From positions 448,001 to 512,000 of the forward strand of contig JBMNHS010000001.1 of NCBI GenBank assembly GCA_050950505.1: a stretch of 64,000 bases of DNA, written 5' to 3'. This DNA is from Candidatus Methanomethylophilaceae archaeon (GTDB lineage: Archaea; Thermoplasmatota; Thermoplasmata; Methanomassiliicoccales; Methanomethylophilaceae). Numbering within the stretch: the stretch's first letter is position 1; each line of letters starts with the position of its first letter. This document shows positions 1-64,000 of the stretch, one piece after another. A program made the position numbers and the translations under genes. The notes below the pieces were generated by a model. The model did no database searches, had not been told where the DNA came from, and worked only from the letters and a program-made list of their open reading frames with translations.

Positions 1-204
1 AGCAAATCGGGAAGATCTTACGGAATGACCGTCGTTATCCGTGCGGTGGAATCCACCGACGGAATGACGGCTTTGCATTCAGACGTTCCGTTACAGGTTC
101 TGAACGGAATATCAAAAAGAATTACCGACACGTTGGGGGACGATGTCAGCCGTGTTGTTTACGATCTGACGGACAAACCGCCGGCGACGGTGGAATGGGA
201 ATAA
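1..204 (+). CDS. guaA: GMP synthase C-terminal region (5'-partial)
   Basis: Manual translation of frame 1: ...RSYGMTVVIRAVESTDGMTA...RVVYDLTDKPPATVEWE*, the GMP synthase C-terminal signature. Confidence 0.93.
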   Translation, partial: SKSGRSYGMTVVIRAVESTDGMTALHSDVPLQVLNGISKRITDTLGDDVSRVVYDLTDKPPATVEWE

Positions 205-239
205 TCGTATTTCCAATCCGGATGAAACAGAGATGCCGT

Positions 240-266
240 CGGCAACGTTCCGGCTGAACGTTGCCG
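240..266. terminator. Hairpin between convergent genes
   Basis: CGGCAACGTT / AACGTTGCCG perfect 10-bp inverted repeat with a 7-nt loop, downstream of guaA. Confidence 0.5.
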
Positions 267-324
267 TACATCCTGCGTTTTAAAGAAAAATCACAGTCCC
301 GTCAAAAATCGGGACGGTATAATT

Positions 325-588
325 TCATCTTACGCTTGCGGCAAGACTCTCGAGTTCGCTGGTAGCTTTCCAAATCAAGGTTCTTGCGTGTAGGGGCGTG
401 TTGTTGTCGTTTGCCAAATCGTCCAAAATGGTCATGGCGCCGGTGGCACGCACGTCCAAGGCTTCTGATGTATCCATAAGCCTGGTTTTGGCCTCAGTGG
501 CTCCGCGTCTTATGTTCTTGGGAATGGAATCGTCATTCGCCAAGAAATCAAGTACGTCTGTTATGTTTTTAATATCAGCATTTGACAT
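325..588 (-). CDS. UPF0147 family protein
   Basis: D..L.ND.SIPKNIRR.A and LDDLAND.NTPLHART.IW motifs; ATG at 588 preceded by AGGTGA Shine-Dalgarno (SD). Confidence 0.88.
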   Translation of the reverse strand: MSNADIKNITDVLDFLANDDSIPKNIRRGATEAKTRLMDTSEALDVRATGAMTILDDLANDNNTPLHARTLIWKATSELESLAASVR

Positions 589-605
589 AGATATCACCTG
601 AGAGA

Positions 606-770
606 TCAATAGGTCTCGAATTCTTCCTGAAGGTCGATAACAATCTGCTCAAGGACTTCTTCGAAATGAGGGCCTTTGTATTCCCTGGTTCCTCCGAAAT
701 CACTCTGGATTCTGGCTATGAATTCACTGTTCTCCTTTATGAATTCCACGTTGCACAAAACTTCTTCCAT
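606..770 (-). CDS. Small acidic hypothetical protein, 54 aa (not in ORF track)
   Basis: MEEVLCNVEFIKENSEFIARIQSDFGGTREYKGPHFEEVLEQIVIDLQEEFETY*; GAGGTGA SD 6 nt upstream; directly precedes the UPF0147 gene. Confidence 0.75.
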   Translation of the reverse strand: MEEVLCNVEFIKENSEFIARIQSDFGGTREYKGPHFEEVLEQIVIDLQEEFETY

Positions 771-901
771 GGATGGTCACCTCTGGATAAATCTCGAATT
801 GATATCCACTATATAGCGATGTCGGACAATTCACTTTGCCGTTACTCCGGATACGGTCGCGAAGTATACCGAAATGTTTAAAATACTAACCTATCTTTAA
901 G

Positions 902-965
902 GCATATCTAAGTCGTTATCGTTCAGCGATAGCGAGCAAGATATGCTGCGCCTGCTATTTTGGCG
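902..965 (+). promoter_or_regulatory. Structured 5' leader upstream of secE-spt5-rpl11
   Basis: GCATATCT(902-909)/AGATATGC(939-946) and TCGTTATCG(913-921)/CGATAGCGA(927-935) stems; small CGCC/GGCG hairpin next to the SD; TATA-like TTTAAAATA at about 877-885. Confidence 0.5.
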
Positions 966-982
966 AAGGAAGGTTTAATCAC

Positions 983-1195
983 ATGACCGAGAGAGAATAT
1001 CCGGAAGAAGAAACCCAAGAGAAAAAATCCGGGCTCGGATTCAACAGATATTCGAGAATAATGAAAATGGCACGGACTCCCACCAGAGACGAGTACAAGA
1101 AGACTTTGGGCATCACAGCCTTGGGTATAATTCTTTTAGGCGCCATAGGATTTGCCATAATGTGGTTGATGACATACCTTCCGGCATATTTCTGA
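983..1195 (+). CDS. secE: Protein translocase SecE / Sec61-gamma
   Basis: YSRIMKMARTPTRDEY motif plus one TM helix (GIILLGAIGFAI); conserved position before spt5. Confidence 0.95.
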   Translation: MTEREYPEEETQEKKSGLGFNRYSRIMKMARTPTRDEYKKTLGITALGIILLGAIGFAIMWLMTYLPAYF

Positions 1196-1215
1196 GCTAA
1201 AGGAGCGAACAATAC

Positions 1216-2043
1216 ATGTCAGATCAGTACTCAGGTCCGTGCATTTCAGGCACGAACGACGTCAAGGAAGCCAAGGCAGGAGAGATAGTAAGTTGGAAGT
1301 TTACCGTTACCGGTGACGCAACAGCGGCAAAACTGTCTTTTTCCGAAGAAACCGGCCCGGAAGTCGAAACGGCACCGTACTGGGCGTTAACCGTGACAGA
1401 ATCCACGGGAAACGAGATATGGAACAGTTACGGATCCAAAGCCGGTGTCACCATAGACATTCCCGGAAAGAAGGACAAAGAACTGACGCTCAGCGCAGAA
1501 TGTCCCAAAGGTGCCAGATACGGGGATTTTGTCAAAGTCACCGTTGATGTGAACTGCGAAGGAATGGAAGATTCCATCCTGTTCGAGGCTTCCGCCAAAC
1601 AGTCCATCATGATTCTCAAAACTCAGATGGATCAGGAACGTTCCGTCGCCGACGCACTGGCGGCGAAAGCGAACATCGACGAGAAAGACATTTATGCGGT
1701 TTTGGCCCCGGGAGGACTCAGGGGATATGTGTTCGTCGAAGGCATGAACACCGACCGTCTCCGCGAGAAAACCCGTGACATACGCAAAGCGTACTCATTC
1801 ATTCCCGGCGAGACTTCGATGGATGAAATCGATCACTATCTCACACCGGTTTCCGCAGTCGTCGGAATATCCGAAGGGGACATAATCGAACTGGTCGAAG
1901 GACCCTTCAAGGGCGAAAAGGCCAGAGTGCAGCATATTGACGAAAGCAAAGAAGAAATCACAGTCGAACTCATAGAAGCCATGGTCCCGATACCGGTCAC
2001 GGTCAAGGGCGACAGCGTCAGAGTGTTGGATAAGGAGAGATGA
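1216..2043 (+). CDS. spt5: Transcription elongation factor Spt5 (NusG) with about 130-aa N-terminal extension
   Basis: NGN domain (LRGYVFVE) and KOW (EGDIIELVEGPFKGEKARV...VTVKGDSVR). Confidence 0.95.
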   Translation: MSDQYSGPCISGTNDVKEAKAGEIVSWKFTVTGDATAAKLSFSEETGPEVETAPYWALTVTESTGNEIWNSYGSKAGVTIDIPGKKDKELTLSAECPKGARYGDFVKVTVDVNCEGMEDSILFEASAKQSIMILKTQMDQERSVADALAAKANIDEKDIYAVLAPGGLRGYVFVEGMNTDRLREKTRDIRKAYSFIPGETSMDEIDHYLTPVSAVVGISEGDIIELVEGPFKGEKARVQHIDESKEEITVELIEAMVPIPVTVKGDSVRVLDKER

Positions 2044-2516
2044 AAGTGGTAGATATTGTTGAGGCATTGGTGGACGGGGGCAGAGCTTCCGCAGGACCGC
2101 CTCTCGGCCCCGCCCTGGGACCGAAAGGGGTCAACATCGGCCAGGTTATCGAAAAAATCAATGAAAGAACAAAAGCTTTTGACGGAATGAAAGTCCCTGT
2201 CAAAGTCATGATAAACGATGATAAGTCGTTTGAAATCAAAGTCGGTACACCCCCCGTTTCGGCTCTTATAAAATCCGAACTGGGAATCGACCTCGGCGCG
2301 GGAAACCCCAAAGCCGAAAAAGTCGGAGACCTCACTCTGGATCAGGCAAAGAAGATTGCGGACATGAAGCAGGACGATCTTCTGGGTGCGGATCTGAAAT
2401 CCCGTGTTTTGGAAATTGCGGGAAGCTGTGTCTCCATCGGCGTCAAGATTGACGGAAAGGCCCCCAAGATATTCCAAAAGGATGTCAGGGACGGTCTTTA
2501 CGACGATCGGTTCTAA
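2040..2516 (+). CDS. rpl11: 50S ribosomal protein L11 (uL11)
   Basis: ASAGPPLGPALGPKGVNI motif. Confidence 0.98.
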   Translation: MKVVDIVEALVDGGRASAGPPLGPALGPKGVNIGQVIEKINERTKAFDGMKVPVKVMINDDKSFEIKVGTPPVSALIKSELGIDLGAGNPKAEKVGDLTLDQAKKIADMKQDDLLGADLKSRVLEIAGSCVSIGVKIDGKAPKIFQKDVRDGLYDDRF

Positions 2517-2523
2517 ACCCAAA

Positions 2524-2547
2524 ACGGGGACTTGATCCCCGTCTTTA
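2524..2547 (+). terminator. Hairpin terminator after rpl11
   Basis: ACGGGGA-CTTGA-TCCCCGT followed by T-rich tract. Confidence 0.6.
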
Positions 2548-2572
2548 AATTTTCATACGGGAGAGGGCAGCG

Positions 2573-4054
2573 GTGCTTGTACACAAGTATATGATGAAGG
2601 CGATTTCAAATATCGTCGCCGCCGTATCTTCTTTTGTGGCCCTCATGGTCATGACCCGGTACGTCAGTTATGAGTACGGGGTGATGATGTGGGGGTTCGC
2701 CTTCGTCGCGCTGTTCAATATTGTTACGGGATTGGGATTCGATACGGCCCACATAAAATTTATTGCCGAAGGTCGGAACCAAAACGATTGCTTTTCCACT
2801 TACACCATAATCAGATTATTACTGACTCTGCTTATGGTTATTTTTTCAATAGCCGCGGTGATTATAGGATTGCATAATGAAAGTATGGATGCCGAAGCCG
2901 CAAAAGTGGTCGCGGTGTTCATAACATCATATACGGTTTTGAATATCAGAACTATAATCACCACAACTTTCGATGCCCGATTGGAAAGCGGAAAAAGCTC
3001 AATAATAATCGTAGCAGAATCGATTGTGAGGTCTGTCTTGCTCATAATTTTGGCGTTGAAACAGGTTTCTGCGGACGTATTGAGTACATCATATCTCATC
3101 AGCACTGTTGTAACTATAATTCCTACATTGCTTTTTACCAAGAATGTCGGGTTGAAATTCACACGTCCAACGCTGTTCAAGGAATACGCAATCTTCGCCG
3201 CGCCTCTGATTCTATCATCTTTGGTGCTGGGTTCGGTTGACTCCTTGGACAAAGTGATAATAGGATTCAGCGGAACTCCGTTGGAAGTAAGTTATTATGC
3301 GGCGGCTATGGGCGCCGTGGTTGCCATGGTTTCGTTGGGCGTTTCGATGAACAACGTCATATTGCCGCAATTGTCCAGTCCTGAAATGATAAGTTCAAGA
3401 TCCAAAACAGAAAAGTTGGTATGGGCGTCTCAAAAATATTTGATGATGTTTTTGCTTCCCGTGACTGCGGTGTTGATTGTATACGGTGAAGAAATCGCTT
3501 CGGTACTGTTCGGTTCCGACTTTTCAAAAGCAGGAATAATATTGTCGATTTTATCCGTCATGATGACGTTGAAGATATTGTCCGGAGTTTTGTCTCAGGT
3601 ACTTTATGCCTCCAATAACGGAAGACTTTACACTCGGGCGTCAGTGGCATACGGGATTTCCGTTATTGTAATGTTTTTGTTGTTTATTCCCGCGTCGTCC
3701 CCCTTTCCGTGGACGGAGGGAATCGGTGCGGCGATAGCCGCAACATTGGGAAGTATATTTTACACAATTGTGTTGACATATTATGTAAAACGTTCCACGG
3801 GAGTTCGGGTGTACTCTGAGTTATGGAAACATTTACTGGCCACCGCAATCACAATTGCCGTTCTGGTGTTTGCATCCTGTTATTTCGGAGGTGTCGGGAT
3901 ACTGTGGGTCATCATCGTGTCTCTTCTGGGACTTGGCGTACATCTGGCGGTTCTGTATGCAACCGGAGAATTCAGAAAATCGGATGTGGTATTTTTCCTC
4001 AATGCGATAAATCCCAAACAGATTTACGAAAGCCTTGAAGACGAACTCCAATAA
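2573..4054 (+). CDS. Oligosaccharide flippase (Wzx/MOP superfamily)
   Basis: About 12-14 hydrophobic segments; LGFDTAHIKF, DKVIIG, YYAAA and ILPQLS motifs typical of polysaccharide flippases. Confidence 0.85.
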   Translation: MLVHKYMMKAISNIVAAVSSFVALMVMTRYVSYEYGVMMWGFAFVALFNIVTGLGFDTAHIKFIAEGRNQNDCFSTYTIIRLLLTLLMVIFSIAAVIIGLHNESMDAEAAKVVAVFITSYTVLNIRTIITTTFDARLESGKSSIIIVAESIVRSVLLIILALKQVSADVLSTSYLISTVVTIIPTLLFTKNVGLKFTRPTLFKEYAIFAAPLILSSLVLGSVDSLDKVIIGFSGTPLEVSYYAAAMGAVVAMVSLGVSMNNVILPQLSSPEMISSRSKTEKLVWASQKYLMMFLLPVTAVLIVYGEEIASVLFGSDFSKAGIILSILSVMMTLKILSGVLSQVLYASNNGRLYTRASVAYGISVIVMFLLFIPASSPFPWTEGIGAAIAATLGSIFYTIVLTYYVKRSTGVRVYSELWKHLLATAITIAVLVFASCYFGGVGILWVIIVSLLGLGVHLAVLYATGEFRKSDVVFFLNAINPKQIYESLEDELQ

Positions 4055-4096
4055 ATCAAGAAACCTTAAATAGGGGTCTTTGTTTAGTCGATGTTG

Positions 4097-4132
4097 CTTG
4101 TAGGAGGGTTTAATACCCGTTCGGACTACAAG
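4097..4132 (+). promoter_or_regulatory. Putative ribosomal protein L1 autoregulatory mRNA element
   Basis: CUUGUAG-GA-GGGU-UUAAU-ACCC-GUUCGGA-CUACAAG: two helices around an asymmetric loop resembling the 23S L1 site, abutting the rpl1 SD (GGAGG); TATA-like CTTAAATA at about 4065. Confidence 0.7.
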
Positions 4133-4143
4133 GAGGAATTATA

Positions 4144-4782
4144 TTGGCAAAAGAACCAACCGTACAAGCTGTGCAGAAGGCACTCGAGGGTGCAAAGAAG
4201 CGCAATTTTGTCGAGACGGTTGAGTTGGCCATCAATCTTAAGGACATTGATCTTTCAATTCCCAAGAACCGTATTCAGGAAGATATCGTTCTTCCCTCCG
4301 GTCGCGGAAAAGATGTCAGAGTCTGTGTGATTGGTGGCGGCGAACTAGCCTTGAAAGCCAAAGACGTTGCCGATCTCGTGATTGCTTCCGAAGAAATAGG
4401 AACAATCGCGGACGACAAGAAGCAGGCTAAGAGGATTGTGAACGACATCGATTATTTTATTGCCGAAGCCCCCCTCATGGCGGAAATCGGTAAGAGACTC
4501 GGTACCGTTCTCGGTCCTCGCGGAAAGATGCCCAAACCCATTGCTCCGGGTACAGATCCGGAACCCATGATTGAGCAGCTTCGCAAGTCTGTGACTGTCA
4601 GGACGAGAGACAAAAAGACCTTCCATGCACCTGTTGGAACCGTTGAAATGTCGGCTGAAGACATCGCTGAAAACATCGATGTCATTCTCGGACGTGTTGA
4701 GAGCCACCTTGAAAAAGGAAAGCACAACATCGCGTCCGCCTACGTTAAGACATCCATGGGGCCCGCGGAGAAGGTGATGTGA
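4144..4782 (+). CDS. rpl1: 50S ribosomal protein L1 (uL1)
   Basis: RNFVETVELAINL, LGPRGKMPKP and KTSMGP motifs; TTG start with SD. Confidence 0.98.
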   Translation: MAKEPTVQAVQKALEGAKKRNFVETVELAINLKDIDLSIPKNRIQEDIVLPSGRGKDVRVCVIGGGELALKAKDVADLVIASEEIGTIADDKKQAKRIVNDIDYFIAEAPLMAEIGKRLGTVLGPRGKMPKPIAPGTDPEPMIEQLRKSVTVRTRDKKTFHAPVGTVEMSAEDIAENIDVILGRVESHLEKGKHNIASAYVKTSMGPAEKVM

Positions 4783-4792
4783 GGGATCGAGA

Positions 4793-5797
4793 ATGGCACA
4801 CGTCGCAACATGGAAGAAGGAACTGGTGAAGGATCTTGTAGATCAGATGCTTGAGAATCCCGTCATCGCAGTGGTCGATGTCGAAGGAATCGGAGGGCAA
4901 CAGATCCAGGGTATGAGGGCCAAGCTCAGAGGCGAGGCGTACCTTAAGATGGCGAAAAACAAGCTTATGCTGTTGGCCATCGAAGAGGCGGCCAAACAGA
5001 AGCCCGGGCTTGAAGGTCTCAAAGACGCGGTTTACGGACAGTGTGCTGTTGTGGCAACTGACAAAGACCCGTTCAAGCTGTTCAAACAGCTCAATGCGAC
5101 CATGACCGCCGCACCCGCGAAAGCGGGCCAGGAGGCACCTCACGACATAGTGGTTCCCAAGGGACCCACGCCGTTCGGACCCGGTCCGATCATCGGAGAA
5201 CTTCAAAAGATAGGTCTTCCCGCAGCCATCGAGTCCGGGAAGATAGTGGTCAAAAAGGATACGACGTTGGTCAAGGAAGGCGAAGCCATTTCCAGACCCG
5301 TCGCAGCAATGCTTCCCAAGCTCGGAATATTGCCCATGGTCGTAGGTATGGACTTAAGAGCCGCCTACGAAGACGGTGTGGTTTACGACAAGGGCACATT
5401 GGATATTCCGGCGGATCACTACAGCAATATGTTCGCTTCGGCAATCTATAACGCACGTGCACTGGCTATCGATATCGCCTGGCCTACGGACCAGACAATC
5501 GTCGCATTGATCACAAAGGCGTACAGAGAGGCAATGGCGCTCTCTATAGAAGCCGCAATCCCAACCAAAGACAGCATCGGAGCGCTCTTGGCAAGGGCGG
5601 AAGCACAAATGCTTTCCATAGCCTCTGCCGCAGGGTACCAGGATGAACGCATATCTTCAAAGATGGCGTCTGTGTCCGTACCCGTCGCAACGGAGCCGGA
5701 AAACACCGATGAGAAAAGGGACGAGAACGACGAAGAGATCAGCGAACAGGATGCCGAGGAAGATACGGCAGCCGCAATGTTCAGCTTATTCGGCTAA
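4793..5797 (+). CDS. rpl10: 50S ribosomal protein L10 / P0
   Basis: MAHVATWKK start, [15 protein letters not shown], acidic tail ending SLFG. Confidence 0.97.
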
Positions 5798-5814
5798 ATA
5801 AGGAGATGAAGAAT

Positions 5815-6120
5815 ATGGAGTATATCTACAGCGCAATGATGCTCTACTCTGCAGAGAAGGAAATCACCGAGGAATCGTTGAATGCAATTCTCACCGCCGC
5901 AGGTGTGGAGCCCGATGCAGCCAAGATCAAAGCTCTGACCGCTTCTCTTGACGGGGTCGACATAGCAGAGGCAATCGCAAACGCCTCTGTCGCAGCAGCC
6001 GCACCCGCGGCCGCAGCAGCCCCCGCAGCCTCCGCAGCTACCGAACAGGTAGTTGAAGAGGAAGAAGAAGAGGTCAGCGAAGAAGAGGCCGCAGCAGGTC
6101 TCAGTGCCCTTTTCGGATGA
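5815..6120 (+). CDS. rpl12: 50S ribosomal protein L12 / P1 stalk protein
   Basis: MEYIYSAM, Ala-rich hinge, [13 protein letters not shown]; alternative start at 5806. Confidence 0.97.
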
Positions 6121-6196
6121 ACGGGTGCTGAATGCCGCATAATTAAACCTTTTACAACCAATTTCTTTATTTTATAGAAATGCATTACCGTGTGTC

Positions 6197-6556
6197 ATGG
6201 AACCTACGGAAAAAATCGCCGTGAGACTCACTCCCGAAATTGTGGTAGCTCTGAAAGTTCTGGTGGACCGGGGAGAGGTCGAATCCATGTCCGATGCCGT
6301 GCGCCAAGCCATGGAGGAATTCATTTTTTCAAGATTCACTCCCGAAGAACTTTCAATGATGGTTCCAGAAATATACGTCGAGTACAGCGATTCCGAGAAT
6401 CATGATGAAAGCAGCGTTGAAGCGATGAACCGAGCGATTCATGACGCGGTCACGGGATTCGTGCGTGCGAAAATGGAATCCAAGGATGAAGAACCTCAGG
6501 AAGAAGGCAAAACAAAATCCAAATCCGAACCGATGTCTGAATCCGAGGAAGACTGA
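6197..6556 (+). CDS. Ribbon-helix-helix (CopG/Arc-like) protein
   Basis: KIAVRLT..IV..L..LV..G...SMSDAVRQAMEEF pattern; acidic tail. Confidence 0.7.
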   Translation: MEPTEKIAVRLTPEIVVALKVLVDRGEVESMSDAVRQAMEEFIFSRFTPEELSMMVPEIYVEYSDSENHDESSVEAMNRAIHDAVTGFVRAKMESKDEEPQEEGKTKSKSEPMSESEED

Positions 6557-7264
6557 TCAATCCTCTTTCGAATCATTCAACAGTTTTGCGGCTCTGCCGA
6601 TTACTCCCATGATTGTATGATATTCACATTTCGTGGGTATCGAACGTCCCATCATTTTTCTGAACATCACGGAAGTTCTGTGTTTTCTGTCGTTGTTGTA
6701 TTCCACGGCATCCAACAAATCGTCGAAAGCCTCGAAAAGACGTTCTTTCTCATGATTGTCAGCAGGTTCGGGATGCGTCAGGTGAACCGTGCCGGAAAGT
6801 TCGTACATTATGATGGTGGCGGCATGTGAAAGATTGATGATCGGATGTTCATCGGAAGTCGGAACGTTGACGAAGGCATCGCATCGGTCCAATTCGTCCT
6901 GATACAATCCTATGTCTTCCCGTCCGAAAATAATCGCCACGTTTTCGTCATAGTCCTTTATGTCTTCTGCCAGTTTGCTCGGACACAACGGAATGCGCGC
7001 AAAGTTGGTATCTCCTTTGGTGATTGCCCCGCTCGTGCCGACGGTAAGAAAACAGCCCTCAAGGGCATCATCGAGATTATCGAAGATTTTGGCATTTTCA
7101 AGTATGTGGAATCCGTGTTTGGCTCTTCTGTACGCATCATCCCCCAATTCGCAGGGATTTACCAAATACAGGTTTTCAAAATTGAAATTCGACATGGATC
7201 TGGCGACGGCTCCGACATTGCCTTCGAATTTGGGTCCGACCAACACTATCCTTATTTCGGGCAT
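6557..7264 (-). CDS. trmJ: tRNA 2'-O-methyltransferase, TrmJ/SPOUT family
   Basis: IVLVGPK..GNVGAVARSM.NF, IIFGRED.GL and NLSHA motifs. Confidence 0.92.
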   Translation of the reverse strand: MPEIRIVLVGPKFEGNVGAVARSMSNFNFENLYLVNPCELGDDAYRRAKHGFHILENAKIFDNLDDALEGCFLTVGTSGAITKGDTNFARIPLCPSKLAEDIKDYDENVAIIFGREDIGLYQDELDRCDAFVNVPTSDEHPIINLSHAATIIMYELSGTVHLTHPEPADNHEKERLFEAFDDLLDAVEYNNDRKHRTSVMFRKMMGRSIPTKCEYHTIMGVIGRAAKLLNDSKED

Positions 7265-7337
7265 TCGTCTCTCCGTAGTTAGGGATTGTACTTAAACAAT
7301 AGTCCTTAAATCGGTGGTTGCACTTGCTGATTTCACA

Positions 7338-8084
7338 ATGACTGTACCCAGAGACCATCCCAGATACGAATCCCTCATGAGAAGGGAAAGGCTGAAAGAG
7401 ATGGTTGAAAGAGGAATCGTCGATCCCACGGGACTGATTTCCCATGGCAGAGGCGAAGCTTTTGATTATTTGATGAACGAGATGTCCGTCGGACCTGCCC
7501 TCAGGGCGGAGGAGGCCGCGGCCGCTTTTCTGCTGAATGCAAAAAATCCCGTGATTTGCGTAAACGGTAATGCAGCGGCATTGTGCCCGAAGGAAATAAC
7601 CGCGTTGGCAAAGGAAACGAACGCAAAGATAGAAGTCAACATATTCCACAGAACCGAAGAAAGAATGAATACCATCATCCGTTTCATGGAAGACGAAGGG
7701 GCGGAGAATGTTCTGGGACGGAATCCGGACGCGAAAATTCCCGGTCTGTCTTCGGACCGTGCCTTATGCACCGAAGAAGGTATTTTTGAAAGCGATGTAA
7801 TACTGGTTCCGATTGAAGACGGGGACCGTGCCGAAGCTTTGGTCAATATGGGGAAAGTCGTGATATCCATCGATCTGAATCCGATTTCCAGAACATCTAA
7901 AACCGCAATGGTATCCATATCCGATGACATAAGCCGTGCATTGGAGAACATCCGACGGTTCGCCGGTGACATGAAGGACGATTCGGAACGCATCGCTATA
8001 ATATTGGATGAATATGACAACTCACGGACAAGGCGGGAAACGATAGAAGTCATCTGCACCGCATTGAAGAATGAATTTCACTGA
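7338..8084 (+). CDS. 4-phosphopantoate--beta-alanine ligase (archaeal phosphopantothenate synthetase)
   Basis: HPRYESL, HGRGEAFDYL, VNGN.AAL, VPIEDGDR and IDLNP.SRT motifs. Confidence 0.95.
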   Translation: MTVPRDHPRYESLMRRERLKEMVERGIVDPTGLISHGRGEAFDYLMNEMSVGPALRAEEAAAAFLLNAKNPVICVNGNAAALCPKEITALAKETNAKIEVNIFHRTEERMNTIIRFMEDEGAENVLGRNPDAKIPGLSSDRALCTEEGIFESDVILVPIEDGDRAEALVNMGKVVISIDLNPISRTSKTAMVSISDDISRALENIRRFAGDMKDDSERIAIILDEYDNSRTRRETIEVICTALKNEFH

Positions 8085-8090
8085 AGAGGT

Positions 8091-9335
8091 ATGAGAATGG
8101 ACGAATTGGAAAAAGGAATACTGAGATTGCACTGGGCGGCAGAACATATGCCGGTCATGCAGGCATTGAGAAAACGTTTCATTGACGAGAAACCCCTGAA
8201 GGGTCTTAAAGTGGGAATGGCTTTGCACACTGAAGCCAAAACAGGCATACTGGCTATTGCTTTGGCGGAAGCCGGGGCCGAGATAAGATTGGCAAGCTGC
8301 AACCCCCTGTCCACTGACAACTCGGTGGCGAGGGCACTGAAGGAAGAGTATGGACTGAACGTGTACGCAAAAAAGGGAGAGACGCCCGAGGAATACTGCA
8401 CGAACCTGAACAGTGTTCTCAACATGGGACCCGACTACGTCATCGATGACGGTGCGGATCTGATTGCGATGCTGCACACCACAAGGAAGGACGTTCTCAA
8501 AAACATCAAAGGCGCCAACGAAGAAACCACCACGGGAGTGTTGAGGGTCACCGCGATGGAAGAAGAGGGAAAACTCATGTTCCCGGTCATGGCGGTCAAC
8601 GACGCGAAGATGAAGTATCTCTTTGACAACAGATACGGAACCGGACAGTCCACTTTTGAGGGATGGATGGTTGCCACGAATCTGATTATTGCGGGCAAGA
8701 ACCTGGTGGTCGGAGGTTACGGATGGTGCGGAAAGGGAGTGGCGATGAGGGCCAAAGGAATGGGCGCAATCGTCACCGTGACCGAAGTGGACCCAATCAA
8801 AGCCATCGAAGCCGTCATGGACGGGTTCCGGGTAACGAAGATGTCCGAAGCCGTAAAAACCGCGGATATCGTTCTTACCGTGACCGGATGCAACGACGTT
8901 CTTTCAGAGGAAGATTTCAAGAATATGAAAGACGGCTGCATCATGGGCAACGTGGGACATTTCGACAATGAAATCAATATCGAAGATCTGAGGGAAATGG
9001 CGGCATCCAGTCGCAGAGTGAGGGAACACATCACCGAGTACACCATGAAAGACGGACGTCGTCTCAATGTGATATCCGACGGCCGTCTGATGAATCTTGC
9101 GGCGGGACAGGGTCACCCTGCCGAAATCATGGATATGAGTTTTGCCGTTCAGGCACTGAGCATTGAATATCTTGTGAAACACCGCGACGGGATGGAAAAC
9201 AAAGTTTACTCCGTTCCCGGCGAAATAGACAGGATGATTGCGGAAACCAAGCTGAAAGTCATGGGAATAGAGACCGACGCGCTGACCGACAAACAGAAGA
9301 AGTATCTGGGCGGATGGGAGGCCGGAACTCAATGA
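8091..9335 (+). CDS. ahcY: Adenosylhomocysteinase (SAH/SIH hydrolase)
   Basis: SCNPLST, EETTTGV, FDNRYGTGQS, GYGWCGKG and GHPAEIMDMSF motifs. Confidence 0.98.
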   Translation: MRMDELEKGILRLHWAAEHMPVMQALRKRFIDEKPLKGLKVGMALHTEAKTGILAIALAEAGAEIRLASCNPLSTDNSVARALKEEYGLNVYAKKGETPEEYCTNLNSVLNMGPDYVIDDGADLIAMLHTTRKDVLKNIKGANEETTTGVLRVTAMEEEGKLMFPVMAVNDAKMKYLFDNRYGTGQSTFEGWMVATNLIIAGKNLVVGGYGWCGKGVAMRAKGMGAIVTVTEVDPIKAIEAVMDGFRVTKMSEAVKTADIVLTVTGCNDVLSEEDFKNMKDGCIMGNVGHFDNEINIEDLREMAASSRRVREHITEYTMKDGRRLNVISDGRLMNLAAGQGHPAEIMDMSFAVQALSIEYLVKHRDGMENKVYSVPGEIDRMIAETKLKVMGIETDALTDKQKKYLGGWEAGTQ

Positions 9336-10249
9336 AGCCTTTCCTCTCCGTTTACGGTCACGTCACCGTTGACAGCATCGTGACGGTAGAGGAGTTTCCC
9401 AGACTCAACACGACTGTTGACATAACCTCGAAGAAAACCTTCCTTGGGGGCACCGGTGCAAACATAGCCATAAACGCCGCCAAACTGGGAGTGCCCACCG
9501 CGCTCTGCGCCCTGGTGGGCAAAGATCTTCCCTCGGAACTCTACGATACGATAAAAGATTCCGGAGTGATAATGGACGAATTCATTTTTGTCGAAGGCTG
9601 GGACACGTCCACCGCAATAGTCGTCAATGATTCCAAACTTGATCAGAAAGTCCTGTTCTTCCAAGGTCCTCAGGGATATGCCACGGAAATAGGAATAGAG
9701 ATGACCGGAATGGCTTCTCAGTCGGATTACGTCCATTTCTGTACCGGCGAACCGAAATACTATGTTTCGTTGATGGTGAAAATCAAAAGCCCCGGCAGGA
9801 AAATCGCCATAGATCCGGCTCAGGAAGTTTACCGTCTGTGGAACAACGGGAATCTTTCCGAAGCCATGAATCATTCCGATTATGTTTTCGCCAACAGGTA
9901 TGAAGCGGAATCCATTGTGAAACATCTCAATCTGAATTCTTACGGCGACATGGGAAAAGAACTTGCGGTCTGTACCAAAGGAAATGAAGGAAGCGTTGCA
10001 TACATCAACGGCAAAGAGGTGCAAATACCACCGATTATCGGCAACAAAGCCGTGGATGCCACCGGAGCGGGGGATTCCTACCGCGCAGGGTTTTACGCGG
10101 GGCTGTACAGAGGGATGAGCCAGGAAGAATCTCTGATCATCGCTTCGTCCGTTGCATCCTTCACCGTTGAAAAAAGCGGAGCTCTGTCCAACATACCCAC
10201 ATGGGAACAGGCATACGAAAGAGCCAAAGAACATCTTCCGAAGGCCTGA
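9332..10249 (+). CDS. PfkB-family carbohydrate/nucleoside kinase
   Basis: GGTGANIA N-terminal and VDATGAGDSYRAGF C-terminal signatures. Confidence 0.93.
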   Translation: MKPFLSVYGHVTVDSIVTVEEFPRLNTTVDITSKKTFLGGTGANIAINAAKLGVPTALCALVGKDLPSELYDTIKDSGVIMDEFIFVEGWDTSTAIVVNDSKLDQKVLFFQGPQGYATEIGIEMTGMASQSDYVHFCTGEPKYYVSLMVKIKSPGRKIAIDPAQEVYRLWNNGNLSEAMNHSDYVFANRYEAESIVKHLNLNSYGDMGKELAVCTKGNEGSVAYINGKEVQIPPIIGNKAVDATGAGDSYRAGFYAGLYRGMSQEESLIIASSVASFTVEKSGALSNIPTWEQAYERAKEHLPKA

Positions 10250-10250
10250 C

Positions 10251-10778
10251 ATGTTGACGGCAGTGACGGGAACGCCGGGAACCGGGAAAACCGAACTTGG
10301 AAAAAAACTCTCCGAATCGGGAAGAAACGTAATTTTTCTTAACGATTTCATAAAAGAAAACAATCTGCTCGATGAGTACGACGAAGTGGCGGATTCTTAC
10401 GACGTCGACACGGACGAATTGAATCTGGCACTGAAAGAATATCAAAACGACGATGTTTTGTATTACGTCGAGGGACATCTGTCCCATTTCGTGAAATCTT
10501 CGAAGATAATCGTTATGAGATGCAATCCCGAAGTTCTTGCGGGGCGTCTTAAAAAAAGGAATTATTCCGAAGAAAAAATCAGAGAAAACGTTCAGGCGGA
10601 GATTCTTGACGTAATACTCTGTGAATCCGTATCTTCCGACATATCCGTTTATGAACTAGACAGCACATCACAACCCGTCGGCGAGCTGGTTGAATCCGTC
10701 ATAAAGATTGAAAACAATCAGGGGGATTACAGACCCGGAAAAGTCGATTGGACAGGGAGTATGGAAGAATGGTTCTAG
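10251..10778 (+). CDS. Adenylate kinase, AK6/Fap7 type
   Basis: GTPGTGKT P-loop, VEGHLSH, RLKKRNYSEEKIREN; the only gene here ending in TAG. Confidence 0.92.
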   Translation: MLTAVTGTPGTGKTELGKKLSESGRNVIFLNDFIKENNLLDEYDEVADSYDVDTDELNLALKEYQNDDVLYYVEGHLSHFVKSSKIIVMRCNPEVLAGRLKKRNYSEEKIRENVQAEILDVILCESVSSDISVYELDSTSQPVGELVESVIKIENNQGDYRPGKVDWTGSMEEWF

Positions 10779-11416
10779 ACGCACAGAGAGATAAAGCGGA
10801 TTTCGCACTGACGCCGGTTGCCCGGAAACTGATCAACGTCAATCCGAATTATATTTCCTGGCTGGCTCTCATACTGGCTCTCGTGGCCGGTATCGTGATG
10901 TACCGCAGTTTCTCTTTGGTGTGGCTGCTGATTCCCGGTGCGGCGCTCGTTTTGATTTCCGGATATTTCGACGCTTTGGACGGCAAAGTGGCCAAACTTG
11001 CGGGAAAGGCTTCCAGACGGGGAGACTATCTCGATCATGTTTTCGATAGATACGCGGATGTTCTGATGATCGGCGGTGTGGCGGTAAGCGGTTGGTGCAA
11101 TCCTTATCTGGGCATGGTGGCCCTTGTGGGTGTGCTGCTGACGTCATACATGGGAACTCAGGCACAGGCAGTGGGTGCACCCCGTTTGTACGCAGGACTT
11201 CTCGGAAGGGCCGACCGTGTGGTGCTTATGACGCTGTTTCCGATAATTCAGTACATCATGACCACGTTCACCGAATACGGACTGCTGACAGTCGGCAGCA
11301 TAACATTGTCCTGGATGGAACTGATGATTCTTTATTTTGCAATCATGGGCAACACAACGGCAATCCAGAGAGCCGTTGTCACTTGGAACGCGATGACAAA
11401 GGAAGATACGGACTGA
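10769..11416 (+). CDS. CDP-alcohol phosphatidyltransferase (archaetidylinositol-phosphate synthase-like)
   Basis: D.LDG.VA......S..G.YLD...DRY.D signature; TM segments. Confidence 0.93.
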   Translation: MVLDAQRDKADFALTPVARKLINVNPNYISWLALILALVAGIVMYRSFSLVWLLIPGAALVLISGYFDALDGKVAKLAGKASRRGDYLDHVFDRYADVLMIGGVAVSGWCNPYLGMVALVGVLLTSYMGTQAQAVGAPRLYAGLLGRADRVVLMTLFPIIQYIMTTFTEYGLLTVGSITLSWMELMILYFAIMGNTTAIQRAVVTWNAMTKEDTD

Positions 11417-12457
11417 TTATTCCTTTTCCGCATCCTTTTTCCACCCGGTTCCGGACTTTATTCTGTAATAAACGAGAGGGTGGTTCATCTTCTCACTTTT
11501 GCACAGGTTGTCTTCATTGTAGCATATGCCGTGACTTTTCATGGTGGAACATTCCGGCGGGGTATAACCGTCGGAACCCGTCAGTTCTCCGGTTATGTGT
11601 TTTATCTGATAGGCGGATTTCGATTCGTCGAAGTCGGGCGATTCGGAAAACAAAGTAAGTATCTGCAAGGAATCCATGCCCAGAGCATGAAGGAACGAAA
11701 CCAACGCGAATCTTGCGCTGTGAGACAGATTGATGCCGTTGTGTGCCTGTGCCAGTATCGCTTTCATACAGGGAGGCATGTGTTCCAGTTCGATGGGACC
11801 TCCTCCCGTCGGACCGTATTTGCTTTTGCTTTCGTTCAAAGCGTTCGTCACGATTTCCACGTCCTGCCTCAGGTACGGCAGTATTGATTCAGGTATCTGA
11901 AGGGGCAACTCCGATTCAATCCGATCCTGCAGCGCATTCTGCAGAACACGGTCGAATCTTTCCGGAGCCAGCATGACGTAGCCATTCTCAATTTCCGTGT
12001 TGATTAATTTCCAATCTTTGCTTTTGATTCTGGTGGAGAATTTCAGATAATCGGAAAAGTGCATCCTTAGACTGTCGTTCTTCGTCACGGCTTTCACTTC
12101 AAGTTCTTTGGCCACACGGGCTACGTTTCCCGTATCGTCACCAATCAGCAATTTATTCATACGGACGGATTCGGCCAACGAGTATCTCCTGTAGAGATAA
12201 CGGTCGTTCACGCAGGACACAAGCATTCTGGCGTAAGGATAGGACATGATTTCCATCAAACGGTCGAAATCCGTCATAAGAGAGTGATAGGATACTTCGC
12301 CGTGCTCCACGGTGTCCATCACTCTTTCCAAACCTCTTATTCTCGCGGATGAATAAGATTCAGAGGATATCAACGATTCAATATCCGCTCCGTTCTTTTC
12401 CGCAATAATCGAAGATTCTTTCAGAAACGGATATTTGGCGGCTAATGCTATGTCCAC
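11417..12457 (-). CDS. priL: DNA primase large subunit
   Basis: AKYPFL, PPCM, HSARFAL, YTPPEC..MKSHGIC....LC...HPL.YY Fe-S domain; start approximate. Confidence 0.95.
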   Translation of the reverse strand: MDIALAAKYPFLKESSIIAEKNGADIESLISSESYSSARIRGLERVMDTVEHGEVSYHSLMTDFDRLMEIMSYPYARMLVSCVNDRYLYRRYSLAESVRMNKLLIGDDTGNVARVAKELEVKAVTKNDSLRMHFSDYLKFSTRIKSKDWKLINTEIENGYVMLAPERFDRVLQNALQDRIESELPLQIPESILPYLRQDVEIVTNALNESKSKYGPTGGGPIELEHMPPCMKAILAQAHNGINLSHSARFALVSFLHALGMDSLQILTLFSESPDFDESKSAYQIKHITGELTGSDGYTPPECSTMKSHGICYNEDNLCKSEKMNHPLVYYRIKSGTGWKKDAEKE

Positions 12458-12693
12458 CTTTGCAAATGGTACGGGAACGATATACAATTTTCTGATTTTT
12501 ACGTTTGACGCAAATCGATTTTATTTACTGTCATTGACGTATATGACGTACCGGAATCGATATGCATCACGTCAATCGTACTTCGAAAAACCTCTTTGCA
12601 GGTTATTTATAAATAGCATTAACCAACTATCAAGGATATATTTCGCATAAAAACTACGAATTTCGCAGTTTATGCACAAATCGAGGAGAAAAC

Positions 12694-14049
12694 ATGGCAG
12701 ACAAAGAAATGACTGTTGAGGAAATGCTTGCCAAGGCAAAGAAGCCCGGTGAAGACGCTAAGATTTTACACAAGTTCTACGGAGGCAAAACGGAAATCGT
12801 ACCCAAGGCCTGTATCAGGTCTTTTGACGATTTCTCGATTTGGTATTCCCCCGGGGTGGCCGAACCCTGCAAGCAAATTGCGGAAAACCCTGAAATGGTG
12901 TACGATCTGACCTGCAAATGGAACACCGTGGCAGTGGTATCCGACGGAACCAGAGTACTGGGTCTCGGAGACATCGGGCCGGAGGCGGCCATGCCGGTCA
13001 TGGAAGGAAAAGGAATGCTGTTCAAGTACCTCGGAGGCGTGGACAGCGTGCCAATCTGTTTGGATACCAAGGATCCGGACAAAATCATTGAAACCGTAAG
13101 GTTGATTGCACCCTCCTTCGGAGGTATCAATCTTGAAGATATTTCGAATCCGAAATGTTTTGACATTCTAGATGAACTGAGGGCAGACTGTAAAGTCCCG
13201 GTATGGCACGACGATCAGCAGGGTACCGCCACAGTAGAGGTTGCAGGCGCCATCAACGCATTGAAACTCGTGGGAAAGAAGTTGGAAACAGCCAATTTCA
13301 CCATAATCGGTGCCGGTGCGGCATCAATAGCGATTTCAAGGTTATTGCTGAACGTTGGGGTCAATCCCAAGAATATGTGCGTCTGCGATTCCAAGGGAAT
13401 TCTGAACATGGAAAGGGACGATCTCGGAGGACAGTTCAAACAGAAGTATGAATTGGCCCAGAAGACCGACGGTGCCGGAAAGAAGGGCGGAATGAAGGAA
13501 GCCATAAAGGATTCCGATATCATCATCGCGGCTTCGAAACCCGGACCCGGTACAATCGATCCTGCCTATTTGGATTCCATGGCGGACAATCCGATTTTGT
13601 TCGCAACCGCAAATCCCATACCGGAAATCTGGCCCTGGGAGGCCAAGGAGCACGGTGTGAAGATTTTCGCGACCGGACGTTCGGACTTCCCTAACCAGGT
13701 AAACAACTCCATGGGATTCCCCGCGATCTTCCGCGGTGTGCTTGATGTAAGGGCGACCACCATCACCGACACCATGTGTCTGGCCGCCGCCGAGGAATTG
13801 GCCAAGTGCGCCGAAGAGAAGGGAATACATGAGGAATACATCATACCCACAATGGCCGAAAGCGAAGTTTTCCCCAGAGTCGCAGTCGCAGTCGCGATGC
13901 AGGCTCAGAAGGAAGGCGTGGCAAGGCTCAAGATGAGTGCGGAGGAGTTGAGGGAAAAAGCGGAGTTTATGATAAACCGCTCCAGAAACGTGACCGCGGC
14001 CATGATGAGGGACGGATTCATCAAGGATCCTTCGGAAGTTCTTCGTTAA
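12694..14049 (+). CDS. NAD(P)-dependent malic enzyme
   Basis: YSPGVAEPC, DGTRVLGLGDIGP, NLEDI, HDDQQGTA, TGRSDFPNQVNN motifs. Confidence 0.96.
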   Translation: MADKEMTVEEMLAKAKKPGEDAKILHKFYGGKTEIVPKACIRSFDDFSIWYSPGVAEPCKQIAENPEMVYDLTCKWNTVAVVSDGTRVLGLGDIGPEAAMPVMEGKGMLFKYLGGVDSVPICLDTKDPDKIIETVRLIAPSFGGINLEDISNPKCFDILDELRADCKVPVWHDDQQGTATVEVAGAINALKLVGKKLETANFTIIGAGAASIAISRLLLNVGVNPKNMCVCDSKGILNMERDDLGGQFKQKYELAQKTDGAGKKGGMKEAIKDSDIIIAASKPGPGTIDPAYLDSMADNPILFATANPIPEIWPWEAKEHGVKIFATGRSDFPNQVNNSMGFPAIFRGVLDVRATTITDTMCLAAAEELAKCAEEKGIHEEYIIPTMAESEVFPRVAVAVAMQAQKEGVARLKMSAEELREKAEFMINRSRNVTAAMMRDGFIKDPSEVLR

Positions 14050-14056
14050 AACCATT

Positions 14057-14087
14057 AAGAGGTCCGAGAGGACCTCTTTTCATTTTA
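14057..14087 (+). terminator. Hairpin terminator after malic enzyme
   Basis: AAGAGGTCC/GGACCTCTT inverted repeat plus T-rich tail. Confidence 0.6.
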
Positions 14088-14176
14088 TTCTAACAATTCA
14101 CTTATGTAATATTCTCACCAATAAAGACGGAACTGCTAAACAATTATACATATCCTTGAACTAAACAGGTTCAGAA

Positions 14177-15049
14177 ATGAAAGGAATCATACTCGCCGCG
14201 GGCAAAGGAACCCGGCTGCATCCGGCTTCGTTGCCGATATCAAAGATACTTCTTCCGGTTTACGACAAGCCGATGATATATTACCCGCTGTCAAATCTGA
14301 TAATGGGGGGCATACGGGAAATATTGGTAATCACGAACGAGGAAGACGATAATAAATTCAGGAAACTGCTCGGTGACGGTTCCCAGTTCGGCATCAAAAT
14401 CGATTACATGATTCAATACGTCCAACGCGGCATTTCCGATGCGTTTCTGATAGCGGAAGATTGGATTGACGGGGATGACGTGGTTCTTATTCTCGGCGAT
14501 AACATATTCTACGGCCGGGGGTTGGAAGAAACCATTGCTTCTGCATTGAAGAAGAACACCGGCGCCGTAGTGTTCGGATATGCCGTGGACGATCCGGAAA
14601 GATTCGGTGTCGTCGAGTTCGATGAAAGCAGGAAAGTTTTATCCTTGGAAGAAAAGCCGAAAGAGCCAAAGTCGAATTTTGCGGTGGTCGGTCTGTACTT
14701 TTACGATGGAAACGTGTGCGAGTATGCCAAGAAGTTAAACCTCTCGGACCGCGGAGAGTTGGAGATTACGGATTTGAATAAAATCTATATGAACGAAGGC
14801 AGACTCAGAGTCGAGGTCTTTGACGAGAACATCGGATGGATGGATGCCGGCACTTTCGATTCCTTGTTGGATGCCGGCAATTCTATAAGAGAAGTCAGGA
14901 AAGACACAGGCGTCAACGTGGGATGTCCCGAAGAGTCCGCTCTGAAAAAAGGATTTGTCACCAAAAAGAATGTGTTGGAATGGATTGGTAAATTCAAGAA
15001 CAACGACTACAGAGAGTATGTCGAAGAAATCTGCGAAAGATACGGTTGA
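14177..15049 (+). CDS. rfbA: Glucose-1-phosphate thymidylyltransferase
   Basis: MKGIILAAGKGTRL, LLPVYDKPMIYYPL, LILGDNIF, EEKP, RGELEITD motifs. Confidence 0.95.
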   Translation: MKGIILAAGKGTRLHPASLPISKILLPVYDKPMIYYPLSNLIMGGIREILVITNEEDDNKFRKLLGDGSQFGIKIDYMIQYVQRGISDAFLIAEDWIDGDDVVLILGDNIFYGRGLEETIASALKKNTGAVVFGYAVDDPERFGVVEFDESRKVLSLEEKPKEPKSNFAVVGLYFYDGNVCEYAKKLNLSDRGELEITDLNKIYMNEGRLRVEVFDENIGWMDAGTFDSLLDAGNSIREVRKDTGVNVGCPEESALKKGFVTKKNVLEWIGKFKNNDYREYVEEICERYG

Positions 15050-15361
15050 TTGTTTGTTTCTGCGGTGTCGATTGCTCAAACAGAGCCGCATACCGTCCGT
15101 TTCATGAAAGTATCGGATTTTATTTCCAAATTTATTCAAGGCATCGTTTCTGACGTTATAATCTGTACGCAAATTCTGTAAAACAACGTTTCCAAATCAT
15201 ACCGAATAACCATTCGGATTTTTATCTTATGCCTCATTTTAAGAGATAATTACCGTTGAATCGATAACTACAATTATACTAACTTTCGGATATAGTTATA
15301 CTAACTGTATACCATAAATTTATAATAGTTTATAAATAAAAAATAAAAATATTTATCATGT

Positions 15362-17533
15362 ATGCGAGGCAAACTCCCCGCGATATCCGCAGCATTCATA
15401 ATTGTGGCAATCCTGATTTTCTTAGGCTCGGTTTCTGATCCGTGCTTTAACAGGAACATACAGGATTCTGAAAAAACATCTCAATTTTTTCCTTTTTCGG
15501 GTGATGAGGCCGATCAGGCAGAGAATTTTATTTATGAACTGAAAAACAATAAAATCAAAATCATCGGATACACAGGGTCATCCGACAATGTAACGATACC
15601 CGGTATGATTGAAAGCAGTCCCGTAACGGAAATCGGTGACAATGCGTTTTCGAACAATAAAAAAATAAAATCGTTATCTGTACCCGATTCAGTGATTCGC
15701 ATCGGTATTTCTGCTTTTGAAAACTGTCAGAAACTTGAGAATGTTGTTTTGGGAAACGGGGTCAAACTTATCGATTACAGTGCGTTCAAGAGTTGTTCTT
15801 CTCTTAGCGTCTTACAATTCAAGGGGGATGCGCCAAGTGTGGGAAACATGTGGATTTCGGGCGCCGCGGACAGTTTGACGATATATTACGTAGAAGGAAA
15901 AAAGAAATTCGATACTTCGGACTGGAAAGTACTGAATCTTGAACCTTTGAATGTTCCGGACCCTCCGATACACCCTTCTGTTATTTCCGGGGAATCGTCA
16001 ATGGATTTTTCATGGCAGATGTCGGACACAGTTGAACCGGAGATTATTCTGGGATTTGAGATTTTGTATAAAAAATCAGGAAACGAAGAATGGACAACAT
16101 TGTTCGTTAAAAACGGATTCGAAGTGAAAATCGGGAATCTGAGCAACGGAACCGAATATGAAGTCTGTGTTTCCGCGGTCAATATCGCAGGTTCGGGAAA
16201 TCCGAGCGACATCGTGACGGCAACACCCTTTACGATTCCTGAAGCACCCGTTCTTAAAGTTGTTGAAGAGGACGACAGGACAGTTTTAATCTGGAACATC
16301 CCGAATAATATGGGTTCGGCAATCACGGAATATGCCGTTTATCGGGACAATGCCAGAATTGCATCTATTGGTCCTGCCGACACAGAATACAGGATTGAGG
16401 GTCTGGAAAAAGGGATTGTTTACAACTTTTCAATAACGGCTTCCAATTGTGCAGGAGAGAGTTCCGGAAGCAATATTGTTGAGGTAATGTTGAAAGAAAC
16501 ATATACGGCCTCTTTCGTCGTGGACGATGTTGTCGTTGAATCTGCAACATTGAAAGAAGGAAAAGAAATCCTTCAGCCCACAGATCCGCAAAAGAACGGT
16601 CATATGTTTGCAGGGTGGAATCCGGATGTTCCGGAATTCATGCCTGCGCATGACGTAATTATGAAAGCAATCTGGCACATGATAACGGATGTTCCGAATC
16701 CTGTTCTTGATTTGTATTACAACGGAGAATATCAAACCGGATTTCCCGTTGATGAAGGATACGGGGTATCAGGTGATTATCCCATGAAAGATGCCGGCAA
16801 TCATATGGTGAACCTTACGTTGAAAGAAGGATTTGTGTGGAGCGACGGGACGTATGAAATCAAGGAACTGGTATGGAAAATTAACCCGAAAATAGTATAC
16901 GTTTATCCGGAAAAGGATCAGCAAAAACGTTACTTTGACGAGGATCCGGATTTGAAGTACAGGCTTTCTGAAAATCTGTCCGTCTCGGGGAAGCTCGACA
17001 GAGTTTCCGGCGAAAATCTTGATAGTTATGGAATAAACATCGGATCTTTGAACTCTGAAAACAGCAACTACCGTCTTGAAATGGGTGAAGAAACAGTGTA
17101 TTTCACGATAATTGCGGCATATCCCGGAACGCCTGTTGGGTTGGAAGTGATTTTTGACGATGAATGTACAAGATTGCGATGGTGTGCACCCGATTTCGAT
17201 GGCGGTTGTGATATGTTACACTATGAGGTTTGGATGAAATCGAATGACGGTAGTTGGAAGCTGTATGAGACAATCGAAAATCAAGAATTCTGTGATATTT
17301 CATCAGAGTCGGATACAGCGTACGGATTAATGGTAAAGGCCGTGAATTCTGCGGGAGCATCTGAATTCTCGGAGATTGTTTCAATTGAAGTGAGCGATGC
17401 CGTGAGATACGAAGGGGACAGAGCAAACACTGAAATTGAAAGCTGTGAAAAAGATAACATGGTTTTCATAACATCGTTTATTTTGATCACAGTACTGGGT
17501 CTTGTATTGATACTTCTGAACAGATCCCGATGA
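15362..17533 (+). CDS. Membrane-anchored adhesin-like surface protein (BspA-type LRR, FN3 x3, Listeria-Bacteroides repeat, MBG-like domain)
   Basis: N-terminal hydrophobic signal; IGDNAF..NKKIKSLSVPDSVIRIGISAF LRR units; L.NGTEYEV.V.AVN..G FN3 motifs; PQKNGHMFAGW repeat; C-terminal TM with basic tail. Confidence 0.85.
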   Translation: MRGKLPAISAAFIIVAILIFLGSVSDPCFNRNIQDSEKTSQFFPFSGDEADQAENFIYELKNNKIKIIGYTGSSDNVTIPGMIESSPVTEIGDNAFSNNKKIKSLSVPDSVIRIGISAFENCQKLENVVLGNGVKLIDYSAFKSCSSLSVLQFKGDAPSVGNMWISGAADSLTIYYVEGKKKFDTSDWKVLNLEPLNVPDPPIHPSVISGESSMDFSWQMSDTVEPEIILGFEILYKKSGNEEWTTLFVKNGFEVKIGNLSNGTEYEVCVSAVNIAGSGNPSDIVTATPFTIPEAPVLKVVEEDDRTVLIWNIPNNMGSAITEYAVYRDNARIASIGPADTEYRIEGLEKGIVYNFSITASNCAGESSGSNIVEVMLKETYTASFVVDDVVVESATLKEGKEILQPTDPQKNGHMFAGWNPDVPEFMPAHDVIMKAIWHMITDVPNPVLDLYYNGEYQTGFPVDEGYGVSGDYPMKDAGNHMVNLTLKEGFVWSDGTYEIKELVWKINPKIVYVYPEKDQQKRYFDEDPDLKYRLSENLSVSGKLDRVSGENLDSYGINIGSLNSENSNYRLEMGEETVYFTIIAAYPGTPVGLEVIFDDECTRLRWCAPDFDGGCDMLHYEVWMKSNDGSWKLYETIENQEFCDISSESDTAYGLMVKAVNSAGASEFSEIVSIEVSDAVRYEGDRANTEIESCEKDNMVFITSFILITVLGLVLILLNRSR

Positions 17534-17655
17534 GCCGGCAATCGTCTGATTACCTGATGACATCGCATTCATCAGACCCATTCAGTATATTTTACGTTAT
17601 TATGTGCTGTCAATCAGCCTGTCGATTCAGTATCACAGTGTAGCATATGACAATG

Positions 17656-18756
17656 TTAAATTGACAATTCTGCCTTTACACAATCCAGGCAGGCTCTGAT
17701 AACTTTATCCATGTCGTAATACTTGTAACTGCCAAGTCTTCCGCCGAATATGACATCCTTTTCTTTCTTAGCCAGGATTTCATATTCCTTGTAAAGTTTT
17801 TCATTTCTGTCATCGTTGATGGGGTAATACGCCTCCATTCCCGGTTTCCAGGTTGCCGGATACTCCTCGGTCACGACGGTTTTGGGCTGTGTTCCGAATT
17901 CAAAATGTTTGTGTTCAATGATTCGCGTATACGGAACTTCCGATCCCGTATAATTCACAACAGCAACACCTTGGTAATTATCCGTGTCCTCAATCCTTGA
18001 TTCAAACCTAAGAGATCTGTATTCCAGATGTCCCAGACTGAAGTTGAAGTATTCGTCTATCATCCCCGTGAATACCAATCTATCTGCGATTTTCTTGAAG
18101 TCTCTGTATTTTTCAAAAAAGTCACAATTCAACTCCACGTCAATACCTTCAAGCATTTTTCCAATCATTGAAGTGTATCCTCCGATGGGTATTCCCTGGT
18201 GGGGATCGTTAAAATAATTGTTATCGAACGTGAATCTCAGCGGGAGTCTTCTTATTATCGATGCCGGAAGATCTTTGCAACTTCTGCCCCATTGTTTTTC
18301 AGTGTATCCCTTTACCAACTTTTCAAAGATGTCTGTGCCCACCATCGATATAGCCTGTTCTTCCAGATTTGCCGGATCATGGTTCAAAACAGGAATCTGG
18401 GACTGTATTTTTTCCTTTGCTTCTTTCGGTGTTTTCACATTCCATATTTTACTGAACGTGTTCATGTTGAACGGCATGTTGTACAGTTCATCCCCGATTC
18501 TGGCTATGGGCGAGTTAACGTAATTGTTGAATTCGGCAAATCCGTTTACGTACTTCCATACTTCTTCGTCCGCGGTATGAAATATGTGGGCGCCGTACTT
18601 GTGTACATCAATCCCTTCAATTTTTTCGCAGTAAACGTTTCCTCCGACGTGGTCGCGTTTATCGATGACAAGGCATTTTTTCCCATGTTTTTTTGCTATG
18701 TTGGCAAAGACGGAACCATACAGTCCCGCACCCACTATCAGATAATCGTATTTCAT
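17656..18756 (-). CDS. glf: UDP-galactopyranose mutase
   Basis: YDYLIVGAGLYG, HKYGAHIFHT, GYTEKQWG, YYP, GRLGSYKYYDMD motifs. Confidence 0.98.
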   Translation of the reverse strand: MKYDYLIVGAGLYGSVFANIAKKHGKKCLVIDKRDHVGGNVYCEKIEGIDVHKYGAHIFHTADEEVWKYVNGFAEFNNYVNSPIARIGDELYNMPFNMNTFSKIWNVKTPKEAKEKIQSQIPVLNHDPANLEEQAISMVGTDIFEKLVKGYTEKQWGRSCKDLPASIIRRLPLRFTFDNNYFNDPHQGIPIGGYTSMIGKMLEGIDVELNCDFFEKYRDFKKIADRLVFTGMIDEYFNFSLGHLEYRSLRFESRIEDTDNYQGVAVVNYTGSEVPYTRIIEHKHFEFGTQPKTVVTEEYPATWKPGMEAYYPINDDRNEKLYKEYEILAKKEKDVIFGGRLGSYKYYDMDKVIRACLDCVKAELSI

Positions 18757-19736
18757 CTTCCCACCTTACTGTGCCAGTTCCATGCGGTTTTTATTATGTT
18801 TTCGATCGAAGAATGTACGGGATTCCAGTTGAGAACCTCTTTGGCTTTGCTGTTGTCCGCAACAAGGATATCCGGGTCCCCTTCTCTTCGGTTTTCCAAA
18901 ATCACGTTCAATTTTTTATCTGTTATATTCTGAACGGAATCCACCAGTTCAAGAACGGATACGCCTTTCCCTGTGCCGAGATTGAAACAATCGCTTCTCT
19001 CTTCTCTGAAAAGATATTCAATGGCTTTTATGTGGGCATCGGCTAAATCTGTGACGTGAATATAATCTCTGATACAGGATCCGTCATGTGTGTCATAATC
19101 GGTTCCGAACACATAGAACCGGTCCCGTAAACCGAGAGCGTTTTGAAGAAGAATCGGAATAACATGAGTTTCCGGGTCGTGCATTTCTCCGATATCTCCG
19201 TCGGCATCCGCACCGGCTGCGTTGAAATAACGAAGACTGACATATTTCAGTCCGTATGCGTTGTCGTAATCACTCAGCATTCTTTCAAAAATAAGTTTCG
19301 TCCATCCGTAGGGGTTGACCGGCCATTGTTTTTCACTTTCGGTTATGGGTACCGTCTGAGGGATTCCGTATGTTGCGCAGGATGATGAAAATACTATTTT
19401 TTTAATTCCTGTTTCAACCATGGCATCAAGCAATACTTTGCTTTTGACGACATTGTTTTCGTAATATTTTTGGGGATCCGAAACGGATTCACCAACGCAT
19501 GCCAAAGCAGCAAAATTGACAACGGCATCAATATTATTTTCTTTGAAAATTTTGGCCATAAGAGAAAAATCCCCAATGTCTCCTATGACATATTTTGCAC
19601 CGTCTATTCGAGGGATGTTTTCTTTCGGCACATTATCCAGTACGATAACATCGTAATTTTCAATCAGCTCTTTAACCGTATGAGATCCGATGTATCCCGC
19701 ACCACCCAAAACCAATATTCTTTTCCTGACAGACAG
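18753..19736 (-). CDS. galE: UDP-glucose 4-epimerase
   Basis: GGAGYIGSH, VFSSSCATYG, PYGWTK, LRYFNAAGA, DGSCIRDYIHV; start either CTG 19736 or TTG 19715. Confidence 0.95.
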   Translation of the reverse strand: MSVRKRILVLGGAGYIGSHTVKELIENYDVIVLDNVPKENIPRIDGAKYVIGDIGDFSLMAKIFKENNIDAVVNFAALACVGESVSDPQKYYENNVVKSKVLLDAMVETGIKKIVFSSSCATYGIPQTVPITESEKQWPVNPYGWTKLIFERMLSDYDNAYGLKYVSLRYFNAAGADADGDIGEMHDPETHVIPILLQNALGLRDRFYVFGTDYDTHDGSCIRDYIHVTDLADAHIKAIEYLFREERSDCFNLGTGKGVSVLELVDSVQNITDKKLNVILENRREGDPDILVADNSKAKEVLNWNPVHSSIENIIKTAWNWHSKVGR

Positions 19737-19924
19737 AATTTCACCTTACCGTTAATCTTCGATAATAACATGCAAGGTTACATAAACATATCTTGGTTCT
19801 TACAGACGTTATATAGTATGCTTTGATTATTGGAAAGTACAAGTGAAACGGCACATCTTAAAACACAACGGGTTATAAACGTTGAAGATAAATGCATGTT
19901 TATCTGGTATGGGAAAATTGATTT

Positions 19925-20719
19925 ATGAAAATTGGAAAGGCCATTAAAGGGAAATTGAAAGCACTCTACAATTTCAGACACATGTATTATTCTCTGGTTC
20001 AGCGGAGTTTGTATGGGAAATACAAAAATTCCGTATTGGGATTCTTATGGAATTTTTTGACACCGACAATAACAATTCTACTGTTCTATATCGTTTTCAG
20101 TAATTTTATGGGAGGTTCAATCGATCACTTTTGGGCATATCTTTGCGTAGGTATGTTTCCTTTTCAGTTCATGAATGATAATCTGATCGGAGGTGCATCG
20201 AACATTACGTCAAACGGAGAAATGGTCAAGAAAATGTATTTTCCGAGAGAAATACTGCCTTTGTCTCAAGTCACGTACACGTTCATAGTGTTCCTCATAG
20301 CGTACGGCATAATCGCAATTTTGATGTACGCCTCAGGCGCTCTATCATTTAACGGTATATGGGCGTTCCCAATCGTTTTAGTGACGATGTTTATCTTTAC
20401 CTTTGGAACCATACTGTTCACATCCTCAATCTCTGTGTACTCCCGGGACTTTCAGTATCTTATAACAGCATTATCCAAATTACTGTTTTGGATAACTCCC
20501 ATATTCTATACGATAGAGTCTGTGTCGGGATTATTGTACAGACTGCTCTGGTTTAATCCATTGACTTATTACGTTGAAGGATTCCACAGTGTGATGTACC
20601 ACGGAACGATACCCGGAAACGGAATAATGTTGGGATGTATTGTTCTGGCGATTGCATCGCTCACGGTAGGTTTGTGGACTTTCAACAAATTGAAAGACGG
20701 ATTTGCGGAGAGAATCTGA
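19925..20719 (+). CDS. wzm: Polysaccharide ABC-2 exporter permease (Wzm/TagG-like), copy 1
   Basis: KYKNSVLGFLWNFLTP, VKKMYFPREILP, FWITPIFY, NPLTY motifs; six TM segments. Confidence 0.93.
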   Translation: MKIGKAIKGKLKALYNFRHMYYSLVQRSLYGKYKNSVLGFLWNFLTPTITILLFYIVFSNFMGGSIDHFWAYLCVGMFPFQFMNDNLIGGASNITSNGEMVKKMYFPREILPLSQVTYTFIVFLIAYGIIAILMYASGALSFNGIWAFPIVLVTMFIFTFGTILFTSSISVYSRDFQYLITALSKLLFWITPIFYTIESVSGLLYRLLWFNPLTYYVEGFHSVMYHGTIPGNGIMLGCIVLAIASLTVGLWTFNKLKDGFAERI

Positions 20720-20720
20720 A

Positions 20721-23351
20721 ATGTCCGAATATGCAGTACGTGTAAGAAATGTAAACAAATCCTTTACCACAAGAGCCGAAGATAACGATGGCGGGTTTCT
20801 TAAAAAAAGGAAAAAGATTACGAGACATGTAATCAAAAACATCAGTTTCGATATTAAAAAAGGTGAAGTTTTCGGTATAATAGGAAGAAACGGTTCAGGT
20901 AAAAGCACTACGTTGAATATGATTTCCAGGATAATGAAGCCCGATTCCGGTACCATAGAAATCAATGGAAAGGTTGCCAGTATTTTGGAACTGGGTATGG
21001 GGTTTCATAACGATTTGAGCGGAAGGGAAAATATCTACATCAAAGGAACCATGTACGGTTTCGCAAAAAATCAACTTGACGAACGGATTGAAGATATAAT
21101 CGATTATGCGGACATAGGAGAATATATCAATCTTCCCATGAGGGTATATTCTTCGGGAATGCGCAGTCGTCTGGCATTTGCAATTATGATTAACGTCGAT
21201 GCGGATATTGTGATTTTGGACGAAGTGCTTGCAACCGGAGATCTGGCGTTCAGAAAAAAATCCAGTACACATTTCATGAACATGAAAAATAAAGGTAAGA
21301 CCATAATTTTGGTCGCACACTCAATGTCAACGATGAGGGAGATGTGCGATAGGGTCGCCTGGTTGGAGAAAGGAGTCATCAGGGAAGTCGGTATTCCGAA
21401 TGTGGTTTGCGGTCATTATGAAACGGAATTGGCTGAATCTCTGGAGATAATAACGGATTTGGCGGAAGCCGGTGTTCCATATTCTCAGAACGTGTTAGGT
21501 TGCATGTACCGTGACGGAAACAAAGTCGAGAAAAATCTGGATCTGGCAATCTACTGGTTCAGAGAAGCGATAAAAAGAAGTAACGATCCTGCAAAAATAA
21601 ATTTGGCTGATTTGATCGTATCCGGAGAAGTATCTGATGATAGGGAAGATGCGTTGGATTTGTATATGAGCGCGGCCCAGAGAGGAAACAGAGACGCACG
21701 TACAAAACTATCGAGACTTCTGACTCAGAAAACGCAAGACATCAATAAAGAATTGATAGAGGGCTACAAAGAACTTTTACCCTCTGGCAATCCCCAGATT
21801 TATTACGAGTATGCTGAACTTTTAATGAAATCTGCTTGGAACAATGAAGATAGAAAAGAGGCTTTGAGGTGGTTTAAGAAAGCTTCGGAGTACGGCAACA
21901 TGCATGCTATGTACCAAGTTGCCATAATGTATCGTGATGGCACAGGACCCGAACAGAGCGATTCAAACTATCTGTCCTGGTTAAAAAAGGCGGCAGAACA
22001 TGGGCATGCGAATTCGCAATTCACTTTGGGTAATATGTACCGTGACGGAATCAAAGTGGAACATGACAATACTGAGGCGTTCTATTGGTTCAAGATGGCC
22101 GCTGACAACAATCACATTGATGCGATATTTCAAATCGCCATAATGTACCGTGAAGGAATTGGAGTGGAAAAAAATCTGGATGATTCAGATTACTGGCTCA
22201 AATTATATTCACAACACGGACTGTATCGTCAAATCAATACCCTTGCGGATTCGTTTTCGAATTGTAAAAATGAAGTGTATGACCCGGAGATGGGCATAAA
22301 ATGGTACAGGGTAAACGCGGAACACGGATACGCGGATTCGAATTATAGACTTGGGATGCTGTTGATTAATGGAAAAGATGAAGGCAGCAAATCTGATGCA
22401 ATATCTTCTTTTGTTTTTGCCGCGGAACGAAACCATTTGCTGTCTATTGCCCAATTGTTTAATCTCCATGCATTGGGTGAAGTTGATAACGTATGCAGAG
22501 ATGACTTGTTACGAAAATTAGAGGTGTTGGTTACTGGGGGAAACGTGTGGGCTGCAAACGATATAGGTATTATTTACGCAGGCGGCAAGACTGTCCAACC
22601 GGATATAGATAAAGCAATACATTATATCAAAATAATCGGTGAAGCGGGTAACGCCAACGCATTGCACAGATTAGGAATGATATACAGAGATGGCGTGTTG
22701 ATTAAACAAGATTTCGACGAAGCCGTTAAATGGTTTGAAAGAGGAGCACTCCTAGGTAACATCCATTCTGCAATGTCTTTAGTTGAACTTTATGCAATAG
22801 GCAATACAGAAGAAAATGTTTGCAAAAGAGCCATTGGGCATATCGAAAATATGTGTAAATCAGGGGATGTATTCGCCATGAAGACTTTAGGCAGATACTA
22901 TCTTGATGGCATTGCTGTAAAACAAAATTATCAAAAAGCGTTATATTGGTATGAAGTGGCTTCTAAACTAGGCGACCCTGGTGCCATATATGATTTAGGG
23001 ATGATTTATAAACACGGAAAAGGCGTGGATATGGATTTAAAGCGTGCATTAGAATTATTCATTTCATCTTCTGACCGTGGACACATCGCGTCTATAATCG
23101 CTATAATGGATATGTATAATCAGGATTCAATTGATAAAGAGTATTTTGATGTTGCATTGAGCCGCTTGGAAACATTGGCCACTGGAGGGAATATTACCGC
23201 GATGCGAAATATAGGGGACATATATTACGATGGCAGATACGGGATAAACGATTCAATGAAGGCTAAAGGGTGGTTCGAAAAAGCATCTTTATTGGGAGAT
23301 GCGCATTCTCGCAGAAAATTAGAGAATATAGAATCATTAAATAAGCCATAA
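20721..23351 (+). CDS. wzt: Wzt/TagH-type ABC ATPase fused to C-terminal SEL1-like repeats, copy 1
   Basis: Walker A GRNGSGKST, YSSGM signature, ILDEVLATGD, VAHS; then repeated LG.MY.DG..V..D...A..WF..AA units. Confidence 0.92.
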   Translation: MSEYAVRVRNVNKSFTTRAEDNDGGFLKKRKKITRHVIKNISFDIKKGEVFGIIGRNGSGKSTTLNMISRIMKPDSGTIEINGKVASILELGMGFHNDLSGRENIYIKGTMYGFAKNQLDERIEDIIDYADIGEYINLPMRVYSSGMRSRLAFAIMINVDADIVILDEVLATGDLAFRKKSSTHFMNMKNKGKTIILVAHSMSTMREMCDRVAWLEKGVIREVGIPNVVCGHYETELAESLEIITDLAEAGVPYSQNVLGCMYRDGNKVEKNLDLAIYWFREAIKRSNDPAKINLADLIVSGEVSDDREDALDLYMSAAQRGNRDARTKLSRLLTQKTQDINKELIEGYKELLPSGNPQIYYEYAELLMKSAWNNEDRKEALRWFKKASEYGNMHAMYQVAIMYRDGTGPEQSDSNYLSWLKKAAEHGHANSQFTLGNMYRDGIKVEHDNTEAFYWFKMAADNNHIDAIFQIAIMYREGIGVEKNLDDSDYWLKLYSQHGLYRQINTLADSFSNCKNEVYDPEMGIKWYRVNAEHGYADSNYRLGMLLINGKDEGSKSDAISSFVFAAERNHLLSIAQLFNLHALGEVDNVCRDDLLRKLEVLVTGGNVWAANDIGIIYAGGKTVQPDIDKAIHYIKIIGEAGNANALHRLGMIYRDGVLIKQDFDEAVKWFERGALLGNIHSAMSLVELYAIGNTEENVCKRAIGHIENMCKSGDVFAMKTLGRYYLDGIAVKQNYQKALYWYEVASKLGDPGAIYDLGMIYKHGKGVDMDLKRALELFISSSDRGHIASIIAIMDMYNQDSIDKEYFDVALSRLETLATGGNITAMRNIGDIYYDGRYGINDSMKAKGWFEKASLLGDAHSRRKLENIESLNKP

Positions 23352-23540
23352 TCAAAATGGACATGGGTTTGCAGGGGACAGAAACAAAAACCAAAATAAA
23401 CTACAGTATACATCAAATGATACACGCAAGAAATATTATACAGACTCACGCAATACTTTTAAGAAATATGTGGTGCAACCAAACGTCATCATCAAGGATA
23501 CAGGGTGATTACCATATGTTCGAAATATTTGGAGATTGTA

Positions 23541-24665
23541 ATGAAAGTCCCTGAACTGATGGAAATAATCGGAGAAGATCATTTCTATACCGGAGTTCCC
23601 GATTCGTTATTGAATAATTTTTGCAGATATGTGATGGATAAATACGGTATCGGTGAAAATCACGTTATTGGGGTAAACGAAGGAGCGTGTACCTCCCTTG
23701 CTGCGGGCAGATATCTGTCGACGGGAAAGATTCCTGTAATATATATGCAAAACAGCGGAATAGGCAATACAATCAATCCTACAGTTTCTCTTATTTCTAA
23801 AGAGGTTTACGGTATACCCTGTATCTACCTTGTCGGTTGGCGTGGTGAACCCGGAAATCACGATGAGCCTCAACACATGCTTCAGGGTAAAATCACACCG
23901 GCTTTGCTGGAGTCTTCAGGGTTGGAGACATTATACCTGACCAAAGATACAAAATATGACGATTTCAAGAGAGATTATGAAAAAATTTCGACATGTTTGA
24001 AAGACGGAAAATCTCTGGCCATAATAGTTTCCAAAGGAGCTTTGGAGTACGAGGGAAATTACAAACAATCAAATAATAACAAAATCACACGCGAAGATGC
24101 AATAAACACCCTACTGGACTGTTCCGGTAAAGGGCTCTTTATATCTACAACCGGAAAAACATCCAGAGAACTGTTCGAATTACGAAAAAAAAGAGGGGAG
24201 CCTCACGATTTTGATTTTCTTACTGTTGGATCCATGGGTTACAGTTCTTCGATTGCATTGGGTATAGCTACGGGAACAGACTGTGATGTCTGGTGTCTTG
24301 ACGGGGACGGTTCTATGTTGATGCATATGGGGGCTATGAGTATGATAGGATCGATGAAACCTCCTAATTATTTCCATGTTCTCTTCAATAATGAATCTCA
24401 CGAATCGGTTGGAGGATATCCGACACCAATAACATCAATCAATATGTGTAAGGTTGCGGAATCTTGCGGATATGCGTCAAACCATTCGGTATCAACGACT
24501 GAAGAGTTGAAATCTGTTCTAGTCGAGATCAAAAAATATCCCGGTCCTCATTTTGTTGAAGTGAAAGTGACAATCGGATCCAGAAATGATTTGGGCAGAC
24601 CAACAATTACCCCTATTGAAAACAAACAAATTTTTATGAACAAAATTAGAGGATTCAAACAATGA
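23541..24665 (+). CDS. aepY: Phosphonopyruvate decarboxylase
   Basis: GVPDSLL, NEG, YMQNSGIGN, GWRGEPG.HDEPQH, FLTVGSMG, DGDG.MLMHMG, HESVGG motifs. Confidence 0.96.
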   Translation: MKVPELMEIIGEDHFYTGVPDSLLNNFCRYVMDKYGIGENHVIGVNEGACTSLAAGRYLSTGKIPVIYMQNSGIGNTINPTVSLISKEVYGIPCIYLVGWRGEPGNHDEPQHMLQGKITPALLESSGLETLYLTKDTKYDDFKRDYEKISTCLKDGKSLAIIVSKGALEYEGNYKQSNNNKITREDAINTLLDCSGKGLFISTTGKTSRELFELRKKRGEPHDFDFLTVGSMGYSSSIALGIATGTDCDVWCLDGDGSMLMHMGAMSMIGSMKPPNYFHVLFNNESHESVGGYPTPITSINMCKVAESCGYASNHSVSTTEELKSVLVEIKKYPGPHFVEVKVTIGSRNDLGRPTITPIENKQIFMNKIRGFKQ

Positions 24666-26665
24666 AAGCACTAATCCTAAACTCCGGAAAAGGCACACGC
24701 ATGGGTAATTTAACAAAAGACGGTCCAAAATGTCTTGTTAAATTGTATGACAATACAACCATATTGGAGCGACAACTGTCTATTTTGGAAAAATACGGAA
24801 TATCCGATATAATTTTAACAACCGGACAATATGACAAGGAAATCCGTGAAGTTTGTTCGAACTACCCAAGTTTAAAATTTACATTCGTATTTAACGAACT
24901 TTACGATACCACAAACTACATATATTCAATTTATAAATCGAAGGATTGCCTGGATGACGATATATTGTTGTTACACGGGGATTTGATTTTTGAAGAATAT
25001 GTTATTTTAAGATTATTAAATTCAGAAAACAGTTGTGTGGCGGTAAACAGCCACCAGACAAATCCTAACAAAGATTTCAAAGCCGATGTATGTGACGGTC
25101 GCGTTTCAAAAATCAGTGTCGAGCCAAGATATGGAAGCGTATCTTCACAACCTGCATACAAATTGAATAAAACCGATATGGGTACATGGTTGGATAAAAT
25201 ATCGGAGTATTGCGAATCGGGAAACACGAGCTCCTACGCTGAAGAGGCATTGAACGATGTTTTAGACTCTATCGAAATGATGCCCATCAATTTGGAAAAT
25301 ATCGTTTGCATGGAGATTGATAACTTGGAAGATTTGTCCATGGCCAACGGCATGTTGATGAAACTTCCAGGGCGAAAAGTCTATCTTTCAATATCTTCGG
25401 ATGTAATCCATGACGGTCACATCAATATTATTCAATATGCGGCTTCGTTGGGAGAGCTGACTGTGGGGATAATGTCTGATGAGGCCATAGCCACTTACAA
25501 ACATTATCCCATTCTTCCATTCGAGAAAAAAAGGAAAATCATCTCCAATATCAAAGGTGTATCTCGAACCATAATGCAGGAGAAACTGAGTTATGAAGAA
25601 GTTATAACAAAATTAAAGCCCGATATCGTTGTGCACGGTGACGAATGGAGACACGGCGTATTGAGTCCCATAAGAATTGAAGTGATTGAGCTGTTGGATA
25701 AGTACGGCGGCCTTCTTATAGAACCCCCATACACCAAAGGTCAGGAGCACGGTATTCTTGAAAATAAAATCAAAGAAGAACTTTCGATACCTGAAAACAG
25801 ACGTGCCAGTCTCAAAAAATTGCTAAAATTGAAAAAATGCATCAGGGTAATGGAAGCGCATAACGGACTCACCGGACTCATCGTCGAGAAAACAAAGGTT
25901 GCACATAACGGAGAGATCAGACAGTTCGATGCAATGTGGATTTCATCACTGTGTGATTCTACCGCCAAAGGGAAACCCGACATAGAATTAGTGGATATGA
26001 CTTCGAGGATGGATACGATAAATGAGATATTGGAAGTAACAACCAAACCGATAATTTTAGACGGAGATACCGGCGGCATATTGGAACATTTCTTGTTCAA
26101 TGTGAAAACTCTTGAAAGAAGCGGAGTTTCCGCAATAATAATAGAGGATAAAATCGGATTAAAGAAAAACTCATTGTTTGGAACGGAAGTACCTCAGATG
26201 CAAGACGATCCGGATAATTTTGCAATGAAAATATCCGCGGGTAAAAAAGCTCAACTTTCAAAAGATTTTATGATTATTGCACGGATAGAGAGCTTAATCT
26301 TGGAAAAAGGGATGGATGACGCTCTTATGAGAGCTAAAAAATATGTCACTGCCGGCGCAGATGGAATAATGATACACAGTAAGAAGAAAGACCCTGCTGA
26401 AATATTCGAATTCATTGAGAGATTTAGAGGCCTCGATTCCATAACTCCTTTGGTTGTTGTTCCCACATCGTATAATCATGTCAAAGAGGATGAATTCAAA
26501 GAGAGGGGAGCGAACATCGTAATATATGCCAATCACCTCATAAGAGCAGCGTTTCCTGCCATGCAGAGTGTTGCGGAATCTATACTAAAAAATCAACGTT
26601 CTCTGGAAGTCGATGAAGATTGTTTGTCCATAAAAGAAATAATAACTCTGATTCCCGATGAGTGA
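24662..26665 (+). CDS. aepX: Trifunctional LicC/PntC-like nucleotidyltransferase + HxGH cytidylyltransferase + phosphoenolpyruvate mutase
   Basis: ALILNSGKGTRM..LT..GPKCL; D.IHDGHINII; PEP mutase EAHNGLTG, DGDTG and diagnostic EDKIGLKKNS (EDKx5NS). Confidence 0.96.
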   Translation: MKALILNSGKGTRMGNLTKDGPKCLVKLYDNTTILERQLSILEKYGISDIILTTGQYDKEIREVCSNYPSLKFTFVFNELYDTTNYIYSIYKSKDCLDDDILLLHGDLIFEEYVILRLLNSENSCVAVNSHQTNPNKDFKADVCDGRVSKISVEPRYGSVSSQPAYKLNKTDMGTWLDKISEYCESGNTSSYAEEALNDVLDSIEMMPINLENIVCMEIDNLEDLSMANGMLMKLPGRKVYLSISSDVIHDGHINIIQYAASLGELTVGIMSDEAIATYKHYPILPFEKKRKIISNIKGVSRTIMQEKLSYEEVITKLKPDIVVHGDEWRHGVLSPIRIEVIELLDKYGGLLIEPPYTKGQEHGILENKIKEELSIPENRRASLKKLLKLKKCIRVMEAHNGLTGLIVEKTKVAHNGEIRQFDAMWISSLCDSTAKGKPDIELVDMTSRMDTINEILEVTTKPIILDGDTGGILEHFLFNVKTLERSGVSAIIIEDKIGLKKNSLFGTEVPQMQDDPDNFAMKISAGKKAQLSKDFMIIARIESLILEKGMDDALMRAKKYVTAGADGIMIHSKKKDPAEIFEFIERFRGLDSITPLVVVPTSYNHVKEDEFKERGANIVIYANHLIRAAFPAMQSVAESILKNQRSLEVDEDCLSIKEIITLIPDE

Positions 26666-27729
26666 GTTCTGTGCAAAAAATCATCGAAACTTCCAATTAT
26701 TTTTCTGCGTTGAAAGACGAATTGTCCGGATGCAAGGCACCCCTGTTTGTATACACGGAATCGTTTAAAAAAAGGGATCAATTCAAGAAAATACAGAATA
26801 TATCTCATGAATCATTTTCTGATTTCTCGTACAATCCCGATTACGAGAGCATAGTCAATGGAGCTGAGGTGTTTAAAAAAAATAATTGTGACGGCCTGGT
26901 CTCCATAGGAGGGGGAAGCTCCATCGATGTTGCCAAAGGCATCAAACACATATTAAACAAAAAAGATCTGATGCATATTTCTATCCCTACGACTTCCGGA
27001 ACAGGCAGTGAATCGACACAGTTCGCTGTCGTTTACAAAAACGGCATAAAAACTTCTCTTGATTCTAAAGAATTATTGCCCGATATAGCAATTTTAGACG
27101 GTTCGTTAACTCGTACTTTGCCCGATTTTCAGAAACGTTGTACATTGTTGGATGCTTTATGTCAATGCATCGAATCCCATTGGTCTCTCGCTTCCACGTC
27201 TGAAAGTAGAATGTACAGCAGCATGGGACTAAAGTTTATTTTATCCAATTATAAACAATACTTAGAGAACAATCTCGACGTTTATCAAGATATAATGCTC
27301 GGATCCAATTTCAGCGGAAGAGCAATAAATATCACACGGACAACAGTTTCTCATGCTCTGAGTTACGTTATCACCAAAGATTACGGAGTGCCTCATGGAT
27401 GTGCTGTCGCATTGACAATTATTCCTTTTTGGACGTATTTATCATCCAATATAAGCAATACTACACATGCCGGTGGCGAATCCTTTATGATGGAACGCTT
27501 AACGGAATTAAGCAATGCATTCGGAGGGGAAACAATATCTGAAGGTATAGATTTTGCAGATAACACAATATCAGAAATTCTCCCTGTAACAGGCGTGCAA
27601 GATCTTGATATCGAAAATGTTCTGTCTCACGTTGACATCAATCGCTTAAAAAATTATCCAATGCATTTAGAAATAAACGATATAAAGAAAATATCGCTCG
27701 ACTTAATATCGCCCAGGAATCAAAAATGA
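26662..27729 (+). CDS. Phosphonoacetaldehyde reductase (iron-containing alcohol dehydrogenase)
   Basis: IGGGSSIDVAK, IPTTSGTGSE, DALCQCIES.WS, HALSY, HG.AV motifs; overlaps aepX stop. Confidence 0.88.
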   Translation: MSSVQKIIETSNYFSALKDELSGCKAPLFVYTESFKKRDQFKKIQNISHESFSDFSYNPDYESIVNGAEVFKKNNCDGLVSIGGGSSIDVAKGIKHILNKKDLMHISIPTTSGTGSESTQFAVVYKNGIKTSLDSKELLPDIAILDGSLTRTLPDFQKRCTLLDALCQCIESHWSLASTSESRMYSSMGLKFILSNYKQYLENNLDVYQDIMLGSNFSGRAINITRTTVSHALSYVITKDYGVPHGCAVALTIIPFWTYLSSNISNTTHAGGESFMMERLTELSNAFGGETISEGIDFADNTISEILPVTGVQDLDIENVLSHVDINRLKNYPMHLEINDIKKISLDLISPRNQK

Positions 27730-27741
27730 TATCCAGTAAAT

Positions 27742-29988
27742 TCAAGTTCGACACTTACGAGTGAGCATAAGTGTCAAAGTTGGGATTGTTCTAACGCCGA
27801 AGGCGCTCAGATAGACTGCATTAGACGGTTTCTGATGTTTTACGTCTCTTCGACACCCTCGGCATAAAACCGAATAACGTGGATTCAAAAGTGGCGTGCA
27901 AAGACAGGCGGAAGTGAAGGCTTCCGCTGATTGCTGACCCTGTTCTTCCGCGTTCTTCGGCCGAGGCCGTGTGTTTTTTTGGACACGGATTATGTTTCCC
28001 GATACCGAGCGGTATCGTGTGTACCCGTATTCCCGCAATCCTTTCATCGTTTTTTTGTACACGGCGGTCCCATACGGAGATGCAGAAGGGCCGTTCCCGA
28101 TTTCCGCACACAGAAGGAACGCAAAATGAGGATAGACGAGGAAGTCCGTGTTTACGAAGGCGTCAGGGCCAACTCTGCCGTGGTCATGGCCTTCATGGAA
28201 GGCACCGGCCTGAGGAGACTAATCGACGAAAGATGCCGTTCGGACGGTATATGCAGGACGCTGAGCGTCGGCATGGCCGTTAAGGCGATGATAGGTGCGA
28301 TGTACAGAGGCTCCGGAAGGACTCCGTTGTATCTTATGGACAAGATATTCAGTCTCTGCCCGACGGACAAGCTGTTCGGAAACGGTATGAAACCTTCGTC
28401 TTTGAGCGACACATCGTTGGGAAGATGCCTTGACGTTCTGTCGAAAACGGATATGGAAAAGCTTCTTTGGGATTGTTCTGAGATGTTGTGCGAACGTTAC
28501 GGTCTGGATTCCCATCTGTTGTCGATGGATGCCACCAACTATGCGTTGTACGGTATGGGTATCGAAGACGTCACGGTTCCCGCCTCTGGCGGGAACTCAA
28601 AAACAAACCGTAACGATTTGATGCAGAAAAACATTCATGCCGTGACAAACGGCAACGGCGTGCTGAGAACGTCAAAACCGTACGGCGGGAACGTAGCGGA
28701 CATGACAATGAATAACGATATGATTGAGTTCCTTGTAAACAGGGTAGATCCGGAGAAAGTTGTGATATCCGCGGACTGTAAACTTGCCAACAATGTGACA
28801 ATCGACCGTCTCCTAGGACTGGGATGAGGGTTCGTCACCAAAGCACCGTCCAACTTCAACGGTCTTGTGAAGGATTCTGTTCTGTCTTCGGCGATTACCG
28901 GGGTGATGGATGCCTCTTCGAGGCATCCGGGAAGATACCTGTACGATACCGAATCGGAATACGGGAACGGGAAACTGAGGTTCGTGGCATACAGACTGCC
29001 CGGAAGCATAGAGGAATCTTCGGAATATCTCAGGAACGGAGGATTCGAGGCGGCAACGAAACGCATATCCAAATTCAAGAGTAAAAAGTTCTTCTGCGAA
29101 GACGATGCACGCAAAGCCTTCGGTGAGATGATGGACGGGTACTGCGGAGCCTACCGTACGGATGTGACATTCTCGGAAAATTCGAGGTTGATGAAGAAGG
29201 ATCCGGACGGTCCTCATTGGCGGGGACGCACCGGTACGGTTTCGATCGTTGAGGACAGAATCGCCGAAGCCGCAGAGAGGTTTTCGATACGGGTGCCGGT
29301 GACTAACCTTCCGTTTGCCGTTACGGACGGAGACAATCTTCGCAATGGTGCGACGGCCGACAAAGTAGTGGACGTGTATTTGGGACAGTATCACAGCGAG
29401 AAGAATTTTCGCATCATGAAGTCCGGTATGGGTGTGAACAACGTGTATTTACATCTTCACAGGAGACGAGACGCTATGGTTATCGTGGTATCGCTCGCAA
29501 CCATGCTGAGCAATGTTATGGACTCGGTGCTTCGGAAGATGACCGCAAACAAAGTCATTGACGATTTGGACAACGGAATCGTGGAATACGACCGCGACGG
29601 GGATGCGACGAGGTTCAGCGGACCTCCCGGTCTGAGATAAAACATCTTCGGTATTCTCAACGTATTAGGCGTGGAGAACAGGTTCCTTCTGGATTTCTGA
29701 ACGGGCCCGTGCGCAGCACGGCACAGCCTTGGCTATTGCGGGTATCACGTAATGTCAGCCACTTTGGAATTCACGGGATATTTCATCATTTTCCCGCCAA
29801 ACAGAAACCGCCGATGACCGCAAACTTAAAGGATTCGAAACCAATGAAGAACACGGCTTTTTGGCCGGTTTTTGTTTAGCGACTAATCATAGCCGAAAAG
29901 CCACTTTATTATTTCGCCAGTGATTCGGCCGTCTCAGGAAAATTACAACGGGTCAACACTTACACTCGTCCGTAAGTGTCAAACTCCC
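27742..29988 (+). mobile_element. IS1634-family insertion sequence (element A), degraded
   Basis: Imperfect TIRs: left AGTTCGACACTTACG...TAAGTGTC at about 27745; right GTCAACACTTAC...CGTAAGTGTCAAACT ending about 29985; no clear TSD. Confidence 0.8.
28126..29700 (+). pseudogene. IS1634-family transposase with in-frame TGA (28825-28827) and TAA (29638-29640)
   Basis: ORFs 27931-28827 and 28867-29640 share one frame; DATN, GNVAD, ADCKL, Y..Q...EKNFRIMKS DDE motifs; frame continues past the TAA to 29700. Confidence 0.85.
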
Positions 29989-29991
29989 GTT

Positions 29992-32103
29992 TTAATGTCT
30001 AGAACGTTTATTTTTACCATCTGCCGGTTCAAAATCTTTATAATACTTGTCAATTATGGCTTTTAATTTTATTATCTTCTCATTTGTCAGATTATTATGC
30101 CTGTGTGTAAATGCATCATTAGGTATGGTGTTATAATTCCCATAAAGTCCCCTGAGCATCAAATCAGAATTTTTAGGAATCTTAATAGGTATATTTTCAA
30201 ACATTGCATCTTTCAAAGGTAATATGTCTGTTAGGGATAATGCACTTTTTGATGTTTCACCAATAGTCAAATTATCGATGCCCCACGTCGCCGATGTAGT
30301 TTTATCAATCTCTTTGGAATTGTAACTAATTCTATATTCTGAAATTATTTTTTCTAATTCCTTAATCTGATTGTCGTTTAATAAGGCTCCGGGCTCCAGT
30401 TCATTTTGAATTCTAAATTTGGTAGCCGCATTGCAGAGTTTTTTTCTATCCCGCCTATATATCTTTTCCAAAGAATCGGTTGTTGCTTTATATGCATCGA
30501 ATATGAATATGTCTATTCTAAAAATATATCCGTATCCTTTAAAACTCATGTTGTATATGTGATGCGGGCCATCATATATTCTGTACTCTTCTCTCAAATT
30601 CATGTTTGGGTAAAGTTTTTCAACAATGTCCTTAAGTTGATGTATTTCATGTCTGAACATCCCCACGTCTAAATCGTCATCCCATGGAATAAATCCCTGA
30701 TGTCGGACAGCACCCAATAAGGTCCCTGCAAAGGACCAGTATGTCAATCCGTGATCTTTGCATATTTTATCAAATTCCCTCATTAGTATTACCGAACAAA
30801 TTTGCAACAGACGTAGTTCGCCACTCGTAATAGGCATACGGTGAAAAAATTCGTTTTTTCCCTGATTTTCTAATTTGCTAAAATCTCGTTTAGATAAGTA
30901 TTTATTAAGTTTTGAATAGGATGTATTTGGATTCAATATGTCATTATCACTTAAAACTGATAAATCAATCGCCCACTCCATCCATGATAGTGCGATACTA
31001 TAATTTTGTTCTATAGATGCGTTACCGTTATAGTATATCGACGCGACTTTAGACATTGCATTTAATATTTTTCGTTGATTTAAAGAATCAAGATATGTGA
31101 CAACATCTAAAAAATTTGTACATGGTGGTATTTTAGGATATTCACCATTCAAATTTCCAATGCCCCAAAGGATATCAAACAGTTCTCTTGGAGCCCATTT
31201 CACACCGCCATCCACAGCCTTTCTCATCCACTCCGCCGCAACGTAAAGATTTTTTTCCACGCCTTTGCCGTGGTAGTATGCCCTTCCTAAGCGACCCATG
31301 GAAGCAAAATCTCCTTTTTTTGCGGATTCGGAAACGATGGAAATCATATCTTCATAGGATTCGGGGGATCCAATGCCCCAAAGGATATCAAACAGTTCTC
31401 TTGGAGCCCATTTCACACCGCCATCCACAGCCTTTCTCATCCACTCCGCCGCAACGTAAAGATTTTTTTCCACGCCTTTGCCGTGGTAGTATGCCCTTCC
31501 TAATCGACCCATGGAAGCAAAATCTCCTTTTTTTGCGGATTCGGAAACGATGGAAATCATATCTTCATAGGATTCGGGGGATCCAATATCCCAAAGGATA
31601 TCAAACAGTTCGCTTGGAGCCCATTTCACACCGCCATCCACAGCCTTTCTCATCCACTCCGCCGCAACGTAAAGATTTTTTTCCACGCCTTTGCCGTGGT
31701 AGTATGCCCTTCCTAATCGACCCATGGAAGCAAAATCTCCTTTTTTTGCGGATTCGGAAACGATGGAAATCATATCTTCATAGGATTCGGGGGATCCAAT
31801 ATCCCAAAGGATATCAAACAGTTCGCTTGGAGCCCATTTCACACCGCCATCCACAGCCTTTCTCATCCACTCCGCCGCAACGTAAAGATTTTTTTCCACG
31901 CCTTTGCCGTGGTAGTACATACGACCTATGTTATTCGCTACCGCGGGGTATTGATTGACAACTTCTACACATCTATCGAATGCAAACTTCCAGTTCTCGG
32001 AGTCTTTAGTTTTTAGTAAGGCATCTGTGGCCTCAGCAACATGTTCTGGTTGCTCTGCCATCTTTTTGAACCAATCTGCCGATTCATAAAAATCTTTTTT
32101 CAT
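29992..32103 (-). CDS. LicD-family phosphotransferase with N-terminal SEL1-like tandem repeats
   Basis: YW..AGTLLGAVRHQGFIPWDDDLDVGM and IDIF LicD motifs; GRAYYHGKGVEKNLYVAAEWMRKA repeats. Confidence 0.9.
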   Translation of the reverse strand: MKKDFYESADWFKKMAEQPEHVAEATDALLKTKDSENWKFAFDRCVEVVNQYPAVANNIGRMYYHGKGVEKNLYVAAEWMRKAVDGGVKWAPSELFDILWDIGSPESYEDMISIVSESAKKGDFASMGRLGRAYYHGKGVEKNLYVAAEWMRKAVDGGVKWAPSELFDILWDIGSPESYEDMISIVSESAKKGDFASMGRLGRAYYHGKGVEKNLYVAAEWMRKAVDGGVKWAPRELFDILWGIGSPESYEDMISIVSESAKKGDFASMGRLGRAYYHGKGVEKNLYVAAEWMRKAVDGGVKWAPRELFDILWGIGNLNGEYPKIPPCTNFLDVVTYLDSLNQRKILNAMSKVASIYYNGNASIEQNYSIALSWMEWAIDLSVLSDNDILNPNTSYSKLNKYLSKRDFSKLENQGKNEFFHRMPITSGELRLLQICSVILMREFDKICKDHGLTYWSFAGTLLGAVRHQGFIPWDDDLDVGMFRHEIHQLKDIVEKLYPNMNLREEYRIYDGPHHIYNMSFKGYGYIFRIDIFIFDAYKATTDSLEKIYRRDRKKLCNAATKFRIQNELEPGALLNDNQIKELEKIISEYRISYNSKEIDKTTSATWGIDNLTIGETSKSALSLTDILPLKDAMFENIPIKIPKNSDLMLRGLYGNYNTIPNDAFTHRHNNLTNEKIIKLKAIIDKYYKDFEPADGKNKRSRH
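31157..31917. repeat. 213-bp near-perfect coding tandem repeat, about 3.5 copies
   Basis: Units start at 31157, 31370, 31583 and 31796 with only a few substitutions; each encodes 71 aa. Confidence 0.97.
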
Positions 32104-32422
32104 ACGCTTATCTTCACCATATATAAGTCCACAATACTAAATCGTTTTTCTCGACGGATTGAAAGAGATTCAGAACAATTCTTCAATCGTTTGCATTCAA
32201 GTTTAGCATATACGAGCCAAGGTAAATTAAGTTTGTAATATTTTATTATAATTAACTGCATGAAATGGAGATAGTTTTCAGATAACGTATAGTCTCTTTA
32301 CAAAAACTGATCAAAAAGGCTGTCATTCATTGGCTCATATCTTTTAAGTTTGCAGTTCTCGGCGGTTTCCGTTTGGCGGAAAATAATAAAATGTCTCGTG
32401 GAAGGAGAAGATTATACTAAAA

Positions 32423-34238
32423 CCGTAATTCCCGAATGACGAGCTACAAGCGTGTAGCTACATTTTTCTGAGCCGTTTTTATTTATAAAGAGTATATATA
32501 TAGTATATAAGGCGAAGGCTTTATATTGTTGTAGCTCAATATATATATATACATATATATATAAATAATACATGAACATCCGCTACGAAGAGAGAAACGG
32601 CAGGAAATACGCTTACAGATGCACTTCCAAAAGGGAGCCAGGCAAGAAGTATCCCGTATCGAAGAAGGAGTATCTCAGAGTGGTCGATCCGGAGACCGGA
32701 AACCTGATTCCCAAGAAAGTGGAAACCGATTCGTTAAAATTCAGTCTTCAGGACGGCAAGTTCAGAATGAAGAACTACGGCGGTTCTATGATTGTGGACA
32801 CCGTTGCGAAGGAAATACACCTTCGCGAAGATCTAAGGGCATCCTTCGGCGATGCCGCGGACTTCATGCTAGTATTGGCCATGGGTCAGGCCATGGCACC
32901 TACCGCGTTCATGGATACCGCTTTGACTTTGGAATCGTCGTACATCCGCGAACTTGTCGGTATCGGCGAGATGGACATCTCGTCCCAACGTATGAGCGAG
33001 ATTACCCGCATATTGGGTGAGGCGTCGGGATGCACGGAGGACTTTTTCGCCCTGCGGGCGAAACGTTACAGCGACGGAACGTTTCTGTACGATATGACAT
33101 CTCAATCCACATATTCCGACGTCGGAGGATTCGCGGAATGGGGTAAGAACCGGGACGGAGAATCGTTGAAGCAACTGAATATCGGACTGGTGACCGGACT
33201 CGAAGGGGATCCGGTGGCGTTCGATCTCTTTCCCGGTTCCGTTTCCGATATAACGACACTGCGCAGATTCGCCGAGGATATGAGAGAACGGGTTCCCGGA
33301 TGCGTATTGGTCATGGACTGAGGATTCGAATCCGCCGGCAACGTGGCCGATCTTACGGAGCACGGCATGGATTTCATCATGCCGTGCACAGTATCGTCCA
33401 AGGCCGTGAAATCCTTGATAACCGATTTCGCAAAAGACGTTTCCAAGCCGGAATACGACCGGATACATGACGGTCATGTGTACAGTGTCTGCGAACGCCG
33501 TCTCGGCGTAGCCGCAGACGGCGATTCCCGGGTGTACGTTACGGATGCCGATCCGGCATTCGAGAACTGCAGATTCAATGTCAGGGCATACATCTGCTAC
33601 GATTCCAAGAAGCGCAGCGACGACGAGCAGAAATTGAAGACAGCGTTGATGGCGAAGATCAAAGAGCTCAACGGAAAGAAGTTCGAGAACCCCGCCAAAT
33701 CGTTCATAAAGAAGACGGGCTGGATGGGCAAGTATCTGGAATACACTATCGACGATGAAGGAAAGATGACCGTGGGTTACAAGAACAACGCCATGACGTT
33801 CTTCAGAAACCGTGCAGGAATGTTCGTAATGCTTACACCGACCGTCGATTGGGAGACGGTGATGACCGCGTATGACGCGAGGAACAATGTTGAGATGGCG
33901 TTCGATATATTCAAGAACGAATTGGACGGGAAACGCGGACGCACCGGGGATCCGGTGCGTGCAAGGGGACGTCTTTTAATCAAATTCTTGGCGCTGATGA
34001 TTCGTGTAAGAATGCAGATTGCGGTCTCCGGGAGCAAGGTAAAGAACCTGACTGTGGAGAATGCGCTGATGTCCGCCGCGACGTACGAGATCGTGAAGGA
34101 CCGTGGCGTGAATATCAGATCCGAGAAGACAAAACGCGTGAGGGAGATATTCGAGGCGTTCGGGGTCGAAGACCCCGAGCGATTCGAGCTTGTCTCTCAG
34201 AAGTCATGAAACATGTAGCTCAATTCCGGGGATTTCGG
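32423..34238 (+). mobile_element. IS1634-family insertion sequence (element B) with 7-bp target-site duplication
   Basis: TIRs CCGTAATTCCCGAATGACGAGCTACA / TGTAGCTCAATTCCGGGGATTTCGG; ACTAAAA at 32416-32422 and 34239-34245. Confidence 0.9.
32572..34209 (+). pseudogene. IS1634-family transposase with one in-frame TGA (33319-33321)
   Basis: Two same-frame ORFs; YDMTS.STYS, WGKNRD, PGSVSD, VMD*GF (expected DRGF), Y..RN.VE..F..KN motifs. Confidence 0.88.
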
Positions 34239-34500
34239 ACTAAAACATCGAAACTTAACGGAAACTTCCGTTTGCAAAAGCACATATTTCAGCGAAAGTC
34301 AGAGCGATGACAGTCATTAGTTCAAACTTGGATTTTATTATTGTTTCTTGCAGAATTGCAAGTGTGAATTTAGGATCAAGTGTCAAAATATTAGTTTTCA
34401 AGTGATGAGGTGACTCGGTTTAATATAATCATGGACGACAACAAACTCATATTTTTCCTCATAATCAATTGATATCTTATTCAGTGTATAATCTATATTC

Positions 34501-36264
34501 TTACTCTAATTTTAGATATTTCATCCAGAAGTCTACATTTGTAATCTTGTCCTTATTTTTTCTATATTCTGATTTTACAATATCGTACTCTTTCCATACT
34601 GATATTAAAACTGTAAACGTCCGTTTCATTTCTTTAAGAGCACACCTTATATTCTTCGAAGTAACAAAGGCCCTTTTGTTACTGTAATCATAGTTTAGAA
34701 CCTTATGTGCACGGTTGAATTTATGATTGGGCGGGTTATAAACATTCACTGTAACATTTTTATTGGTAGGTAATATTAAATTTATAAACCAGGGGTATGG
34801 GCGAACTTTATTTTGTAAGTCTGCACCTAAATCAGAATATGAAAATTCCATTTTTAAGTTTGAAACTGGTTCTAATTTATAACCCAAAGCCATTATATTT
34901 TTGTGCAGCATCTCCCCATCTTCAGACTTTAACCAGACATATCCCCTAAGAAAGTCCTCTACGCCTTTTGTTAGCAGCTTTGCATTCTTGTATCGGTACC
35001 GAGTCATTTCTGAAGACCATTGTTTAAGATAGTCTCTTATCAGTTGTTTTTTTGTATATCCAATGTTATGAAGAGAATTCAAAATCAGCTTATTTCTTAA
35101 TATGTAATAATATGTGGATGAAGAATATTTATTTTCAAAAGGCTCATGCCAAACACATATTCCATTCAGTAGAATTAAATTACCTATATTGCGCAATCCG
35201 AATTCAATATCGTCTCCTCTGAAAAATATAGGTATCGGCAATCCATTTTCGATTATCTTTTTGAGAGGGATGGCACAGTACCACCAAGCGTTATAATCAA
35301 CAGATTCTTCAATTTCATTAAAAAGACAAGCCTCACAAGACGTCAGGTTCAAACCATTTTTTAATGAATGTACGCTCGCTCCATTCCATTTTGCGCCAGA
35401 TTCTATTTGGATATTTTGTTCATCTAAACTAAGCATGGCGCCTCCTATGAACGCATCCTGGTATTCTCTTTTTAGAATTGAAAGTATTGCGTATGTACGA
35501 TATATGGATTCAACATCGAATAAAATGTCGTCATCCATCAGTATGACATGAGTAGTCTTGTTATCACACTGAGCCTCGATCATACATCTGGCAAAACCCC
35601 CCGCACCACCGGTATTCTTATTCTTTATCAATTTAATGTAAGCAGGGTCAAATTCAGAGTCTAGCGTATTCCCATTGTCTGAGATGTATATCCTCATCTT
35701 ATCTTTTGGGAGTGGCGTATTCCCATTATCTAATACGTTTACGATCCGATTCACATTCTCAATGACGTATCGTTCTCTCTTGTAGGTGCATATACATAGT
35801 CCAAGATCAACGTGATTTATTTTACTATGGCATATTTCAGATGAATAATAGCCATCCAATATCTGAGAATAATCTTCGAGCGATATAATTTCAAAAGTTA
35901 ATATTCCAGACGATTTATCAGGATACTCAATTGTAATTTCGTCCTCAGTAACGGATCCAAAAATTATTTCATCCAATACGACGGTCTTGCATTTTTTATT
36001 AATGAGACGCTCTTTATGAATTAATCTTATGCTGAATTTACCTTTTAGGCGGAGAGTTAAGGATACGTTAGTTATTTCTGTATATTTTTTCCATTTATCG
36101 ATGTAGAAGCCATTAAAATACGTATCAAATAGTGCTACTTCCTCTGAATTTAAAGTTATGCGGCTATCATTAAAAGAGTAACACTTATCATCATTTATTC
36201 TGAAATATAAATCAAATATTGAACACACATTGGTTTTTGGAAATATTATATTCTGAAGAATCAC
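34501..36264 (-). CDS. GlfT2-like GT2 galactofuranosyltransferase
   Basis: FDTYFN.F N-terminal domain; ICTYKRE, NTGGAGGF, LMDDD, AWWYC, GDDIEFGLR, VWH motifs. Confidence 0.85.
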   Translation of the reverse strand: MILQNIIFPKTNVCSIFDLYFRINDDKCYSFNDSRITLNSEEVALFDTYFNGFYIDKWKKYTEITNVSLTLRLKGKFSIRLIHKERLINKKCKTVVLDEIIFGSVTEDEITIEYPDKSSGILTFEIISLEDYSQILDGYYSSEICHSKINHVDLGLCICTYKRERYVIENVNRIVNVLDNGNTPLPKDKMRIYISDNGNTLDSEFDPAYIKLIKNKNTGGAGGFARCMIEAQCDNKTTHVILMDDDILFDVESIYRTYAILSILKREYQDAFIGGAMLSLDEQNIQIESGAKWNGASVHSLKNGLNLTSCEACLFNEIEESVDYNAWWYCAIPLKKIIENGLPIPIFFRGDDIEFGLRNIGNLILLNGICVWHEPFENKYSSSTYYYILRNKLILNSLHNIGYTKKQLIRDYLKQWSSEMTRYRYKNAKLLTKGVEDFLRGYVWLKSEDGEMLHKNIMALGYKLEPVSNLKMEFSYSDLGADLQNKVRPYPWFINLILPTNKNVTVNVYNPPNHKFNRAHKVLNYDYSNKRAFVTSKNIRCALKEMKRTFTVLISVWKEYDIVKSEYRKNKDKITNVDFWMKYLKLE

Positions 36265-36594
36265 AGTTTGCCCTCAACCTTTAATTACAGGTCTAGATAC
36301 TATTTAATTTATTATATATTCCGACCAGATATTGCGGATGTAAGTATAGATATACTTCTGGTAAGTTTTTGACACATATTTTTGTACCACTTCCTATGAT
36401 TCTTCAACTGATAGGCTGAGATTTGCCCTCAAGAATAATCGTATTTCAAAAACAACTACCTAAGTGTGTTTCCAAATTGTACATGTTTAGGTGCCGGTAA
36501 TAAATATAGAAATTTCTGAAAACTTAAACGTTCGATGTTTGGCATACACCTATGATAGTATATATGATAGATATGGTATGGATGATGTTAATCT

Positions 36595-38130
36595 ATGGAA
36601 CTTTATAAGGTATCCACGAAGTACAAACTATGCGGATCCGACAATTTGTATTTGCGTATAAGATCGGGGGCAATCGAAAGGTTGGAAGATGTGTATATTT
36701 TACAACCGGATACCGAAATATCCACCGATACATACTTCAATCTTTTTTCAAGTTCCAAATACGGCACCCATACATCTGCTAAAAAAATAACGATAATGAC
36801 AGTTGTATCGGGTGACATAGAAGTAGAGTTACGGTATTTTACGAAACACACGGATAAACGCGTTGATTCCAGAAAAATAACATCAGACGCGGAAGCGGAA
36901 GTGTCTTTTACTTTCGATATAAGTGATTTAGACGACTCCGAGCCTGTGTGCCATTATATTCTTTACAGATCAATAAAAGCGTCTAAAATCTATTCATTCG
37001 GATCGTATATGGCGGATTCAGTGCCGAACCTTGTGAATCTCGGGGTAGTGATATGCACATTCAGGAGAGAGTTGCGGGCAATGGAGACGCTGGACAGGAT
37101 AGCGGAAATAATGCTTTCCGAGGAATATGTGACCCCGGAATTAACCGTATATCTCGTCGATAACGGGAAAACTATAGAGAATCAAGACATACGGTATGAC
37201 TTTGTCAAGTTGATACCCAATGAAAATACAGGAGGATCCGGTGGCTATACCAGGGGGATGTTGGAAGCCCGCAATGAACAAAAAACACATATTTTGTTGA
37301 TGGATGACGATGTTTACATAGATCCGAACGTAATATACAAAACGGTCAATTTCATATCTATATTGAATGAAGACCGCGCCGATTCATTCATTCTGGGCGG
37401 GATGTTATTGCCGGAATCCCCCACTGTTCAGTATGAAGCCGGCGCGGAATGGTTACCCGATTTCAGAGGCAGGAAATCAATGTTGGATCTTTCCGAAAAG
37501 GAATCTTTACTGCTTAATGATAAACGAGAACCTGCACAATACGGCGGATGGTGGTATCAATGTATGCCGGTATCCGCGACAGATAAACTACCACTTCCAT
37601 TTTTTATAAAAATGGACGATGTTTTATTCGGCATAATGCGCATGAACAATCATGTTGTAATGAATGGAATCGGAATCTGGCATGATAGTTTTGAAAGCAA
37701 AATAAATCCTGTAGTGGATTTTTATTTCTTACGAAGAAACGGTTTGATTTTGGATTCCATATTCAACAGGCGTAACGGATTCAGAATAGGTGCATATTAC
37801 ATGCGCATCTTGCTCCACTGTATCAAAAAACAAGGAAACAAGGAATATTTTTTTACTAAAATGGCCATTGAAGATTTTTTGAAAGGTCCGGACATGTTCT
37901 CAACAGTCAAAGGAGAAGACATCCTATCTATACCCGTTACGAACTATTTTGAACATCCCGACTCTAAAAATCCAACTGCCGAATCACTATTAAAAAACAA
38001 CACACTCAAGGAAATTCACAATTCGATCCGAATCTGCCTTCGTCTCTTAACAGAATGGAACTCCGTAAGTGAAAATTATAAAAAAAATATACATTACTAT
38101 TCTTCTGAAGAATTTTGGAGAAATATATGA
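36595..38130 (+). CDS. GlfT2-like GT2 galactofuranosyltransferase, paralog
   Basis: TDTYFNLFS, ICTFRRE, NTGGSGGY, LMDDD, GGWWYQC, IKMDD, IWHD motifs. Confidence 0.83.
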   Translation: MELYKVSTKYKLCGSDNLYLRIRSGAIERLEDVYILQPDTEISTDTYFNLFSSSKYGTHTSAKKITIMTVVSGDIEVELRYFTKHTDKRVDSRKITSDAEAEVSFTFDISDLDDSEPVCHYILYRSIKASKIYSFGSYMADSVPNLVNLGVVICTFRRELRAMETLDRIAEIMLSEEYVTPELTVYLVDNGKTIENQDIRYDFVKLIPNENTGGSGGYTRGMLEARNEQKTHILLMDDDVYIDPNVIYKTVNFISILNEDRADSFILGGMLLPESPTVQYEAGAEWLPDFRGRKSMLDLSEKESLLLNDKREPAQYGGWWYQCMPVSATDKLPLPFFIKMDDVLFGIMRMNNHVVMNGIGIWHDSFESKINPVVDFYFLRRNGLILDSIFNRRNGFRIGAYYMRILLHCIKKQGNKEYFFTKMAIEDFLKGPDMFSTVKGEDILSIPVTNYFEHPDSKNPTAESLLKNNTLKEIHNSIRICLRLLTEWNSVSENYKKNIHYYSSEEFWRNI

Positions 38131-38262
38131 ATCACCCGCTTCAGATATGCAAATTATCCGTATCGTGTAATTGATGCACGATTACAGAGTTTTTGTATGG
38201 GCGTGCAGTAAAGCATAAATGTATATGTCATTTCAATAATACTTCAGGCAGGACGCAGGTAT

Positions 38263-39057
38263 ATGGCATTTAGGGATGCAGTCAAAGGAAAACTGAGCGA
38301 ACTATACAGTTTCAGGCATATGTATTACTCTCTGGTACAAAGGAGCCTATTCGGAAAGTATAGGAATTCCGCATTAGGATTTCTTTGGAATTTTTTAACC
38401 CCCGCAATCTCTATTTTACTGTTCTATATTGTTTTTGAAAATTTTATGGGTCAGAATATTGACAACTACTGGGCTTACTTGTGCGTAGGAATGTTTCCGT
38501 TTCAATTTATGAATCAAAACCTTATCGGAGGAGCATCCAACATAACGTCGAATGGAGGCATGGTCAAGAAGATATACTTCCCAAGAGAAATTTTGTCATT
38601 GTCCCAAGTCACATACACATTCATCATTTTTCTGATATCCTATGGAATCGTCATATCATTAATGATCGCTACAGGCATATTTCCAACGGGGGGTTTGCTC
38701 GCTCTGCCCATTATAATTCTGACTATGTTCTTATTTTCACTAGGAACAATAATGCTGACATCTTCAATTTCAGTATATTCCCGAGATTTCGAATATCTTA
38801 TAACCGCTTTTTCAAGAGTGTTGTTCTGGGTAACGCCTATATTCTATCTGGCAGAAGCGAGGGCAGGGATATTATACACGATAATATGGTTCAACCCTCT
38901 GACGTATTTTGTAGAGGGATTTCATCACGCGGTCTGTTGGGGCACTATGCCCAGTACGGGACTGTTAATGGGTTGCGTATTGATTTCCATTGTTGTTTTC
39001 GTGATAGGAGCGTTAGTATTTTTTAAGCTCAAAGATGGATTCGCGGAGAGGATCTGA
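38263..39057 (+). CDS. wzm: Polysaccharide ABC-2 exporter permease (Wzm-like), copy 2
   Basis: Colinear, same-length paralog of 19925-20719. Confidence 0.93.
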   Translation: MAFRDAVKGKLSELYSFRHMYYSLVQRSLFGKYRNSALGFLWNFLTPAISILLFYIVFENFMGQNIDNYWAYLCVGMFPFQFMNQNLIGGASNITSNGGMVKKIYFPREILSLSQVTYTFIIFLISYGIVISLMIATGIFPTGGLLALPIIILTMFLFSLGTIMLTSSISVYSRDFEYLITAFSRVLFWVTPIFYLAEARAGILYTIIWFNPLTYFVEGFHHAVCWGTMPSTGLLMGCVLISIVVFVIGALVFFKLKDGFAERI

Positions 39058-41685
39058 GTGTCCAAATGTGCAGTACGCGTCATAAATGTGAATAAGTCAT
39101 TCACCACCATGGCAGAAACAGACGACGGCGGTCTTTTAAAGAGAAGGAAAAAGATTACAAAACACATCCTCAAAGATGTTAATTTAGACATCAAAAAAGG
39201 AGAGGTTTTCGGTATAATAGGAAGAAACGGTTCCGGAAAAAGCACCACTCTGAACATGATTTCTAAAATTATGAAACCCGATTCCGGAACAATAGAAATT
39301 AACGGTAAGGTTGCAAGCATCTTAGAATTGGGCATGGGATTTCATAACGATTTGACCGGAAGAGAAAATATCTACATTAAAGGAACAATGTACGGACTTA
39401 CCAGAAAACAATTGGATGCGAGAATGGATAACATTGTGGACTATGCCGACATTGGAGAATATATCGATCTTCCCATGCGGGTGTATTCTTCAGGAATGCG
39501 TAGCAGAGTCGCCTTCTCAATCATGATAAGTGTCGACGCGGACATAATAATTTTGGATGAAGTGTTGGCCACCGGCGATTTGGCATTCAATAAGAAATCC
39601 CGTACACATTTTTCTAACCTAAAACTTGAAGGCAAGACCATAATTCTTGTGGCACATTCCATGTCAACGATGAGGGAGATGTGCGACAGGGTGGCATGGT
39701 TGGACAACGGAGTAATAAGAGAAGTTGGCCCCCCCAATGTAGTCTGTGGCCATTATGAGACAGAGCTCGCGGAGTCTATAGATATATTAACGGAGCTCGC
39801 GGAATCGGGAGTTCCCGCATCTCAAAACACTCTCGGTTGTATGTATCGCGACGGCCACAGAGTAGAGAAAGATATGGGGAAAGCCAAGTATTGGTTCGAA
39901 GAAGCGGCTAAAAGAAATTATGATATTGCCAAGGTAAATCTTGCCGATATAATTGTAACCGATGAAGCATTGGAAAACATAGACAAGGCGATGGACCTCT
40001 ATATGAGTGCCGCAGGAAGAGGCAATCGGGAAGCGCGTACTAAATTATCCCGCTTGCTTACAAACGAGTCGCGGGACATAAGTATGGAAGTCGTAAATGA
40101 TTTCAAGGAACTGTTGTCTTCCGCGAATCCTCAGTTATATTATGAATATGCGGATTTAATATTGAAAACTGCCTGGAACAATGAGGGTCAAAGAGAAGCA
40201 TTCCTCTGGTTTGAGAAAGCCTCGGATTATGGTCACGCAACAGCCATGTATCAGATTGCATTAATGTATCGAGACGGGACGGGTATTTCTCAGAGCGATT
40301 CAGAATATATCAACTGGCTAAAGAAAGCCGCAAGATGCGGACACGCTTATTCTCAATTAATGTTAGGTAACGCGTATCGAGACGGAATCAAGGTAGATCA
40401 TGATATAGAAGAGGCCTTCATTTGGTACAAAATGGCGGCGGACAATAACAATCTTGATGCCATTTATCAGGTGGCTATGATGTATCGCAAAGGTACGGGA
40501 ATCCATGAAAGCAGAGAGGAATCAGATTACTGGCTCAAACTTTATGCACAGCACGGATTAAATCGTCAAATAAATATTCTCGCCGATTCATATGCCAATA
40601 ACAAGAATGGAGTTTTTGATATTGAGAAAGGAAAAAAATGGTACGCCGTGAACGCTGAGCATGGTTACGGTGATTCAAAATATCGTTTGGGGAATATATT
40701 GAACAGCAGTGAGGACATGGATGAAAGATTGATGGCTTCATCGATTCTCGATGAAGCTTCAAAAAATGAAAATTTCCAATCCACGGTTCAACTTTTCAAT
40801 CTTCATGCACTGGGGGAGGCTGAGAAATCCAACCTTGAAGATACGATATCGCGGTTAGATGAATTAATCGAAAAAGGAAATATGTGGTCAGCCAATACAG
40901 TAGGAAATATATTTGCCGATGCTAAAATTCTAGAATTTGACGGAACAAAGTCAATCGAATATCTAGAAAAAGCTGCTGAATCCAACATAGTTCCCGCCGT
41001 ATACAGGCTGGGGATAATATACCGTGACGGCATTTTAGTCGAGGCTGATTATTCCGAATCCCTCAAATGGTTCAAAAAGGGAGCACTTTTAAAACATGTA
41101 CCCTCTGCAATATCTATAGTGAATATGTACCTTTCAGGTGTAGTAAATCAGGCTGCCCTGGATTATGCGTTGAAAGAAATTGAAAAGATATGTCGGACAG
41201 GCAATACCCATGCCATACGAACATTGGGCGAATACTATCTGAGTGGCAAAGTCGTAGAGCAGAATTTTCAAAAAGCGATTTATTGGTATTCAGTAGGTTC
41301 AAACTTGGGAGATATCGAGTCACGATATCAACTCGGTTTGATTTATCGTGACGGCAAGGGCGTTGAGAAGAGTTTCGAGGAAGCATTAAAATGGTTTTCT
41401 TTATCCGCAAAACAAGGTGATTTCCGATCAATCATAGCCATAATACGAATGTATGGAAGCAATCATGTCGATAAAAACTCATTCGATTCAGCATTTTCAC
41501 AATTAATAGGTATTGCTAAGGGAGGCCACAGGGGCGCTATGCGTGATCTTGGAAATATTTTATACGAGGGTAAGTTGGTGTCTAAAGATTTGAATAAATC
41601 TAAAATATGGTTTGAAAGAGCAGCTATGGCAGGATGCAATTACTCCCGGGAGAAACTGGAATCCCTTAAAAAATTAGAAGAATAA
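39058..41685 (+). CDS. wzt: Wzt-type ABC ATPase fused to SEL1-like repeats, copy 2
   Basis: GRNGSGKST, YSSGM, ILDEVLATGD; SEL1 units; alignable by eye with copy 1 over its full length. Confidence 0.92.
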   Translation: MSKCAVRVINVNKSFTTMAETDDGGLLKRRKKITKHILKDVNLDIKKGEVFGIIGRNGSGKSTTLNMISKIMKPDSGTIEINGKVASILELGMGFHNDLTGRENIYIKGTMYGLTRKQLDARMDNIVDYADIGEYIDLPMRVYSSGMRSRVAFSIMISVDADIIILDEVLATGDLAFNKKSRTHFSNLKLEGKTIILVAHSMSTMREMCDRVAWLDNGVIREVGPPNVVCGHYETELAESIDILTELAESGVPASQNTLGCMYRDGHRVEKDMGKAKYWFEEAAKRNYDIAKVNLADIIVTDEALENIDKAMDLYMSAAGRGNREARTKLSRLLTNESRDISMEVVNDFKELLSSANPQLYYEYADLILKTAWNNEGQREAFLWFEKASDYGHATAMYQIALMYRDGTGISQSDSEYINWLKKAARCGHAYSQLMLGNAYRDGIKVDHDIEEAFIWYKMAADNNNLDAIYQVAMMYRKGTGIHESREESDYWLKLYAQHGLNRQINILADSYANNKNGVFDIEKGKKWYAVNAEHGYGDSKYRLGNILNSSEDMDERLMASSILDEASKNENFQSTVQLFNLHALGEAEKSNLEDTISRLDELIEKGNMWSANTVGNIFADAKILEFDGTKSIEYLEKAAESNIVPAVYRLGIIYRDGILVEADYSESLKWFKKGALLKHVPSAISIVNMYLSGVVNQAALDYALKEIEKICRTGNTHAIRTLGEYYLSGKVVEQNFQKAIYWYSVGSNLGDIESRYQLGLIYRDGKGVEKSFEEALKWFSLSAKQGDFRSIIAIIRMYGSNHVDKNSFDSAFSQLIGIAKGGHRGAMRDLGNILYEGKLVSKDLNKSKIWFERAAMAGCNYSREKLESLKKLEE

Positions 41686-41729
41686 TCATGATTATCCATT
41701 TAAACTCGATAAATTTCACAATTTAAAAG

Positions 41730-43424
41730 TCATTTAATGCGACTCATGATACTCTCGTATCCGTCTTTTACTTTATTCAATATGAATCGAGGGACGTCCG
41801 ACAGAGAAAAGAATAATTTATGATATTCCGAATGGGTCGGATCGCTCGTCCAATTCAATGTATCGAAATATTCCTGTTCTTCCTTGGACATAAATCTGGA
41901 GAGATTCAGAATCCATCTGTTTACGGAATCATGGTTTATCACCGGTATGAAATCTCCGAATACGGATTTCACGGTTTCAAAATAATCCGTCATTCCCGCG
42001 GTCATTTTAGGCATGACATCGGTTCTGAACCATTCGTTTGAGTTTGAGTCGTATACAGGGTATCCGCTGTCATCTATGCTGACTATCGGTTTTTCATCGG
42101 AGGACATCAAAAATTCAGGAACGTCGATGGCGGTCAATTCGAAAAATGACCGATAGTTATCGCAAAATCCCTTTGCATTGTCGTCAGACTTGTTTCGCAA
42201 CAAGACATAGTACAGCCCTTTGACACTTTTGTTCGTAACCTCATCAATAAGCTTTTGCGATGAAAATTTTCTGGTCGAGGCATCCACCACGTATATCGAA
42301 TTCCCATGTTTTGTGTAGCAATCGATGTATGACTTGTATTTGGTCAATTCTTTTTCCATCAACCTTTCAAACAGTTCCGGATTTTCAATTAAAATTTCAT
42401 GAGGGGTTCCCGACAGTTCCCTCACTTCCGGATGGTCTGAAAAATAATCGATGATGTCTTCTTCGTATCCCGGATAATCTCTTCCGTTGATTCCAAAAAG
42501 TATATTGAATCTCCTCGCGGCATAAATGTAATGATTTTCAATTTTTCCAAATAATATGTTATAAGCTTTTTGAGCATTATACCCGTCCCGGGCTATGAAG
42601 AATAAGACACTGTCTTTTTCGGCATTTTCGTTTATGAACGATGCAAACGCAGTATTGACGGGACCCCCGTAGCGGTATCCGAAGTTATACCAGAAATTAT
42701 CATTTTTCTTATGAGTGTTGTATCGGAACAAAGCATCGATTCCGACAATTACCGATCGTTCGTAATTTCTTCTTAAGCGGTAATAGACGCGCTCTTTCTT
42801 ATGCGAACGCAAGTACCTCTCAGTTATGTTCTCGTATTTTATGACGTTTATACCAATATTTTTTGGGATTCTTATATCAGATTTATCGTTGTCGCCTATA
42901 TGTAACAAATCGCAGGGTTCAATTCCAAGATCTTTAAGAATAACTTTGAACAGCCCCCCGGTTCCTTTACTAGTCCGGTGTTCGCCGGACACAAACAATT
43001 TGTGATAACCGTCGAACCCTTTGAGTTTCAGCACATTATCGATAAATTTCGAAGGGAGGTACATATCCGATGCCAATATCACGGTTTTATTGAGAGATAT
43101 AACACAATCGAAAACACTTTTCATTTCGACATTTTGTTGCAGAACCTGTTTTTCATATTTCATTTCCAGATCGATATATGATTTATATTCGGATTCGATT
43201 TCTTCATAAATTTCATATAAAACAATCTCTGGTTGTTTTCTTCTTCTTGCGTTCCTTTCGGCAGATATTCTCGCCTTCGCAAACCCCGGGATTTTTTCCG
43301 TCGCTTCCATATGTCGAAATAAATCAGTGGGCCGTGCATACGGTCGCAACAACAACGTATCAAAAATATCGAACGATATGTAATCGAATGCCTATACCGA
43401 TTCCATCATTTCTGACACAGTCAT
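41730..43424 (-). CDS. HAD phosphatase + PRT-like domain protein (candidate glycan ribofuranosyltransferase); in-frame TAG at codon 11
   Basis: ATG 43424: MTVSEMMESV*AFDYISFDIFDTLLLRPY; the track ORF (from 43355) lacks HAD motif I. Also ASDMYLP, HIGDN..SD, FFIARDGY, VVD....FSSQ. Confidence 0.8.
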
Positions 43425-43429
43425 CAAAA

Positions 43430-44359
43430 TCACTCTGTGAGAACTTCCCGCACAGTCTCTCTCACGGCCTGTTCGGAATCAAATTTAAATTTCCAACCGT
43501 TGGCTTCCGCCTTGGAAATGTCGTATGAAAATGTGGAGACGTCTCCTTTCCAACCTATGGAGCCGCCCGTATATTTGTATTGAACATCTTTCAGTCCCAT
43601 ACCCTCACACACTATGTCGGCTATTCTGTTAACATTGATAAAGGAATTCGTCGAAATGTTGTATACGTCCATACCGCCCCCGATATTTTGGGAGAAGGAC
43701 ATGATACCTTCTGCAAGATCGGTAACGTGGACGTACTGTTTCTTTTGAAGGCCGTCGCCCAATATTTCCAACTCTTCCGGATTTCTCTTCAATTTGTTGA
43801 TGAAGTCGAAAATAACCCCATGTGTAAGTCTGGAACCCACGACGTTGGGGAATCTGAATATGAGCGAATTCAATCCATACATATGAGTATAGGAAGAAAT
43901 CACGGCTTCGGAAGCAAGTTTGTAGGCGCCGTAATGGGATATTGGCTTCAAGTTGCCCTCATCTTCCTTAAGGTCGATACCGGGCTTATCGCCGTATATC
44001 GCCGAAGTGGAAGCGAAAAACAGATTTCCGATCTCGTTTTTAACTATGGCATCAAGAACATTCTTGGTGGTCATGAATGTATTTTTGAAATCGACTTCGG
44101 AATTTTCACTTCCTGCACGTATATCCGAATTTGCCGCAAGATGGAATACAAAATCGCATCCCTTCGATATCTCAATCAGTTCATCGATATTGTTTATATC
44201 CATTTTTTGAAATTCGAATGACTCATTGTCCGTAAGATGATCTATATTTCCAGTATCATCCGAGAAATCAATACTCACTATGTCCCAACCGTCTTCAATC
44301 AACAAATCTTCAAGATGGCTGGCTATGAACCCCGCTCCGCCCGTTACTAACGCCTTCAT
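43430..44359 (-). CDS. NAD-dependent nucleotide-sugar epimerase/dehydratase
   Basis: LVTGGAGFIASH, FASTSAIYG, YGAYK, FRFPNVVG motifs. Confidence 0.92.
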   Translation of the reverse strand: MKALVTGGAGFIASHLEDLLIEDGWDIVSIDFSDDTGNIDHLTDNESFEFQKMDINNIDELIEISKGCDFVFHLAANSDIRAGSENSEVDFKNTFMTTKNVLDAIVKNEIGNLFFASTSAIYGDKPGIDLKEDEGNLKPISHYGAYKLASEAVISSYTHMYGLNSLIFRFPNVVGSRLTHGVIFDFINKLKRNPEELEILGDGLQKKQYVHVTDLAEGIMSFSQNIGGGMDVYNISTNSFINVNRIADIVCEGMGLKDVQYKYTGGSIGWKGDVSTFSYDISKAEANGWKFKFDSEQAVRETVREVLTE

Positions 44360-45348
44360 ATTTTTCGCACTCTTGTATCAAACAATCTGTTATCTCTGTA
44401 ATACACGAACTTCAAATACATATTAAGAGCCAGGTGGTATGTCGACGGAGAAAGGCTTACCCACAGATGGTCCCATGACAGGGGATCTCTCATATGTTTG
44501 TTCCTCATTTCCTTGCATTCGTCGCTTTTTATGTATTTGATAAAATGGTTTCTGTCCATATGTCCGGCTGAACGGACCCTCATGATTGCCGAGCGCCTTG
44601 AGAATATTTCACCGAACCATGATTTTCTGAAATGTTCCTCAAGTTCGCCGTACACCCGTACTTCCCAGTTGCCCACGTCGTTGGGTCTTGAAGAGCAAAT
44701 CGAAAGGGGATTCTGATAATAGAGGTACATCGGCCTGTCGTAATACACAAGAGTATCGCACATTTCCATTGCACGGTATGTATGATTCACATCTTCGGCA
44801 TATCCTCCGTGATGGAAACGCAAATCATTATCCATCAAAAAATCCCGTCTGTGAACCATGGACCACGCCGTAACAGGAATCTGCTCGAGACTCCGTTCAA
44901 TCAGAGCTTCTTTGTTGCTCAGAACTCTGACTTTAAAGTTGCCCTTCGGCTCCGGAGTGTCAATGTCAAATGAGCGAATGAAGTTACACTGCACAATTTC
45001 AGCTTTGTATTTGTCTGCCAATTCAACCATTGTCGAGACAAACTCAGGATACGGACGATCATCTGCGTCGAGAAACCATACATATTTCCCTGAGGAATTT
45101 TCAAGACCGATGTTCCGGGCTTCGCCCAACCTCCCGTCTCCCGTCTGGATTATGGATTTACAGTTCAGTCCTTCTGAAAATCGGGAAATCAATTCCAAGG
45201 TGTCATCCGTGGTCTTGCCGTCAACAACAAAAACAATCTCAAAATCATCAAATTTTTGTTCTCTCAGATATCCGATTATACGCTCTACGTTATCGGATTC
45301 GTTATAAGCAGGTATAACCACACTCAGACAGACCACATCAATCCCCAT
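44356..45348 (-). CDS. GT2 glycosyltransferase
   Basis: LSVVIPAYN, ARNIGL, YVWFLDADD, AED motifs; start approximate. Confidence 0.9.
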   Translation of the reverse strand: MGIDVVCLSVVIPAYNESDNVERIIGYLREQKFDDFEIVFVVDGKTTDDTLELISRFSEGLNCKSIIQTGDGRLGEARNIGLENSSGKYVWFLDADDRPYPEFVSTMVELADKYKAEIVQCNFIRSFDIDTPEPKGNFKVRVLSNKEALIERSLEQIPVTAWSMVHRRDFLMDNDLRFHHGGYAEDVNHTYRAMEMCDTLVYYDRPMYLYYQNPLSICSSRPNDVGNWEVRVYGELEEHFRKSWFGEIFSRRSAIMRVRSAGHMDRNHFIKYIKSDECKEMRNKHMRDPLSWDHLWVSLSPSTYHLALNMYLKFVYYRDNRLFDTRVRKI

Positions 45349-45466
45349 CCTGTTCTGGTATGTAGATGCAGTCATTATTAAATCTATTTCCATATTCATG
45401 GTTGAACAAGTGGAATCTGATTTTTCGGTCAAGAGCGAAATCAGTCAAGACGCATGAGACAATATT

Positions 45467-46516
45467 ATGAAAACAGACGTGGTAATACTCAGACGCTAGC
45501 TCAATAAAACAAACAAAGTCACAGGAGTCAGCGTGTACACAGATATGATAAAAACACTTCTCGATTCTAACAAATTGACATCGGAAGACGTGTGTTTTAA
45601 ACTGTCCTCCGACGAAGGATATGCAAAATGCGTAACTCAGGGACTGATTATTCCGATACGGGATTTGAAAAAACAAAAGGGAAGGATATATCACGCAACC
45701 GACGAACTGTGTTGTATAGGTTATCCATTTTTCAAGGGTAAGAAAATAACCACATTCCATCATATTCCCAAGAAAACAGTAAAAGACGGTTATTCTCCCC
45801 TGTTGTACAGAGTATGGAAGGCCGCTGCGAAAAACGCCATAAAGTATTCAGATGCGATTATCTCCGTATCTGAGCAAACCAAAGACGAACTTGTTGAATT
45901 CATGGGAGCGGATCCGAATAAGATTTTTGTCTTGGAACACCGAGCCGATTCCTTTTTCCAAGATTTGGGCAGACCCAGAAAAAAATTGATAGGATATGTG
46001 GGCACACTGATTGAACGAAAAAATGTGGAATCGGGTGTATTGGCTTTCAAATCATTCATCGAAATGCAGGACGCCGGGGATTACAATCTGGTTATTTGCG
46101 GAGAAGGGCCTCTTAAGGAGGATCTCAATAAACTTGCGGATTCTTTGGATATATCGGACAGAGTGTCTTTTATTTCCAACATTTCTAAAACTGAATTAAG
46201 AGATTTGTACAACGACATGGCCGTGTTCATCAATCCCTCTTTCCACGAGGGGCTGGGGCTTACCGCAATGGAAGCTCAGGCATGCGGAACACCGGTGGTT
46301 TACTTCAGAGACGCTGAAATCCCGCCGGAAGTATCCAAAGGATACGTTCCTTCCGATGACGTAGAGGATTTTGCAAAGAACATCCATAGGCTGGTGACCG
46401 ATACCGATTTCAGAAACAAGTTCAAGATTGTGCCAAAATCGGGATTGAGCGATGAAGAGTATGCCAAAAAATTGTTTGAAATCTATTCTGTTGTTTCCGG
46501 TGAAGAATTTCCTTGA
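45467..46516 (+). CDS. GT4 (GT-B) glycosyltransferase; in-frame TAG at codon 11
   Basis: ATG 45467: MKTDVVILRR*LNKTNKVTGVSVYTDMI, in frame with the track ORF from 45533; YVGTLIERKN and EGLGLTAMEAQACGTPV motifs. Confidence 0.85.
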
Positions 46517-46596
46517 TATCAGTTCTCGGTATTTTATGAAAAAACAGGCATATTTCAAAACGAAGTGTATTAAAAGATAATATACTGAAAATCGGA

Positions 46597-47592
46597 TTGA
46601 GTCTTATGATTATCACTCGTACCCCTCTCCGAATAAGTTTTTCGGGAGGAGGCAGCGATCTTCCGTCTTTTTACAGAAAACATGGAGGATGCACTGTAAG
46701 CACTACGATTGACAAATACATTTACCTGACACTTCAGGATTCATTTACCCCCGGAATATCAACAATAAAGTATTCCAAAGTTGAAAGTTTTGAAAATGTC
46801 AATGAAATAAACCATCCGATTTTCAGAGAATGTATGCTTAGTTTTGATGCGGATTCATTGGAAATGTCAAGTATGGCGGACATACCCGCCGGAACGGGAT
46901 TGGGCTCTTCGAGTTCATTTACGGTAGGATTGATTAACCTTATGAGCCGGTATAAAAATTTAGATTATGACAAGGAACTACTGGCTCAACTTGCATGTGA
47001 GTTGGAGATAAACCGATTAGGTGAACCCATAGGGAAACAGGACCAGTATGCTGCCGCATACGGAGGATTGAACTATTACAGATTCAACCAGGACGATACG
47101 GTCGATGTAATTCCGGTCAATCTATCCGTTAAAAATATGGAAAAGCTGAATGAAAATTTGATTCTGATGTACACGGGAATCACTCGAAGCGCTTCCGAGA
47201 TACTTGTAAAGCAGGACTCGAACATTGAAAAGGGCACGGGCGCCGATAAAAATCTGTTGGAGATGTGCGATCTCACAAACAACCTGTTCAAAGATCTGGA
47301 AAGGGGAAACATAAGTGCTATGGGAGACATTCTGGACAAAGGATGGAATCTGAAGAAGACTTTGGCCGAAGGAATATCTTCCGACGGAATAAACCGTGCA
47401 TACAGAGCGGCAATGGATGCGGGGGCGCAAGGCGGAAAACTTTTGGGAGCGGGGGGAGGGGGCTTCATGTTGTTTTATGCAGACAAAGAATTTCACGGAG
47501 AAATTGAAAAGAGTCTTCCGGGATACAGAAGAACGCCATTCAGATTTGATGACACAGGTTCGATAATGATATACAACGGCAATACTCAATGA
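46597..47592 (+). CDS. hddA: GHMP kinase, D-glycero-D-manno-heptose-7-phosphate kinase (HddA-like)
   Basis: TPLRISFSGGGSD, PAGTGLGSSS, GKQDQYAAAYGG, GGKLLGAGGGGF motifs. Confidence 0.88.
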   Translation: MSLMIITRTPLRISFSGGGSDLPSFYRKHGGCTVSTTIDKYIYLTLQDSFTPGISTIKYSKVESFENVNEINHPIFRECMLSFDADSLEMSSMADIPAGTGLGSSSSFTVGLINLMSRYKNLDYDKELLAQLACELEINRLGEPIGKQDQYAAAYGGLNYYRFNQDDTVDVIPVNLSVKNMEKLNENLILMYTGITRSASEILVKQDSNIEKGTGADKNLLEMCDLTNNLFKDLERGNISAMGDILDKGWNLKKTLAEGISSDGINRAYRAAMDAGAQGGKLLGAGGGGFMLFYADKEFHGEIEKSLPGYRRTPFRFDDTGSIMIYNGNTQ

Positions 47593-47601
47593 CGGAACAG
47601 G

Positions 47602-48189
47602 GTGATGACAATGGATTTTTCTCAGGATTTAAAAAATTATTTTGACAAAATGAAAACAGTAATCGACAGTATAGATTCCGAACAGGTTCAATCCGCAATG
47701 GATGCAATCATGGATGCTTATCGCAGAAATTCCACCGTATTTATTTTCGGTAATGGCGGCAGCGCGTCCACGGCATCCCATATTGTTTGTGATTTCAACA
47801 AAGGAATTTCCATGGGACTCGATGATAAGTTCAATTTTGTATGTCTGAATGACAACATTGCCACAATGATGGCGATATCCAACGATATCAGTTATGACAA
47901 AGTTTTCTCCATCCAATTGGAAGGAAGATTGAAGAAAGGAGATCTGGTGTTCGGAATATCCGGCAGCGGCAATTCCAAAAATGTGATAAATGCAGTGGAA
48001 TACGCAAAATCACGGGGTAACGAAGCAGTCTCCCTCACAGGATACGATGGCGGAAAATTAAATGAATTATCGGATTATCCCATACATGTGCCTGTCAACG
48101 ACATGCAAAAGGCCGAGGATTCACACATGATGATTCTGCACGCTATGGCTCAAGTCATAGCGAAGAATCTTGGAAATCCGATGTGTTGA
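47602..48189 (+). CDS. gmhA: Phosphoheptose isomerase (SIS domain)
   Basis: FGNGGSASTASH, AISND, ISGSGNSKNV, LTGYDGG, ED.H motifs. Confidence 0.9.
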   Translation: MMTMDFSQDLKNYFDKMKTVIDSIDSEQVQSAMDAIMDAYRRNSTVFIFGNGGSASTASHIVCDFNKGISMGLDDKFNFVCLNDNIATMMAISNDISYDKVFSIQLEGRLKKGDLVFGISGSGNSKNVINAVEYAKSRGNEAVSLTGYDGGKLNELSDYPIHVPVNDMQKAEDSHMMILHAMAQVIAKNLGNPMC

Positions 48190-48196
48190 ATAACAA

Positions 48197-48466
48197 TCAG
48201 ATGTTTGTCATCGAAACACATTCGACGTTTTCAACGTCGTCAATGGAACGAAGACCGTCTTCTATTTTGGATCCTATGTTTTCGTCAGAATCGTCGATAA
48301 GCAATCCGACGGAAACCTTTTTGAGGCCGAACGCAACCGGTTCTATTGAGGATTCGGTTATTTCAACACCTTCGGGAAGAACGTCCTTCACGGCGCTCTG
48401 TATGGCCTCGACGTCCGCTTCGGTGCCGTTGGGGAATATCTCGTACCCTGCAACAATCTGTGCCAT
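48197..48466 (-). CDS. ef1b: Translation elongation factor 1-beta
   Basis: EPVAFGLK motif; 89 aa. Confidence 0.95.
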   Translation of the reverse strand: MAQIVAGYEIFPNGTEADVEAIQSAVKDVLPEGVEITESSIEPVAFGLKKVSVGLLIDDSDENIGSKIEDGLRSIDDVENVECVSMTNI

Positions 48467-48475
48467 GCCTTTACC

Positions 48476-48640
48476 TCACGGTCCGACGAATCCGCATTTC
48501 TTGCATTCGTACTCAATGCCCTGATCGCGGCACTGAGCGCATCTTCCGACTTCATCGTCCCCGCATTTGGGGCATTTGAAGAATGTATTGCCTCTTCCGG
48601 TGAGTCTTACGCCGCAGGAAGAGCATATTTTATCTGCCAT
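48476..48640 (-). CDS. Zinc-ribbon protein, DUF1610/HVO_2753 family, 54 aa (not in ORF track)
   Basis: MADKICSSCG...FKCPKCG....RCAQCR....YECKKCGFVGP*: four CxxC; conserved archaeal position upstream of EF-1beta. Confidence 0.92.
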   Translation of the reverse strand: MADKICSSCGVRLTGRGNTFFKCPKCGDDEVGRCAQCRDQGIEYECKKCGFVGP

Positions 48641-48722
48641 GCGGGTGCGATACTTTTCTTTATATTTAAACCGAGCACAAGAACAACGGAAAGCCTATCA
48701 ACTAATCCGCGGTATCGATGTT

Positions 48723-49589
48723 ATGAACATCAGTTCCGATTGTGTCCCGTGTTTGCTGAAAAGAGTTTTGTTCCAGGCACGCTTGGCAGACAATGATTCG
48801 GAATTCAACGCATTGTCGGCAGCATTATCCACATTCTCCGAAGAATACGAAGAAGGAAGAAACTCGGCCGAGGTTGCGACGGCAGTGCATACCGTCGCTT
48901 ACAAAGCCATGGGCATCTCCGATCCGTACAAGGGATTGAAAATCATCGCAGACGAAGTAGCGGGAAATCTCTTGGATAAAGCGCAGGAGTATGTCGAATC
49001 ATCCGATAACCGTCTGAGGGCGGCAATGACCGTGGCGATAATCGGCAACATAATGGATTTCGGACAAACAACATCGATAGATCACCCGGATCTCTTCACG
49101 GATCTTTTCGAAGAATTGTTGGAACAGGGCATAGATTCCGACGATACCGAAATTGTCGAAGAGTGTCTGAGAAAACCGGGCGACATATTGTATGTTTTTG
49201 ACAACAGCGGAGAGAGCCAGCTTGATAAAATATTGATCAGAGAACTGAAGTCCAGAGGCAAACACGTCATAGGCGTGGTCAGAGGTGCTCCGATACTCAA
49301 CGACGTAACCATGGAGGATGCATCGCGGTCGGGTTTGGACAAAGAACTTGACGATATAATCAGTACTGAAAAATTCGCAATCGGGATTCCCATGAAAATT
49401 GAAAAAGACTTATCCGAAGCCTTATCGAAAACATCTTTCATAATTGCGAAAGGAATGGCAAATTTCGAATCCATGGAAGGAAGGGATTTCGGAGTGCCGG
49501 TGGCATTCCTCTTAAGGGCGAAATGTGTGCCGGTGGCAAACGCGTTGGGTGTGGATGTCGGTACGAATGTCGCCCGCGTCGCCGTATGA
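48723..49589 (+). CDS. DUF89/ARMT1-like damage-control phosphatase
   Basis: C.PC, DPY...K, GN.MDFG, DNSGE..LD, LND, IAKGMANFE, KC motifs. Confidence 0.9.
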   Translation: MNISSDCVPCLLKRVLFQARLADNDSEFNALSAALSTFSEEYEEGRNSAEVATAVHTVAYKAMGISDPYKGLKIIADEVAGNLLDKAQEYVESSDNRLRAAMTVAIIGNIMDFGQTTSIDHPDLFTDLFEELLEQGIDSDDTEIVEECLRKPGDILYVFDNSGESQLDKILIRELKSRGKHVIGVVRGAPILNDVTMEDASRSGLDKELDDIISTEKFAIGIPMKIEKDLSEALSKTSFIIAKGMANFESMEGRDFGVPVAFLLRAKCVPVANALGVDVGTNVARVAV

Positions 49590-49628
49590 ATGCAATTAAT
49601 ATCAAAAGTACATTCAGGATTGATACCC

Positions 49629-50666
49629 ATGTCAGACAAAGTAACTCAAGCCGTCATTATGGTCGGAGGCAAAGGTACGAGGTTGAGGCCGCTCACGGAG
49701 ACCTGCCCAAAACCTCTGCTTCCGGTACTTGACAAACCCTGTCTCATGTATCTCATTGAGAATCTGGCATCATCGGGGATCGATGAAATAATATTGGCTT
49801 GCGGTTACAGATCCGCTCAACTCGTTGAAACCATAGGTGACGGTTCCGAACTGGGCATAAAAATAACCTATTCTTTTGAAGACGAGCCTCTCGGCACTGC
49901 GGGGGCAATAAAGAAAGTCGAAAGCAAATTGGACGAAACCTTCGTCGCAATGAACGGGGACGTGTTTTCCCACATAGATGTATCCGAAGCGGTCAAAGAA
50001 CATTTCGCTTCGGGTGCGACAGTGACAATTTCTCTGACGGAAGTCAAAAATCCCTGTGAATACGGAATAGCCAGAGTGGAAGATGACGGAAGAATATCCG
50101 AATTCAGAGAAAAACCGAAGCCTGAGGAAGTATTCTCAAATCTCATAAACGCAGGCACATACGTGGTTCAGAAAGAAGTTTTGAAATACGTTCCCGATGA
50201 GGGTCAATACGACTTCTCCAAAGAACTTGTCCCGGATCTTATGAAAAAGGGATATCGGGTACAGGGTTACAGATACACCGGACCTTGGTTGGACGTCGGC
50301 CGTCCTTCCGATCTTATCGGCGCCAATAAAATGGCTGCCGACCGAAATCCTATGATTCCGGGCATGAAAAAGGAATTGGCCGGCTCATCCGTCGAAGGAC
50401 CGTTTTACCTTGGTGACGGATCCGTCATGACGGGCACACTATCCAGTTCTTCATTCATTCATAAAAACTGCACCGTGGAAGATTCCGATTTGTCGAACTC
50501 ACTGGTAATGGAAGGATGCACCGTAAAATCTTCCGGACTGCATAACAGCATCCTGGGCAAAGGATGTGAAATAATGCCGGGTTCCGTCATTGAAGACTCG
50601 GTGCTCGGTGACGGTGAAAAAGTACCAGAAAACACTAAAATCGTAAGAAATGAGGTGATTCATTGA
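49629..50666 (+). CDS. Sugar-phosphate nucleotidyltransferase (mannose-1-P guanylyltransferase/HddC-like) with left-handed beta-helix tail
   Basis: GGKGTRLRPLT...PKPL, PLGTAG, NGDV, EKP, INAGTY, WLDVG motifs. Confidence 0.9.
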   Translation: MSDKVTQAVIMVGGKGTRLRPLTETCPKPLLPVLDKPCLMYLIENLASSGIDEIILACGYRSAQLVETIGDGSELGIKITYSFEDEPLGTAGAIKKVESKLDETFVAMNGDVFSHIDVSEAVKEHFASGATVTISLTEVKNPCEYGIARVEDDGRISEFREKPKPEEVFSNLINAGTYVVQKEVLKYVPDEGQYDFSKELVPDLMKKGYRVQGYRYTGPWLDVGRPSDLIGANKMAADRNPMIPGMKKELAGSSVEGPFYLGDGSVMTGTLSSSSFIHKNCTVEDSDLSNSLVMEGCTVKSSGLHNSILGKGCEIMPGSVIEDSVLGDGEKVPENTKIVRNEVIH

Positions 50667-51670
50667 AATATATCCGTTCGAGGGCTCCTCTGAGAATCGG
50701 GTTGGCCGGCGGAGGCACGGACGTAGATCCGTACGCGTCCGAAAAAGGCGGAGCCGTGTTCAACACGACGATAAACAAGTACGCATACTGTACTATAATT
50801 CCCAACGGCACCAAGAACATATCCGTGGAATCCGCGAATTACGGAATGTATGAAACATCTCTCGACGGCGGACCTCTGCCTCTCGACGGAAACATGGATT
50901 TGGTAAAGGCGGTGCTTAACCATTTTGAAATCCGGGACGGGTTCAGAATGCTTCTTCAGTCCGATTCGCCCCCGGGTTCGGGATTGGGAGGGTCTTCCAC
51001 GGTCATAGTGGCCGCCATTGCCGCAGTTGCGGAATGGACGGGAGAAAAGCTGACAAGCAGCGAATTGGCAAATCTGGCATACAAGCTTGAAAGGGAAGAC
51101 ATCGGACTCAAAGGCGGCAAACAGGACCAGTACGCCGCGGTGTTCGGCGGATTCAATCTGATGAAGTTCAGGAACGAAGGCGTTGATGTGAACAGAATCA
51201 AAATCAAAGAACATACGCTGAACGAACTGCAATACCGTTCCGTATTGTGCTATACCGGAAAGACCCGCGAATCCGCGAACATCATCGATTCCCAGATGAA
51301 AAGGTTTGAAAAGGGAGACAACGAAGAAGCCCTGGATCTGACAAAGGAAATGGCAATGGACATGGCGATGGCTTTGGAAAAAGGCGACATTGAAGAAACG
51401 GCCCGTTTATTGGATCTCGGTTGGGATTACAAAAAACAATTTTCCGATAAAATAACAAATCCGGAAATTGACAAACTGTACAATGCCGCCAAAGATTCCG
51501 GGGCCATCGGAGGCAAGGTTTCCGGTGCCGGAGGCGGCGGATTCATGTTTTTCATATGCGATTATGACAAAAAGTTCGTGGTATCCGAGAAATTGACGAA
51601 ACTCGGTGCTAAAGTAACGGATTTTATGTTTGAGCCCGAAGGTGTCGTCACATGGAGGTCGGAAGAATGA
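50663..51670 (+). CDS. hddA: GHMP kinase, HddA-like, second copy
   Basis: RAPLRIGLAGGGTD, PPGSGLGGSS, GKQDQYAA, GGKVSGAGGGGF motifs. Confidence 0.9.
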   Translation: MKYIRSRAPLRIGLAGGGTDVDPYASEKGGAVFNTTINKYAYCTIIPNGTKNISVESANYGMYETSLDGGPLPLDGNMDLVKAVLNHFEIRDGFRMLLQSDSPPGSGLGGSSTVIVAAIAAVAEWTGEKLTSSELANLAYKLEREDIGLKGGKQDQYAAVFGGFNLMKFRNEGVDVNRIKIKEHTLNELQYRSVLCYTGKTRESANIIDSQMKRFEKGDNEEALDLTKEMAMDMAMALEKGDIEETARLLDLGWDYKKQFSDKITNPEIDKLYNAAKDSGAIGGKVSGAGGGGFMFFICDYDKKFVVSEKLTKLGAKVTDFMFEPEGVVTWRSEE

Positions 51671-52698
51671 ATGAGTTACTGACTGCGGAATTTGAACAGA
51701 GCGCATCTGTAATACGAAAGTTGGACACTGCAAGCGTCGTTAAAGTGGCCGATGCAATAACATCCTCGCTCAAAAAGGGCGGAAAAGCAATCTTCATGGG
51801 CAACGGCGGATCCGCCGCGGATGCGCAGCATATCGCCGCCGAATTGTCCGGACGTTACCTGATGGACCGTCCTGCCATGGCGGGTATGGCACTGTCCAAT
51901 GTCGTGCCTATCACCGCGATAGGAAACGATTACGGTTACGAATTCGTATTCAAACGTCAGATTGAATCAATCTGCAATGAAAATGATATCGTCATAGGAT
52001 TGTCAACGTCAGGCAATTCCGAAAATGTAATACTGGCTATTGATGCGGCAAAGGCCATCGGAGCCACAACGGTATCCTTCACAGGCAACGGAGGGAAGTT
52101 GAAAGACATTGTAGATATACCCGTCATCATAGATTCCAACGAAACTCCCAGAATTCAAGAAGGTTATTTTGTCGCATGTCACGCCATCTGCGGAATGGTC
52201 GAGCGTAATATGTACGGACCGAAAGCAGTATTCATAGACCGGGACGACACGATTTACGACGATGTCGGTTATTGCAGCAAGGCCGATGATTTCAACGTGT
52301 TCGATTACGTTCCGAAATCAATAGCGAAGCTGAACGAAGCGGGATATCTGGTAATCGTAATAACAAACCAATCCGGAATAAACAGAGGTTATTTCGATCT
52401 CGACACATTGAACGGCATCCATGATAAAATGATAAAACAGATATCTGCGGGCGGGGGAAAAATAGACGATATATTCTTCTGTCCACATCATCCCGATGAA
52501 AACTGTTCCTGCAGAAAACCTGAAATCGGCATGGGTTTGGACGCTGTCAAAAAGTACAAAATAAATCTGCGCGAATCATACATGATCGGAGATTCGGACA
52601 GGGACATGGGCTTCGGCGAAAGGCTGGGATGCAAAACAATCAAAGTCACAGACGATTTCACTTTCAAAGACGCAGTCAACCAAATATTATCTTCATAA
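51667..52698 (+). CDS. GmhA-GmhB fusion (phosphoheptose isomerase + heptose-1,7-bisphosphate phosphatase)
   Basis: GNGGSAADAQH, STSGNS, RIQE; then FIDRDDTI, ITNQSG, CPHHP...CSCRKP, MIGD. Confidence 0.92.
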   Translation: MNELLTAEFEQSASVIRKLDTASVVKVADAITSSLKKGGKAIFMGNGGSAADAQHIAAELSGRYLMDRPAMAGMALSNVVPITAIGNDYGYEFVFKRQIESICNENDIVIGLSTSGNSENVILAIDAAKAIGATTVSFTGNGGKLKDIVDIPVIIDSNETPRIQEGYFVACHAICGMVERNMYGPKAVFIDRDDTIYDDVGYCSKADDFNVFDYVPKSIAKLNEAGYLVIVITNQSGINRGYFDLDTLNGIHDKMIKQISAGGGKIDDIFFCPHHPDENCSCRKPEIGMGLDAVKKYKINLRESYMIGDSDRDMGFGERLGCKTIKVTDDFTFKDAVNQILSS

Positions 52699-53583
52699 TT
52701 TCTTTGTCGTTGACACAGGATTCCAGATGTTGGCGTCGCCTTTGTTTAATTTCACATGCAGTGAGGACACGGTTCTGGAGTAGGCTTCAAGCGATGCGGT
52801 GAAGAAAATTTTCAAAGGATGGAAGCCCATTTCGCGCACAGTTTCGAAAAGAGCCTCAGTTAACAATTTCATGTTCCAGGTGGGTATGTCATAGTCATAG
52901 TTCTTTTTCATATAACGTTCGCCGATGTTCACACGGATTCTCTGTTTCAAAAAATCAGATACGGTTTCAGGACCTCTGTTGTATACCACGGCATTCGGAG
53001 CGTACACGCCACGATATCCTATTTCTTCCAGCTTCATACGCAATATATCCTCATCGGATTGAGAATCGCACGGCAGTCGGGTACCTATATCTCTGAATGC
53101 GATGAGTTCTCCTATTTTCGGATACGTTGCAGATACATGATGATGCATAACCCAGAGCATGTTCGAAGCGAAGCCTGCAAGTGAATCTCTGTCATTCGTT
53201 GGAACGGGGTGGCCTCCGGTTATTCCAACCGAAGAATTTTCAAAAGGCGATATGAGTTCCTTGAGAGTGTTCGGACCGCCCAAGACATTGTCGGCGTTCA
53301 ACAATACGGTAATAGGGGCAGTTTTTTCATCCAAAAAATAATTTATCGCAGAATTTTTACCTTCTCTTGCGGCTTGCGGAAGGAGAATCAAATTATCGAA
53401 CTCAGAAATCAATTCTGAAACTATTTCATCGGTTTTGTCAGTACTGCCGCTCGATACAACAATAACCTCGGATACGTCGAACCCATCCGTATCCTGCCGG
53501 TATATCGAACGTATGGCCTGTTCAATATTCTTTTCTTCGTTATAGGCACAAATGCCTATGGATATTTTCATATCGGAATTCAT
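52693..53583 (-). CDS. GT2 glycosyltransferase
   Basis: ISIGICAYNEE, SSGSTD.T, GK..A.N, NAD, Q..R motifs. Confidence 0.88.
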   Translation of the reverse strand: MNSDMKISIGICAYNEEKNIEQAIRSIYRQDTDGFDVSEVIVVSSGSTDKTDEIVSELISEFDNLILLPQAAREGKNSAINYFLDEKTAPITVLLNADNVLGGPNTLKELISPFENSSVGITGGHPVPTNDRDSLAGFASNMLWVMHHHVSATYPKIGELIAFRDIGTRLPCDSQSDEDILRMKLEEIGYRGVYAPNAVVYNRGPETVSDFLKQRIRVNIGERYMKKNYDYDIPTWNMKLLTEALFETVREMGFHPLKIFFTASLEAYSRTVSSLHVKLNKGDANIWNPVSTTKKL

Positions 53584-54308
53584 AGAAATCTTCTTATTCG
53601 ATGTGCAATTGTTTTTCCGAACGGTTCACACTGCCTGAGTATGGATAACATTACATTTTTATTAACTTTCGATTCACCCGCTTCTCTTTTGCCGAATTTG
53701 AAAGTAATTTCTTCAATATTGACGTTTGAAGGTCCGAATTTCAACAGATCGAACAGAGCTTTGAATCCCTGCATGTCCATTTCATCACGATGTTCTCTGA
53801 TAACCTGCTGATACAGTTCGGTTCTTCCTCCGAAGAATCCGCTCATTATATCCTTGGATCCTTTTTTGTCTCTCAGCCAGAGAGTGGTCATGGCCATTGT
53901 ATGGGCGCCCCATGACGCAATCCATCTCATCGGAGACAGCGCAGTGCGTTCTTCTCTGATTCCGATGCACAGATCCGCCCCGTTCTTCAAACGTTCGTAT
54001 GCGTACGCGACGGCTTCGGGAGGATGCTGAAAATCACAATCCATGTTGATGAAGAAATCCGTCTCACAATCCGAAATTCCCTGGAGTATGCTTGCGGACA
54101 ATCCTCTGTCTTCGGGATTTCTTTCAATAAAGGAAGTCATCGGATCGTTCAATTCTTCGATAAGTTCCTTTGAACCGTCGTCGGAATTGTCATCCATGAT
54201 AAGAATATGGAAATCAGGGTATAGTTCTCTGAGGCGTTTGGCCATCCTTTGTATGTTCCCCGCTTCCTTGTACGTGGGCAAAATAACAGTACATTTGGGA
54301 GCATCCAT
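53580..54308 (-). CDS. Polyprenol-phosphate glycosyltransferase (DPM1-like GT2)
   Basis: VILPTYKE, DDNSDDGS, RGL, MDCDFQHPP, D.MSGFF, F.KREAGESK motifs. Confidence 0.9.
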   Translation of the reverse strand: MDAPKCTVILPTYKEAGNIQRMAKRLRELYPDFHILIMDDNSDDGSKELIEELNDPMTSFIERNPEDRGLSASILQGISDCETDFFINMDCDFQHPPEAVAYAYERLKNGADLCIGIREERTALSPMRWIASWGAHTMAMTTLWLRDKKGSKDIMSGFFGGRTELYQQVIREHRDEMDMQGFKALFDLLKFGPSNVNIEEITFKFGKREAGESKVNKNVMLSILRQCEPFGKTIAHRIRRFL

Positions 54309-54381
54309 TTTTCTATCACCGATGTATCAGAAACGACTATATCATATATTCGCACACTTATTATGCAGATGGGTCGCAACC

Positions 54382-54744
54382 ATGTATGTAATATCGCTTG
54401 TGGTTAAGAATGAATTCGGTGTCATGCAGAGAGTCATGGGCGAATTCACCAGAAACAAGATTAACGTCGAAACAATCGTCGTCGGCAAATCGGAGCAACC
54501 CGGCAAGTCGAGAATGGTCCTTTCGGTGATAGACAAGTCCGAGGCGAACACGGCAATCGGTCGTCTTGAGAAACTTCAGGACGTATACGATGCGGAACTC
54601 ATCTTTGAAGAGGGACAGTCTGCGTACGCGTTGTTATCCACATCCAAAGGTAACGTCGGCGTTGTCGGAAGTTCCGAACAGGTCGACGAGATTATCGAAA
54701 TGAGCGAACCGGAGAAGTATGTCTCCGCATTGAACGCTCTGTAA
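54382..54744 (+). CDS. ACT-domain protein resembling acetolactate synthase small subunit
   Basis: ISLVVKNEFGVMQRV.GEF.RNKINVETIVVG..E..G.SRMVL; the track ORF over-extends into the opposite-strand gene. Confidence 0.8.
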   Translation: MYVISLVVKNEFGVMQRVMGEFTRNKINVETIVVGKSEQPGKSRMVLSVIDKSEANTAIGRLEKLQDVYDAELIFEEGQSAYALLSTSKGNVGVVGSSEQVDEIIEMSEPEKYVSALNAL

Positions 54745-54764
54745 TTATTGCGGAAGGAAATCAG

Positions 54765-55688
54765 ATGGAAAAGGGCGAATTTATTTGGCTCAACGGAAAA
54801 CTTGTGAAATGGGACGATGCGAGAATACACGTGATGTCCCACGGGTTCAACTACGGAACCGGAGTGTTTGAAGGAATAAGGGTGTATGACACGCCGAAGG
54901 GAAGATCCGTCTTCAGACTCAAGGAACACGTCCACCGCATGGTGGGAGGCTGCAAAATCATGGGCTTCGATATGGAGTTCGGCGGCAAAACCTACGGTGA
55001 AAAGGAAATCTATGACGCAGTAATGGAAACCGTGAGAAGCAACGAAATTGCGGATTATGTCAAACCCTGTATCTTCTTAAGCGGGGAAGAGGTTGGCTTG
55101 AATCCCGTAAACGTTCCTTCGAGCATGGTTATTTCCGCAATGTTCATGGGCAACTATCTGGGTGAAAGCGATAACGGCATGACGTTGATCACATCATCCT
55201 GGCAGAGACCGGACAATTTATGTTCGCCGGCTGGCGCCAAAGTGAACGGATCCTATATCACCTCCTGTCTTGCAAAGAAAGAAGCCGTACGTCAGGGTGC
55301 GGATGAAGCCGTGATGCTGAATTCCTGCGGGCATGTGGCGGAATGCACGGGGGAGAATATTTTCATCTATAAAAACGGAAAAATCATTACTCCTTTGCCC
55401 TCGGAAAGCATTCTGGAAGGCATCACGAGGAATTCAATCATCGAAGTCGCCCGTGACATGGGTTACACAGTGGAAGAAACCTTGGTGTCCCGCACACAGC
55501 TCATAACCGCCGATGAGGTATGGATGACCGGGACCGCGGCGGAAGTCGCTCCCGTCACACGGATTGACGGCAGAGTCATAGGCAGCGGCAAAGTGGGAAA
55601 AGTTTCCAAAGAAGTCGGTAAAAAATTCCACGAAGTCGTTACCGGCAAGGATCTTGCCTACGAGAAGTGGCTGGATTACGTAAATTGA
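54765..55688 (+). CDS. ilvE: Branched-chain amino acid aminotransferase
   Basis: HGFNYGTGVFEGIR, AK.NG.Y, E..GENIF, LEGITR, TGTAAEV motifs. Confidence 0.96.
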   Translation: MEKGEFIWLNGKLVKWDDARIHVMSHGFNYGTGVFEGIRVYDTPKGRSVFRLKEHVHRMVGGCKIMGFDMEFGGKTYGEKEIYDAVMETVRSNEIADYVKPCIFLSGEEVGLNPVNVPSSMVISAMFMGNYLGESDNGMTLITSSWQRPDNLCSPAGAKVNGSYITSCLAKKEAVRQGADEAVMLNSCGHVAECTGENIFIYKNGKIITPLPSESILEGITRNSIIEVARDMGYTVEETLVSRTQLITADEVWMTGTAAEVAPVTRIDGRVIGSGKVGKVSKEVGKKFHEVVTGKDLAYEKWLDYVN

Positions 55689-55697
55689 AATTCTTTA

Positions 55698-55714
55698 CCC
55701 GCCGCAAGGCGGGA
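55698..55714. terminator. Hairpin between convergent ilvE and GT4 genes
   Basis: CCCGCC-GCAA-GGCGGG stem with GNRA loop. Confidence 0.6.
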
Positions 55715-55718
55715 TTCT

Positions 55719-56801
55719 TCATTCATTTCCATTGATTACGTTTAACAGCAAGGATTCGAAATTGCCGATATGGTATTTCCAATCATATGTTTCCGCATGG
55801 GCTCTTGCGGCAGACCTCAGTGAAATTCTTTTTTCATCGTCATTGAGCAAATCATTCATGGCCTCGGCAAGCGCGGTGGAATTCTTTGATGGCACGGCAA
55901 TGCCCCCGTCCCCGATGGTATCGGGCAACCCGTTGACATCAGATGATATAATCGGCCGACCGTAAGACATCAATTCAATTGCGGCAAGACCCAGTGATTC
56001 AAACAGAGAAGGCATGACGAAGAATTTACAGGTGCTCATCAGCAAGCCCTTCTCTTCTTCGCTCACGTATCCTTTCATTTCTATTTTGTCTTCAAGACCC
56101 AATTTCTTGATCTGTTTTTTCAATCTGGATTCTTCCGGACCCTTACCGCAGATTATCAGCTTGCCGTCAACTTCGGTCATCGCTTCCACAAGATATTTCA
56201 GTCCTTTGGTTCCAATCAGCCTCCCCAGTGACAGGATGAAATCTCCTTCTTCATCGGTGGTTTCCGGAAATGACGTAAGGCATGACGGAATCGTAGACGT
56301 CAGTTCGGACGGAATGCCTCTGGAAATCAAATCTTTGCGAACATAATCGCTTACGCACACGATGTGATCGAAAGTGTCCAGTGTTTTTCTGAATCGGTTA
56401 TCGTTTATTTTTGAAATCCGTCCGGTCAGACCCACCCCTTCCCCCCACATGTTGTGGTACGTGAAAACCTTCTTTCCCCGGTATTTTCTCAAATCGGAAG
56501 AGTAGGACGGTGCCCACCGGTAATTGAAATTGACGACGTCCGCATCAAAGGACTCCAATGTTTCCAGAACGTTTTCGGATGAAACGACAGGAGGATTGTA
56601 CACGTTGATGTAACGGGATTTCAACCGCACTATACGGTAGCCTTCGTCGGCAATCTCTTCCTCCGGCGTCCCGGGAAGTCTGCTTGTCAGTATGGTAACG
56701 TCATGTCCCCGTTCGGTCAGCAAGGCGGCTGTGTCATGCATTCTTCGTTCGATTCCGCCTTTGTAAGGATAAAAAAATGGATTTATATCAACAAATTTCA
56801 T
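55719..56801 (-). CDS. GT4 glycosyltransferase
   Basis: FYPYKGGIE, GHDVTILT, LGRL...KG, ESLGLAAIELMSYG motifs. Confidence 0.92.
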   Translation of the reverse strand: MKFVDINPFFYPYKGGIERRMHDTAALLTERGHDVTILTSRLPGTPEEEIADEGYRIVRLKSRYINVYNPPVVSSENVLETLESFDADVVNFNYRWAPSYSSDLRKYRGKKVFTYHNMWGEGVGLTGRISKINDNRFRKTLDTFDHIVCVSDYVRKDLISRGIPSELTSTIPSCLTSFPETTDEEGDFILSLGRLIGTKGLKYLVEAMTEVDGKLIICGKGPEESRLKKQIKKLGLEDKIEMKGYVSEEEKGLLMSTCKFFVMPSLFESLGLAAIELMSYGRPIISSDVNGLPDTIGDGGIAVPSKNSTALAEAMNDLLNDDEKRISLRSAARAHAETYDWKYHIGNFESLLLNVINGNE

Positions 56802-57388
56802 ACATCCAACCCCGATTTCTTCTTTTTATAGAAAGACAGTATGAAACTTATGATGATTACGGCCATCGTCATCACTATCGTAAAGGTTTGAGCCATATCC
56901 GAACTGAAGAAGACGAAGAAGAATCCGCTGAACAGCAGGATAAAACCGTACTTGAGATAACATCCCACCACTATGTAAAGCATGGATTTCTTGTAATCCC
57001 ATTCATCAATGATGGATATGAACGCTCCGGCAAAAGGAATCATCGGGGCAAACCGGTTTACCAGGAATATTCTTTCATCGCTCACCATCAAAAAGTTGAC
57101 GTATTTGTCCGCTACCTTTCTGATTCTTTCAGGAACCCGGATATAATCCACAATCCCGTAAAGCAGTGAAATTCCCAGAATTTCGCCTATGGATGCGGCA
57201 ACCAGCAAAGAAATTCCGAATGTAAAACTGCTCGGCATATACATGAAACCGATTACGAAGAACAATTCCGGGAGGGTGGGAAAAAACACCGCGTCTATGA
57301 AGAAAATCAATGCTACAAACACGATGATGCCTATGGCACCGTGGGGACCGAACACATCCAACATCCATTCGCTTATGCTGAAGCTCAA
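56798..57388 (-). CDS. DedA/VTT-like membrane protein
   Basis: FFIDAVFFPTLPELF, RFAP.IP motifs; several TM segments. Confidence 0.65.
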   Translation of the reverse strand: MSFSISEWMLDVFGPHGAIGIIVFVALIFFIDAVFFPTLPELFFVIGFMYMPSSFTFGISLLVAASIGEILGISLLYGIVDYIRVPERIRKVADKYVNFLMVSDERIFLVNRFAPMIPFAGAFISIIDEWDYKKSMLYIVVGCYLKYGFILLFSGFFFVFFSSDMAQTFTIVMTMAVIIISFILSFYKKKKSGLDV

Positions 57389-58542
57389 CGGTTCCCTTCC
57401 TCCAGTCTTTTCTTTTTGTTTCTTATGACTTCAGAGTACAGATCAACGGTTTTTTCAGCGGAAGCCAGAGCAGAATACGTCAATGCGGATTCACGGGAAG
57501 ATTGTTTTATTTCCTCACTGGCATTCAGCCCCTTTTCTATTGCCGAAACACAATCGTTTTCACCGTTAAACAGGAATCCGTTTTCTCCGTCTTTTATTAT
57601 ATCTTTGAAAGCTCTGGCATTGCGACATACGCAAGGCAATCCGGAAGACATGGCTTCGAGTACGGACAACCCCTGGGTTTCAAAAGCGGAGCATGAAATA
57701 AGCATGTCTGCACCGGCATAAGCGTAAGGAAGATCCCCGTCAGGGACGAATCCCGAAAATTTCACTTTATGTTCAAGACCCATTTCGGAAACCAATTCTT
57801 TCAGTTCCTCTTTCTGGGGACCGTTGCCGACTATCACCAATTCGGCGTCGATATCTTTCATTGCACGTATGGCCATGTCGATTTCTTTTTCAAAAGAAAT
57901 ACGGCCGACGTGAAGAATTCTTTTGACGTCGTTTTTAAGATGGAATTTCTTTTCGAATCTGTTCTCGTCCAACCCCGGGCGGAACACGTCGGTATCTATA
58001 CCTGTGGGTATGGTAACGAGCGATCGCATATCTTTGACATAATCCGTCAATTCTTCGCCGATGGGTTCCGTCGGAACAATCACCGCATCCATTCTTTTCA
58101 TTACGTTTTTGAGATAGATCCAAATCAAACGGTCCAAAACATCCTTGGAAAGTTTGATCGGAGAATATTTGTGGGCAACCTCGCCGACCATGGTGTGAAA
58201 CGTCATGACAACCGGTATTTTCAGAAAATGGGCCAACATCAACCCTCTCACGGCCATGGTGGCGACGCCGTGAACATGCAGAACGTCAAAATTCAAAGAT
58301 TCAACGCGTTCACGGTCAAGAGAAGGCAAAACGGGAACGAAATATCCCTGATAAGATTTCAGTCTGACCGAGCGTATCCAAAGCACTTTGGAATCTTCGG
58401 TGCGTTCATCCTTTCCCGGGTCGGGTGCGACAACCCACACATCATGACCCAGTTCTTCCAAAGATCTGCGAATCATCGTGACTGAAGTGACCACTCCGTC
58501 CCTTGTCGGATAATAACTGTCGGTCATCAGTGCTATTCGCAT
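57385..58542 (-). CDS. GT4 glycosyltransferase (glycolipid glucosyltransferase-like)
   Basis: MRIAL.TDSYYP..DGV, TFHT, IPTGID, VGRISFEK, ETQGLSVLEAM motifs. Confidence 0.92.
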   Translation of the reverse strand: MRIALMTDSYYPTRDGVVTSVTMIRRSLEELGHDVWVVAPDPGKDERTEDSKVLWIRSVRLKSYQGYFVPVLPSLDRERVESLNFDVLHVHGVATMAVRGLMLAHFLKIPVVMTFHTMVGEVAHKYSPIKLSKDVLDRLIWIYLKNVMKRMDAVIVPTEPIGEELTDYVKDMRSLVTIPTGIDTDVFRPGLDENRFEKKFHLKNDVKRILHVGRISFEKEIDMAIRAMKDIDAELVIVGNGPQKEELKELVSEMGLEHKVKFSGFVPDGDLPYAYAGADMLISCSAFETQGLSVLEAMSSGLPCVCRNARAFKDIIKDGENGFLFNGENDCVSAIEKGLNASEEIKQSSRESALTYSALASAEKTVDLYSEVIRNKKKRLEEGNR

Positions 58543-58690
58543 GTTGTTGTACCTTCTTACCGTGACGTATACTCTCAATTCTTAATAAAGTGAGTATATG
58601 AAGATTCTTCGGAAGAAATCGCCATAACAGATTCACAACATGTTCTGATGTTTGCGAATTACTGATATATTGAGATATCATTGTCCTGCC

Positions 58691-60088
58691 ATGGAGGAAC
58701 TCCCCGAGAATGTTTCGGCAGTATCGCGTTTGTCGATATTCCTGAAACGTCCGATGATAACGATACTTCTTGTCGGAATTATCATACGCGCCGTACTCAT
58801 ACCCCTTCTTACATACAATTACGATATAGCGTTCTGGGCAACTACGATCCAACATGCGCAATCAAACAACGGACTTTACAATTTAGAAGGTTATTTTTAC
58901 ACTCCGGTCTGGGGATATATGTTAAGCTTCCTGGGACTGATTGGAAATTTCGTATTCGGGATATCTTCCTACGGAACAATGGCCGACGGTCTGCTGGCAT
59001 CCCTTGGAGCGGATTGGGAATTTTACGGCGTGATGACCGTTTCGCCGGAATTCAGTATTCTCGTGAAATCATTCCTCTCCGTATTTGATGTCATATGCGC
59101 ATACCTCATTTATACAATCGTCAAGAGATTCGGATATTCCGATCGCAAAGCAACAATGGCTTTCGGATTATGGTTCCTGTGCCCCATTGTAATTTACACA
59201 TCGGCCGTCCATGGAACTTTCGATAACATTTCCGTTTCATTTTTGCTTTTGTCTTTCCTGTTGGCCATGGACCGGAAATATATGTTGGCGGGAGCTTCTT
59301 TCAGCATTGCGGCGCTGACCAAATTTTTCCCCGCTTATCTGGCCTTCATGTTGCTGGCATATGTTCTGAGAACGAACAATGAACGCAATTCGAAAGCAAA
59401 AGCGATACTCAGTGTCGCCGCGGGAGTTTTGATTACGGCATTTTTAATACTTATCCCTCAGATTATGACAGGATACGCGTCTGAAGCTTTCGGTTTTGTG
59501 TTTGACCGTGTATCCTCCATTCAGAATGATGCGGATTCGCTATGGGATTTTATTGCGACAAACGGTATGTTAATCGTATTGTTATTGCAACCTTTGGCTT
59601 TTGCACTTCTTGGGGTCATGGCTTACAAGGCATATAAAGCGGAAGAGAGCAAATTCAATGAAACCTTCATGCTTATGTTCTTATTGAGCGCCACCGCAAT
59701 ATTCCTGTGGACCCCTGCCCCGACGTATCTTCTGCTGACAATACCGTTTTTGATATTCGTTGTCGTGACAGCCGAGTCCGAATCTCAGAAAAGGTACATC
59801 ATCCCCCTGATACTGCTGTTCGTATCGACGACGCTGTATTCCCTGATCATGCATAGCTTCTCCATATTGTTCCAGAGTTCCGTTTATATGGAACTCGTTT
59901 CTGCCGAAACGATATTGAACGGAATCGAATGGATGTCTCATATCATATCTGCGGGATTGACAAGACAAACGGCATTGAATTTAGTGATGGGGGCGCTGGA
60001 GACTTTGGCAATCTATTCAGTGTTCTTGGTATACATTATTAATCACATCACATCCAAAAAACGGAGGTCCGATTGTGTTGGACAATAA
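58691..60088 (+). CDS. Polytopic GT-C type glycosyltransferase (GT87/PIG-M-like)
   Basis: About 11-12 TM; YDI..W, YFYTP, LCP.VIY.SAVHG.FD and K.FP motifs. Confidence 0.75.
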   Translation: MEELPENVSAVSRLSIFLKRPMITILLVGIIIRAVLIPLLTYNYDIAFWATTIQHAQSNNGLYNLEGYFYTPVWGYMLSFLGLIGNFVFGISSYGTMADGLLASLGADWEFYGVMTVSPEFSILVKSFLSVFDVICAYLIYTIVKRFGYSDRKATMAFGLWFLCPIVIYTSAVHGTFDNISVSFLLLSFLLAMDRKYMLAGASFSIAALTKFFPAYLAFMLLAYVLRTNNERNSKAKAILSVAAGVLITAFLILIPQIMTGYASEAFGFVFDRVSSIQNDADSLWDFIATNGMLIVLLLQPLAFALLGVMAYKAYKAEESKFNETFMLMFLLSATAIFLWTPAPTYLLLTIPFLIFVVVTAESESQKRYIIPLILLFVSTTLYSLIMHSFSILFQSSVYMELVSAETILNGIEWMSHIISAGLTRQTALNLVMGALETLAIYSVFLVYIINHITSKKRRSDCVGQ

Positions 60089-60995
60089 AAATATCATAGC
60101 CGCAATCGCTGTGGTACTTATTGCCGCAATGTTTGTGGGGGAAGTGGCGATATACGTCAAAAATCCCTATTCTTATGATGCGGACGTTGTTTGGGACGAA
60201 GAGAGTTTGGAATACACTCTGACGGCTTCGAACAACATCACTTACGACCTCCTGGTTCTGGATAACGAAGATTCTGTCCCGGTAACAGAACTTATTATAT
60301 GCAGTAACGGAAGCGGCTATTTTGACAGGATAGTGAATGAGCTGACAATCCGAAACTTCAGTAATGTGATTATGACCGATTCAGAGAATATTGCGGATAT
60401 GATGGATGAGCCCGAAGGAAAGGCTATATTGATTCCGTACGGAGTGTTTCCTAAGGAAATTTATAACGGCAATTCCACGGATCCGTTGATGGAATGGTTC
60501 GCCGGCGGAGGTTCGGTATTCTGGTTCGGACATATGCCTTCCAACGGATATGTGAACGAGGAATATCTTACGCCACTGGGATTGTCCGAAGATGATTTCT
60601 GCACAAAGGAAAATTATTCATCCCTTCCGTCAGGAATGTTTTGCAAACCTTTGAGTCTGAGAAACAGCCTTGTTTACAATGGGTTGAAAGCGGATGCCGG
60701 AACACCTCTGGCATACGTATCCGACGACGGCTTCAGTTCTATCACCTCAAAGAAAGTTTTGAACGGGTCGCTTACCGTGTTTGCCGGCGGGCATACCTAT
60801 GAAAATTCAATGGATTGCGCACAACTGATATCCGCGGGCGTAACAGCCGACAGTGTACTGTCGAAACACGTAACCGGAGAAGTCAGAGGTTCAATCACGG
60901 AATCCGTGGTGTTCGGTACTGAGATCATTCCCGAAAACAATTCTGTTTATGTGTACATGGGCGGATACTATATCGTATACGGAAAAAGGTTCTGA
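60075..60995 (+). CDS. Hypothetical exported protein
   Basis: N-terminal hydrophobic anchor, acidic body, W...GG.VFW.G motif; overlaps the GT-C gene. Confidence 0.65.
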   Translation: MLDNKNIIAAIAVVLIAAMFVGEVAIYVKNPYSYDADVVWDEESLEYTLTASNNITYDLLVLDNEDSVPVTELIICSNGSGYFDRIVNELTIRNFSNVIMTDSENIADMMDEPEGKAILIPYGVFPKEIYNGNSTDPLMEWFAGGGSVFWFGHMPSNGYVNEEYLTPLGLSEDDFCTKENYSSLPSGMFCKPLSLRNSLVYNGLKADAGTPLAYVSDDGFSSITSKKVLNGSLTVFAGGHTYENSMDCAQLISAGVTADSVLSKHVTGEVRGSITESVVFGTEIIPENNSVYVYMGGYYIVYGKRF

Positions 60996-61048
60996 CATTT
61001 GATAACAAGTTCCAAATCGTTATTATATCAAATATTAATCACAACGTT

Positions 61049-61660
61049 ATGCCTGTCCCAAAGAAACTGTCTTTGCTGCTAGCCGTCATCGTTGTCGTAA
61101 TCTCCGCACTGAGCGCTGATTGGATGTGGTTCGGTGTAGCTTTGGTAGGCATCGCCGTGGTAATGTATCCCGGAAGAAAGGATGATTTCAGATACAATCC
61201 GATTCTTCTATGGACCGCATCGGCACTGTTGATCATTCAAATAATATTGGGGATATTGATTTTTGCAGATTTTCATGCAAAATCCTTTTGGATAGTTTCA
61301 CTGGCTATACAAACATGCATCTGTGCGGTTTACGGATACATGCTTGCGTTGCTGATTGACAGGTTCACGAGCATAAAACTCTCCGAACGCTGGATATTGA
61401 TGTTTTCATTGTTGTTCGCTTTGACAGTATCGGGAATTTATCTGTTTTTCCAATTTGCATCTCTTTATGCGGCAGGATATCCTGTGTTCAACTTTGAACT
61501 TCAGGGAGTGGTTTCCAACGAAGAGAGAATATGGATGAACCTGCAGCTGATGTATCCTCCCACGGTGGCGACGTTTGTTTCAATCTTTGCTGTTTTGATA
61601 CTTAGGCATTGGACGAAGCACAACAATTTATCCTTCAAGGGGGCAAATGCCCATGAATGA
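61049..61660 (+). CDS. Hypothetical membrane protein
   Basis: About 6 TM segments; coupled to the next gene. Confidence 0.65.
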   Translation: MPVPKKLSLLLAVIVVVISALSADWMWFGVALVGIAVVMYPGRKDDFRYNPILLWTASALLIIQIILGILIFADFHAKSFWIVSLAIQTCICAVYGYMLALLIDRFTSIKLSERWILMFSLLFALTVSGIYLFFQFASLYAAGYPVFNFELQGVVSNEERIWMNLQLMYPPTVATFVSIFAVLILRHWTKHNNLSFKGANAHE

Positions 61661-62309
61661 ACGCCACAGCAATTTGCTGGTGGATCTTGTATGCATGATA
61701 TCCTTCATTGTACTGATTGCAATGACGATAGAATCCCACTTCGGCAACGTTCGAACCGGATATCAGATAAACACAGGTCTGTTCACTGCCTTTTTCTGTC
61801 TTGTTCCCATGCTGTTCCGCCGTTTCAAAATAATGACATTGCCCTTGGCGTTCGTCGTGGCAATCGAAATAGCGATTTTCCTTCACGGTTACGGGGTGTT
61901 GATGCTGAGTTATGATAATCTTTCATGGTATGATTCCGTAACGCATACAATATCCTCTATCGTTGTCGGTCTCTGCGTGTTCTACGGTCTGATGGCCGTG
62001 AACAAAGCGGATGACAAAGTCAATCTGGGACGAAACGGGATGTCCATATTCATTATTCTCATAATGCTGTCATTCAGCGTTTACTGGGAAGTTTTCGAAT
62101 TGATAGTCGATATGCTGGCGGGAACAAACATGCAGTACAGTCCTTTCGATACCATGAGGGATATGATTTCAAACACGTTCGGAGGGGTCGTGGTCGCTTT
62201 GTACGTAAGGTGGTTCCTCAAAAAATGCCCGGATTATGACGTAATCGAATCGTTTGACATACATCCCCGCCTGGTCAAAATGGCCGCGCATTCAAGCAAG
62301 GACCAATAA
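61647..62309 (+). CDS. Membrane protein with D..H / WE..E / DT..D motifs (DUF2238/YjdF-like)
   Basis: WYDSVTHTISS, YWEVFELIVD, DTMRDM within TM segments. Confidence 0.7.
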   Translation: MPMNERHSNLLVDLVCMISFIVLIAMTIESHFGNVRTGYQINTGLFTAFFCLVPMLFRRFKIMTLPLAFVVAIEIAIFLHGYGVLMLSYDNLSWYDSVTHTISSIVVGLCVFYGLMAVNKADDKVNLGRNGMSIFIILIMLSFSVYWEVFELIVDMLAGTNMQYSPFDTMRDMISNTFGGVVVALYVRWFLKKCPDYDVIESFDIHPRLVKMAAHSSKDQ

Positions 62310-62403
62310 TTAAGATAATTAATTTATATAAGCAGACGATAGCAAGTTCTGCTCTCAAGAGCCGATGATTGATGAAGGTCAATGACCGGAAAGAGGTATC
62401 AAA

Positions 62404-62769
62404 ATGTCTATATTCGTTAAATTTGAGACACCGAAGGAACTTTCTGACAAAGCATATCAGCTTGCCGAAATCGCAAGAGACAGCGGCAAAGTCAAGAAAG
62501 GAACAAATGAAGTTACAAAAGCAGTCGAACGCGGAGACGCCGCAATGGTCATCATGGCCGTTGACGTGACTCCTCCGGAGATTCTCGCACACATTCCCGC
62601 ACTCTGTGAAGAGAGGGGTGTTGCGTACGTTTACGTTCCCAGCAAAGCCGAACTCGGCAATGCCATAGGACTTGAGAAACCCACCGCTTCAATTGCGATA
62701 ATCGATGTCGGAAAGGGAAAACAGCTCTCCGAAGACGTTGCAAAGGCAGTCGAAGAACTCAAAAACTGA
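62404..62769 (+). CDS. rpl7ae: 50S ribosomal protein L7Ae
   Basis: [27 protein letters not shown] motifs. Confidence 0.98.
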
Positions 62770-62780
62770 TGGTGATCTGA

Positions 62781-62993
62781 ATGGTTAACACTGACAGCAT
62801 CCCCGCGGAGGTCGTTGAAATCATCGGCCGCACCGGGATGACCGGTGAAGCCACCCAGGTCAAAGTCCGCGTATTGGACGGAAGGGACAAGGGAAGGATT
62901 ATCACCAGAAATATTATGGGTCCCGTCAGAATGGGCGACACTCTCATGCTGAGAGAGACTTCCAGAGAAGCCAGAAAACTCGGATCGAGGTGA
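62781..62993 (+). CDS. rps28e: 30S ribosomal protein S28e
   Basis: [33 protein letters not shown] motifs. Confidence 0.98.
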
Positions 62994-62998
62994 TGACG

Positions 62999-63226
62999 GT
63001 GGTCGAAATAAGAAAATGTTCATTCTGTGGCTCCGACATAGAACCCGGAACCGGTAAAATGTTCGTCAAAAGAGACGGAACCATTCTGCACTTTGACAAC
63101 AACAAATGCTACAAGAACATGATAGAGCTCAAGAGGGTTCCCAGAAGAACCGCATGGACTCAGAAAGCCATGGAAGAAAAAGTCGCACGCCTCAAGGTCG
63201 AAGAAAAGCGTGCCGGCGAGGAATGA
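62999..63226 (+). CDS. rpl24e: 50S ribosomal protein L24e
   Basis: [20 protein letters not shown]...WT; start approximate (62990-62999). Confidence 0.97.
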
Positions 63227-63237
63227 TTTTCATGGCC

Positions 63238-63687
63238 ATGGAAAGAACCTACCTGATGATCAAACCCGACGGAGTCCAGCGCGGACTCTGCGGGGCCATC
63301 GTTTCCAGGTTCGAGAACAAAGGGCTCAAGATTCTCGGTATGAAGATGATGGCGATTCCCCGCGAAGTCGCGGAGTCCCATTACGGCGAACACAAGGACA
63401 AAAAGTTCTTCGGTTCCCTCATCGATTACATAACGTCAGGGCCGGTTCTCGTAATGGTGCTCGAAGGCGACAACGCCGTCTCCGTATGCAGAACACTCAT
63501 GGGTCAGACGAACCCTCAGGAATCCGCCCCCGGCACAATCCGCGGCGATTACTGCATGGTTACGGGCGTGAACATAATTCACGGATCCGACTCCGTTGAG
63601 TCGGCCGAAAGGGAAATATCTATATTCTTCAAACCCGAAGAGTTAGTTGAGTATACCAGAGATTCCGACAAGTGGATTTACGAGTAA
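63238..63687 (+). CDS. ndk: Nucleoside diphosphate kinase
   Basis: [26 protein letters not shown] motifs. Confidence 0.98.
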
Positions 63688-63745
63688 TCAAACATCTTTC
63701 ACTCAAACCATTTATTCGACCGATGATGGGGGAACACGGGTTAAC

Positions 63746-64000
63746 ATGGGGATAAGGCAACCCGTGGTCAGCGTGTTGGGTCACGTGGACCACGGAAAAA
63801 CAAGACTTCTCGACAGAGTGCGCGGTACGACGGTTCAGTCCAGAGAAGCGGGAGCCATCACCCAGCACATCGGTGCCACCGAAGTTCCCATTGACCACAT
63901 CTATCGAATGTGCTCAACCATTATAGGGAAACAAAAATTCAACGTTCCCGGTTTACTTTTCATCGACACTCCGGGACATCAGGCCTTTATGACACTTCGT
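63746..64000 (+). CDS. infB: Translation initiation factor aIF5B/IF-2 (3'-partial)
   Basis: Manual translation: [19 protein letters not shown]...[13 protein letters not shown]...LLFIDTPGH. Confidence 0.96.

Follow-up and report, generated by a model that had tools for sequence, protein, structure and literature searches.

Sel1-repeat tails on paralogous Wzm/Wzt-type glycan exporters in an archaeon: a candidate docking platform for tagged enzymes

Wzm/Wzt exporters and helical-repeat proteins

Wzm/Wzt exporters with a C-terminal module, such as those of Escherichia coli O9a, Klebsiella pneumoniae O12 and Aquifex aeolicus (6m96, 7k2t, 8dku), are encoded by a permease gene followed by an ATPase gene, and O-antigen clusters place polymerising glycosyltransferases and candidate chain-modifying enzymes alongside. 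In PMC11231755, all terminated O-polysaccharide systems are said to have the binding module on the C-terminus of the ATPase domain, and a TPR-like bundle in a terminator (K. pneumoniae O4 ORF7) is presented as a feature not described before. The locus described here has the same gene order, neighbouring enzyme genes of these kinds and likewise an extra module at the ATPase C-terminus. It differs in its archaeal host, in carrying a 636-residue all-helical Sel1 solenoid where O-antigen Wzt has the beta-sandwich Wzt_C, and in that some of its partner enzymes bear a matching Sel1 tag.

When compared with NCBIfam and PDB sequences, the ATPase domain matches TagGH/TarGH and the mycobacterial galactan Wzm-Wzt (6jbh, 7dd0, 9cfl, 9qfx) best, with TagH at 4.1e-61, TarH at 1.2e-54 and galactan Wzt at 2.1e-52, but scores lie below all equivalog cut-offs (207 vs 538 bits; 178 vs 400) and those systems have no Sel1 repeats. 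As in mycobacteria, a Glf mutase and GlfT2-like transferases are encoded nearby. Bacillus subtilis TagH has a different C-terminal extension.

Cytoplasmic alpha-helical modules are also known from chain-capping enzymes that serve ABC transporters (WbdD/WbbB-type terminators and O4 ORF7). In WbdD/WbbB systems the terminator bears a coiled coil and cap reading falls to a binding module of the transporter, whereas here Sel1 repeats occur on both and no coiled coil is predicted. Sel1-type solenoids organise multi-protein machines in AlgK, a Sel1/TPR lipoprotein of alginate export, and in SEL1L/Hrd3; AlgK and SEL1L both turn up in the structure and sequence searches, although they are separate proteins (periplasmic and luminal, respectively) with no fusion to an ABC ATPase. 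A Wzt/TagH-like ATPase followed by helical repeats is also seen in bacterial ABC_tran + TPR proteins (an ESM Atlas cluster of 62 members, 354 residues, Rhodothermota), whose tail, unlike that of the archaeal fusion, is short and of the TPR_14/TPR_19 type.

The glycan island and its two exporters

The window (the whole 64,000-nucleotide stretch that was analysed) contains a low-GC glycan island that holds two Wzm/Wzt pairs, galactofuranose supply, two GlfT2-like glycosyltransferases, a phosphonate pathway and LicD (Table 1). The phosphonate module (decarboxylase, PEP mutase fusion and Fe-alcohol dehydrogenase) spans 23505-27729 on the plus strand. DNA of the locus is found in sequencing runs whose labels read anaerobic digester, bioreactor, landfill or wastewater; at least half of the sampled words occur in 14 rows, and contigs of four of these were aligned with the locus.

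Table 1 Features of the glycan island, in window positions
Feature	Position	Strand	Evidence or comment
UDP-galactopyranose mutase	17656-18756	-	Pfam GLF 1.2e-82; galactofuranose precursor supply
NAD-dependent epimerase	18753-19715	-	Pfam Epimerase 1.1e-54; galactofuranose precursor supply
wzm1, ABC-2 permease	19925-20719	+	Pfam ABC2_membrane 2.7e-14; several hydrophobic segments
wzt1	20721-23351	+	Pfam ABC_tran residues 39-169, 3e-22; Sel1 8.6e-59
wzt1 ATPase domain, residues 1-240	20721-21440	+	ABC_tran 3e-22
wzt1 proximal Sel1 tail, residues 241-520, conserved half	21441-22280	+	63-64% identity to Wzt2
wzt1 distal Sel1 tail, residues 521-876 + stop codon, variable half	22281-23351	+	43-46% identity to Wzt2
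Phosphonopyruvate decarboxylase	23505-24665	+	TIGR03297 428.9 bits, cut-off 312.5
Nucleotidyltransferase + cytidylyltransferase + PEP mutase fusion	24662-26665	+	TIGR02320 416.1 bits, cut-off 319.55
Fe-alcohol dehydrogenase	26662-27729	+	Fe-ADH matches below equivalog cut-offs
Insertion element	27843-29989	+	ORFs 27931-28827 (DUF4277) and 28867-29640
LicD-family phosphotransferase with N-terminal Sel1 tag array	29992-32103	-	Pfam LicD residues 448-655, 9.7e-32; Sel1 6.4e-30
LicD Sel1 tag array, four 71-residue units, residues 48-331	31111-31962	-	Unit listing
Second transposase remnant, two ORFs	32572-34209	+	DDE_Tnp_1 1.1e-4, 5.8e-3, both below cut-off
Two GlfT2-like GT2 glycosyltransferases	34501-36264; 36595-38130	-; +	Glft2_N 1.1e-7, Glycos_transf_2 2.4e-9
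wzm2, ABC-2 permease	38263-39057	+	Pfam ABC2_membrane 1.6e-12
wzt2-Sel1	39058-41685	+	ABC_tran 4.6e-22, Sel1 5.4e-55; ATPase domain 1-240, tail 241-875
HAD-like protein, 541 residues	41730-43355	-	Pfam
Epimerase	43430-44359	-	Pfam
GT2	44356-45432	-	Pfam
GT4	45533-46516	+	Pfam

The two pairs are paralogous ABC-transporter-dependent glycan exporters. Each wzt starts 1-2 bases past the stop codon of its own wzm (wzt2 with a GTG codon directly behind the wzm2 stop) and the pairs lie 17.5 kb apart. Wzt1 and Wzt2 share 61% identity over 873 residues in a gap-free alignment, Wzm1 and Wzm2 68%; in NCBIfam, Wzm1 comes closest to the galactan-export Wzm but scores under the equivalog cut-off. In the tree, Wzt2 is sister to Wzt1 (support 100) and each has a closer relative of its own elsewhere (P0004 and P0006), so that each copy persists on its own. 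The two pairs probably stem from a duplication in this lineage, and most likely they serve two glycans.

The ATPase domains are 83% identical and their motifs (Walker A, G55-T63; signature, Y143-M147; Walker B D167 with the catalytic E168; switch histidine H200) are invariant in 38 aligned relatives. The Wzt1 domain shares 39-41% identity with A. aeolicus Wzt (TM 0.86 by target) and also matches TagH. Directly after the ATPase domain of each Wzt comes a tail of 636 residues with 18 Sel1 repeats, only 6-7 of which are scored individually by Pfam. The AlphaFold2 model of Wzt1 (pLDDT 86.8, pTM 0.70) predicts an ATPase domain to residue 239 and, with no linker, 36 short helices from 241 to 873 that form 18 pairs; the tail also matches solved Sel1 protein structures. 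Across the 38 relatives, alignment columns are less conserved in the distal half than in the proximal one, and other genera of the family match the query up to residue ~500. Both tails are acidic (net charge -10 and -6, with about -10 for the proximal half of the Wzt1 tail). Full-length relatives at 49-81% identity measure 866-880 residues, and the ORFs of other genera fall into discrete length classes of 650-836 residues.

Several claims of the original prediction are borne out by these data. Wzm/Wzt-type exporter genes are present in an archaeon, as the Pfam domains and the archaeal marker genes of the window indicate; both Wzt proteins combine an intact ATPase domain with a long SEL1 array and each lies behind a Wzm, on the evidence of Pfam, alignment and model; and a hydropathy scan of Wzt1, Wzt2 and LicD, which took in the N-termini of the longest possible ORFs, detected neither a signal peptide nor a membrane segment, the sole 'hit' being the Walker B strand. 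Because it is fused to the ATPase domain and lacks a membrane segment, the Sel1 solenoid must be cytoplasmic. The LicD protein between the exporters does carry SEL1 repeats, with the correction that these are N-terminal and are copies of one 71-residue unit, near-identical at the DNA level (a 213-bp tandem repeat of 3.6 copies at 99% identity, 31156-31917).

This LicD probably adds a CMP-activated phosphonate. The insertion element beside it (GC 0.507 vs ~0.40 around) is polymorphic between samples: in runs X4 and X9, contigs pass directly from 27842 to 29990 and lack the 2147 bases between them, and in samples without the element LicD-Sel1 directly adjoins the phosphonate operon. The second transposase remnant shows high, multi-copy depth in metagenome contigs. 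Neither GlfT2-like enzyme has a Sel1 tag by Pfam or by a search with the tag unit. The HAD-like protein matches the ribofuranosyl transferase 7shg weakly (E 8.6e-7), and the set comprising it, the epimerase, GT2 and GT4 also flanks the single Wzt-Sel1 of same-genus genomes (loci L007 and L008).

Distribution of the fusion and of the enzyme tag

A literature search found no paper on a Wzt-Sel1 fusion, in keeping with the original prediction, which knew of no characterised one. The architecture itself is not rare: ABC_tran + Sel1 is found in 117 of the 120 best listed database relatives, and the fusion accounts for two clusters (173 and 64 members) in the ESM Atlas. It occurs in 42 of 113 sampled genomes of the own family (Methanomassiliicoccales) against 0 of 87 from sister families, and the five same-genus genomes that have it show one full-length copy each. 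Across the same 200 genomes, Wzt_C scores over its cut-off in 0/113 and 25/87, respectively; a profile search did not find it in the window's genome, and it is present on five of six sampled sister-family Wzt proteins of 413-425 residues. The Sel1 solenoid takes the position held by the Wzt_C module in sister families of the same order; both this and the complementary distribution agree with the earlier proposal that a SEL1 array stands in place of the carbohydrate-binding module.

By their sequences, the Sel1 arrays of the enzymes form a subtype of their own, a 71-residue tag that is new here. Per unit, the LicD repeat reaches 29-64 bits on DUF6270, methyltransferase-DUF6270 and DUF1919/GT8 proteins but only 10-23 on Wzt tails, and a consensus common to the enzymes is visible in alignment A3. 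Tagged classes are LicD, DUF6270, methyltransferase, GT8 and DUF1919. Among the 120 rows listed, LicD+Sel1 and DUF6270+Sel1 appear 12 times each, DUF1919+Sel1 twice and GT2+Sel1 once; GT8+Sel1 is present in a same-genus genome, and in P0072 (DUF1919+ABC_tran+Sel1) an enzyme domain is fused directly to Wzt-Sel1.

At a tag threshold of E<=1e-30, a line chosen after the data had been seen, 13 of 14 tag-positive genomes also have Wzt-Sel1, compared with a base rate of 42/113. These counts include related, non-independent genomes, and the two features cluster in a few genera. A tag-type match lies on the same contig and within ~16 kb of Wzt-Sel1 in 14 genomes (11 at E<=1e-30, weaker in G030, G061 and G159). 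A tagged enzyme is found within the fetched flanks of five of the 14 fetched Wzt-Sel1 loci, as well as in the window; the flanks of the other nine contain none, although at one of these loci (L007) a tagged GT8 lies immediately beyond the flank. In G046 and G085, two same-genus genomes that have Wzt-Sel1, no tag match was obtained at E<=1e-15, so the tail must have a role that is independent of the tag.

Possible roles of the Sel1 tail

Sel1 arrays have been proposed as surface-exposed 'eukaryote-like' interaction modules in gut Methanomassiliicoccales: PMC4153887 and PMC7883539 treat Sel1 proteins as gut adaptations or adhesion factors, with means of 9.3 per genome in the host-associated clade vs 0.35 in the free-living clade. 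Adhesion to a host or partner is nevertheless highly improbable for arrays fused to a cytoplasmic ATPase domain and a LicD enzyme, in a locus whose DNA is recovered from runs labelled digester, bioreactor, landfill and wastewater. All nine Sel1-bearing ORFs of the genome (six further proteins are short and stand-alone) are free of membrane segments and of hydrophobic stretches at the N-terminus, also when read from the longest possible start; this speaks against applying the published adhesin interpretation to them. The original suggestion of a hetero-complex, one mixed transporter built from both Wzt and both Wzm proteins, fits the closely similar ATPase domains and the presence of both pairs in one island, but fares poorly: each ATPase gene abuts its own permease gene, the pairs are well separated, the same-genus genomes with the fusion show a single full-length match each and the copies are sister lineages with closer relatives of their own. 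Much like the WbdD coiled coil of E. coli O9a, a rigid solenoid of fixed length might instead set the distance from the membrane-bound polymerase and terminator to the exporter, and hence chain length, or serve as a lever that regulates the ATPase. The tight length and gap-free paralogue alignment, the discrete length classes elsewhere and the variation of the LicD array by whole 71-residue units would all suit such a ruler; we consider it doubtful, as the model gives the short helix pairs of a superhelix rather than a long coiled coil, and we know of no earlier case of a ruler built into the transporter instead of the terminator.

More credible, if still on the unlikely side, is that the solenoid reads the glycan, its concave face binding the finished chain or cap (for example, a LicD-added phosphonate) and licensing export, with the enzyme arrays binding the same polymer so that the enzymes stay on their substrate. 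The shared position and complementary distribution with Wzt_C, and the placement of binding modules in PMC11231755, are consistent with this, as is the divergence of the distal halves (43-46% identity), which would be expected for two glycans. The loci of relatives encode functions for typical cap sugars or groups (KdsA-like, NeuB, sialyltransferase-like and methyltransferase), and the sequence and structure matches include AlgK, a scaffold built of repeats that serves a polysaccharide pathway. The tag, however, is conserved across LicD/phosphonate, Kdo-like, NeuB-like and GT8 loci, which points to a constant protein partner more than to glycans that vary; at 636 residues, the tails greatly exceed the 143-position Wzt_C model; and their net acidic charge fits badly with bulk binding of a phosphonoglycan that is itself anionic. 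We know of no Sel1 repeat that has been shown to read a glycan terminus.

Our best reading, put forward tentatively, is that the tail serves as a cytoplasmic docking platform for proteins, at which tagged enzymes that decorate or terminate the chain are recruited to the exporter. The enzymes, LicD in the window and elsewhere SGNH-like DUF6270, methyltransferase, GT8 or DUF1919 proteins, would be held there by their separate, conserved 71-residue tag arrays, and the lipid-linked chain would be decorated or capped beside the pump. The conserved proximal half may form a common platform and the variable distal half confer exporter specificity, with the Wzt1 copy travelling with the phosphonate/LicD module. 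In favour of docking are the position and exclusivity with respect to Wzt_C, the fixed length, the two-zone tail and its acidity, the distinct tag and the range of enzymes that bear it, the co-occurrence, the P0072 fusion and the abutment of the phosphonate operon and LicD-Sel1 where the insertion element is absent. Against it, many Wzt-Sel1 loci have no tagged enzyme nearby, G046 and G085 have no tag match, the six other Sel1 proteins of the genome are short and stand alone, the Wzt_C complementarity fits a glycan or cap reader equally well, and a variable distal half is also expected of a glycan-specific reader. Of the scaffold originally envisaged for modifying enzymes, the LicD part gains circumstantial support from the shared tag and the co-occurrence, whereas the GlfT2-like and HAD-like enzymes also named have no tag. 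If the docking reading is correct, physical coupling would replace the cap reading carried out by a binding module in bacteria, and would tie decoration of the glycan to its export.

Two exporters in an archaeal glycan island

The source genome is a 1.33 Mb archaeal assembly in two contigs that is 99.6% complete. The window contains archaeal markers (Spt5 NGN/KOW, L10P with its insertion domain and the primase large subunit) and the named homologues belong to the Methanomassiliicoccales, Methanomethylophilus alvi among them. A glycan island occupies ~14 kb to ~60 kb of the window and the GC content of its core (14–47 kb) is 36–43%, compared with 44–52% in the remaining window, two insertion-element bins being the exception. 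Pfam bore out the original prediction's placement of two permease genes, two ATPase genes and a LicD gene in this region (see table). No RNA family was detected in an Rfam scan of the window.

Features of the glycan island and the stand-alone Sel1 genes of the same genome (C1 and C2 are its two contigs; the cut-off for the Sel1 scores, PF08238, is 30.7 bits)
Feature	Position	Strand	Domains or location
Glf mutase and epimerase			upstream part of island
wzm1	19925-20719	+	ABC2_membrane (Pfam)
wzt1	20721-23351	+	ABC_tran, residues 39-169; Sel1, 194.3 bits (Pfam)
Phosphonate module (PEP mutase, decarboxylase, Fe-alcohol dehydrogenase)	23505-27729		wzt1-licD interval
Insertion element	27843-29989		between Fe-alcohol dehydrogenase gene and licD
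LicD gene	29992-32103	minus	PF04991, residues 448-655; Sel1, 102.9 bits (Pfam)
Two insertion-element remnants in all (the element above and a second one)			flanking licD
wzm2	38263-39057	+	ABC2_membrane (Pfam)
wzt2	39058-41685	+	ABC_tran, residues 38-169; Sel1, 182.3 bits (Pfam)
HAD-like protein, epimerase, GT2, GT4			downstream of wzt2
Two GlfT2-like glycosyltransferases			glycan island
Six short Sel1 proteins (184-375 residues)	C2:36672-45264, C1:70930-71484, C1:1122386-1123947		no other domain

Each ATPase gene has an ABC-2 permease gene directly upstream of it (ends and starts at 20719/20721 and 39057/39058), an arrangement repeated in relatives, where wzm adjoins wzt-Sel1 in 14 of 14 loci. 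Apparent N-terminal extensions of Wzt-Sel1, without wzm, in three of the relatives' loci (L016, L017 and L019) were set aside as an ORF-picking artefact, tblastn recovering wzm in all of them. The ATPase domains (residues 1–240) match ABC_tran at 3e-22 in Wzt1 and 4.6e-22 in Wzt2 (Pfam), and Walker A (G55–T63), the signature (Y143–M147), Walker B D167, the catalytic E168 and the H-loop H200 are invariant in a 38-sequence alignment. By Foldseek, the nearest structure to the domain is Aquifex Wzt (39–41% identity, TM 0.86 by target; 39% for 6m96), whilst phmmer against solved structures ranks TarH, TagH and Wzt (E ~1e-54) above other ABC classes; mycobacterial Wzt is also among the nearest solved matches in these searches. 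NCBIfam scores fall below every equivalog cut-off, those for TagH and galactan Wzt included (207.3 bits vs 538, 177.8 vs 400 and 171.2 vs 320), marking the two proteins as Wzt-family ATPases with neither being the equivalog of any named exporter. The Wzt_C domain (PF14524) is absent from Wzt1 and Wzt2 at E<=0.01, with zero matches genome-wide, which places these exporters outside the cap-reading Wzt_C subtype. The system belongs to, and works like, the ABC-transporter-dependent (Wzm/Wzt) pathway, and the neighbouring glycan genes suggest that the cargo is a polymer assembled on a lipid on the cytoplasmic side. A gene for a Wzx/MurJ-type polysaccharide flippase lies distant from the island, flanked by the genes for ribosomal proteins L11 and L1 (2573–4054), so that a flippase-type route is present in the organism as well.

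In an AlphaFold2 model of Wzt1 (pLDDT 86.8, pTM 0.70) the ATPase domain closes with a helix (residues 226–239) and the Sel1 tail starts at once, running to residue 873 as 36 helices of 9–16 residues that form 18 helix pairs, with pLDDT mostly >85. The nearest solved structures to the tail are the Sel1 proteins 6ok3, 4bwr, SEL1L and LpnE (Foldseek and phmmer). Wzt1 aligns with Wzt2 over 873 residues at 61% identity with zero gaps, and their permeases are 68% identical. The identity of the ATPases is unevenly spread, at 83% in the ATPase domain, 63–64% in the proximal tail (residues 241–520) and 43–46% in the distal tail (residues 521–875).

In a quick maximum-likelihood tree (the careful search being incomplete), Wzt1 pairs with one database protein (P0004) and this pair is sister, with support of 100, to that of Wzt2 with another (P0006), a topology which indicates that the two copies stem from a duplication within this lineage. 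In the two same-genus loci examined (L007 and L008), Wzt-Sel1 has as neighbours a HAD-like protein, an epimerase, a GT2 and a GT4, and the same set flanks wzt2. We read wzt2 as the resident copy and wzt1 as part of a module added together with licD and the phosphonate genes.

Two neighbours of the exporters recur in other genomes. The 541-residue HAD-like protein (41730–43355, minus strand) weakly matches, at residues 91–271, the ribofuranosyl transferase 7shg (E 8.6e-7), and homologues of 566–615 residues accompany Wzt-Sel1, in L008 and L012 alongside a bact-PGI_C/SIS protein and in L020 without one; it may represent a PRPP-dependent ribofuranose branch. At the island edge (15362–17533) lies a protein with fn3, BspA-type LRR and Listeria–Bacteroides repeats, and BspA-type LRR or Listeria–Bacteroides-repeat proteins adjoin Wzt-Sel1 in six relatives' loci (L016, L017, L019, L020, L011 and L013). 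Such proteins may be the glycoproteins to which the exported glycan is attached, or its partners at the cell surface.

Locus DNA is found in metagenome runs labelled anaerobic digester, bioreactor, landfill and wastewater, with at least half of the locus's sampled words in 14 run rows and 16 studies among all matching runs; no RNA run is among the listed runs with locus sequence. Contigs of four runs from four studies cover parts of 19000–38999 at >=90% identity, and 162 of 561 aligned contig records reach >=99% identity over that interval. In two runs from two studies (X4 and X9), contigs join 27842 to 29990 with 87 other letters between, so that these contigs lack the insertion element and have the phosphonate operon directly next to licD-Sel1. 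The depth of this element is many times that of its flanks, pointing to a multi-copy element. Contigs of X4, X9 and a third run, X5, seem to join 19833 to 23523, dropping wzm1-wzt1, with a short side of 30–57 bases only; this is too short to establish a natural form lacking the first exporter, though such a form may exist. Joints that go back along the locus come from wzt2 contigs that cross-match wzt1.

Sel1 tails and Wzt_C domains across the order

The architecture is less exceptional than the original prediction supposed: a search of 5.8 billion proteins returned 505 at E<=1e-3 and 117 of the best 120 carry ABC_tran plus Sel1, whilst the ESM Atlas contains two ABC_tran plus Sel1 clusters, with 173 and 64 members, each of them of Thermoplasmatota origin. 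The proteins are publicly databased by the hundreds under generic names, and what the architecture loses in singularity it regains as a family-wide pattern.

We surveyed 200 other genomes of the order, 113 from the organism's own family and 87 from six other families, counting as a fusion any match crossing the ATPase/Sel1 junction. The fusion is present in 42 of the 113 own-family genomes, from nine genera, including 5 of 9 sampled same-genus genomes with one full-length match each, and in 0 of the 87 genomes of the six other families, where the best matches end by query residue 280. Wzt_C shows the reverse distribution, being found in 30 of the 87 other-family genomes (25 above the curated cut-off) and in 2 of the 113 own-family genomes, both below cut-off. 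Five of six Wzt proteins (413–425 residues) taken from the other families carry Wzt_C beside a Wzm. Sel1 tail and Wzt_C therefore share one position and are mutually exclusive by family, in line with the earlier suggestion that Sel1 repeats stand in place of a carbohydrate-binding module. Within the Wzt-Sel1 clade no tail-less members were seen. The gene is patchy between genomes, as is usual for surface-glycan loci.

The 80 loci listed by a profile search of genome contigs are all bacterial matches ending by query residue 292, with the archaeal relatives not among them, and the listing has no bearing on a fusion in bacteria. Two apparent bacterial carriers, P0025 ('MAG: Sulfurovum sp.') and P0027 ('MAG: Bacilli bacterium'), group within the clade of same-genus archaea, with residues 1–520 of P0025 identical to a protein of a same-genus genome (G085), and their labels probably reflect mis-binned contigs. 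Candidate split forms were also rejected: two 'Sel1-only' proteins (P0033 and P0037) both begin near residue 203, still within the ATPase domain, and the copy in genome G122 (locus L018, contig C1, 8358–11065) has instead a frameshift between residues 314 and 344 of the Wzt1 alignment, which reflects a disrupted gene or else a mistake in the assembly. Among these three no clean two-gene form of ATPase and tail was found.

A Sel1 tag on decorating enzymes

The LicD domain (PF04991) of the transferase scores 111.3 bits against a cut-off of 22.6. The best NCBIfam match, cholinephosphotransferase Mf1, is under cut-off (66.4 vs 225). The N-terminal part of the protein comprises four copies of one 71-residue unit (residues 48–331; hereafter the tag), encoded by a 213-bp tandem repeat of 3.6 copies at 99% identity (31156–31917). 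Such recent unit-wise expansion suggests that copy number varies, and metagenome contigs break at 31193, inside the repeat.

Using one LicD unit, we searched all frames of the organism's own genome and of the 14 relatives' loci. The unit scores 29–64 bits per copy on DUF6270, methyltransferase-DUF6270 and DUF1919/GT8 proteins and 10–23 bits on the Wzt tails, a gap that sets the enzyme-borne arrays apart as a Sel1 subtype of their own; the consensus of aligned DUF6270-Sel1 proteins from relatives is the LicD unit. Among the 120 best LicD-Sel1 matches the Sel1 partners include LicD (12), DUF6270 (12), DUF1919 (2) and GT2 (1). A GT8 with the tag lies ~6 kb from wzm in one same-genus genome, four further tagged proteins have a stretch of 400–600 residues that matches nothing in Pfam and in one protein (P0072) DUF1919 is fused directly to ABC_tran plus Sel1. 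The original prediction had named the GlfT2-like and HAD-like enzymes as possible Sel1 clients, but the tag is missing from both the window's GlfT2-like (polymerising) enzymes and its HAD-like protein.

A name search found no literature on DUF6270. When one DUF6270-Sel1 protein (L009:2418–3935) was modelled, domain and repeats together, its sole non-repeat structural match was a putative hydrolase from Bacteroides (4h08_A, Z 12.0, rmsd 3.3 over 170 residues), the other matches being repeat proteins. In the domain G13, C15 and R18 are invariant and D219 and H230 nearly so. As a lead only, DUF6270 may be an SGNH-like acyl-modifying enzyme in which cysteine replaces serine.

The enzyme tag and the Wzt Sel1 tail are genomically linked. 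A tagged enzyme lies inside the examined flanks in 5 of the 14 relatives' loci and just outside them in a sixth (L007). When the LicD array was searched against the own family, 14 of 150 genomes had matches reaching E<=1e-30, a line picked after seeing the data; 13 of these 14 are also Wzt-Sel1-positive, against a base rate of 42/113, in counts that treat related, non-independent genomes alike. The lone exception is 85% complete. Tag-type matches occur on the same contig as wzt-Sel1 and within ~16 kb of it in 14 genomes, 11 of them at E<=1e-30; the weaker matches are those of G030, G061 and G159, two of which run into the end of a contig. In two same-genus genomes that carry Wzt-Sel1, no tag match reaches E<=1e-15.

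The phosphonate genes permit a prediction of the glycan. PEP mutase (TIGR02320, 416.1 bits) and phosphonopyruvate decarboxylase (TIGR03297, 428.9 bits) score above their equivalog cut-offs of 319.55 and 312.5, the mutase shares one polypeptide with two nucleotidyltransferase domains and the Fe-alcohol dehydrogenase comes next; the trio is also found beside Wzt-Sel1 in another genus (L013). As there is no aminotransferase in the glycan island, we infer that the product is 2-hydroxyethylphosphonate, not 2-aminoethylphosphonate. The GlfT2-like enzymes would build a galactofuranose-containing chain on a lipid carrier, and PEP mutase, decarboxylase and alcohol dehydrogenase would in turn make the phosphonate. 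The fused cytidylyltransferase would activate it, as described for Fom1 (PMC6697681), and LicD would move the activated phosphonate onto the chain for export by Wzm1/Wzt1. The predicted product, a galactofuranose-containing polymer decorated via an aminotransferase-less phosphonate pathway, would be an unusual archaeal surface glycan.

Possible roles of the Sel1 tail

ABC-transporter-dependent glycan export is known mainly from bacterial O-antigens, where a small module on Wzt reads the chain cap. According to a passage of a 2024 study (PMC11231755), all terminated O-polysaccharide systems have a binding module at the C-terminus of the ATPase domain, and the same source mentions a previously undescribed TPR-like bundle in one terminator. 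The archaeal family differs in that a large protein-interaction solenoid occupies the Wzt_C position, in the window on both Wzm/Wzt exporters, and a distinct Sel1 tag is present on part of the finishing enzymes. A literature search, supplements lying outside its reach, found no published Wzt-Sel1 fusion or enzyme tag; in the portion of PMC4594306 consulted, Wzt and Sel1 appear together in a Pfam list only.

We tentatively propose that the tail is a docking platform holding tagged finishing enzymes at the exporter. In this picture the shared platform would be the proximal half, which is conserved, and specificity would reside in the variable distal half. A fuller scheme, possible but more doubtful, is a two-part docking code with the Wzt tail as receptor and the portable 71-residue tag as ligand. 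Tandem copies of the tag would have been placed on enzymes that decorate or terminate the chain and are not related to one another (LicD, SGNH-like DUF6270, methyltransferase, GT8 and DUF1919), and physical recruitment, in place of cap recognition, would couple chain finishing to export. A complex prediction for the Wzt1 tail (241–876) with the LicD tag array (1–340), both entered as alignments, returned no answer (score 0.00, no controls) and carries weight neither way. The main rival, which we think unlikely, gives the solenoid the role of Wzt_C, with the finished chain or its cap as what it would read. Both the variable distal half and the complementary distribution of Sel1 and Wzt_C fit this equally well, but the tag is constant across loci with differing sugar genes and the tails are net acidic, both of which count mildly against it.

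Length is tightly conserved (866–880 residues among relatives at 49–81% identity), as would be expected of a ruler or spacer. The WbdD molecular ruler, however, uses a long coiled coil to space its catalytic domain from the membrane and the Wzt1 model contains none, showing short paired helices instead; a measuring role appears distinctly improbable. There is little to support a mixed Wzt1/Wzt2 transporter, the hetero-complex originally raised as one option for the duplicated exporters, and we consider it very unlikely.

Least probable of all, and similarly short of support, is a role as surface adhesin. Passages of PMC4153887 and PMC7883539 count Sel1 proteins of Methanomassiliicoccales as adhesion or 'eukaryote-like' host-interaction factors. 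Judged by its sequences, this genome does not fit such a reading. Nine ORFs bear Sel1 repeats, three in the island and six short and stand-alone (three of the latter clustering on the 154-kb second contig), and none of the nine has an N-terminal hydrophobic stretch or membrane segment, even with the longest possible starts included; the earlier remark that Wzt1, Wzt2 and LicD lack signal peptides holds on the same terms. Each Wzt tail is joined to an ATPase domain that is cytoplasmic, and all nine proteins look cytoplasmic. The six short ones could be adaptors of the same system.

The docking proposal offers, alongside the family-wide pattern, a concrete two-part model that is open to testing. 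If tail and tag bind, this would be a different solution to the problem of exporting only finished chains, and the two-part code, if true, would be a new quality-control principle for ABC-transporter-dependent pathways, with a modular tag that could be reused in glycoengineering. These results bear on the gut-archaea literature that counts Sel1 proteins as adhesion or host-interaction factors. With nine cytoplasmic-looking Sel1 proteins, three of them in a glycan island, the Sel1 expansion may reflect surface-glycan diversification. If the two-part code holds, part of the 'eukaryote-like' expansion in host-associated Methanomassiliicoccales would be glycan machinery that works in the cytoplasm to diversify the surface of the cell, rather than adhesins.

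Follow-up and report, generated by a model that had tools for sequence, protein, structure and literature searches.

We identified a gene for a two-domain ribofuranosyltransferase whose eleventh codon is an in-frame TAG, and public annotations most likely miss its recoding. The gene lies in a window of 64,000 nucleotides (positions 448,001 to 512,000 of contig JBMNHS010000001.1) from a Candidatus Methanomethylophilaceae archaeon, a methane producer. Most likely the gene is a further instance of a documented recoding, described by Borrel 2014 and, as 'Genetic Code 34', by Kivenson 2024. The reading that we favor, and consider probable, is a neutral drift from GAG to TAG at a variable site, with the TAG decoded as pyrrolysine (Pyl).

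The in-frame TAG and its surroundings

The read-through open reading frame, whose product we call P0001, occupies 41730..43424 on the minus strand and comprises 564 codons followed by a TGA stop codon (41730-41732). It begins at an ATG (43422..43424, minus strand), with the stop (TGA) of the upstream epimerase gene 5 nt ahead of it and a weak Shine-Dalgarno-like GAGTGA at -11 to -6. Read on the minus strand, the junction is tga ttttg ATG, followed by ACT GTG TCA GAA ATG ATG GAA TCG GTA, by the TAG at codon 11 (43392..43394, minus strand), a probable pyrrolysine codon, and by GCA TTC GAT, then TAC ATA TCG TTC GAT ATT TTT GAT ACG TTG. Codon 11 is the sole codon of the frame that differs from a table 11 reading, and the 553 codons after it are open. 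There is no ATG, GTG, or TTG between the TAG and the FDIFDT sequence of HAD motif I (codons 18-23; 43356..43373, minus strand), the first canonical start being the TTG at codon 24 (43353..43355, minus strand), which begins at 43355, 3' of the motif. Since the predicted nucleophile, Asp19, falls between the TAG and this first canonical start, an active phosphatase domain needs read-through. The first-pass annotation had described this arrangement, from the position of the start and the TAG to the uninterrupted remainder and the need for read-through, and the sequence agrees with it on each count. Public gene calls start at the ATG of codon 39 (43308..43310, minus strand) and give a 526-aa form (P0002 and its strain variants) without motif I, while the database copy of the protein from this very contig is 360 aa.

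The TAG is also found in independent sequence data. In all four runs examined, each from a different study, a Logan contig spans the site with 0 differences (X8 record 25, X10 record 4, X13 record 10, and X14 record 19); the sources of the runs were landfill, bioreactor, manure, and bioreactor. A metagenome contig, L042, carries the TAG too and is 99.98% identical over 4530 bases. Contigs from four independent runs and L042 thus agree on the codon read in the first pass, and all samples examined, drawn from five or more sources, contain the TAG. It appears to be fixed. The four runs represent essentially one strain, with 1 SNP in 2671 bases across them, and with diversity this close to zero, purifying selection since the mutation is not directly measurable within the species. 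The species cluster holds four protein haplotypes; each of them is open, and in each the gene call begins at Met39.

Several features of the orthologs bear on the short segment ahead of the TAG. An ATG stands exactly 17 codons before the motif (F18) in this gene; 17 of 25 orthologous loci share it, two more have a GTG there, and the orthologs align with P0001 from residues 1-3 through 563-564. Half of residues 1-10 (5 of 10) are identical in the nearest ortholog, on a par with the protein as a whole (54%). Homology 3' of the TAG is unambiguous; homology 5' of it spans 10 residues, which is too short for a database E-value and is convincing by eye. Given the conserved ATG position and the identity ahead of the TAG, codon 11 looks, on these alignments, like more than a stop that happens to precede a gene. 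Residue 11 itself is Glu in 12, Asp in 5, Gln in 1, and Lys in 0 of the 25 aligned orthologous loci, which contradicts the initial proposal that Pyl replaces Lys or Gln. None of these other 25 loci has an N-terminal stop. A family search returned 53 matches in 47 of 174 genomes, with a TAG only in G000 (this genome), G136, and G146; the TAG of G136 lies elsewhere than codon 11, making the TAG at codon 11 a singleton among the genomes searched (G146 left out). The nearest relative of P0001 in the 174 family genomes is 54% identical, and P0001 has all 38 columns that are invariant across 34 aligned sequences. We also looked for a PYLIS-like hairpin 3' of the TAG; none was found (z +0.48, with 129 of 200 shuffles folding as well), and this candidate was rejected.

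A two-domain ribofuranosyltransferase in a glycan island

By profile, fold, and model, the gene product is a two-domain ribofuranosyltransferase of the CrpP/CriT type. The family was identified only via a profile-versus-PDB search and a fold search, as Pfam alone gives a sub-threshold HAD match (22.1 bits vs a cut-off of 26.4) and NCBIfam a generic HAD-IA match only. A profile of 34 homologs matches Bcs3 of Haemophilus influenzae b (PDB 8A0C/8A0M/9H50; PMC10299916) with an E of 3.1e-39 over chain positions 385-851, and the Thermobacillus composti enzyme (PDB 7SHG) with an E of 6.5e-22. Foldseek places 7SHG at the top (E 1.2e-18, 609 columns), followed by 8A0M/8A0C (E ~1e-17, ~600 columns), and the ranks below these two enzymes cover the HAD domain only. 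These matches to two solved ribofuranosyltransferases uphold the HAD/PRT label given in the first pass. The AlphaFold model has a pLDDT of 90 and a pTM of 0.90, with residues 1-10 at 93 and residues 11-20 at 97.

The CrpP/PRP-like HAD phosphatase domain (~residues 15-200; 42825..43382, minus strand) is seen in the profile, the fold, and the model. In the profile alignment, its SFDIFDTLL pairs with TFDIFDTLI of Bcs3, FDIFDT(L) being identical in the two proteins, and position +2 of motif I is Phe, as in Bcs3. Asp19, the predicted nucleophile, aligns with the first Asp of TFDIFDT in the Bcs3 CrpP domain; according to the Bcs3 study, only the first Asp of motif I is conserved in CrpP, and it is the nucleophile (PMC10299916). 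D19, D22, and T23 are invariant in the 34 sequences, as are S119, K153, G177-D178, and D183 of motifs II-IV. The CriT/gPRT-like phosphoribosyl-transferase domain (~residues 201-564; 41733..42824, minus strand) keeps the RD motif and the acidic residues known from CriT. In the alignment with Bcs3, R279-D280 falls on RD in 'SRDG' and D381 on E in 'FVEF', and all three are invariant in the 34 sequences. The Bcs3 study describes a conserved acidic pair in the Bcs3 CriT domain, D680 and E818, plus R679 (PMC10299916), to which D280, D381, and R279 correspond if chain index and paper numbering are offset by one residue.

The likeness to the solved enzymes has its limits. Bcs3 and the T. composti enzyme share 17-18% identity with P0001, and the whole-chain TM is only 0.44-0.50, so the orientation of the domains differs. 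P0001 has no CroT or SH3b module and an archaeal host, its activity, donor, and acceptor are predicted only, and the solved ribofuranosyltransferases contain no recoded codon. By analogy, the enzyme is predicted to transfer ribofuranose-5-phosphate from PRPP to a glycan and then to remove the 5-phosphate. The gene sits in a surface-glycan island. An NAD-dependent epimerase/dehydratase gene lies upstream in the same direction (43430..44359, minus strand; Pfam Epimerase, E 1.8e-47), and a family 2 glycosyltransferase gene (44356..45432, minus strand) overlaps the epimerase start by 4 nt, both in the same operon-like run.

Pyrrolysine machinery and TAG usage in the genome

The genome, 1.33 Mb in size, carries pylT, pylS, pylB, pylC, and pylD. 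The four protein genes (C1:4851-8552) were scored against curated NCBIfam cut-offs and all exceed them: the PylS C-terminal domain at 267 bits (cut-off 178), PylB at 438 (348), PylC at 315 (248), and PylD at 217 (150). We located pylT by eye and then folded it; it forms a 71-nt cloverleaf with a CUCUAGA anticodon loop (CUA anticodon) 21 nt upstream of pylS (C1:8696-8766). ARAGORN lists 41 tRNAs in the genome with pylT not among them, an Rfam search had no match at the pylS locus, and a Methanosarcina-type pylT 5' motif matched nothing. With all five genes found, and with proteins of its relatives named as Methanomethylophilaceae, the organism is, as first proposed, a Pyl-decoding member of the Methanomassiliicoccales.

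In our own crude ORF call, which involved no curated annotation, the stop codon is TGA in 938 of 1227 ORFs, TAA in 275, and TAG in 14. Eight of the 14 TAG-ended ORFs run on in frame into a coding piece, and in 7 of these 8 read-through yields a contiguous Pfam match across the TAG (MtmB, Dimeth_Pyl, MTTB, DUF4143, KAP_NTPase, UbiA, and a helicase, whose TAG separates ResIII from Helicase_C). The eighth ORF encodes an Fe-S protein, with a Pfam match confined to the part past the TAG. The internal-TAG methyltransferase genes of the genome include MtmB, MtbB, and MttB. Six ORFs have a terminal TAG, three of them weak, leaving about three confident genes that end in this codon. TAG is common out of frame, being the nearest upstream in-frame stop for 132 of the 1227 ORFs. 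Read-through would overlap a neighboring ORF by more than 60 nt in two cases only: pylB, which ends in TAG and would run 89 nt out of frame into pylC, and a weak ORF on contig 2, with a 68-nt overlap with an opposite-strand ORF. The terminal TAG of pylB hints that TAG may still terminate sometimes. As a separate observation, the RFC large subunit gene also has an in-frame TAG, and no ATG, GTG, or TTG separates it from the conserved WASKYRP motif; a GGAGGT and then a CTG are present.

The UbiA gene encodes a core lipid enzyme and is present in 166 of the 174 family genomes. G000 and its nearest sister species, G007 (82% identity), have the TAG of this gene in one and the same alignment column, and all motifs are intact. 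Because the position is shared between the two species, the G000/G007 lineage is, judging from these sequences, one that translates TAG.

Probable origin and decoding of the TAG

Neutral drift with pyrrolysine decoding, the reading we hold to be probable, would proceed as follows. Translation would begin at ATG 43424, and the UAG at codon 11 would be decoded by Pyl-tRNA(CUA), as the complete pyl cassette and the near-elimination of terminal TAGs suggest, a state resembling 'Genetic Code 34'. The TAG would have arisen from an ancestral Glu codon in one step, GAG to TAG, at a variable site that follows a short N-terminal helix and precedes the first beta-strand. It would persist as near-neutral because it is read through. 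Given the variable position and this near-neutral persistence, the Pyl is probably a passenger residue and not catalytic. We infer both its insertion at codon 11 of this protein and the efficiency of that step; by analogy with Methanosarcina acetivorans, read-through may be partial.

A related case is reportedly that of Thg1, the tRNA-His guanylyltransferase of M. acetivorans, whose Pyl Heinemann et al. are said to have ascribed in 2009 to neutral evolution; both the incorporation of Pyl and its dispensability were reportedly shown experimentally. The likeness consists of a Pyl at a non-conserved, dispensable position in an enzyme of housekeeping type, acquired by drift in a TAG-suppressing background, which for the present gene is deduced from sequence.

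The TAG might instead be a recent nonsense mutation, such that the UAG ends a decapeptide and the gene is dead, or such that only a truncated protein is made from TTG24 or Met39. That protein would be without the phosphatase nucleophile and might transfer ribose-5-phosphate with the 5-phosphate kept. The singleton status of the TAG among 174 family genomes fits this account, as do the public calls of 526 and 360 aa and the near-zero population diversity, with which the event could be very recent; in addition, UAG is ambiguous in M. acetivorans (PMC12626013). We nevertheless judge it unlikely. A mutation to TAG would have little effect in a genome that keeps the codon in the core UbiA gene across a speciation event and ends about three confident genes with it; the 553 codons past the TAG are open, all invariant family residues are intact, and every sample examined, from at least five sources, carries the codon. 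Constraint on the HAD domain is not relaxed relative to a 75%-identical lineage that is likewise called truncated. In that lineage (P0003 and P0122, whose gene calls lack the N-terminus although the contigs are 125 kb and 25.8 kb long), the HAD domain has diverged no further than the C-terminal domain (0.73 vs 0.77, ratio 0.95), and intact pairs of similar divergence have HAD/C-terminal ratios of 0.78-1.06.

These relatives are also relevant to the idea that the early UAG is a selected expression valve, in which the yield of full-length enzyme would follow the supply of Pyl-tRNA, so that a modification of the surface glycan depends on methylamine metabolism, while termination costs only a decapeptide. 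Nowhere would an ambiguous codon be cheaper than at this position, and two or three further lineages are called truncated on long contigs (P0003/P0122; P0035, whose gene call begins inside motif I; and P0019, truncated beside its full-length sibling P0127). The pyl genes of M. acetivorans are substrate-regulated (PMC12626013). Still, we find a valve improbable. The truncations are protein calls only and may be gene-caller choices or other lesions, no N-terminal stop occurs in the other 25 orthologous loci compared, RNA structure after the TAG is absent by the shuffling test above, and the singleton Pyl sites of Kivenson et al. fit neutral mutation (bioRxiv 10.1101/2024.09.30.615893). A further version, in which an old amber is retained in common with the 75% lineage, possibly recurs elsewhere, and serves as a Pyl-dependent translational gate, seems to us just as doubtful. 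A TAG common to that lineage can be inferred from the truncated gene calls only, and a metagenome scan for DNA of the P0003 lineage returned only the species studied here (L042). Were such a gate real, ribofuranosylation of the cell-surface glycan would scale with Pyl-tRNA supply, and envelope chemistry would be tied to methylamine metabolism.

We consider it very improbable that translation begins at a non-canonical start past the TAG (e.g., the ATA at codon 16 or the ATT at codon 20), with the TAG falling in a 5' leader. The RFC large subunit case suggests that unusual starts may exist in the genome, but there is no Shine-Dalgarno-like motif before the ATA or the ATT, 17 of 25 orthologous loci keep the ATG at -17 codons, and the homologous residues 1-10 form a confidently modelled helix. 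A start at codon 16 or 20 would lose this helix, and one at codon 20 the nucleophile as well. A sequencing or assembly error hiding a sense codon has practically no chance of being the explanation and is rejected, as the contigs of all four independently sequenced runs and L042 carry an identical TAG site.

Comparison with known pyrrolysine systems and implications

The neutral Pyl reading has close precedents within the same family. Kivenson et al. 2024 tested predicted Pyl proteins by proteomics and, of 15 that were expressed, detected Pyl in 12 (bioRxiv 10.1101/2024.09.30.615893); the organism was M. alvi, a proteomics-validated member of the Methanomethylophilaceae. Their 'Category 1' genes of Genetic Code 34, as described there, resemble the present case in the Pyl cassette, in the near absence of TAG as a terminator, and in a TAG inside an intact non-methyltransferase gene, occurring as a singleton that fits neutral mutation. 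The difference is that the TAG here lies 10 codons from the start, and gene callers pick a later start with no gene split. For their requirement of >30% identity to a known protein on both sides of the TAG, and for HMM-based methods, the upstream segment here is too short. Borrel 2014 likewise required BLAST matches on both sides of the TAG and reported 16 non-methyltransferase genes with in-frame TAG and 1.6% TAG stops in Ca. Methanomethylophilus alvus. Their list includes a DPM-synthase-like GT2, a GT29, and a digeranylgeranylglyceryl phosphate synthase, much like the UbiA-family TAG seen here; it concerns another genus and other proteins and contains no ribofuranosyltransferase (PMC4153887). 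The novelty implied at first for Pyl outside the methyltransferases therefore lapses: the GT2-like and GT29 genes were listed in 2014 (PMC4153887), and proteomics has confirmed Pyl in such proteins in M. alvi (bioRxiv 10.1101/2024.09.30.615893).

RdmS of M. acetivorans, which also decodes Pyl, is non-essential and has a UAG within its gene; on blots it gave both terminated and read-through products (Shalvarjian et al. 2025, PMC12626013). TAG stops make up ~5% or more in M. acetivorans by that account (PMC12626013) and ~1% here (crude call), which is nearer to the M. alvi state.

The practical value of this finding is an annotation fix, as the Met39 and 360-aa calls lose either the nucleophile or all of the phosphatase domain. 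Methods that rely on homology on both sides are blind to a TAG this close to the start, and the Pyl proteomes of such archaea may therefore be undercounted at N-termini. Existing knowledge of the mechanism of pyrrolysine decoding is unchanged. On the sequence evidence, PRPP-dependent ribofuranosyltransferases would extend to archaeal glycan islands. The gene also adds to the evidence that TAG is a sense codon in this genus of Methanomethylophilaceae from digesters and landfills, a view suggested by the conservation of the TAG in a core lipid-synthesis gene across two species.

Results

The gene under study lies on the minus strand, where an ATG at 43424 is followed by nine sense codons, a TAG at 43394-43392 and then GCA TTC GAT TAC ATA TCG TTC GAT ATT TTT GAT ACG TTG. 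The interval from the TAG to the FDIFDT motif (codons 18-23) is free of ATG, GTG and TTG, and the first canonical start past the TAG is the TTG at codon 24 (43355), where a standard ORF finder begins. Reading through the TAG yields an open frame of 564 codons that ends in TGA at 41730-41732 and has codon 11 as its sole recoded position; the ATG lies 5 nt past the stop codon of the upstream epimerase gene (Pfam Epimerase, E 1.8e-47). The first-pass annotation had described this arrangement, from the early amber codon and the absence of a canonical start before FDIFDT to the epimerase spacing and the uninterrupted remainder, and the sequence and Pfam match agree with it throughout. It had also called for confirmation of the TAG in raw reads. 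A 2671-base stretch around the codon is present in runs of 17 studies, and we compared four runs from four studies: X8 from landfill (record 25), X10 from a bioreactor (record 4), X13 from manure (record 10) and X14, also from a bioreactor (record 19). In all four, the contig spans 43392-43394 with zero differences there, and a single SNP was seen across the 2671 bases (44029 C>T, in X10). The TAG is also present in a metagenome contig (L042) with 99.98% identity over 4530 bases.

Of 61 relatives searched, 18 have a match to the 564-residue read-through protein, among them 8 of the 15 congeneric ones; across the 174 family genomes, 53 matches were listed, from 47 genomes. The close matches all align from residue 1-3 and are stop-free. 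Among the family matches, a TAG is seen only in the source genome, in G146 (position left out) and in G136, a genome of another genus whose 34%-identical paralog (L040, G136:C116:10134-11828) has its in-frame TAG in a different place, near the C-terminal end at about residue 505 of its own protein. For the N-terminus we compared 25 loci, that is, 30 minus the window's own and four missed by the motif pattern (DIYDT-/DAFDT-type). An ATG lies exactly 17 codons ahead of the motif Phe, as in the window, in 17 of them, and a GTG in 2 more; MTVSEMMESV matches MDISEMYEKI of the nearest ortholog at 5/10 residues, the level of the whole protein (54%). The shared ATG position and this residue match argue that ATG 43424 is the ancestral start and that the ten codons ahead of the TAG are coding. 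Residue 11 at these loci is Glu in 12, Asp in 5, Asn in 2, and Arg, Gly, Thr, Gln, Met and Leu in 1 each. The ortholog alignment thus upholds the start position, and it speaks against the earlier proposal that pyrrolysine replaces Lys or Gln, Lys being absent and Gln occurring once. Judging from these orthologs, the residue displaced by the TAG is variable and mostly acidic, and GAG to TAG is a one-step route.

Pfam gives the protein only a sub-threshold HAD match, and NCBIfam only a generic HAD-IA assignment. A profile of 34 homologs matched Bcs3, the Haemophilus influenzae type b capsule polymerase (E 3.1e-39, chain 385-851), and the Thermobacillus composti polysaccharide ribofuranosyl transferase 7SHG (E 6.5e-22). 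An AlphaFold model (pLDDT 90, pTM 0.90) gave the same two proteins as top Foldseek matches over ~600 columns (7SHG, E 1.2e-18; Bcs3, ~1e-17), with later matches all HAD-only. In Bcs3, residues 592-1036 (CriT, with conserved D680 and E818) transfer ribofuranose-5-phosphate from PRPP, and the 5-phosphate is then removed by CrpP (374-591), a HAD-like phosphatase whose nucleophile D386 is described as the one Asp of motif I that is conserved (PMC10299916). TFDIFDTLI of Bcs3 pairs with SFDIFDTLL of our protein, the RD of SRDG with R279-D280 and the Glu of FVEF with D381; the paired residues are invariant in the 34-homolog alignment. The residue numbering uses an inferred one-residue offset between chain index and published numbering. 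The profile and fold matches and the motif pairing identify the product as a predicted two-domain ribofuranosyltransferase, in keeping with its earlier HAD/PRT label. The model places residue 11, eight residues before the nucleophile, in a short link between a helix (residues 3-10) and the first strand (15-19). The gene sits in a glycan island (30000-47000; 36-42% G+C vs 48.8% for the genome) containing a LicD-Sel1 protein, a GlfT2-like protein, GT2 and GT4 transferases, GHMP kinases, SIS isomerases and a nucleotidyltransferase. An ABC-2 permease (38263-39057) and an ABC ATPase fused to Sel1 repeats (39058-41685) represent an ABC-transporter-type pathway, and an NDP-heptose-like set (SIS, GHMP kinase, HAD, nucleotidyltransferase) occupies 46597-52698.

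The window spans C1:448001-512000 of the archaeal source genome (1.33 Mb in two contigs, 99.6% complete, 48.8% G+C), and proteins of relatives carry the name Methanomethylophilaceae in their source records. The genome has a complete pyl cassette at C1:4851-8766, so all five pylTSBCD genes that the first reading had wanted located are present. Scores in bits (cut-offs in brackets) were 217 (150) for PylD, 315 (248) for PylC, 438 (348) for PylB and 267 (178) for the PylS catalytic domain; a search of the genome for the PylS N-terminal domain did not find it. The tRNA-Pyl gene (C1:8696-8766), 21 nt upstream of pylS, encodes a 71-nt cloverleaf with a short D arm, a bulged anticodon stem and the anticodon loop CUCUAGA. 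It was called neither by ARAGORN nor by Rfam at E up to 1, and automated annotation of this genome would list no pylT.

In a crude ORF-based gene call (1227 ORFs, 90% of the genome covered), stops were TGA in 938, TAA in 275 and TAG in 14. TAG is not generally rare: for 132 of the 1227 ORFs, the first in-frame stop met going upstream is a TAG. Eight of the 14 TAG-ending ORFs run on in frame into another coding piece, and in seven of these the read-through product carries a single Pfam match that runs unbroken over the TAG: MtmB, Dimeth_Pyl, MTTB, AAA_14/DUF4143 (two TAGs; L046, C1:223352-224713), a KAP NTPase (L047, C1:255191-257419), UbiA and a PLD-ResIII-helicase-DUF3427 protein (ResIII/Helicase_C/DUF3427 match; L050, C1:1138060-1140903). 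In the eighth, a 4Fe-4S protein (L049, C1:1017040-1017732), the match is confined to the part past the TAG. Read-through gives full-length proteins for L046, L047, L049 and L050, four non-methyltransferase genes with internal TAGs. The other six comprise three weak ORFs, two genes with 2- and 17-codon extensions, and pylB (L052, C1:6786-7835), where read-through adds 29 codons and an 89-nt out-of-frame overlap with pylC. Overlaps of more than 60 nt with a neighboring ORF arise in two cases, pylB and a weak contig 2 ORF, and that of pylB is the sole hint that TAG may at times still terminate.

Two further loci were noted. An 850-residue ORF (L051, C1:898940-901660) has an in-frame TAG ~30 codons before its first canonical start, with HD-nuclease-like sequence, Cas3-like by eye, on both sides, and may represent another N-terminal TAG that annotation overlooks. 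In the RFC large-subunit gene (C1:1097142-1097232, outside the window), the sequence that separates an in-frame TAG from the conserved WASKYRP motif contains no ATG, GTG or TTG; GGAGGT followed by an in-frame CTG suggests that CTG or another non-canonical codon serves as the start of this gene.

The genome has two UbiA genes. The one with the TAG, digeranylgeranylglyceryl-phosphate-synthase-like, is present in 166 of 174 family genomes. Its TAG occupies the same alignment column in the source genome (L048, G000:C1:626555-627397) and the nearest sister species (82% identity; L055, G007:C30:4700-5542), both proteins being full-length with all motifs intact. In G080 (L056, G080:C1:226302-227111) this column holds Gln and a TAG lies at another position; two TAGs occur in G183. 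Comparison of these sequences marks UbiA as a rare case of a non-methyltransferase pyrrolysine position kept across species.

Discussion

We consider it probable that a neutral GAG-to-TAG mutation arose at codon 11, a variable surface position, and that this genome, in which TAG serves as a sense codon, inserts pyrrolysine there. Retention of the UbiA TAG in a core lipid gene through speciation argues for read-through of the codon in this lineage, and the TAG pattern matches "Group C / Genetic Code 34" of Kivenson et al. (bioRxiv 10.1101/2024.09.30.615893). Read-through may be incomplete, as described for RdmS in Methanosarcina acetivorans (PMC12626013), and termination at codon 11 would cost just a decapeptide.

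A very recent nonsense mutation, or a truncated product, is an unlikely alternative; since the population is nearly clonal, the run data are uninformative on selection since the mutation. Products from TTG24 or Met39, the canonical starts past the TAG, would be without Asp19 and the first Rossmann-fold strand, so phosphatase activity would require read-through. The earlier claim that an active enzyme needs read-through thus holds for the phosphatase, Asp19 lying upstream of TTG24. The closest other lineage, at 75% identity, is also called N-terminally truncated (P0003, 514 aa, on a 125-kb contig; P0122, 529 aa from the Met39 equivalent, on a 25.8-kb contig), as expected if an early in-frame stop is shared. 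Its HAD motifs II-IV are intact, and divergence is not raised in the HAD domain, with identity to our protein of 0.73 there and 0.77 in the C-terminal part, a ratio of 0.95 (0.78-1.06 for intact pairs of similar divergence; median of 66 intact pairs, 1.10). A shared interruption would mean that constraint on the phosphatase domain persisted with the interruption in place, which would be a strong argument for functional read-through.

A selected, pyrrolysine-dependent expression gate seems improbable: no stable RNA structure was found 3' of the TAG (z +0.48; 129 of 200 shuffled sequences gave equal or better folding). We regard a non-canonical downstream start as more improbable still, and retain it because of the RFC large-subunit gene, its sole support. 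A sequencing or assembly error is excluded, as all four runs and L042 carry the TAG.

The public gene calls miss the read-through start. The record of the window's protein begins at Met39 and has 526 aa (P0002, five members), another record from the same contig (P0123) has 360 aa only, and strain variants P0124, P0125 and P0126 (4, 3 and 1 amino-acid differences), open throughout, are also called from Met39. Elsewhere, P0035 is called from inside motif I, and P0019 from Met39 beside a full-length sibling, P0127. Among the shortened calls P0003, P0122, P0035 and P0019, all on long contigs, the first residue is the Met39 equivalent, residue 54 or a position within motif I. It may be that early interruptions recur across lineages of this ribofuranosyltransferase; equally, the P0035 and P0019 starts may be gene-caller choices.

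Pyrrolysine outside methyltransferases, glycan enzymes included, was predicted for Methanomethylophilaceae in 2014 (PMC4153887), and in M. alvi, of the same family, mass spectrometry found pyrrolysine in 12 of 15 expressed predicted pyrrolysine proteins (bioRxiv 10.1101/2024.09.30.615893), which makes this gene a probable further case of a known phenomenon. Its value lies in the blind spot that TAGs near the N-terminus present to annotation, and in a predicted archaeal ribofuranosyltransferase.

Follow-up and report, generated by a model that had tools for sequence, protein, structure and literature searches.

We found an in-frame TAG at codon 11 of a GT4 glycosyltransferase gene in a 64,000-nucleotide stretch (hereafter the window) of the genome of a Candidatus Methanomethylophilaceae archaeon. 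The reading that we favor, with considerable though not complete confidence, is constitutive read-through of this codon with pyrrolysine (Pyl), giving a full-length 349-residue GT4 of GT-B fold after a near-neutral change from tyrosine to Pyl. The features of the gene, in window coordinates, are:

45467..46516, forward strand: complete GT4 glycosyltransferase gene of 349 codons and a TGA stop, codon 11 being TAG
45467..45496, forward strand: codons 1-10 (MKTDVVILRR), strand β1 of the N-terminal Rossmann-like domain
45497..45499, forward strand: in-frame TAG, codon 11, probable pyrrolysine site and first residue past strand β1
45523..45535, forward strand: AGGAG (45523-45527), 5-nt spacer and GTG (45533-45535), the start chosen by public gene callers (327-aa form) and a possible internal initiation site

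Translation of 45467-46516 places the start codon (ATG 45467-45469), the TAG and the GT4 body in a single frame, as the original prediction had proposed. The product reads MKTDVVILRR-TAG-LNKTNKVTGVSVYTDMI and continues to the TGA at 46514-46516, departing from translation table 11 at the TAG alone. Metagenome contig L020 is 100% identical across 1594 bases, TAG included, and possibly comes from the same source. The site is also spanned by contigs of two other studies: one (X13 record 10, 45351-45559, no other letters) lists no difference at the TAG, and the other (X16 record 13, 45229-46035, two other letters, the listed one at 45562) has the TAG site unchanged. All six variants in the 90% protein cluster of GT4, on contigs ranging from 1.5 kb to 1.17 Mb, were called as 327 aa from the GTG behind the TAG. 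A metagenome scan for GT4 returned two near-identical fragments, three distant paralogues and nothing else. Among sequencing runs, 18 DNA runs contain half or more of the words sampled from the window. The TAG is fixed in the species and the remainder of the gene is intact. The strain variants carry eight nucleotide changes (five synonymous and three conservative replacements; four of the eight come from one low-depth contig end), too few for dN/dS. The strains compared are 99% identical, so persistence of the TAG alone is no proof of long-term selection downstream of it in GT4. The RNA evidence is one 159-nt contig of one metatranscriptome library over 45877-46035, which says nothing on expression or conditions; no RNA contig covers the TAG, and X12 has no contig over 45439-45533, which is no sign of absence either.

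Profile and structure searches agree on the family of the encoded protein. Pfam Glycos_transf_1 (PF00534) matches residues 165-320 with 104.6 bits (cut-off 26.4), PF13692 matches with 89.5 bits, and the families matched include Glyco_trans_1_4 and Glyco_transf_4. The AF2 model (mean pLDDT 89.8, pTM 0.83) consists of two Rossmann-like domains in a GT-B fold, and a Foldseek search with it returned GlgM, MshA, BshA and PimA (probability 1.00, TM 0.70-0.78, best E 3.5e-17). These solved enzymes (GlgM 6tvp, MshA 3c4q, BshA 6n1x and 5d00, PimA 2gej) share with the gene here the two-domain GT-B fold, the C-terminal Glycos_transf_1 domain and the pair E261-x7-E269. Both glutamates are invariant in 27/27 aligned sequences and form the C-domain E-x7-E pattern that we take to be the named GT4 motif. 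The likeness has its limits: identity to the solved enzymes is only 15-20%, the N-domain is short here, and the RR-Y-P...TG-x-G-x-Y motif of this family differs from theirs.

The evidence that bears most directly on the TAG comes from the N-terminus. Related genomes, 10 in all, yielded eleven orthologous matches (E ≤ 4e-124), aligned with the query from residue 1-4 to residue 347-349 with zero stops; the nearest orthologue is 66% identical, and 338 codons follow the TAG. In the 27-sequence alignment G20 is invariant and R10 and Y24 are conserved in at least 90% of sequences, and all of the invariant family columns (27/27) are kept in the gene here. DSSP applied to the AF2 model assigns strand β1 to residues 3-10, with pLDDT 90 over residues 1-10, and helix α1 to residues 20-34; the TAG codon sits in the intervening loop (residues 11-19, pLDDT about 63). 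The original prediction held that the N-terminal extension was genuine, that it supplied the first strand and a glycine loop, and that a start at the GTG would remove them. Each part of this is borne out: orthologues align from residue 1-4, the alignment and the model show that the extension supplies β1 and G20-x-x-x-Y24, and initiation at GTG 45533 (residue 23, inside α1) would delete β1 and G20. Judged from homology and predicted fold, the 22 codons ahead of GTG 45533 are real coding sequence. A complete GT4 N-domain, with β1 and the Gly-containing β1-α1 connection, exists only if TAG 45497 is translated, and we infer that it is.

The residue at the TAG site varies among relatives. The 26 homologues have Y in 15 cases, P in 4, S in 2, C in 2, G in 1, A in 1 and a gap in 1, and the site codon in 11 relatives' loci is TAT in eight, TCT in the closest relative, and otherwise TGT and CCG. 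TAT is one base away from TAG. The site thus appears from the alignment to be poorly constrained and tolerant of change. A paralogous GT4 with its own TAG occurs in two related species (G006 and G012), with 0 differences between them in the 154 codons after that TAG and the 26 before it, making dN/dS impossible.

The genome, which is 1.33 Mb, Methanomethylophilaceae-like and of a genus other than that of a 1.7 Mb single-contig relative, contains pylT and pylSBCD. Three of the protein genes scored above their family cut-offs: pylS at 267 bits (cut-off 178), pylB at 437 bits (348) and pylD at 217 bits (150). For pylC, of which the first 141 residues were scanned, PylC was the best family at 145 bits, under the 248-bit whole-protein cut-off. 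The pylT gene, spotted by eye directly upstream of pylS, is a 71-nt cloverleaf with the anticodon loop CUCUAGA (CUA anticodon). ARAGORN found 41 tRNAs in the whole genome, tRNA(Pyl) not among them, and an Rfam search of the pylS locus at E ≤ 1 returned nothing.

Across the genome, TAG is nearly absent as a terminator. It ends 0/51 long ORFs of the window, 38/1123 genome ORFs of at least 100 aa, and 10/923 ORFs with a coding-like codon score, at least four of those 10 being internal sense TAGs; this ORF census differs from the gene-calling pipeline of Kivenson et al. (bioRxiv 10.1101/2024.09.30.615893). A few genes still end at TAG, such as pylB, where reading on for 29 codons would run 86 nt into pylC, so the codon may not have lost its role as a stop entirely in this genome; the Code 34 pattern calls for few read-through products with a long out-of-frame overlap. 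In a study of Methanosarcina acetivorans, a C-terminal TAG in PylB is likewise noted (Shalvarjian et al., PNAS 2025, PMC12626013).

A second census, with TAG read as sense, gave 129 TAG-containing ORFs, of which 39, picked by length and codon score, were searched with Pfam; the scores of the other 90 are mostly non-coding-like. Sense TAGs were validated in 11 genes. Pfam/NCBIfam domains span or flank the TAG on both sides in mtmB, mtbB and mttB, and likewise in an AAA_14/DUF4143 ATPase (two TAGs), a KAP NTPase, Cas3, a PLD-helicase-DUF3427 protein, a Fer4 protein and a UbiA-type prenyltransferase. Five N-terminal TAG genes (RACo, DHQS II, MFS, CorA and CysRS) were dropped as over-extended ORFs because their domain starts fit initiation downstream of the TAG. 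One further ORF (L043), with an N-terminal TAG at codon 14 and no family, stays a candidate.

The UbiA-type lipid prenyltransferase shares its TAG with a sister species, at codon 85 in both G000 and G007, the other four homologues listed having K or R there. Its dN/dS is 0.11 downstream of the TAG (dS 0.81) and 0.106 upstream, and the gene is single copy in 25/25 relatives searched. The option raised by the original prediction that TAG is used as a sense codon therefore stands, by virtue of the domains that continue across TAG and the purifying selection on UbiA: as far as such comparisons reach, TAG is demonstrably translated in this genome.

These observations are consistent with a simple course of events. 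With TAG nearly eliminated as a terminator yet kept inside conserved genes, a newly mutated TAG would be read through and would not kill the gene, because pylT and pylSBCD are present, TAG stops are nearly gone and TAG lies inside conserved genes. A tyrosine TAT right after β1 would have become TAG by one base and then been fixed in the species, and Pyl-tRNA(Pyl) would put pyrrolysine at codon 11, yielding the whole enzyme. We infer both that the inserted residue is Pyl rather than another and that the change was neutral. A parallel is the Methanosarcina tRNA-His guanylyltransferase (Thg1), which reportedly gained pyrrolysine by neutral evolution; in both, the enzyme is no methyltransferase and the TAG falls where the residue is non-essential and has no role, the two cases differing in the enzyme and in the order of methanogens. 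Some ribosomes may release a 10-residue peptide at the GT4 TAG, since the amber codon is both stop and Pyl in Methanosarcina acetivorans according to the accessible text of Shalvarjian et al. (PMC12626013).

The decoding itself has precedent. The accessible part of the preprint of Kivenson et al. (10.1101/2024.09.30.615893) reports genera of Methanomethylophilaceae as using 'Genetic Code 34', in which TAG is pyrrolysine, attributes Pyl sites, described as lineage-specific singletons, to neutral mutation, and finds PYLIS unnecessary for TAG decoding. In Methanomethylophilus alvi supplied with methanol and ruminal fluid, the proteomics described there detected Pyl in 12 of the 15 predicted Pyl proteins that were expressed; it also found a Pyl-containing glycosyltransferase in M. 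burtonii. Like the 'Category 1' of Code 34 in what that source sets out, the genome here is that of a Pyl-encoding, Methanomethylophilaceae-type methanogen with TAG stops nearly absent, and it has non-methyltransferase TAG genes with homology on both sides. Category 1 as given there calls for an extension of >15 aa and for homology to known proteins on either side of the TAG. GT4 has a 338-codon extension, and the 10 residues before its TAG align with orthologues, a short upstream stretch: a TAG 10 codons from the start is too close for the published definition as written, and orthologue alignment was used instead. GT4 or its relatives may be among the 1903 predicted Pyl proteins of that preprint (10.1101/2024.09.30.615893).

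The strongest of the alternatives, which we nonetheless consider unlikely, is a loss or reduction of function, in which the TAG is a poorly suppressed nonsense mutation and the gene makes either no useful protein or a 327-residue product from GTG 45533 without β1. Several observations fit it. The TAG is one base from an ancestral-looking TAT, and the AGGAG with its 5-nt spacer could support an internal start at GTG 45533, such a 5-mer Shine-Dalgarno-like motif standing ahead of only 2% of internal in-frame start codons. The organism does use such sites, as 4-mers of Shine-Dalgarno type lie ahead of 38% of called starts compared with 10% in a control window, yet the sequence at ATG 45467 has none. 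The gene belongs to a glycan island of low-GC accessory DNA, a setting in which genes are often lost, and another Pyl archaeon decodes amber ambiguously (PMC12626013). Against this, the truncated product would start inside α1 without β1, R10 and G20, and from general structural knowledge such a Rossmann-like domain is unlikely to fold. The 338 remaining codons hold no frameshift or stop and keep 27/27 invariant residues, the TAG is in every strain variant seen, and TAG elsewhere in the genome is read through under selection. The internal motif is itself weak evidence, because 309/838 genes have at least one internal start behind such a 5-mer; an AGGAG at this place is absent from the nine orthologous loci listed.

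Constitutive Pyl read-through of GT4 must also be set against a regulatory role, which was suggested by the surroundings of the gene. In these surroundings GC is 0.36-0.42 over roughly 34-48 kb of the window, compared with 0.488 for the genome. The neighboring genes are:

41730..43424, reverse strand: HAD-like gene, 564 codons, with TAG at codon 11 (43394-43392)
43430-44359, reverse strand: NAD-dependent epimerase/dehydratase (Pfam Epimerase, 162 bits)
44356-45432, reverse strand: GT2, start uncertain (Pfam Glycos_transf_2, 105 bits)
46597..52698, forward strand: GHMP kinase, SIS, ARMT1-like, nucleotidyl transferase, GHMP kinase and SIS-HAD fusion (Pfam)

The epimerase and GT2 genes run in the same direction as the HAD-like gene and are divergent from GT4. 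Translation of GT2 probably begins at an ATG within 45348-45399, because the domain starts at residue 37 of the longest ORF. From their Pfam families, the genes at 46597..52698 appear to be the sugar-nucleotide pathway of the glycan island. A sigma-70 promoter scan was set aside, as the model is not meaningful for an archaeon.

The HAD-like gene repeats the pattern seen in GT4, in agreement with the two early ambers that the original prediction had noted for this module. Its TAG lies seven codons ahead of the DxDxT motif (FDIFDT), eight orthologues align across it from residue 1-3 with zero stops, and the next ATG, GTG or TTG past the TAG falls behind the DxDxT motif. The site codon in relatives is GAA at five loci, GAC at one and CGG at one, a variable residue.

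Two such TAGs in one glycan island underlie the proposal of a Pyl-dependent gate on surface glycan synthesis, in which the early TAGs of the GT4 and HAD-like genes were selected as cheap attenuators and the glycoform is made only at high Pyl supply, for example during methylamine growth. We regard such an adaptive gate as very improbable. The two codon-11 positions speak for it, as does the low price of an early stop, just a 10-residue peptide, and the paralogous GT4 of two related species is also TAG-bearing. The original prediction had called for re-annotation with TAG as sense and a search for positional and functional enrichment. The count by position is on the side of the gate, in that at least two of 12 sense TAGs fall in the first 15 codons in only ~5% of uniform draws, by a post hoc test. 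As for the genes concerned, six of the eight non-methyltransferase TAG genes are accessory genes in the lowest 7% of gene GC, four defence-type genes among them, so that no functional reason has to be sought for a low-GC glycan island with two TAG genes. Chance alone gives a shared codon index in about 10% of draws, in keeping with the caution, voiced at the outset, that it may be coincidence.

The UbiA-type lipid prenyltransferase weighs against a gate. Since it is conserved as a single copy in all of the relatives searched and is under purifying selection past its TAG, read-through must be on whenever the cell grows, and an on/off supply is implausible. TAG is found at 0/11 orthologous GT4 loci and 0/7 orthologous HAD loci in the relatives searched, and both residues are variable. 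A stem-loop of the PYLIS (mtmB) type was sought in the 104 nt behind the GT4 TAG and not found (-13.7 kcal/mol, z-score 0.21, 108/200 shuffles folding equally well). M. alvi on methanol and ruminal fluid still incorporated Pyl, as noted in the accessible part of 10.1101/2024.09.30.615893. The gate is in these respects unsupported.

A form of the gate idea is already in print. In the M. acetivorans study, Pyl supply over demand is proposed to govern the ratio of long to short product for all proteins with a UAG in their gene, and such proteins are suggested as sensors (PMC12626013). That supply and demand are proposed there to set read-through lends the gate some support, yet the published model expects trimethylamine to give less read-through than methanol, contrary to the direction proposed for the gate. 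The work concerns one regulator (RdmS) in a TAG-richer organism, and its accessible part contains nothing on glycan genes. In the bacterium Acetohalobium arabaticum, TAG read-through is reportedly switched by trimethylamine growth (Prat et al. 2012, via PMC3941956), the sort of switch that the original prediction envisaged; as far as that account goes, TAG is a common stop there and the pyl genes are regulated, whereas the genome here is the opposite, avoiding TAG stops and keeping TAG in conserved genes. How efficiently TAG is read through may still vary passively with Pyl supply and demand. It is a speculative step further, and one to which we give little credence, that the codon-11 TAGs might be early low-cost read-through sensors, with methylamine methyltransferase mRNAs soaking up Pyl-tRNA so that both glycan enzymes would fall and the glycoform would track methylamine load; the third independent TAG, in the paralogous GT4 of sister species, hints that glycan genes may be preferred for such tuning.

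Last, a sequencing or assembly error, with nothing to support it and raised solely because TAG is one base from TAT, is scarcely credible and already refuted as far as contigs can show, the TAG being identical in the L020 metagenome contig, unchanged in the contigs of two further studies, and bypassed in each of the six protein variants, which come from several sources and are called from behind it.

This archaeon almost certainly reads TAG as pyrrolysine, which makes the GT4 codon a further instance of a variant genetic code already described in print and unlikely to be a regulatory switch. It opens no new question, because both the code reassignment and the supply-and-demand idea are in print. 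For annotation the consequences are concrete: public calls begin GT4 inside its first helix, as 327 residues, and the HAD-like neighbor would lose its catalytic DxDxT, whereas reading TAG as pyrrolysine restores both proteins and should apply to the whole genus. The shared UbiA TAG, with its dN/dS of 0.11, provides selection evidence, drawn from sequence only, that a further Methanomethylophilaceae lineage translates TAG, and the distribution of TAG genes suggests that new sense TAGs arise first in low-GC accessory islands of glycan and defence genes.

Constitutive read-through as pyrrolysine of a near-neutral tyrosine-to-pyrrolysine change is, from sequence comparison, the likely explanation of the TAG at codon 11 of the GT4 glycosyltransferase gene (window 45467-46516, + strand). 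The frame runs from ATG 45467 through TAG 45497-45499 and then unbroken to TGA 46514-46516, with coordinates and translation as originally predicted. Decoded with the TAG as an amino acid, the product is 349 residues long, and the TAG is the sole codon deviating from table 11, under which the longest ORF is 327 aa, from GTG 45533. Pfam placed Glycos_transf_1 at residues 165-320 (104.6 bits against a cut-off of 26.4), with a partial match to Glyco_transf_4 at residues 92-156. Searching all six frames of 41 genomes, 40 relatives besides the window's own, gave 11 strong matches (E <= 4e-124, identity 54-66%) spread over 10 genomes, each match aligned free of stops from query residue 1-4 through 347-349; a single TAG was recorded only in the window's own copy. 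When 26 of 87 protein database homologues were aligned with the query, G20 was invariant and R10 and Y24 were conserved in at least 90%. All three positions precede GTG 45533 or border on it, and the 22 codons preceding this GTG are coding. An AlphaFold2 model built on the homologue alignment (mean pLDDT 89.8, pTM 0.83) has residues 3-10 forming strand β1 and residues 20-34 forming helix α1, joined by a loop of lower confidence (11-19), and Foldseek matched it to the solved GT4 enzymes GlgM, MshA, BshA and PimA (best E 3.5e-17, TM 0.70-0.78).

The second-ranked explanation, that the gene has lost its function or makes a truncated product, is improbable. An AGGAG motif, a 5-nt spacer and GTG at window 45523-45535 could permit an internal start; such motifs stand ahead of 2% of internal in-frame starts and are present in 309 of 838 genes, and this one is missing from the nine orthologous GT4 loci printed. 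It could be a chance occurrence or a means by which internal initiation partly rescues the gene. Against truncation, a product begun at GTG 45533 (residue 23) would, in the model, start within α1 and lack β1. The original prediction that the extension supplies β1 and that this start removes it thus agrees with both the model and the homologue alignment.

The site itself is variable. Its column in the 26 homologues contains Y in 15, P in four, S and C in two each, G and A in one each, and one gap, and the orthologous codon at 11 relatives' loci is TAT in eight, TCT in the closest relative, and TGT and CCG in one each. TAT becomes TAG by one third-position change, and residue 11 is the first past β1, opening the lowest-confidence loop of the model. 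A folding test found no RNA structure downstream of the TAG (z 0.21). This pattern looks like a near-neutral substitution, in which a tyrosine TAT at a weakly constrained position would have changed to TAG by a single base and then been read constitutively as pyrrolysine.

The genome containing the window (G000; 1.33 Mb, 99.6% complete; window at G000:C1:448001-512000) carries pyrrolysine genes:

Pyrrolysine genes of G000
G000:C1:4.8-8.6 kb, profile matches to pylS, pylB, pylC and pylD
G000:C1:6786-7835 (in stretch L001), - strand, pylB, ending at TAG
L001 2337-2407 (G000:C1), - strand, putative tRNA(Pyl) gene (pylT), 71 nt, directly upstream of pylS

The pylS, pylB and pylD matches are above curated cut-offs; for pylC the scan covered the first 141 residues. 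The tRNA candidate has a cloverleaf fold, a CUCUAGA anticodon loop, a short D arm and an encoded CCA end, and was detected neither by ARAGORN nor by Rfam at E <= 1. The genome also has a corrinoid protein gene and mtmB, mtbB and mttB, each of these three with an in-frame TAG. Read-through of the pylB TAG would add 29 codons and an 86-nt overlap with pylC; a C-terminal TAG in PylB is mentioned for other archaea too in the available text of two papers (PMC12626013; 10.1101/2024.09.30.615893). A few genes, pylB among them, still end at TAG; some termination at this codon may persist.

TAG is rare as a stop in G000. None of 51 long non-overlapping ORFs in the window ends in TAG (36 TGA, 15 TAA); in the whole genome TAG ends 38 of the 1123 ORFs that reach 100 aa and 10 of the 923 that have a coding-like codon score, and at least four of those 10 are upstream halves of genes continuing past the TAG. 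An earlier paper had already remarked that members of this order seldom use amber as a stop (Borrel et al. 2014, PMC3941956). With TAG treated as sense, 129 of 1129 ORFs contained one, the majority over-extended or non-coding-like. We ran 39 TAG-containing ORFs against Pfam and a few against NCBIfam, accepting a sense TAG where domains extended across it or flanked it on both sides. Including the GT4 gene and its HAD-like neighbour, 11 genes with 12 sense TAGs were found.

Genes with domain evidence for sense TAG in G000 (TAG codon / length)
mtmB, 202 / 461
mtbB, 358 / 470
mttB, 361 / 524
AAA_14-DUF4143 ATPase, 286 and 328 / 453
KAP NTPase, 281 / 742
UbiA-type prenyltransferase, 85 / 281
Cas3, 53 / 933
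PLD-helicase-DUF3427 protein, 374 / 947
Fer4 protein, 132 / 230

N-terminal TAGs are the hardest class to validate: five other such candidates were dropped, the Pfam data fitting initiation past the TAG. The one left is L043 (G000:C1:1091552-1092115), an ORF of 187 codons that belongs to no known family, with TAG at codon 14 and coding-like usage on both sides; it is a candidate further early sense TAG.

The HAD-like gene lies near the GT4 gene in a glycan island:

Features of the glycan island (window positions)
38263-41685, + strand, ABC-2 permease and ABC ATPase with a C-terminal Sel1-repeat extension, which may export the glycan
41730-43424, - strand, HAD-like gene, 564 codons, TAG at 43394-43392
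46597-52698, + strand, downstream of the GT4 gene, two GHMP kinases, SIS, SIS-HAD fusion, nucleotidyl transferase with hexapeptide tail, and ARMT1-like genes, presumably resembling a nucleotide-activated heptose pathway

Counted from the ATG aligned with the orthologues' start, the HAD-like TAG is also codon 11, seven codons ahead of the catalytic DxDxT motif (FDIFDT). The next ATG, GTG or TTG is beyond the motif, so table 11 gives an enzyme without its nucleophile; as with the GT4 gene, only read-through is predicted to yield a sensible enzyme. Orthologues have GAA in five, GAC in one and CGG in one at this site (E, D or R).

The original prediction proposed testing in-frame TAGs for positional and functional enrichment. 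In a post hoc placement test drawing the 12 sense TAGs uniformly, about 5% of draws put at least two within the first 15 codons and about 10% gave some pair the same codon index, and the clustering is explained by composition, the glycan island being a low-GC stretch. Of the eight TAG genes that do not encode methyltransferases, six have a GC content within the lowest 7% of genes (median 0.502): GT4 (0.421), HAD (0.392) and four of defence type, KAP NTPase (0.385), PLD-helicase-DUF3427 (0.405), Cas3 (0.413) and AAA_14-DUF4143 (0.435). Sense TAGs accumulate in AT-rich accessory DNA, in glycan and defence genes, which fits mutation under weak constraint. A mid-gene TAG in a paralogous GT4 of two related genomes agrees with this picture:

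Paralogous GT4 genes with TAG at codon 197
L017 (G006:C9) 973-2073
L018 (G012:C2) 1036-2106

The 154 codons past this TAG are identical between the two, against 26 differing sites in the 196 preceding, a contrast suggesting that the 3' half was recently recombined or transferred.

The strongest argument that the GT4 TAG is translated comes from a UbiA-type gene shared with another relative:

UbiA-type prenyltransferase genes with TAG at codon 85
G000:C1:626552-627397 (L072)
G007:C30:4700-5542 (L073)

Its best NCBIfam models are the generic 'prenyltransferase' NF009523 (204 bits) and NF009521, geranylgeranylglycerol-phosphate geranylgeranyltransferase (190 bits), both below the equivalog cut-off. 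It was matched in 25 of 25 genomes searched, once in each with one exception. The two proteins are 82% identical, and codon 85 is K or R in four further homologues printed. Comparing G000 with G007 gave a dN/dS of 0.106 for the part before the TAG and 0.11 for the part after it (dS 0.81 over 196 codons), so the downstream two thirds has been under selection with the TAG in place. Such selection requires the TAG to be translated and implies that read-through in G000 is neither rare nor conditional. The change itself looks like pyrrolysine replacing lysine in a core lipid gene.

That result bears on the two options originally put forward, neutral sense use of TAG or a pyrrolysine-dependent gate on surface glycan. 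Nothing in our analysis supports an adaptive gate, and the selection downstream of the UbiA-type TAG argues against conditional read-through, making this third-ranked reading very unlikely. The available text of Shalvarjian et al. (PMC12626013) describes TAG decoded both as stop and as Pyl in M. acetivorans, proposes that read-through tracks Pyl supply over demand (methanol > trimethylamine), and floats UAG-containing sensors; the gate is similar to that supply/demand hypothesis with the opposite sign. The neutral option, favoured by the variable site and the UbiA-type selection, is the phenomenon documented as 'Genetic Code 34' (Kivenson et al., 10.1101/2024.09.30.615893). These authors infer TAG to be a genome-wide sense codon in archaea including Methanomethylophilus, Methanogranum and Methanoplasma, and in M. 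alvi on methanol with ruminal fluid they detected Pyl in 12 of the 15 predicted Pyl proteins that were expressed. They include a glycosyltransferase among M. burtonii Pyl proteins, ascribe lineage-specific Pyl sites to neutral mutation, and argue that a TAG within essential genes obliges the cell to express Pyl constitutively.

The TAG is real, judging by frame, orthologues and the contigs of two other studies, and the last-ranked reading, an error, is scarcely credible: an X13 contig (record 10, 45351-45559, 0 other letters) covers the TAG, an X16 contig (record 13, 45229-46035, two other letters, the listed one at 45562) has no listed difference there, and all six members of the 90%-identity protein cluster (several sources, contigs of 1.5 kb to 1.17 Mb, 99% mutual identity) are called from behind it, as 327 aa. 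A metagenome contig identical to the window over 1594 bases, TAG included, possibly shares its source and carries little weight, and the lack of an X12 contig at the TAG is uninformative. Since such read-through is already known, the significance of the GT4 TAG is modest and lies chiefly in annotation.
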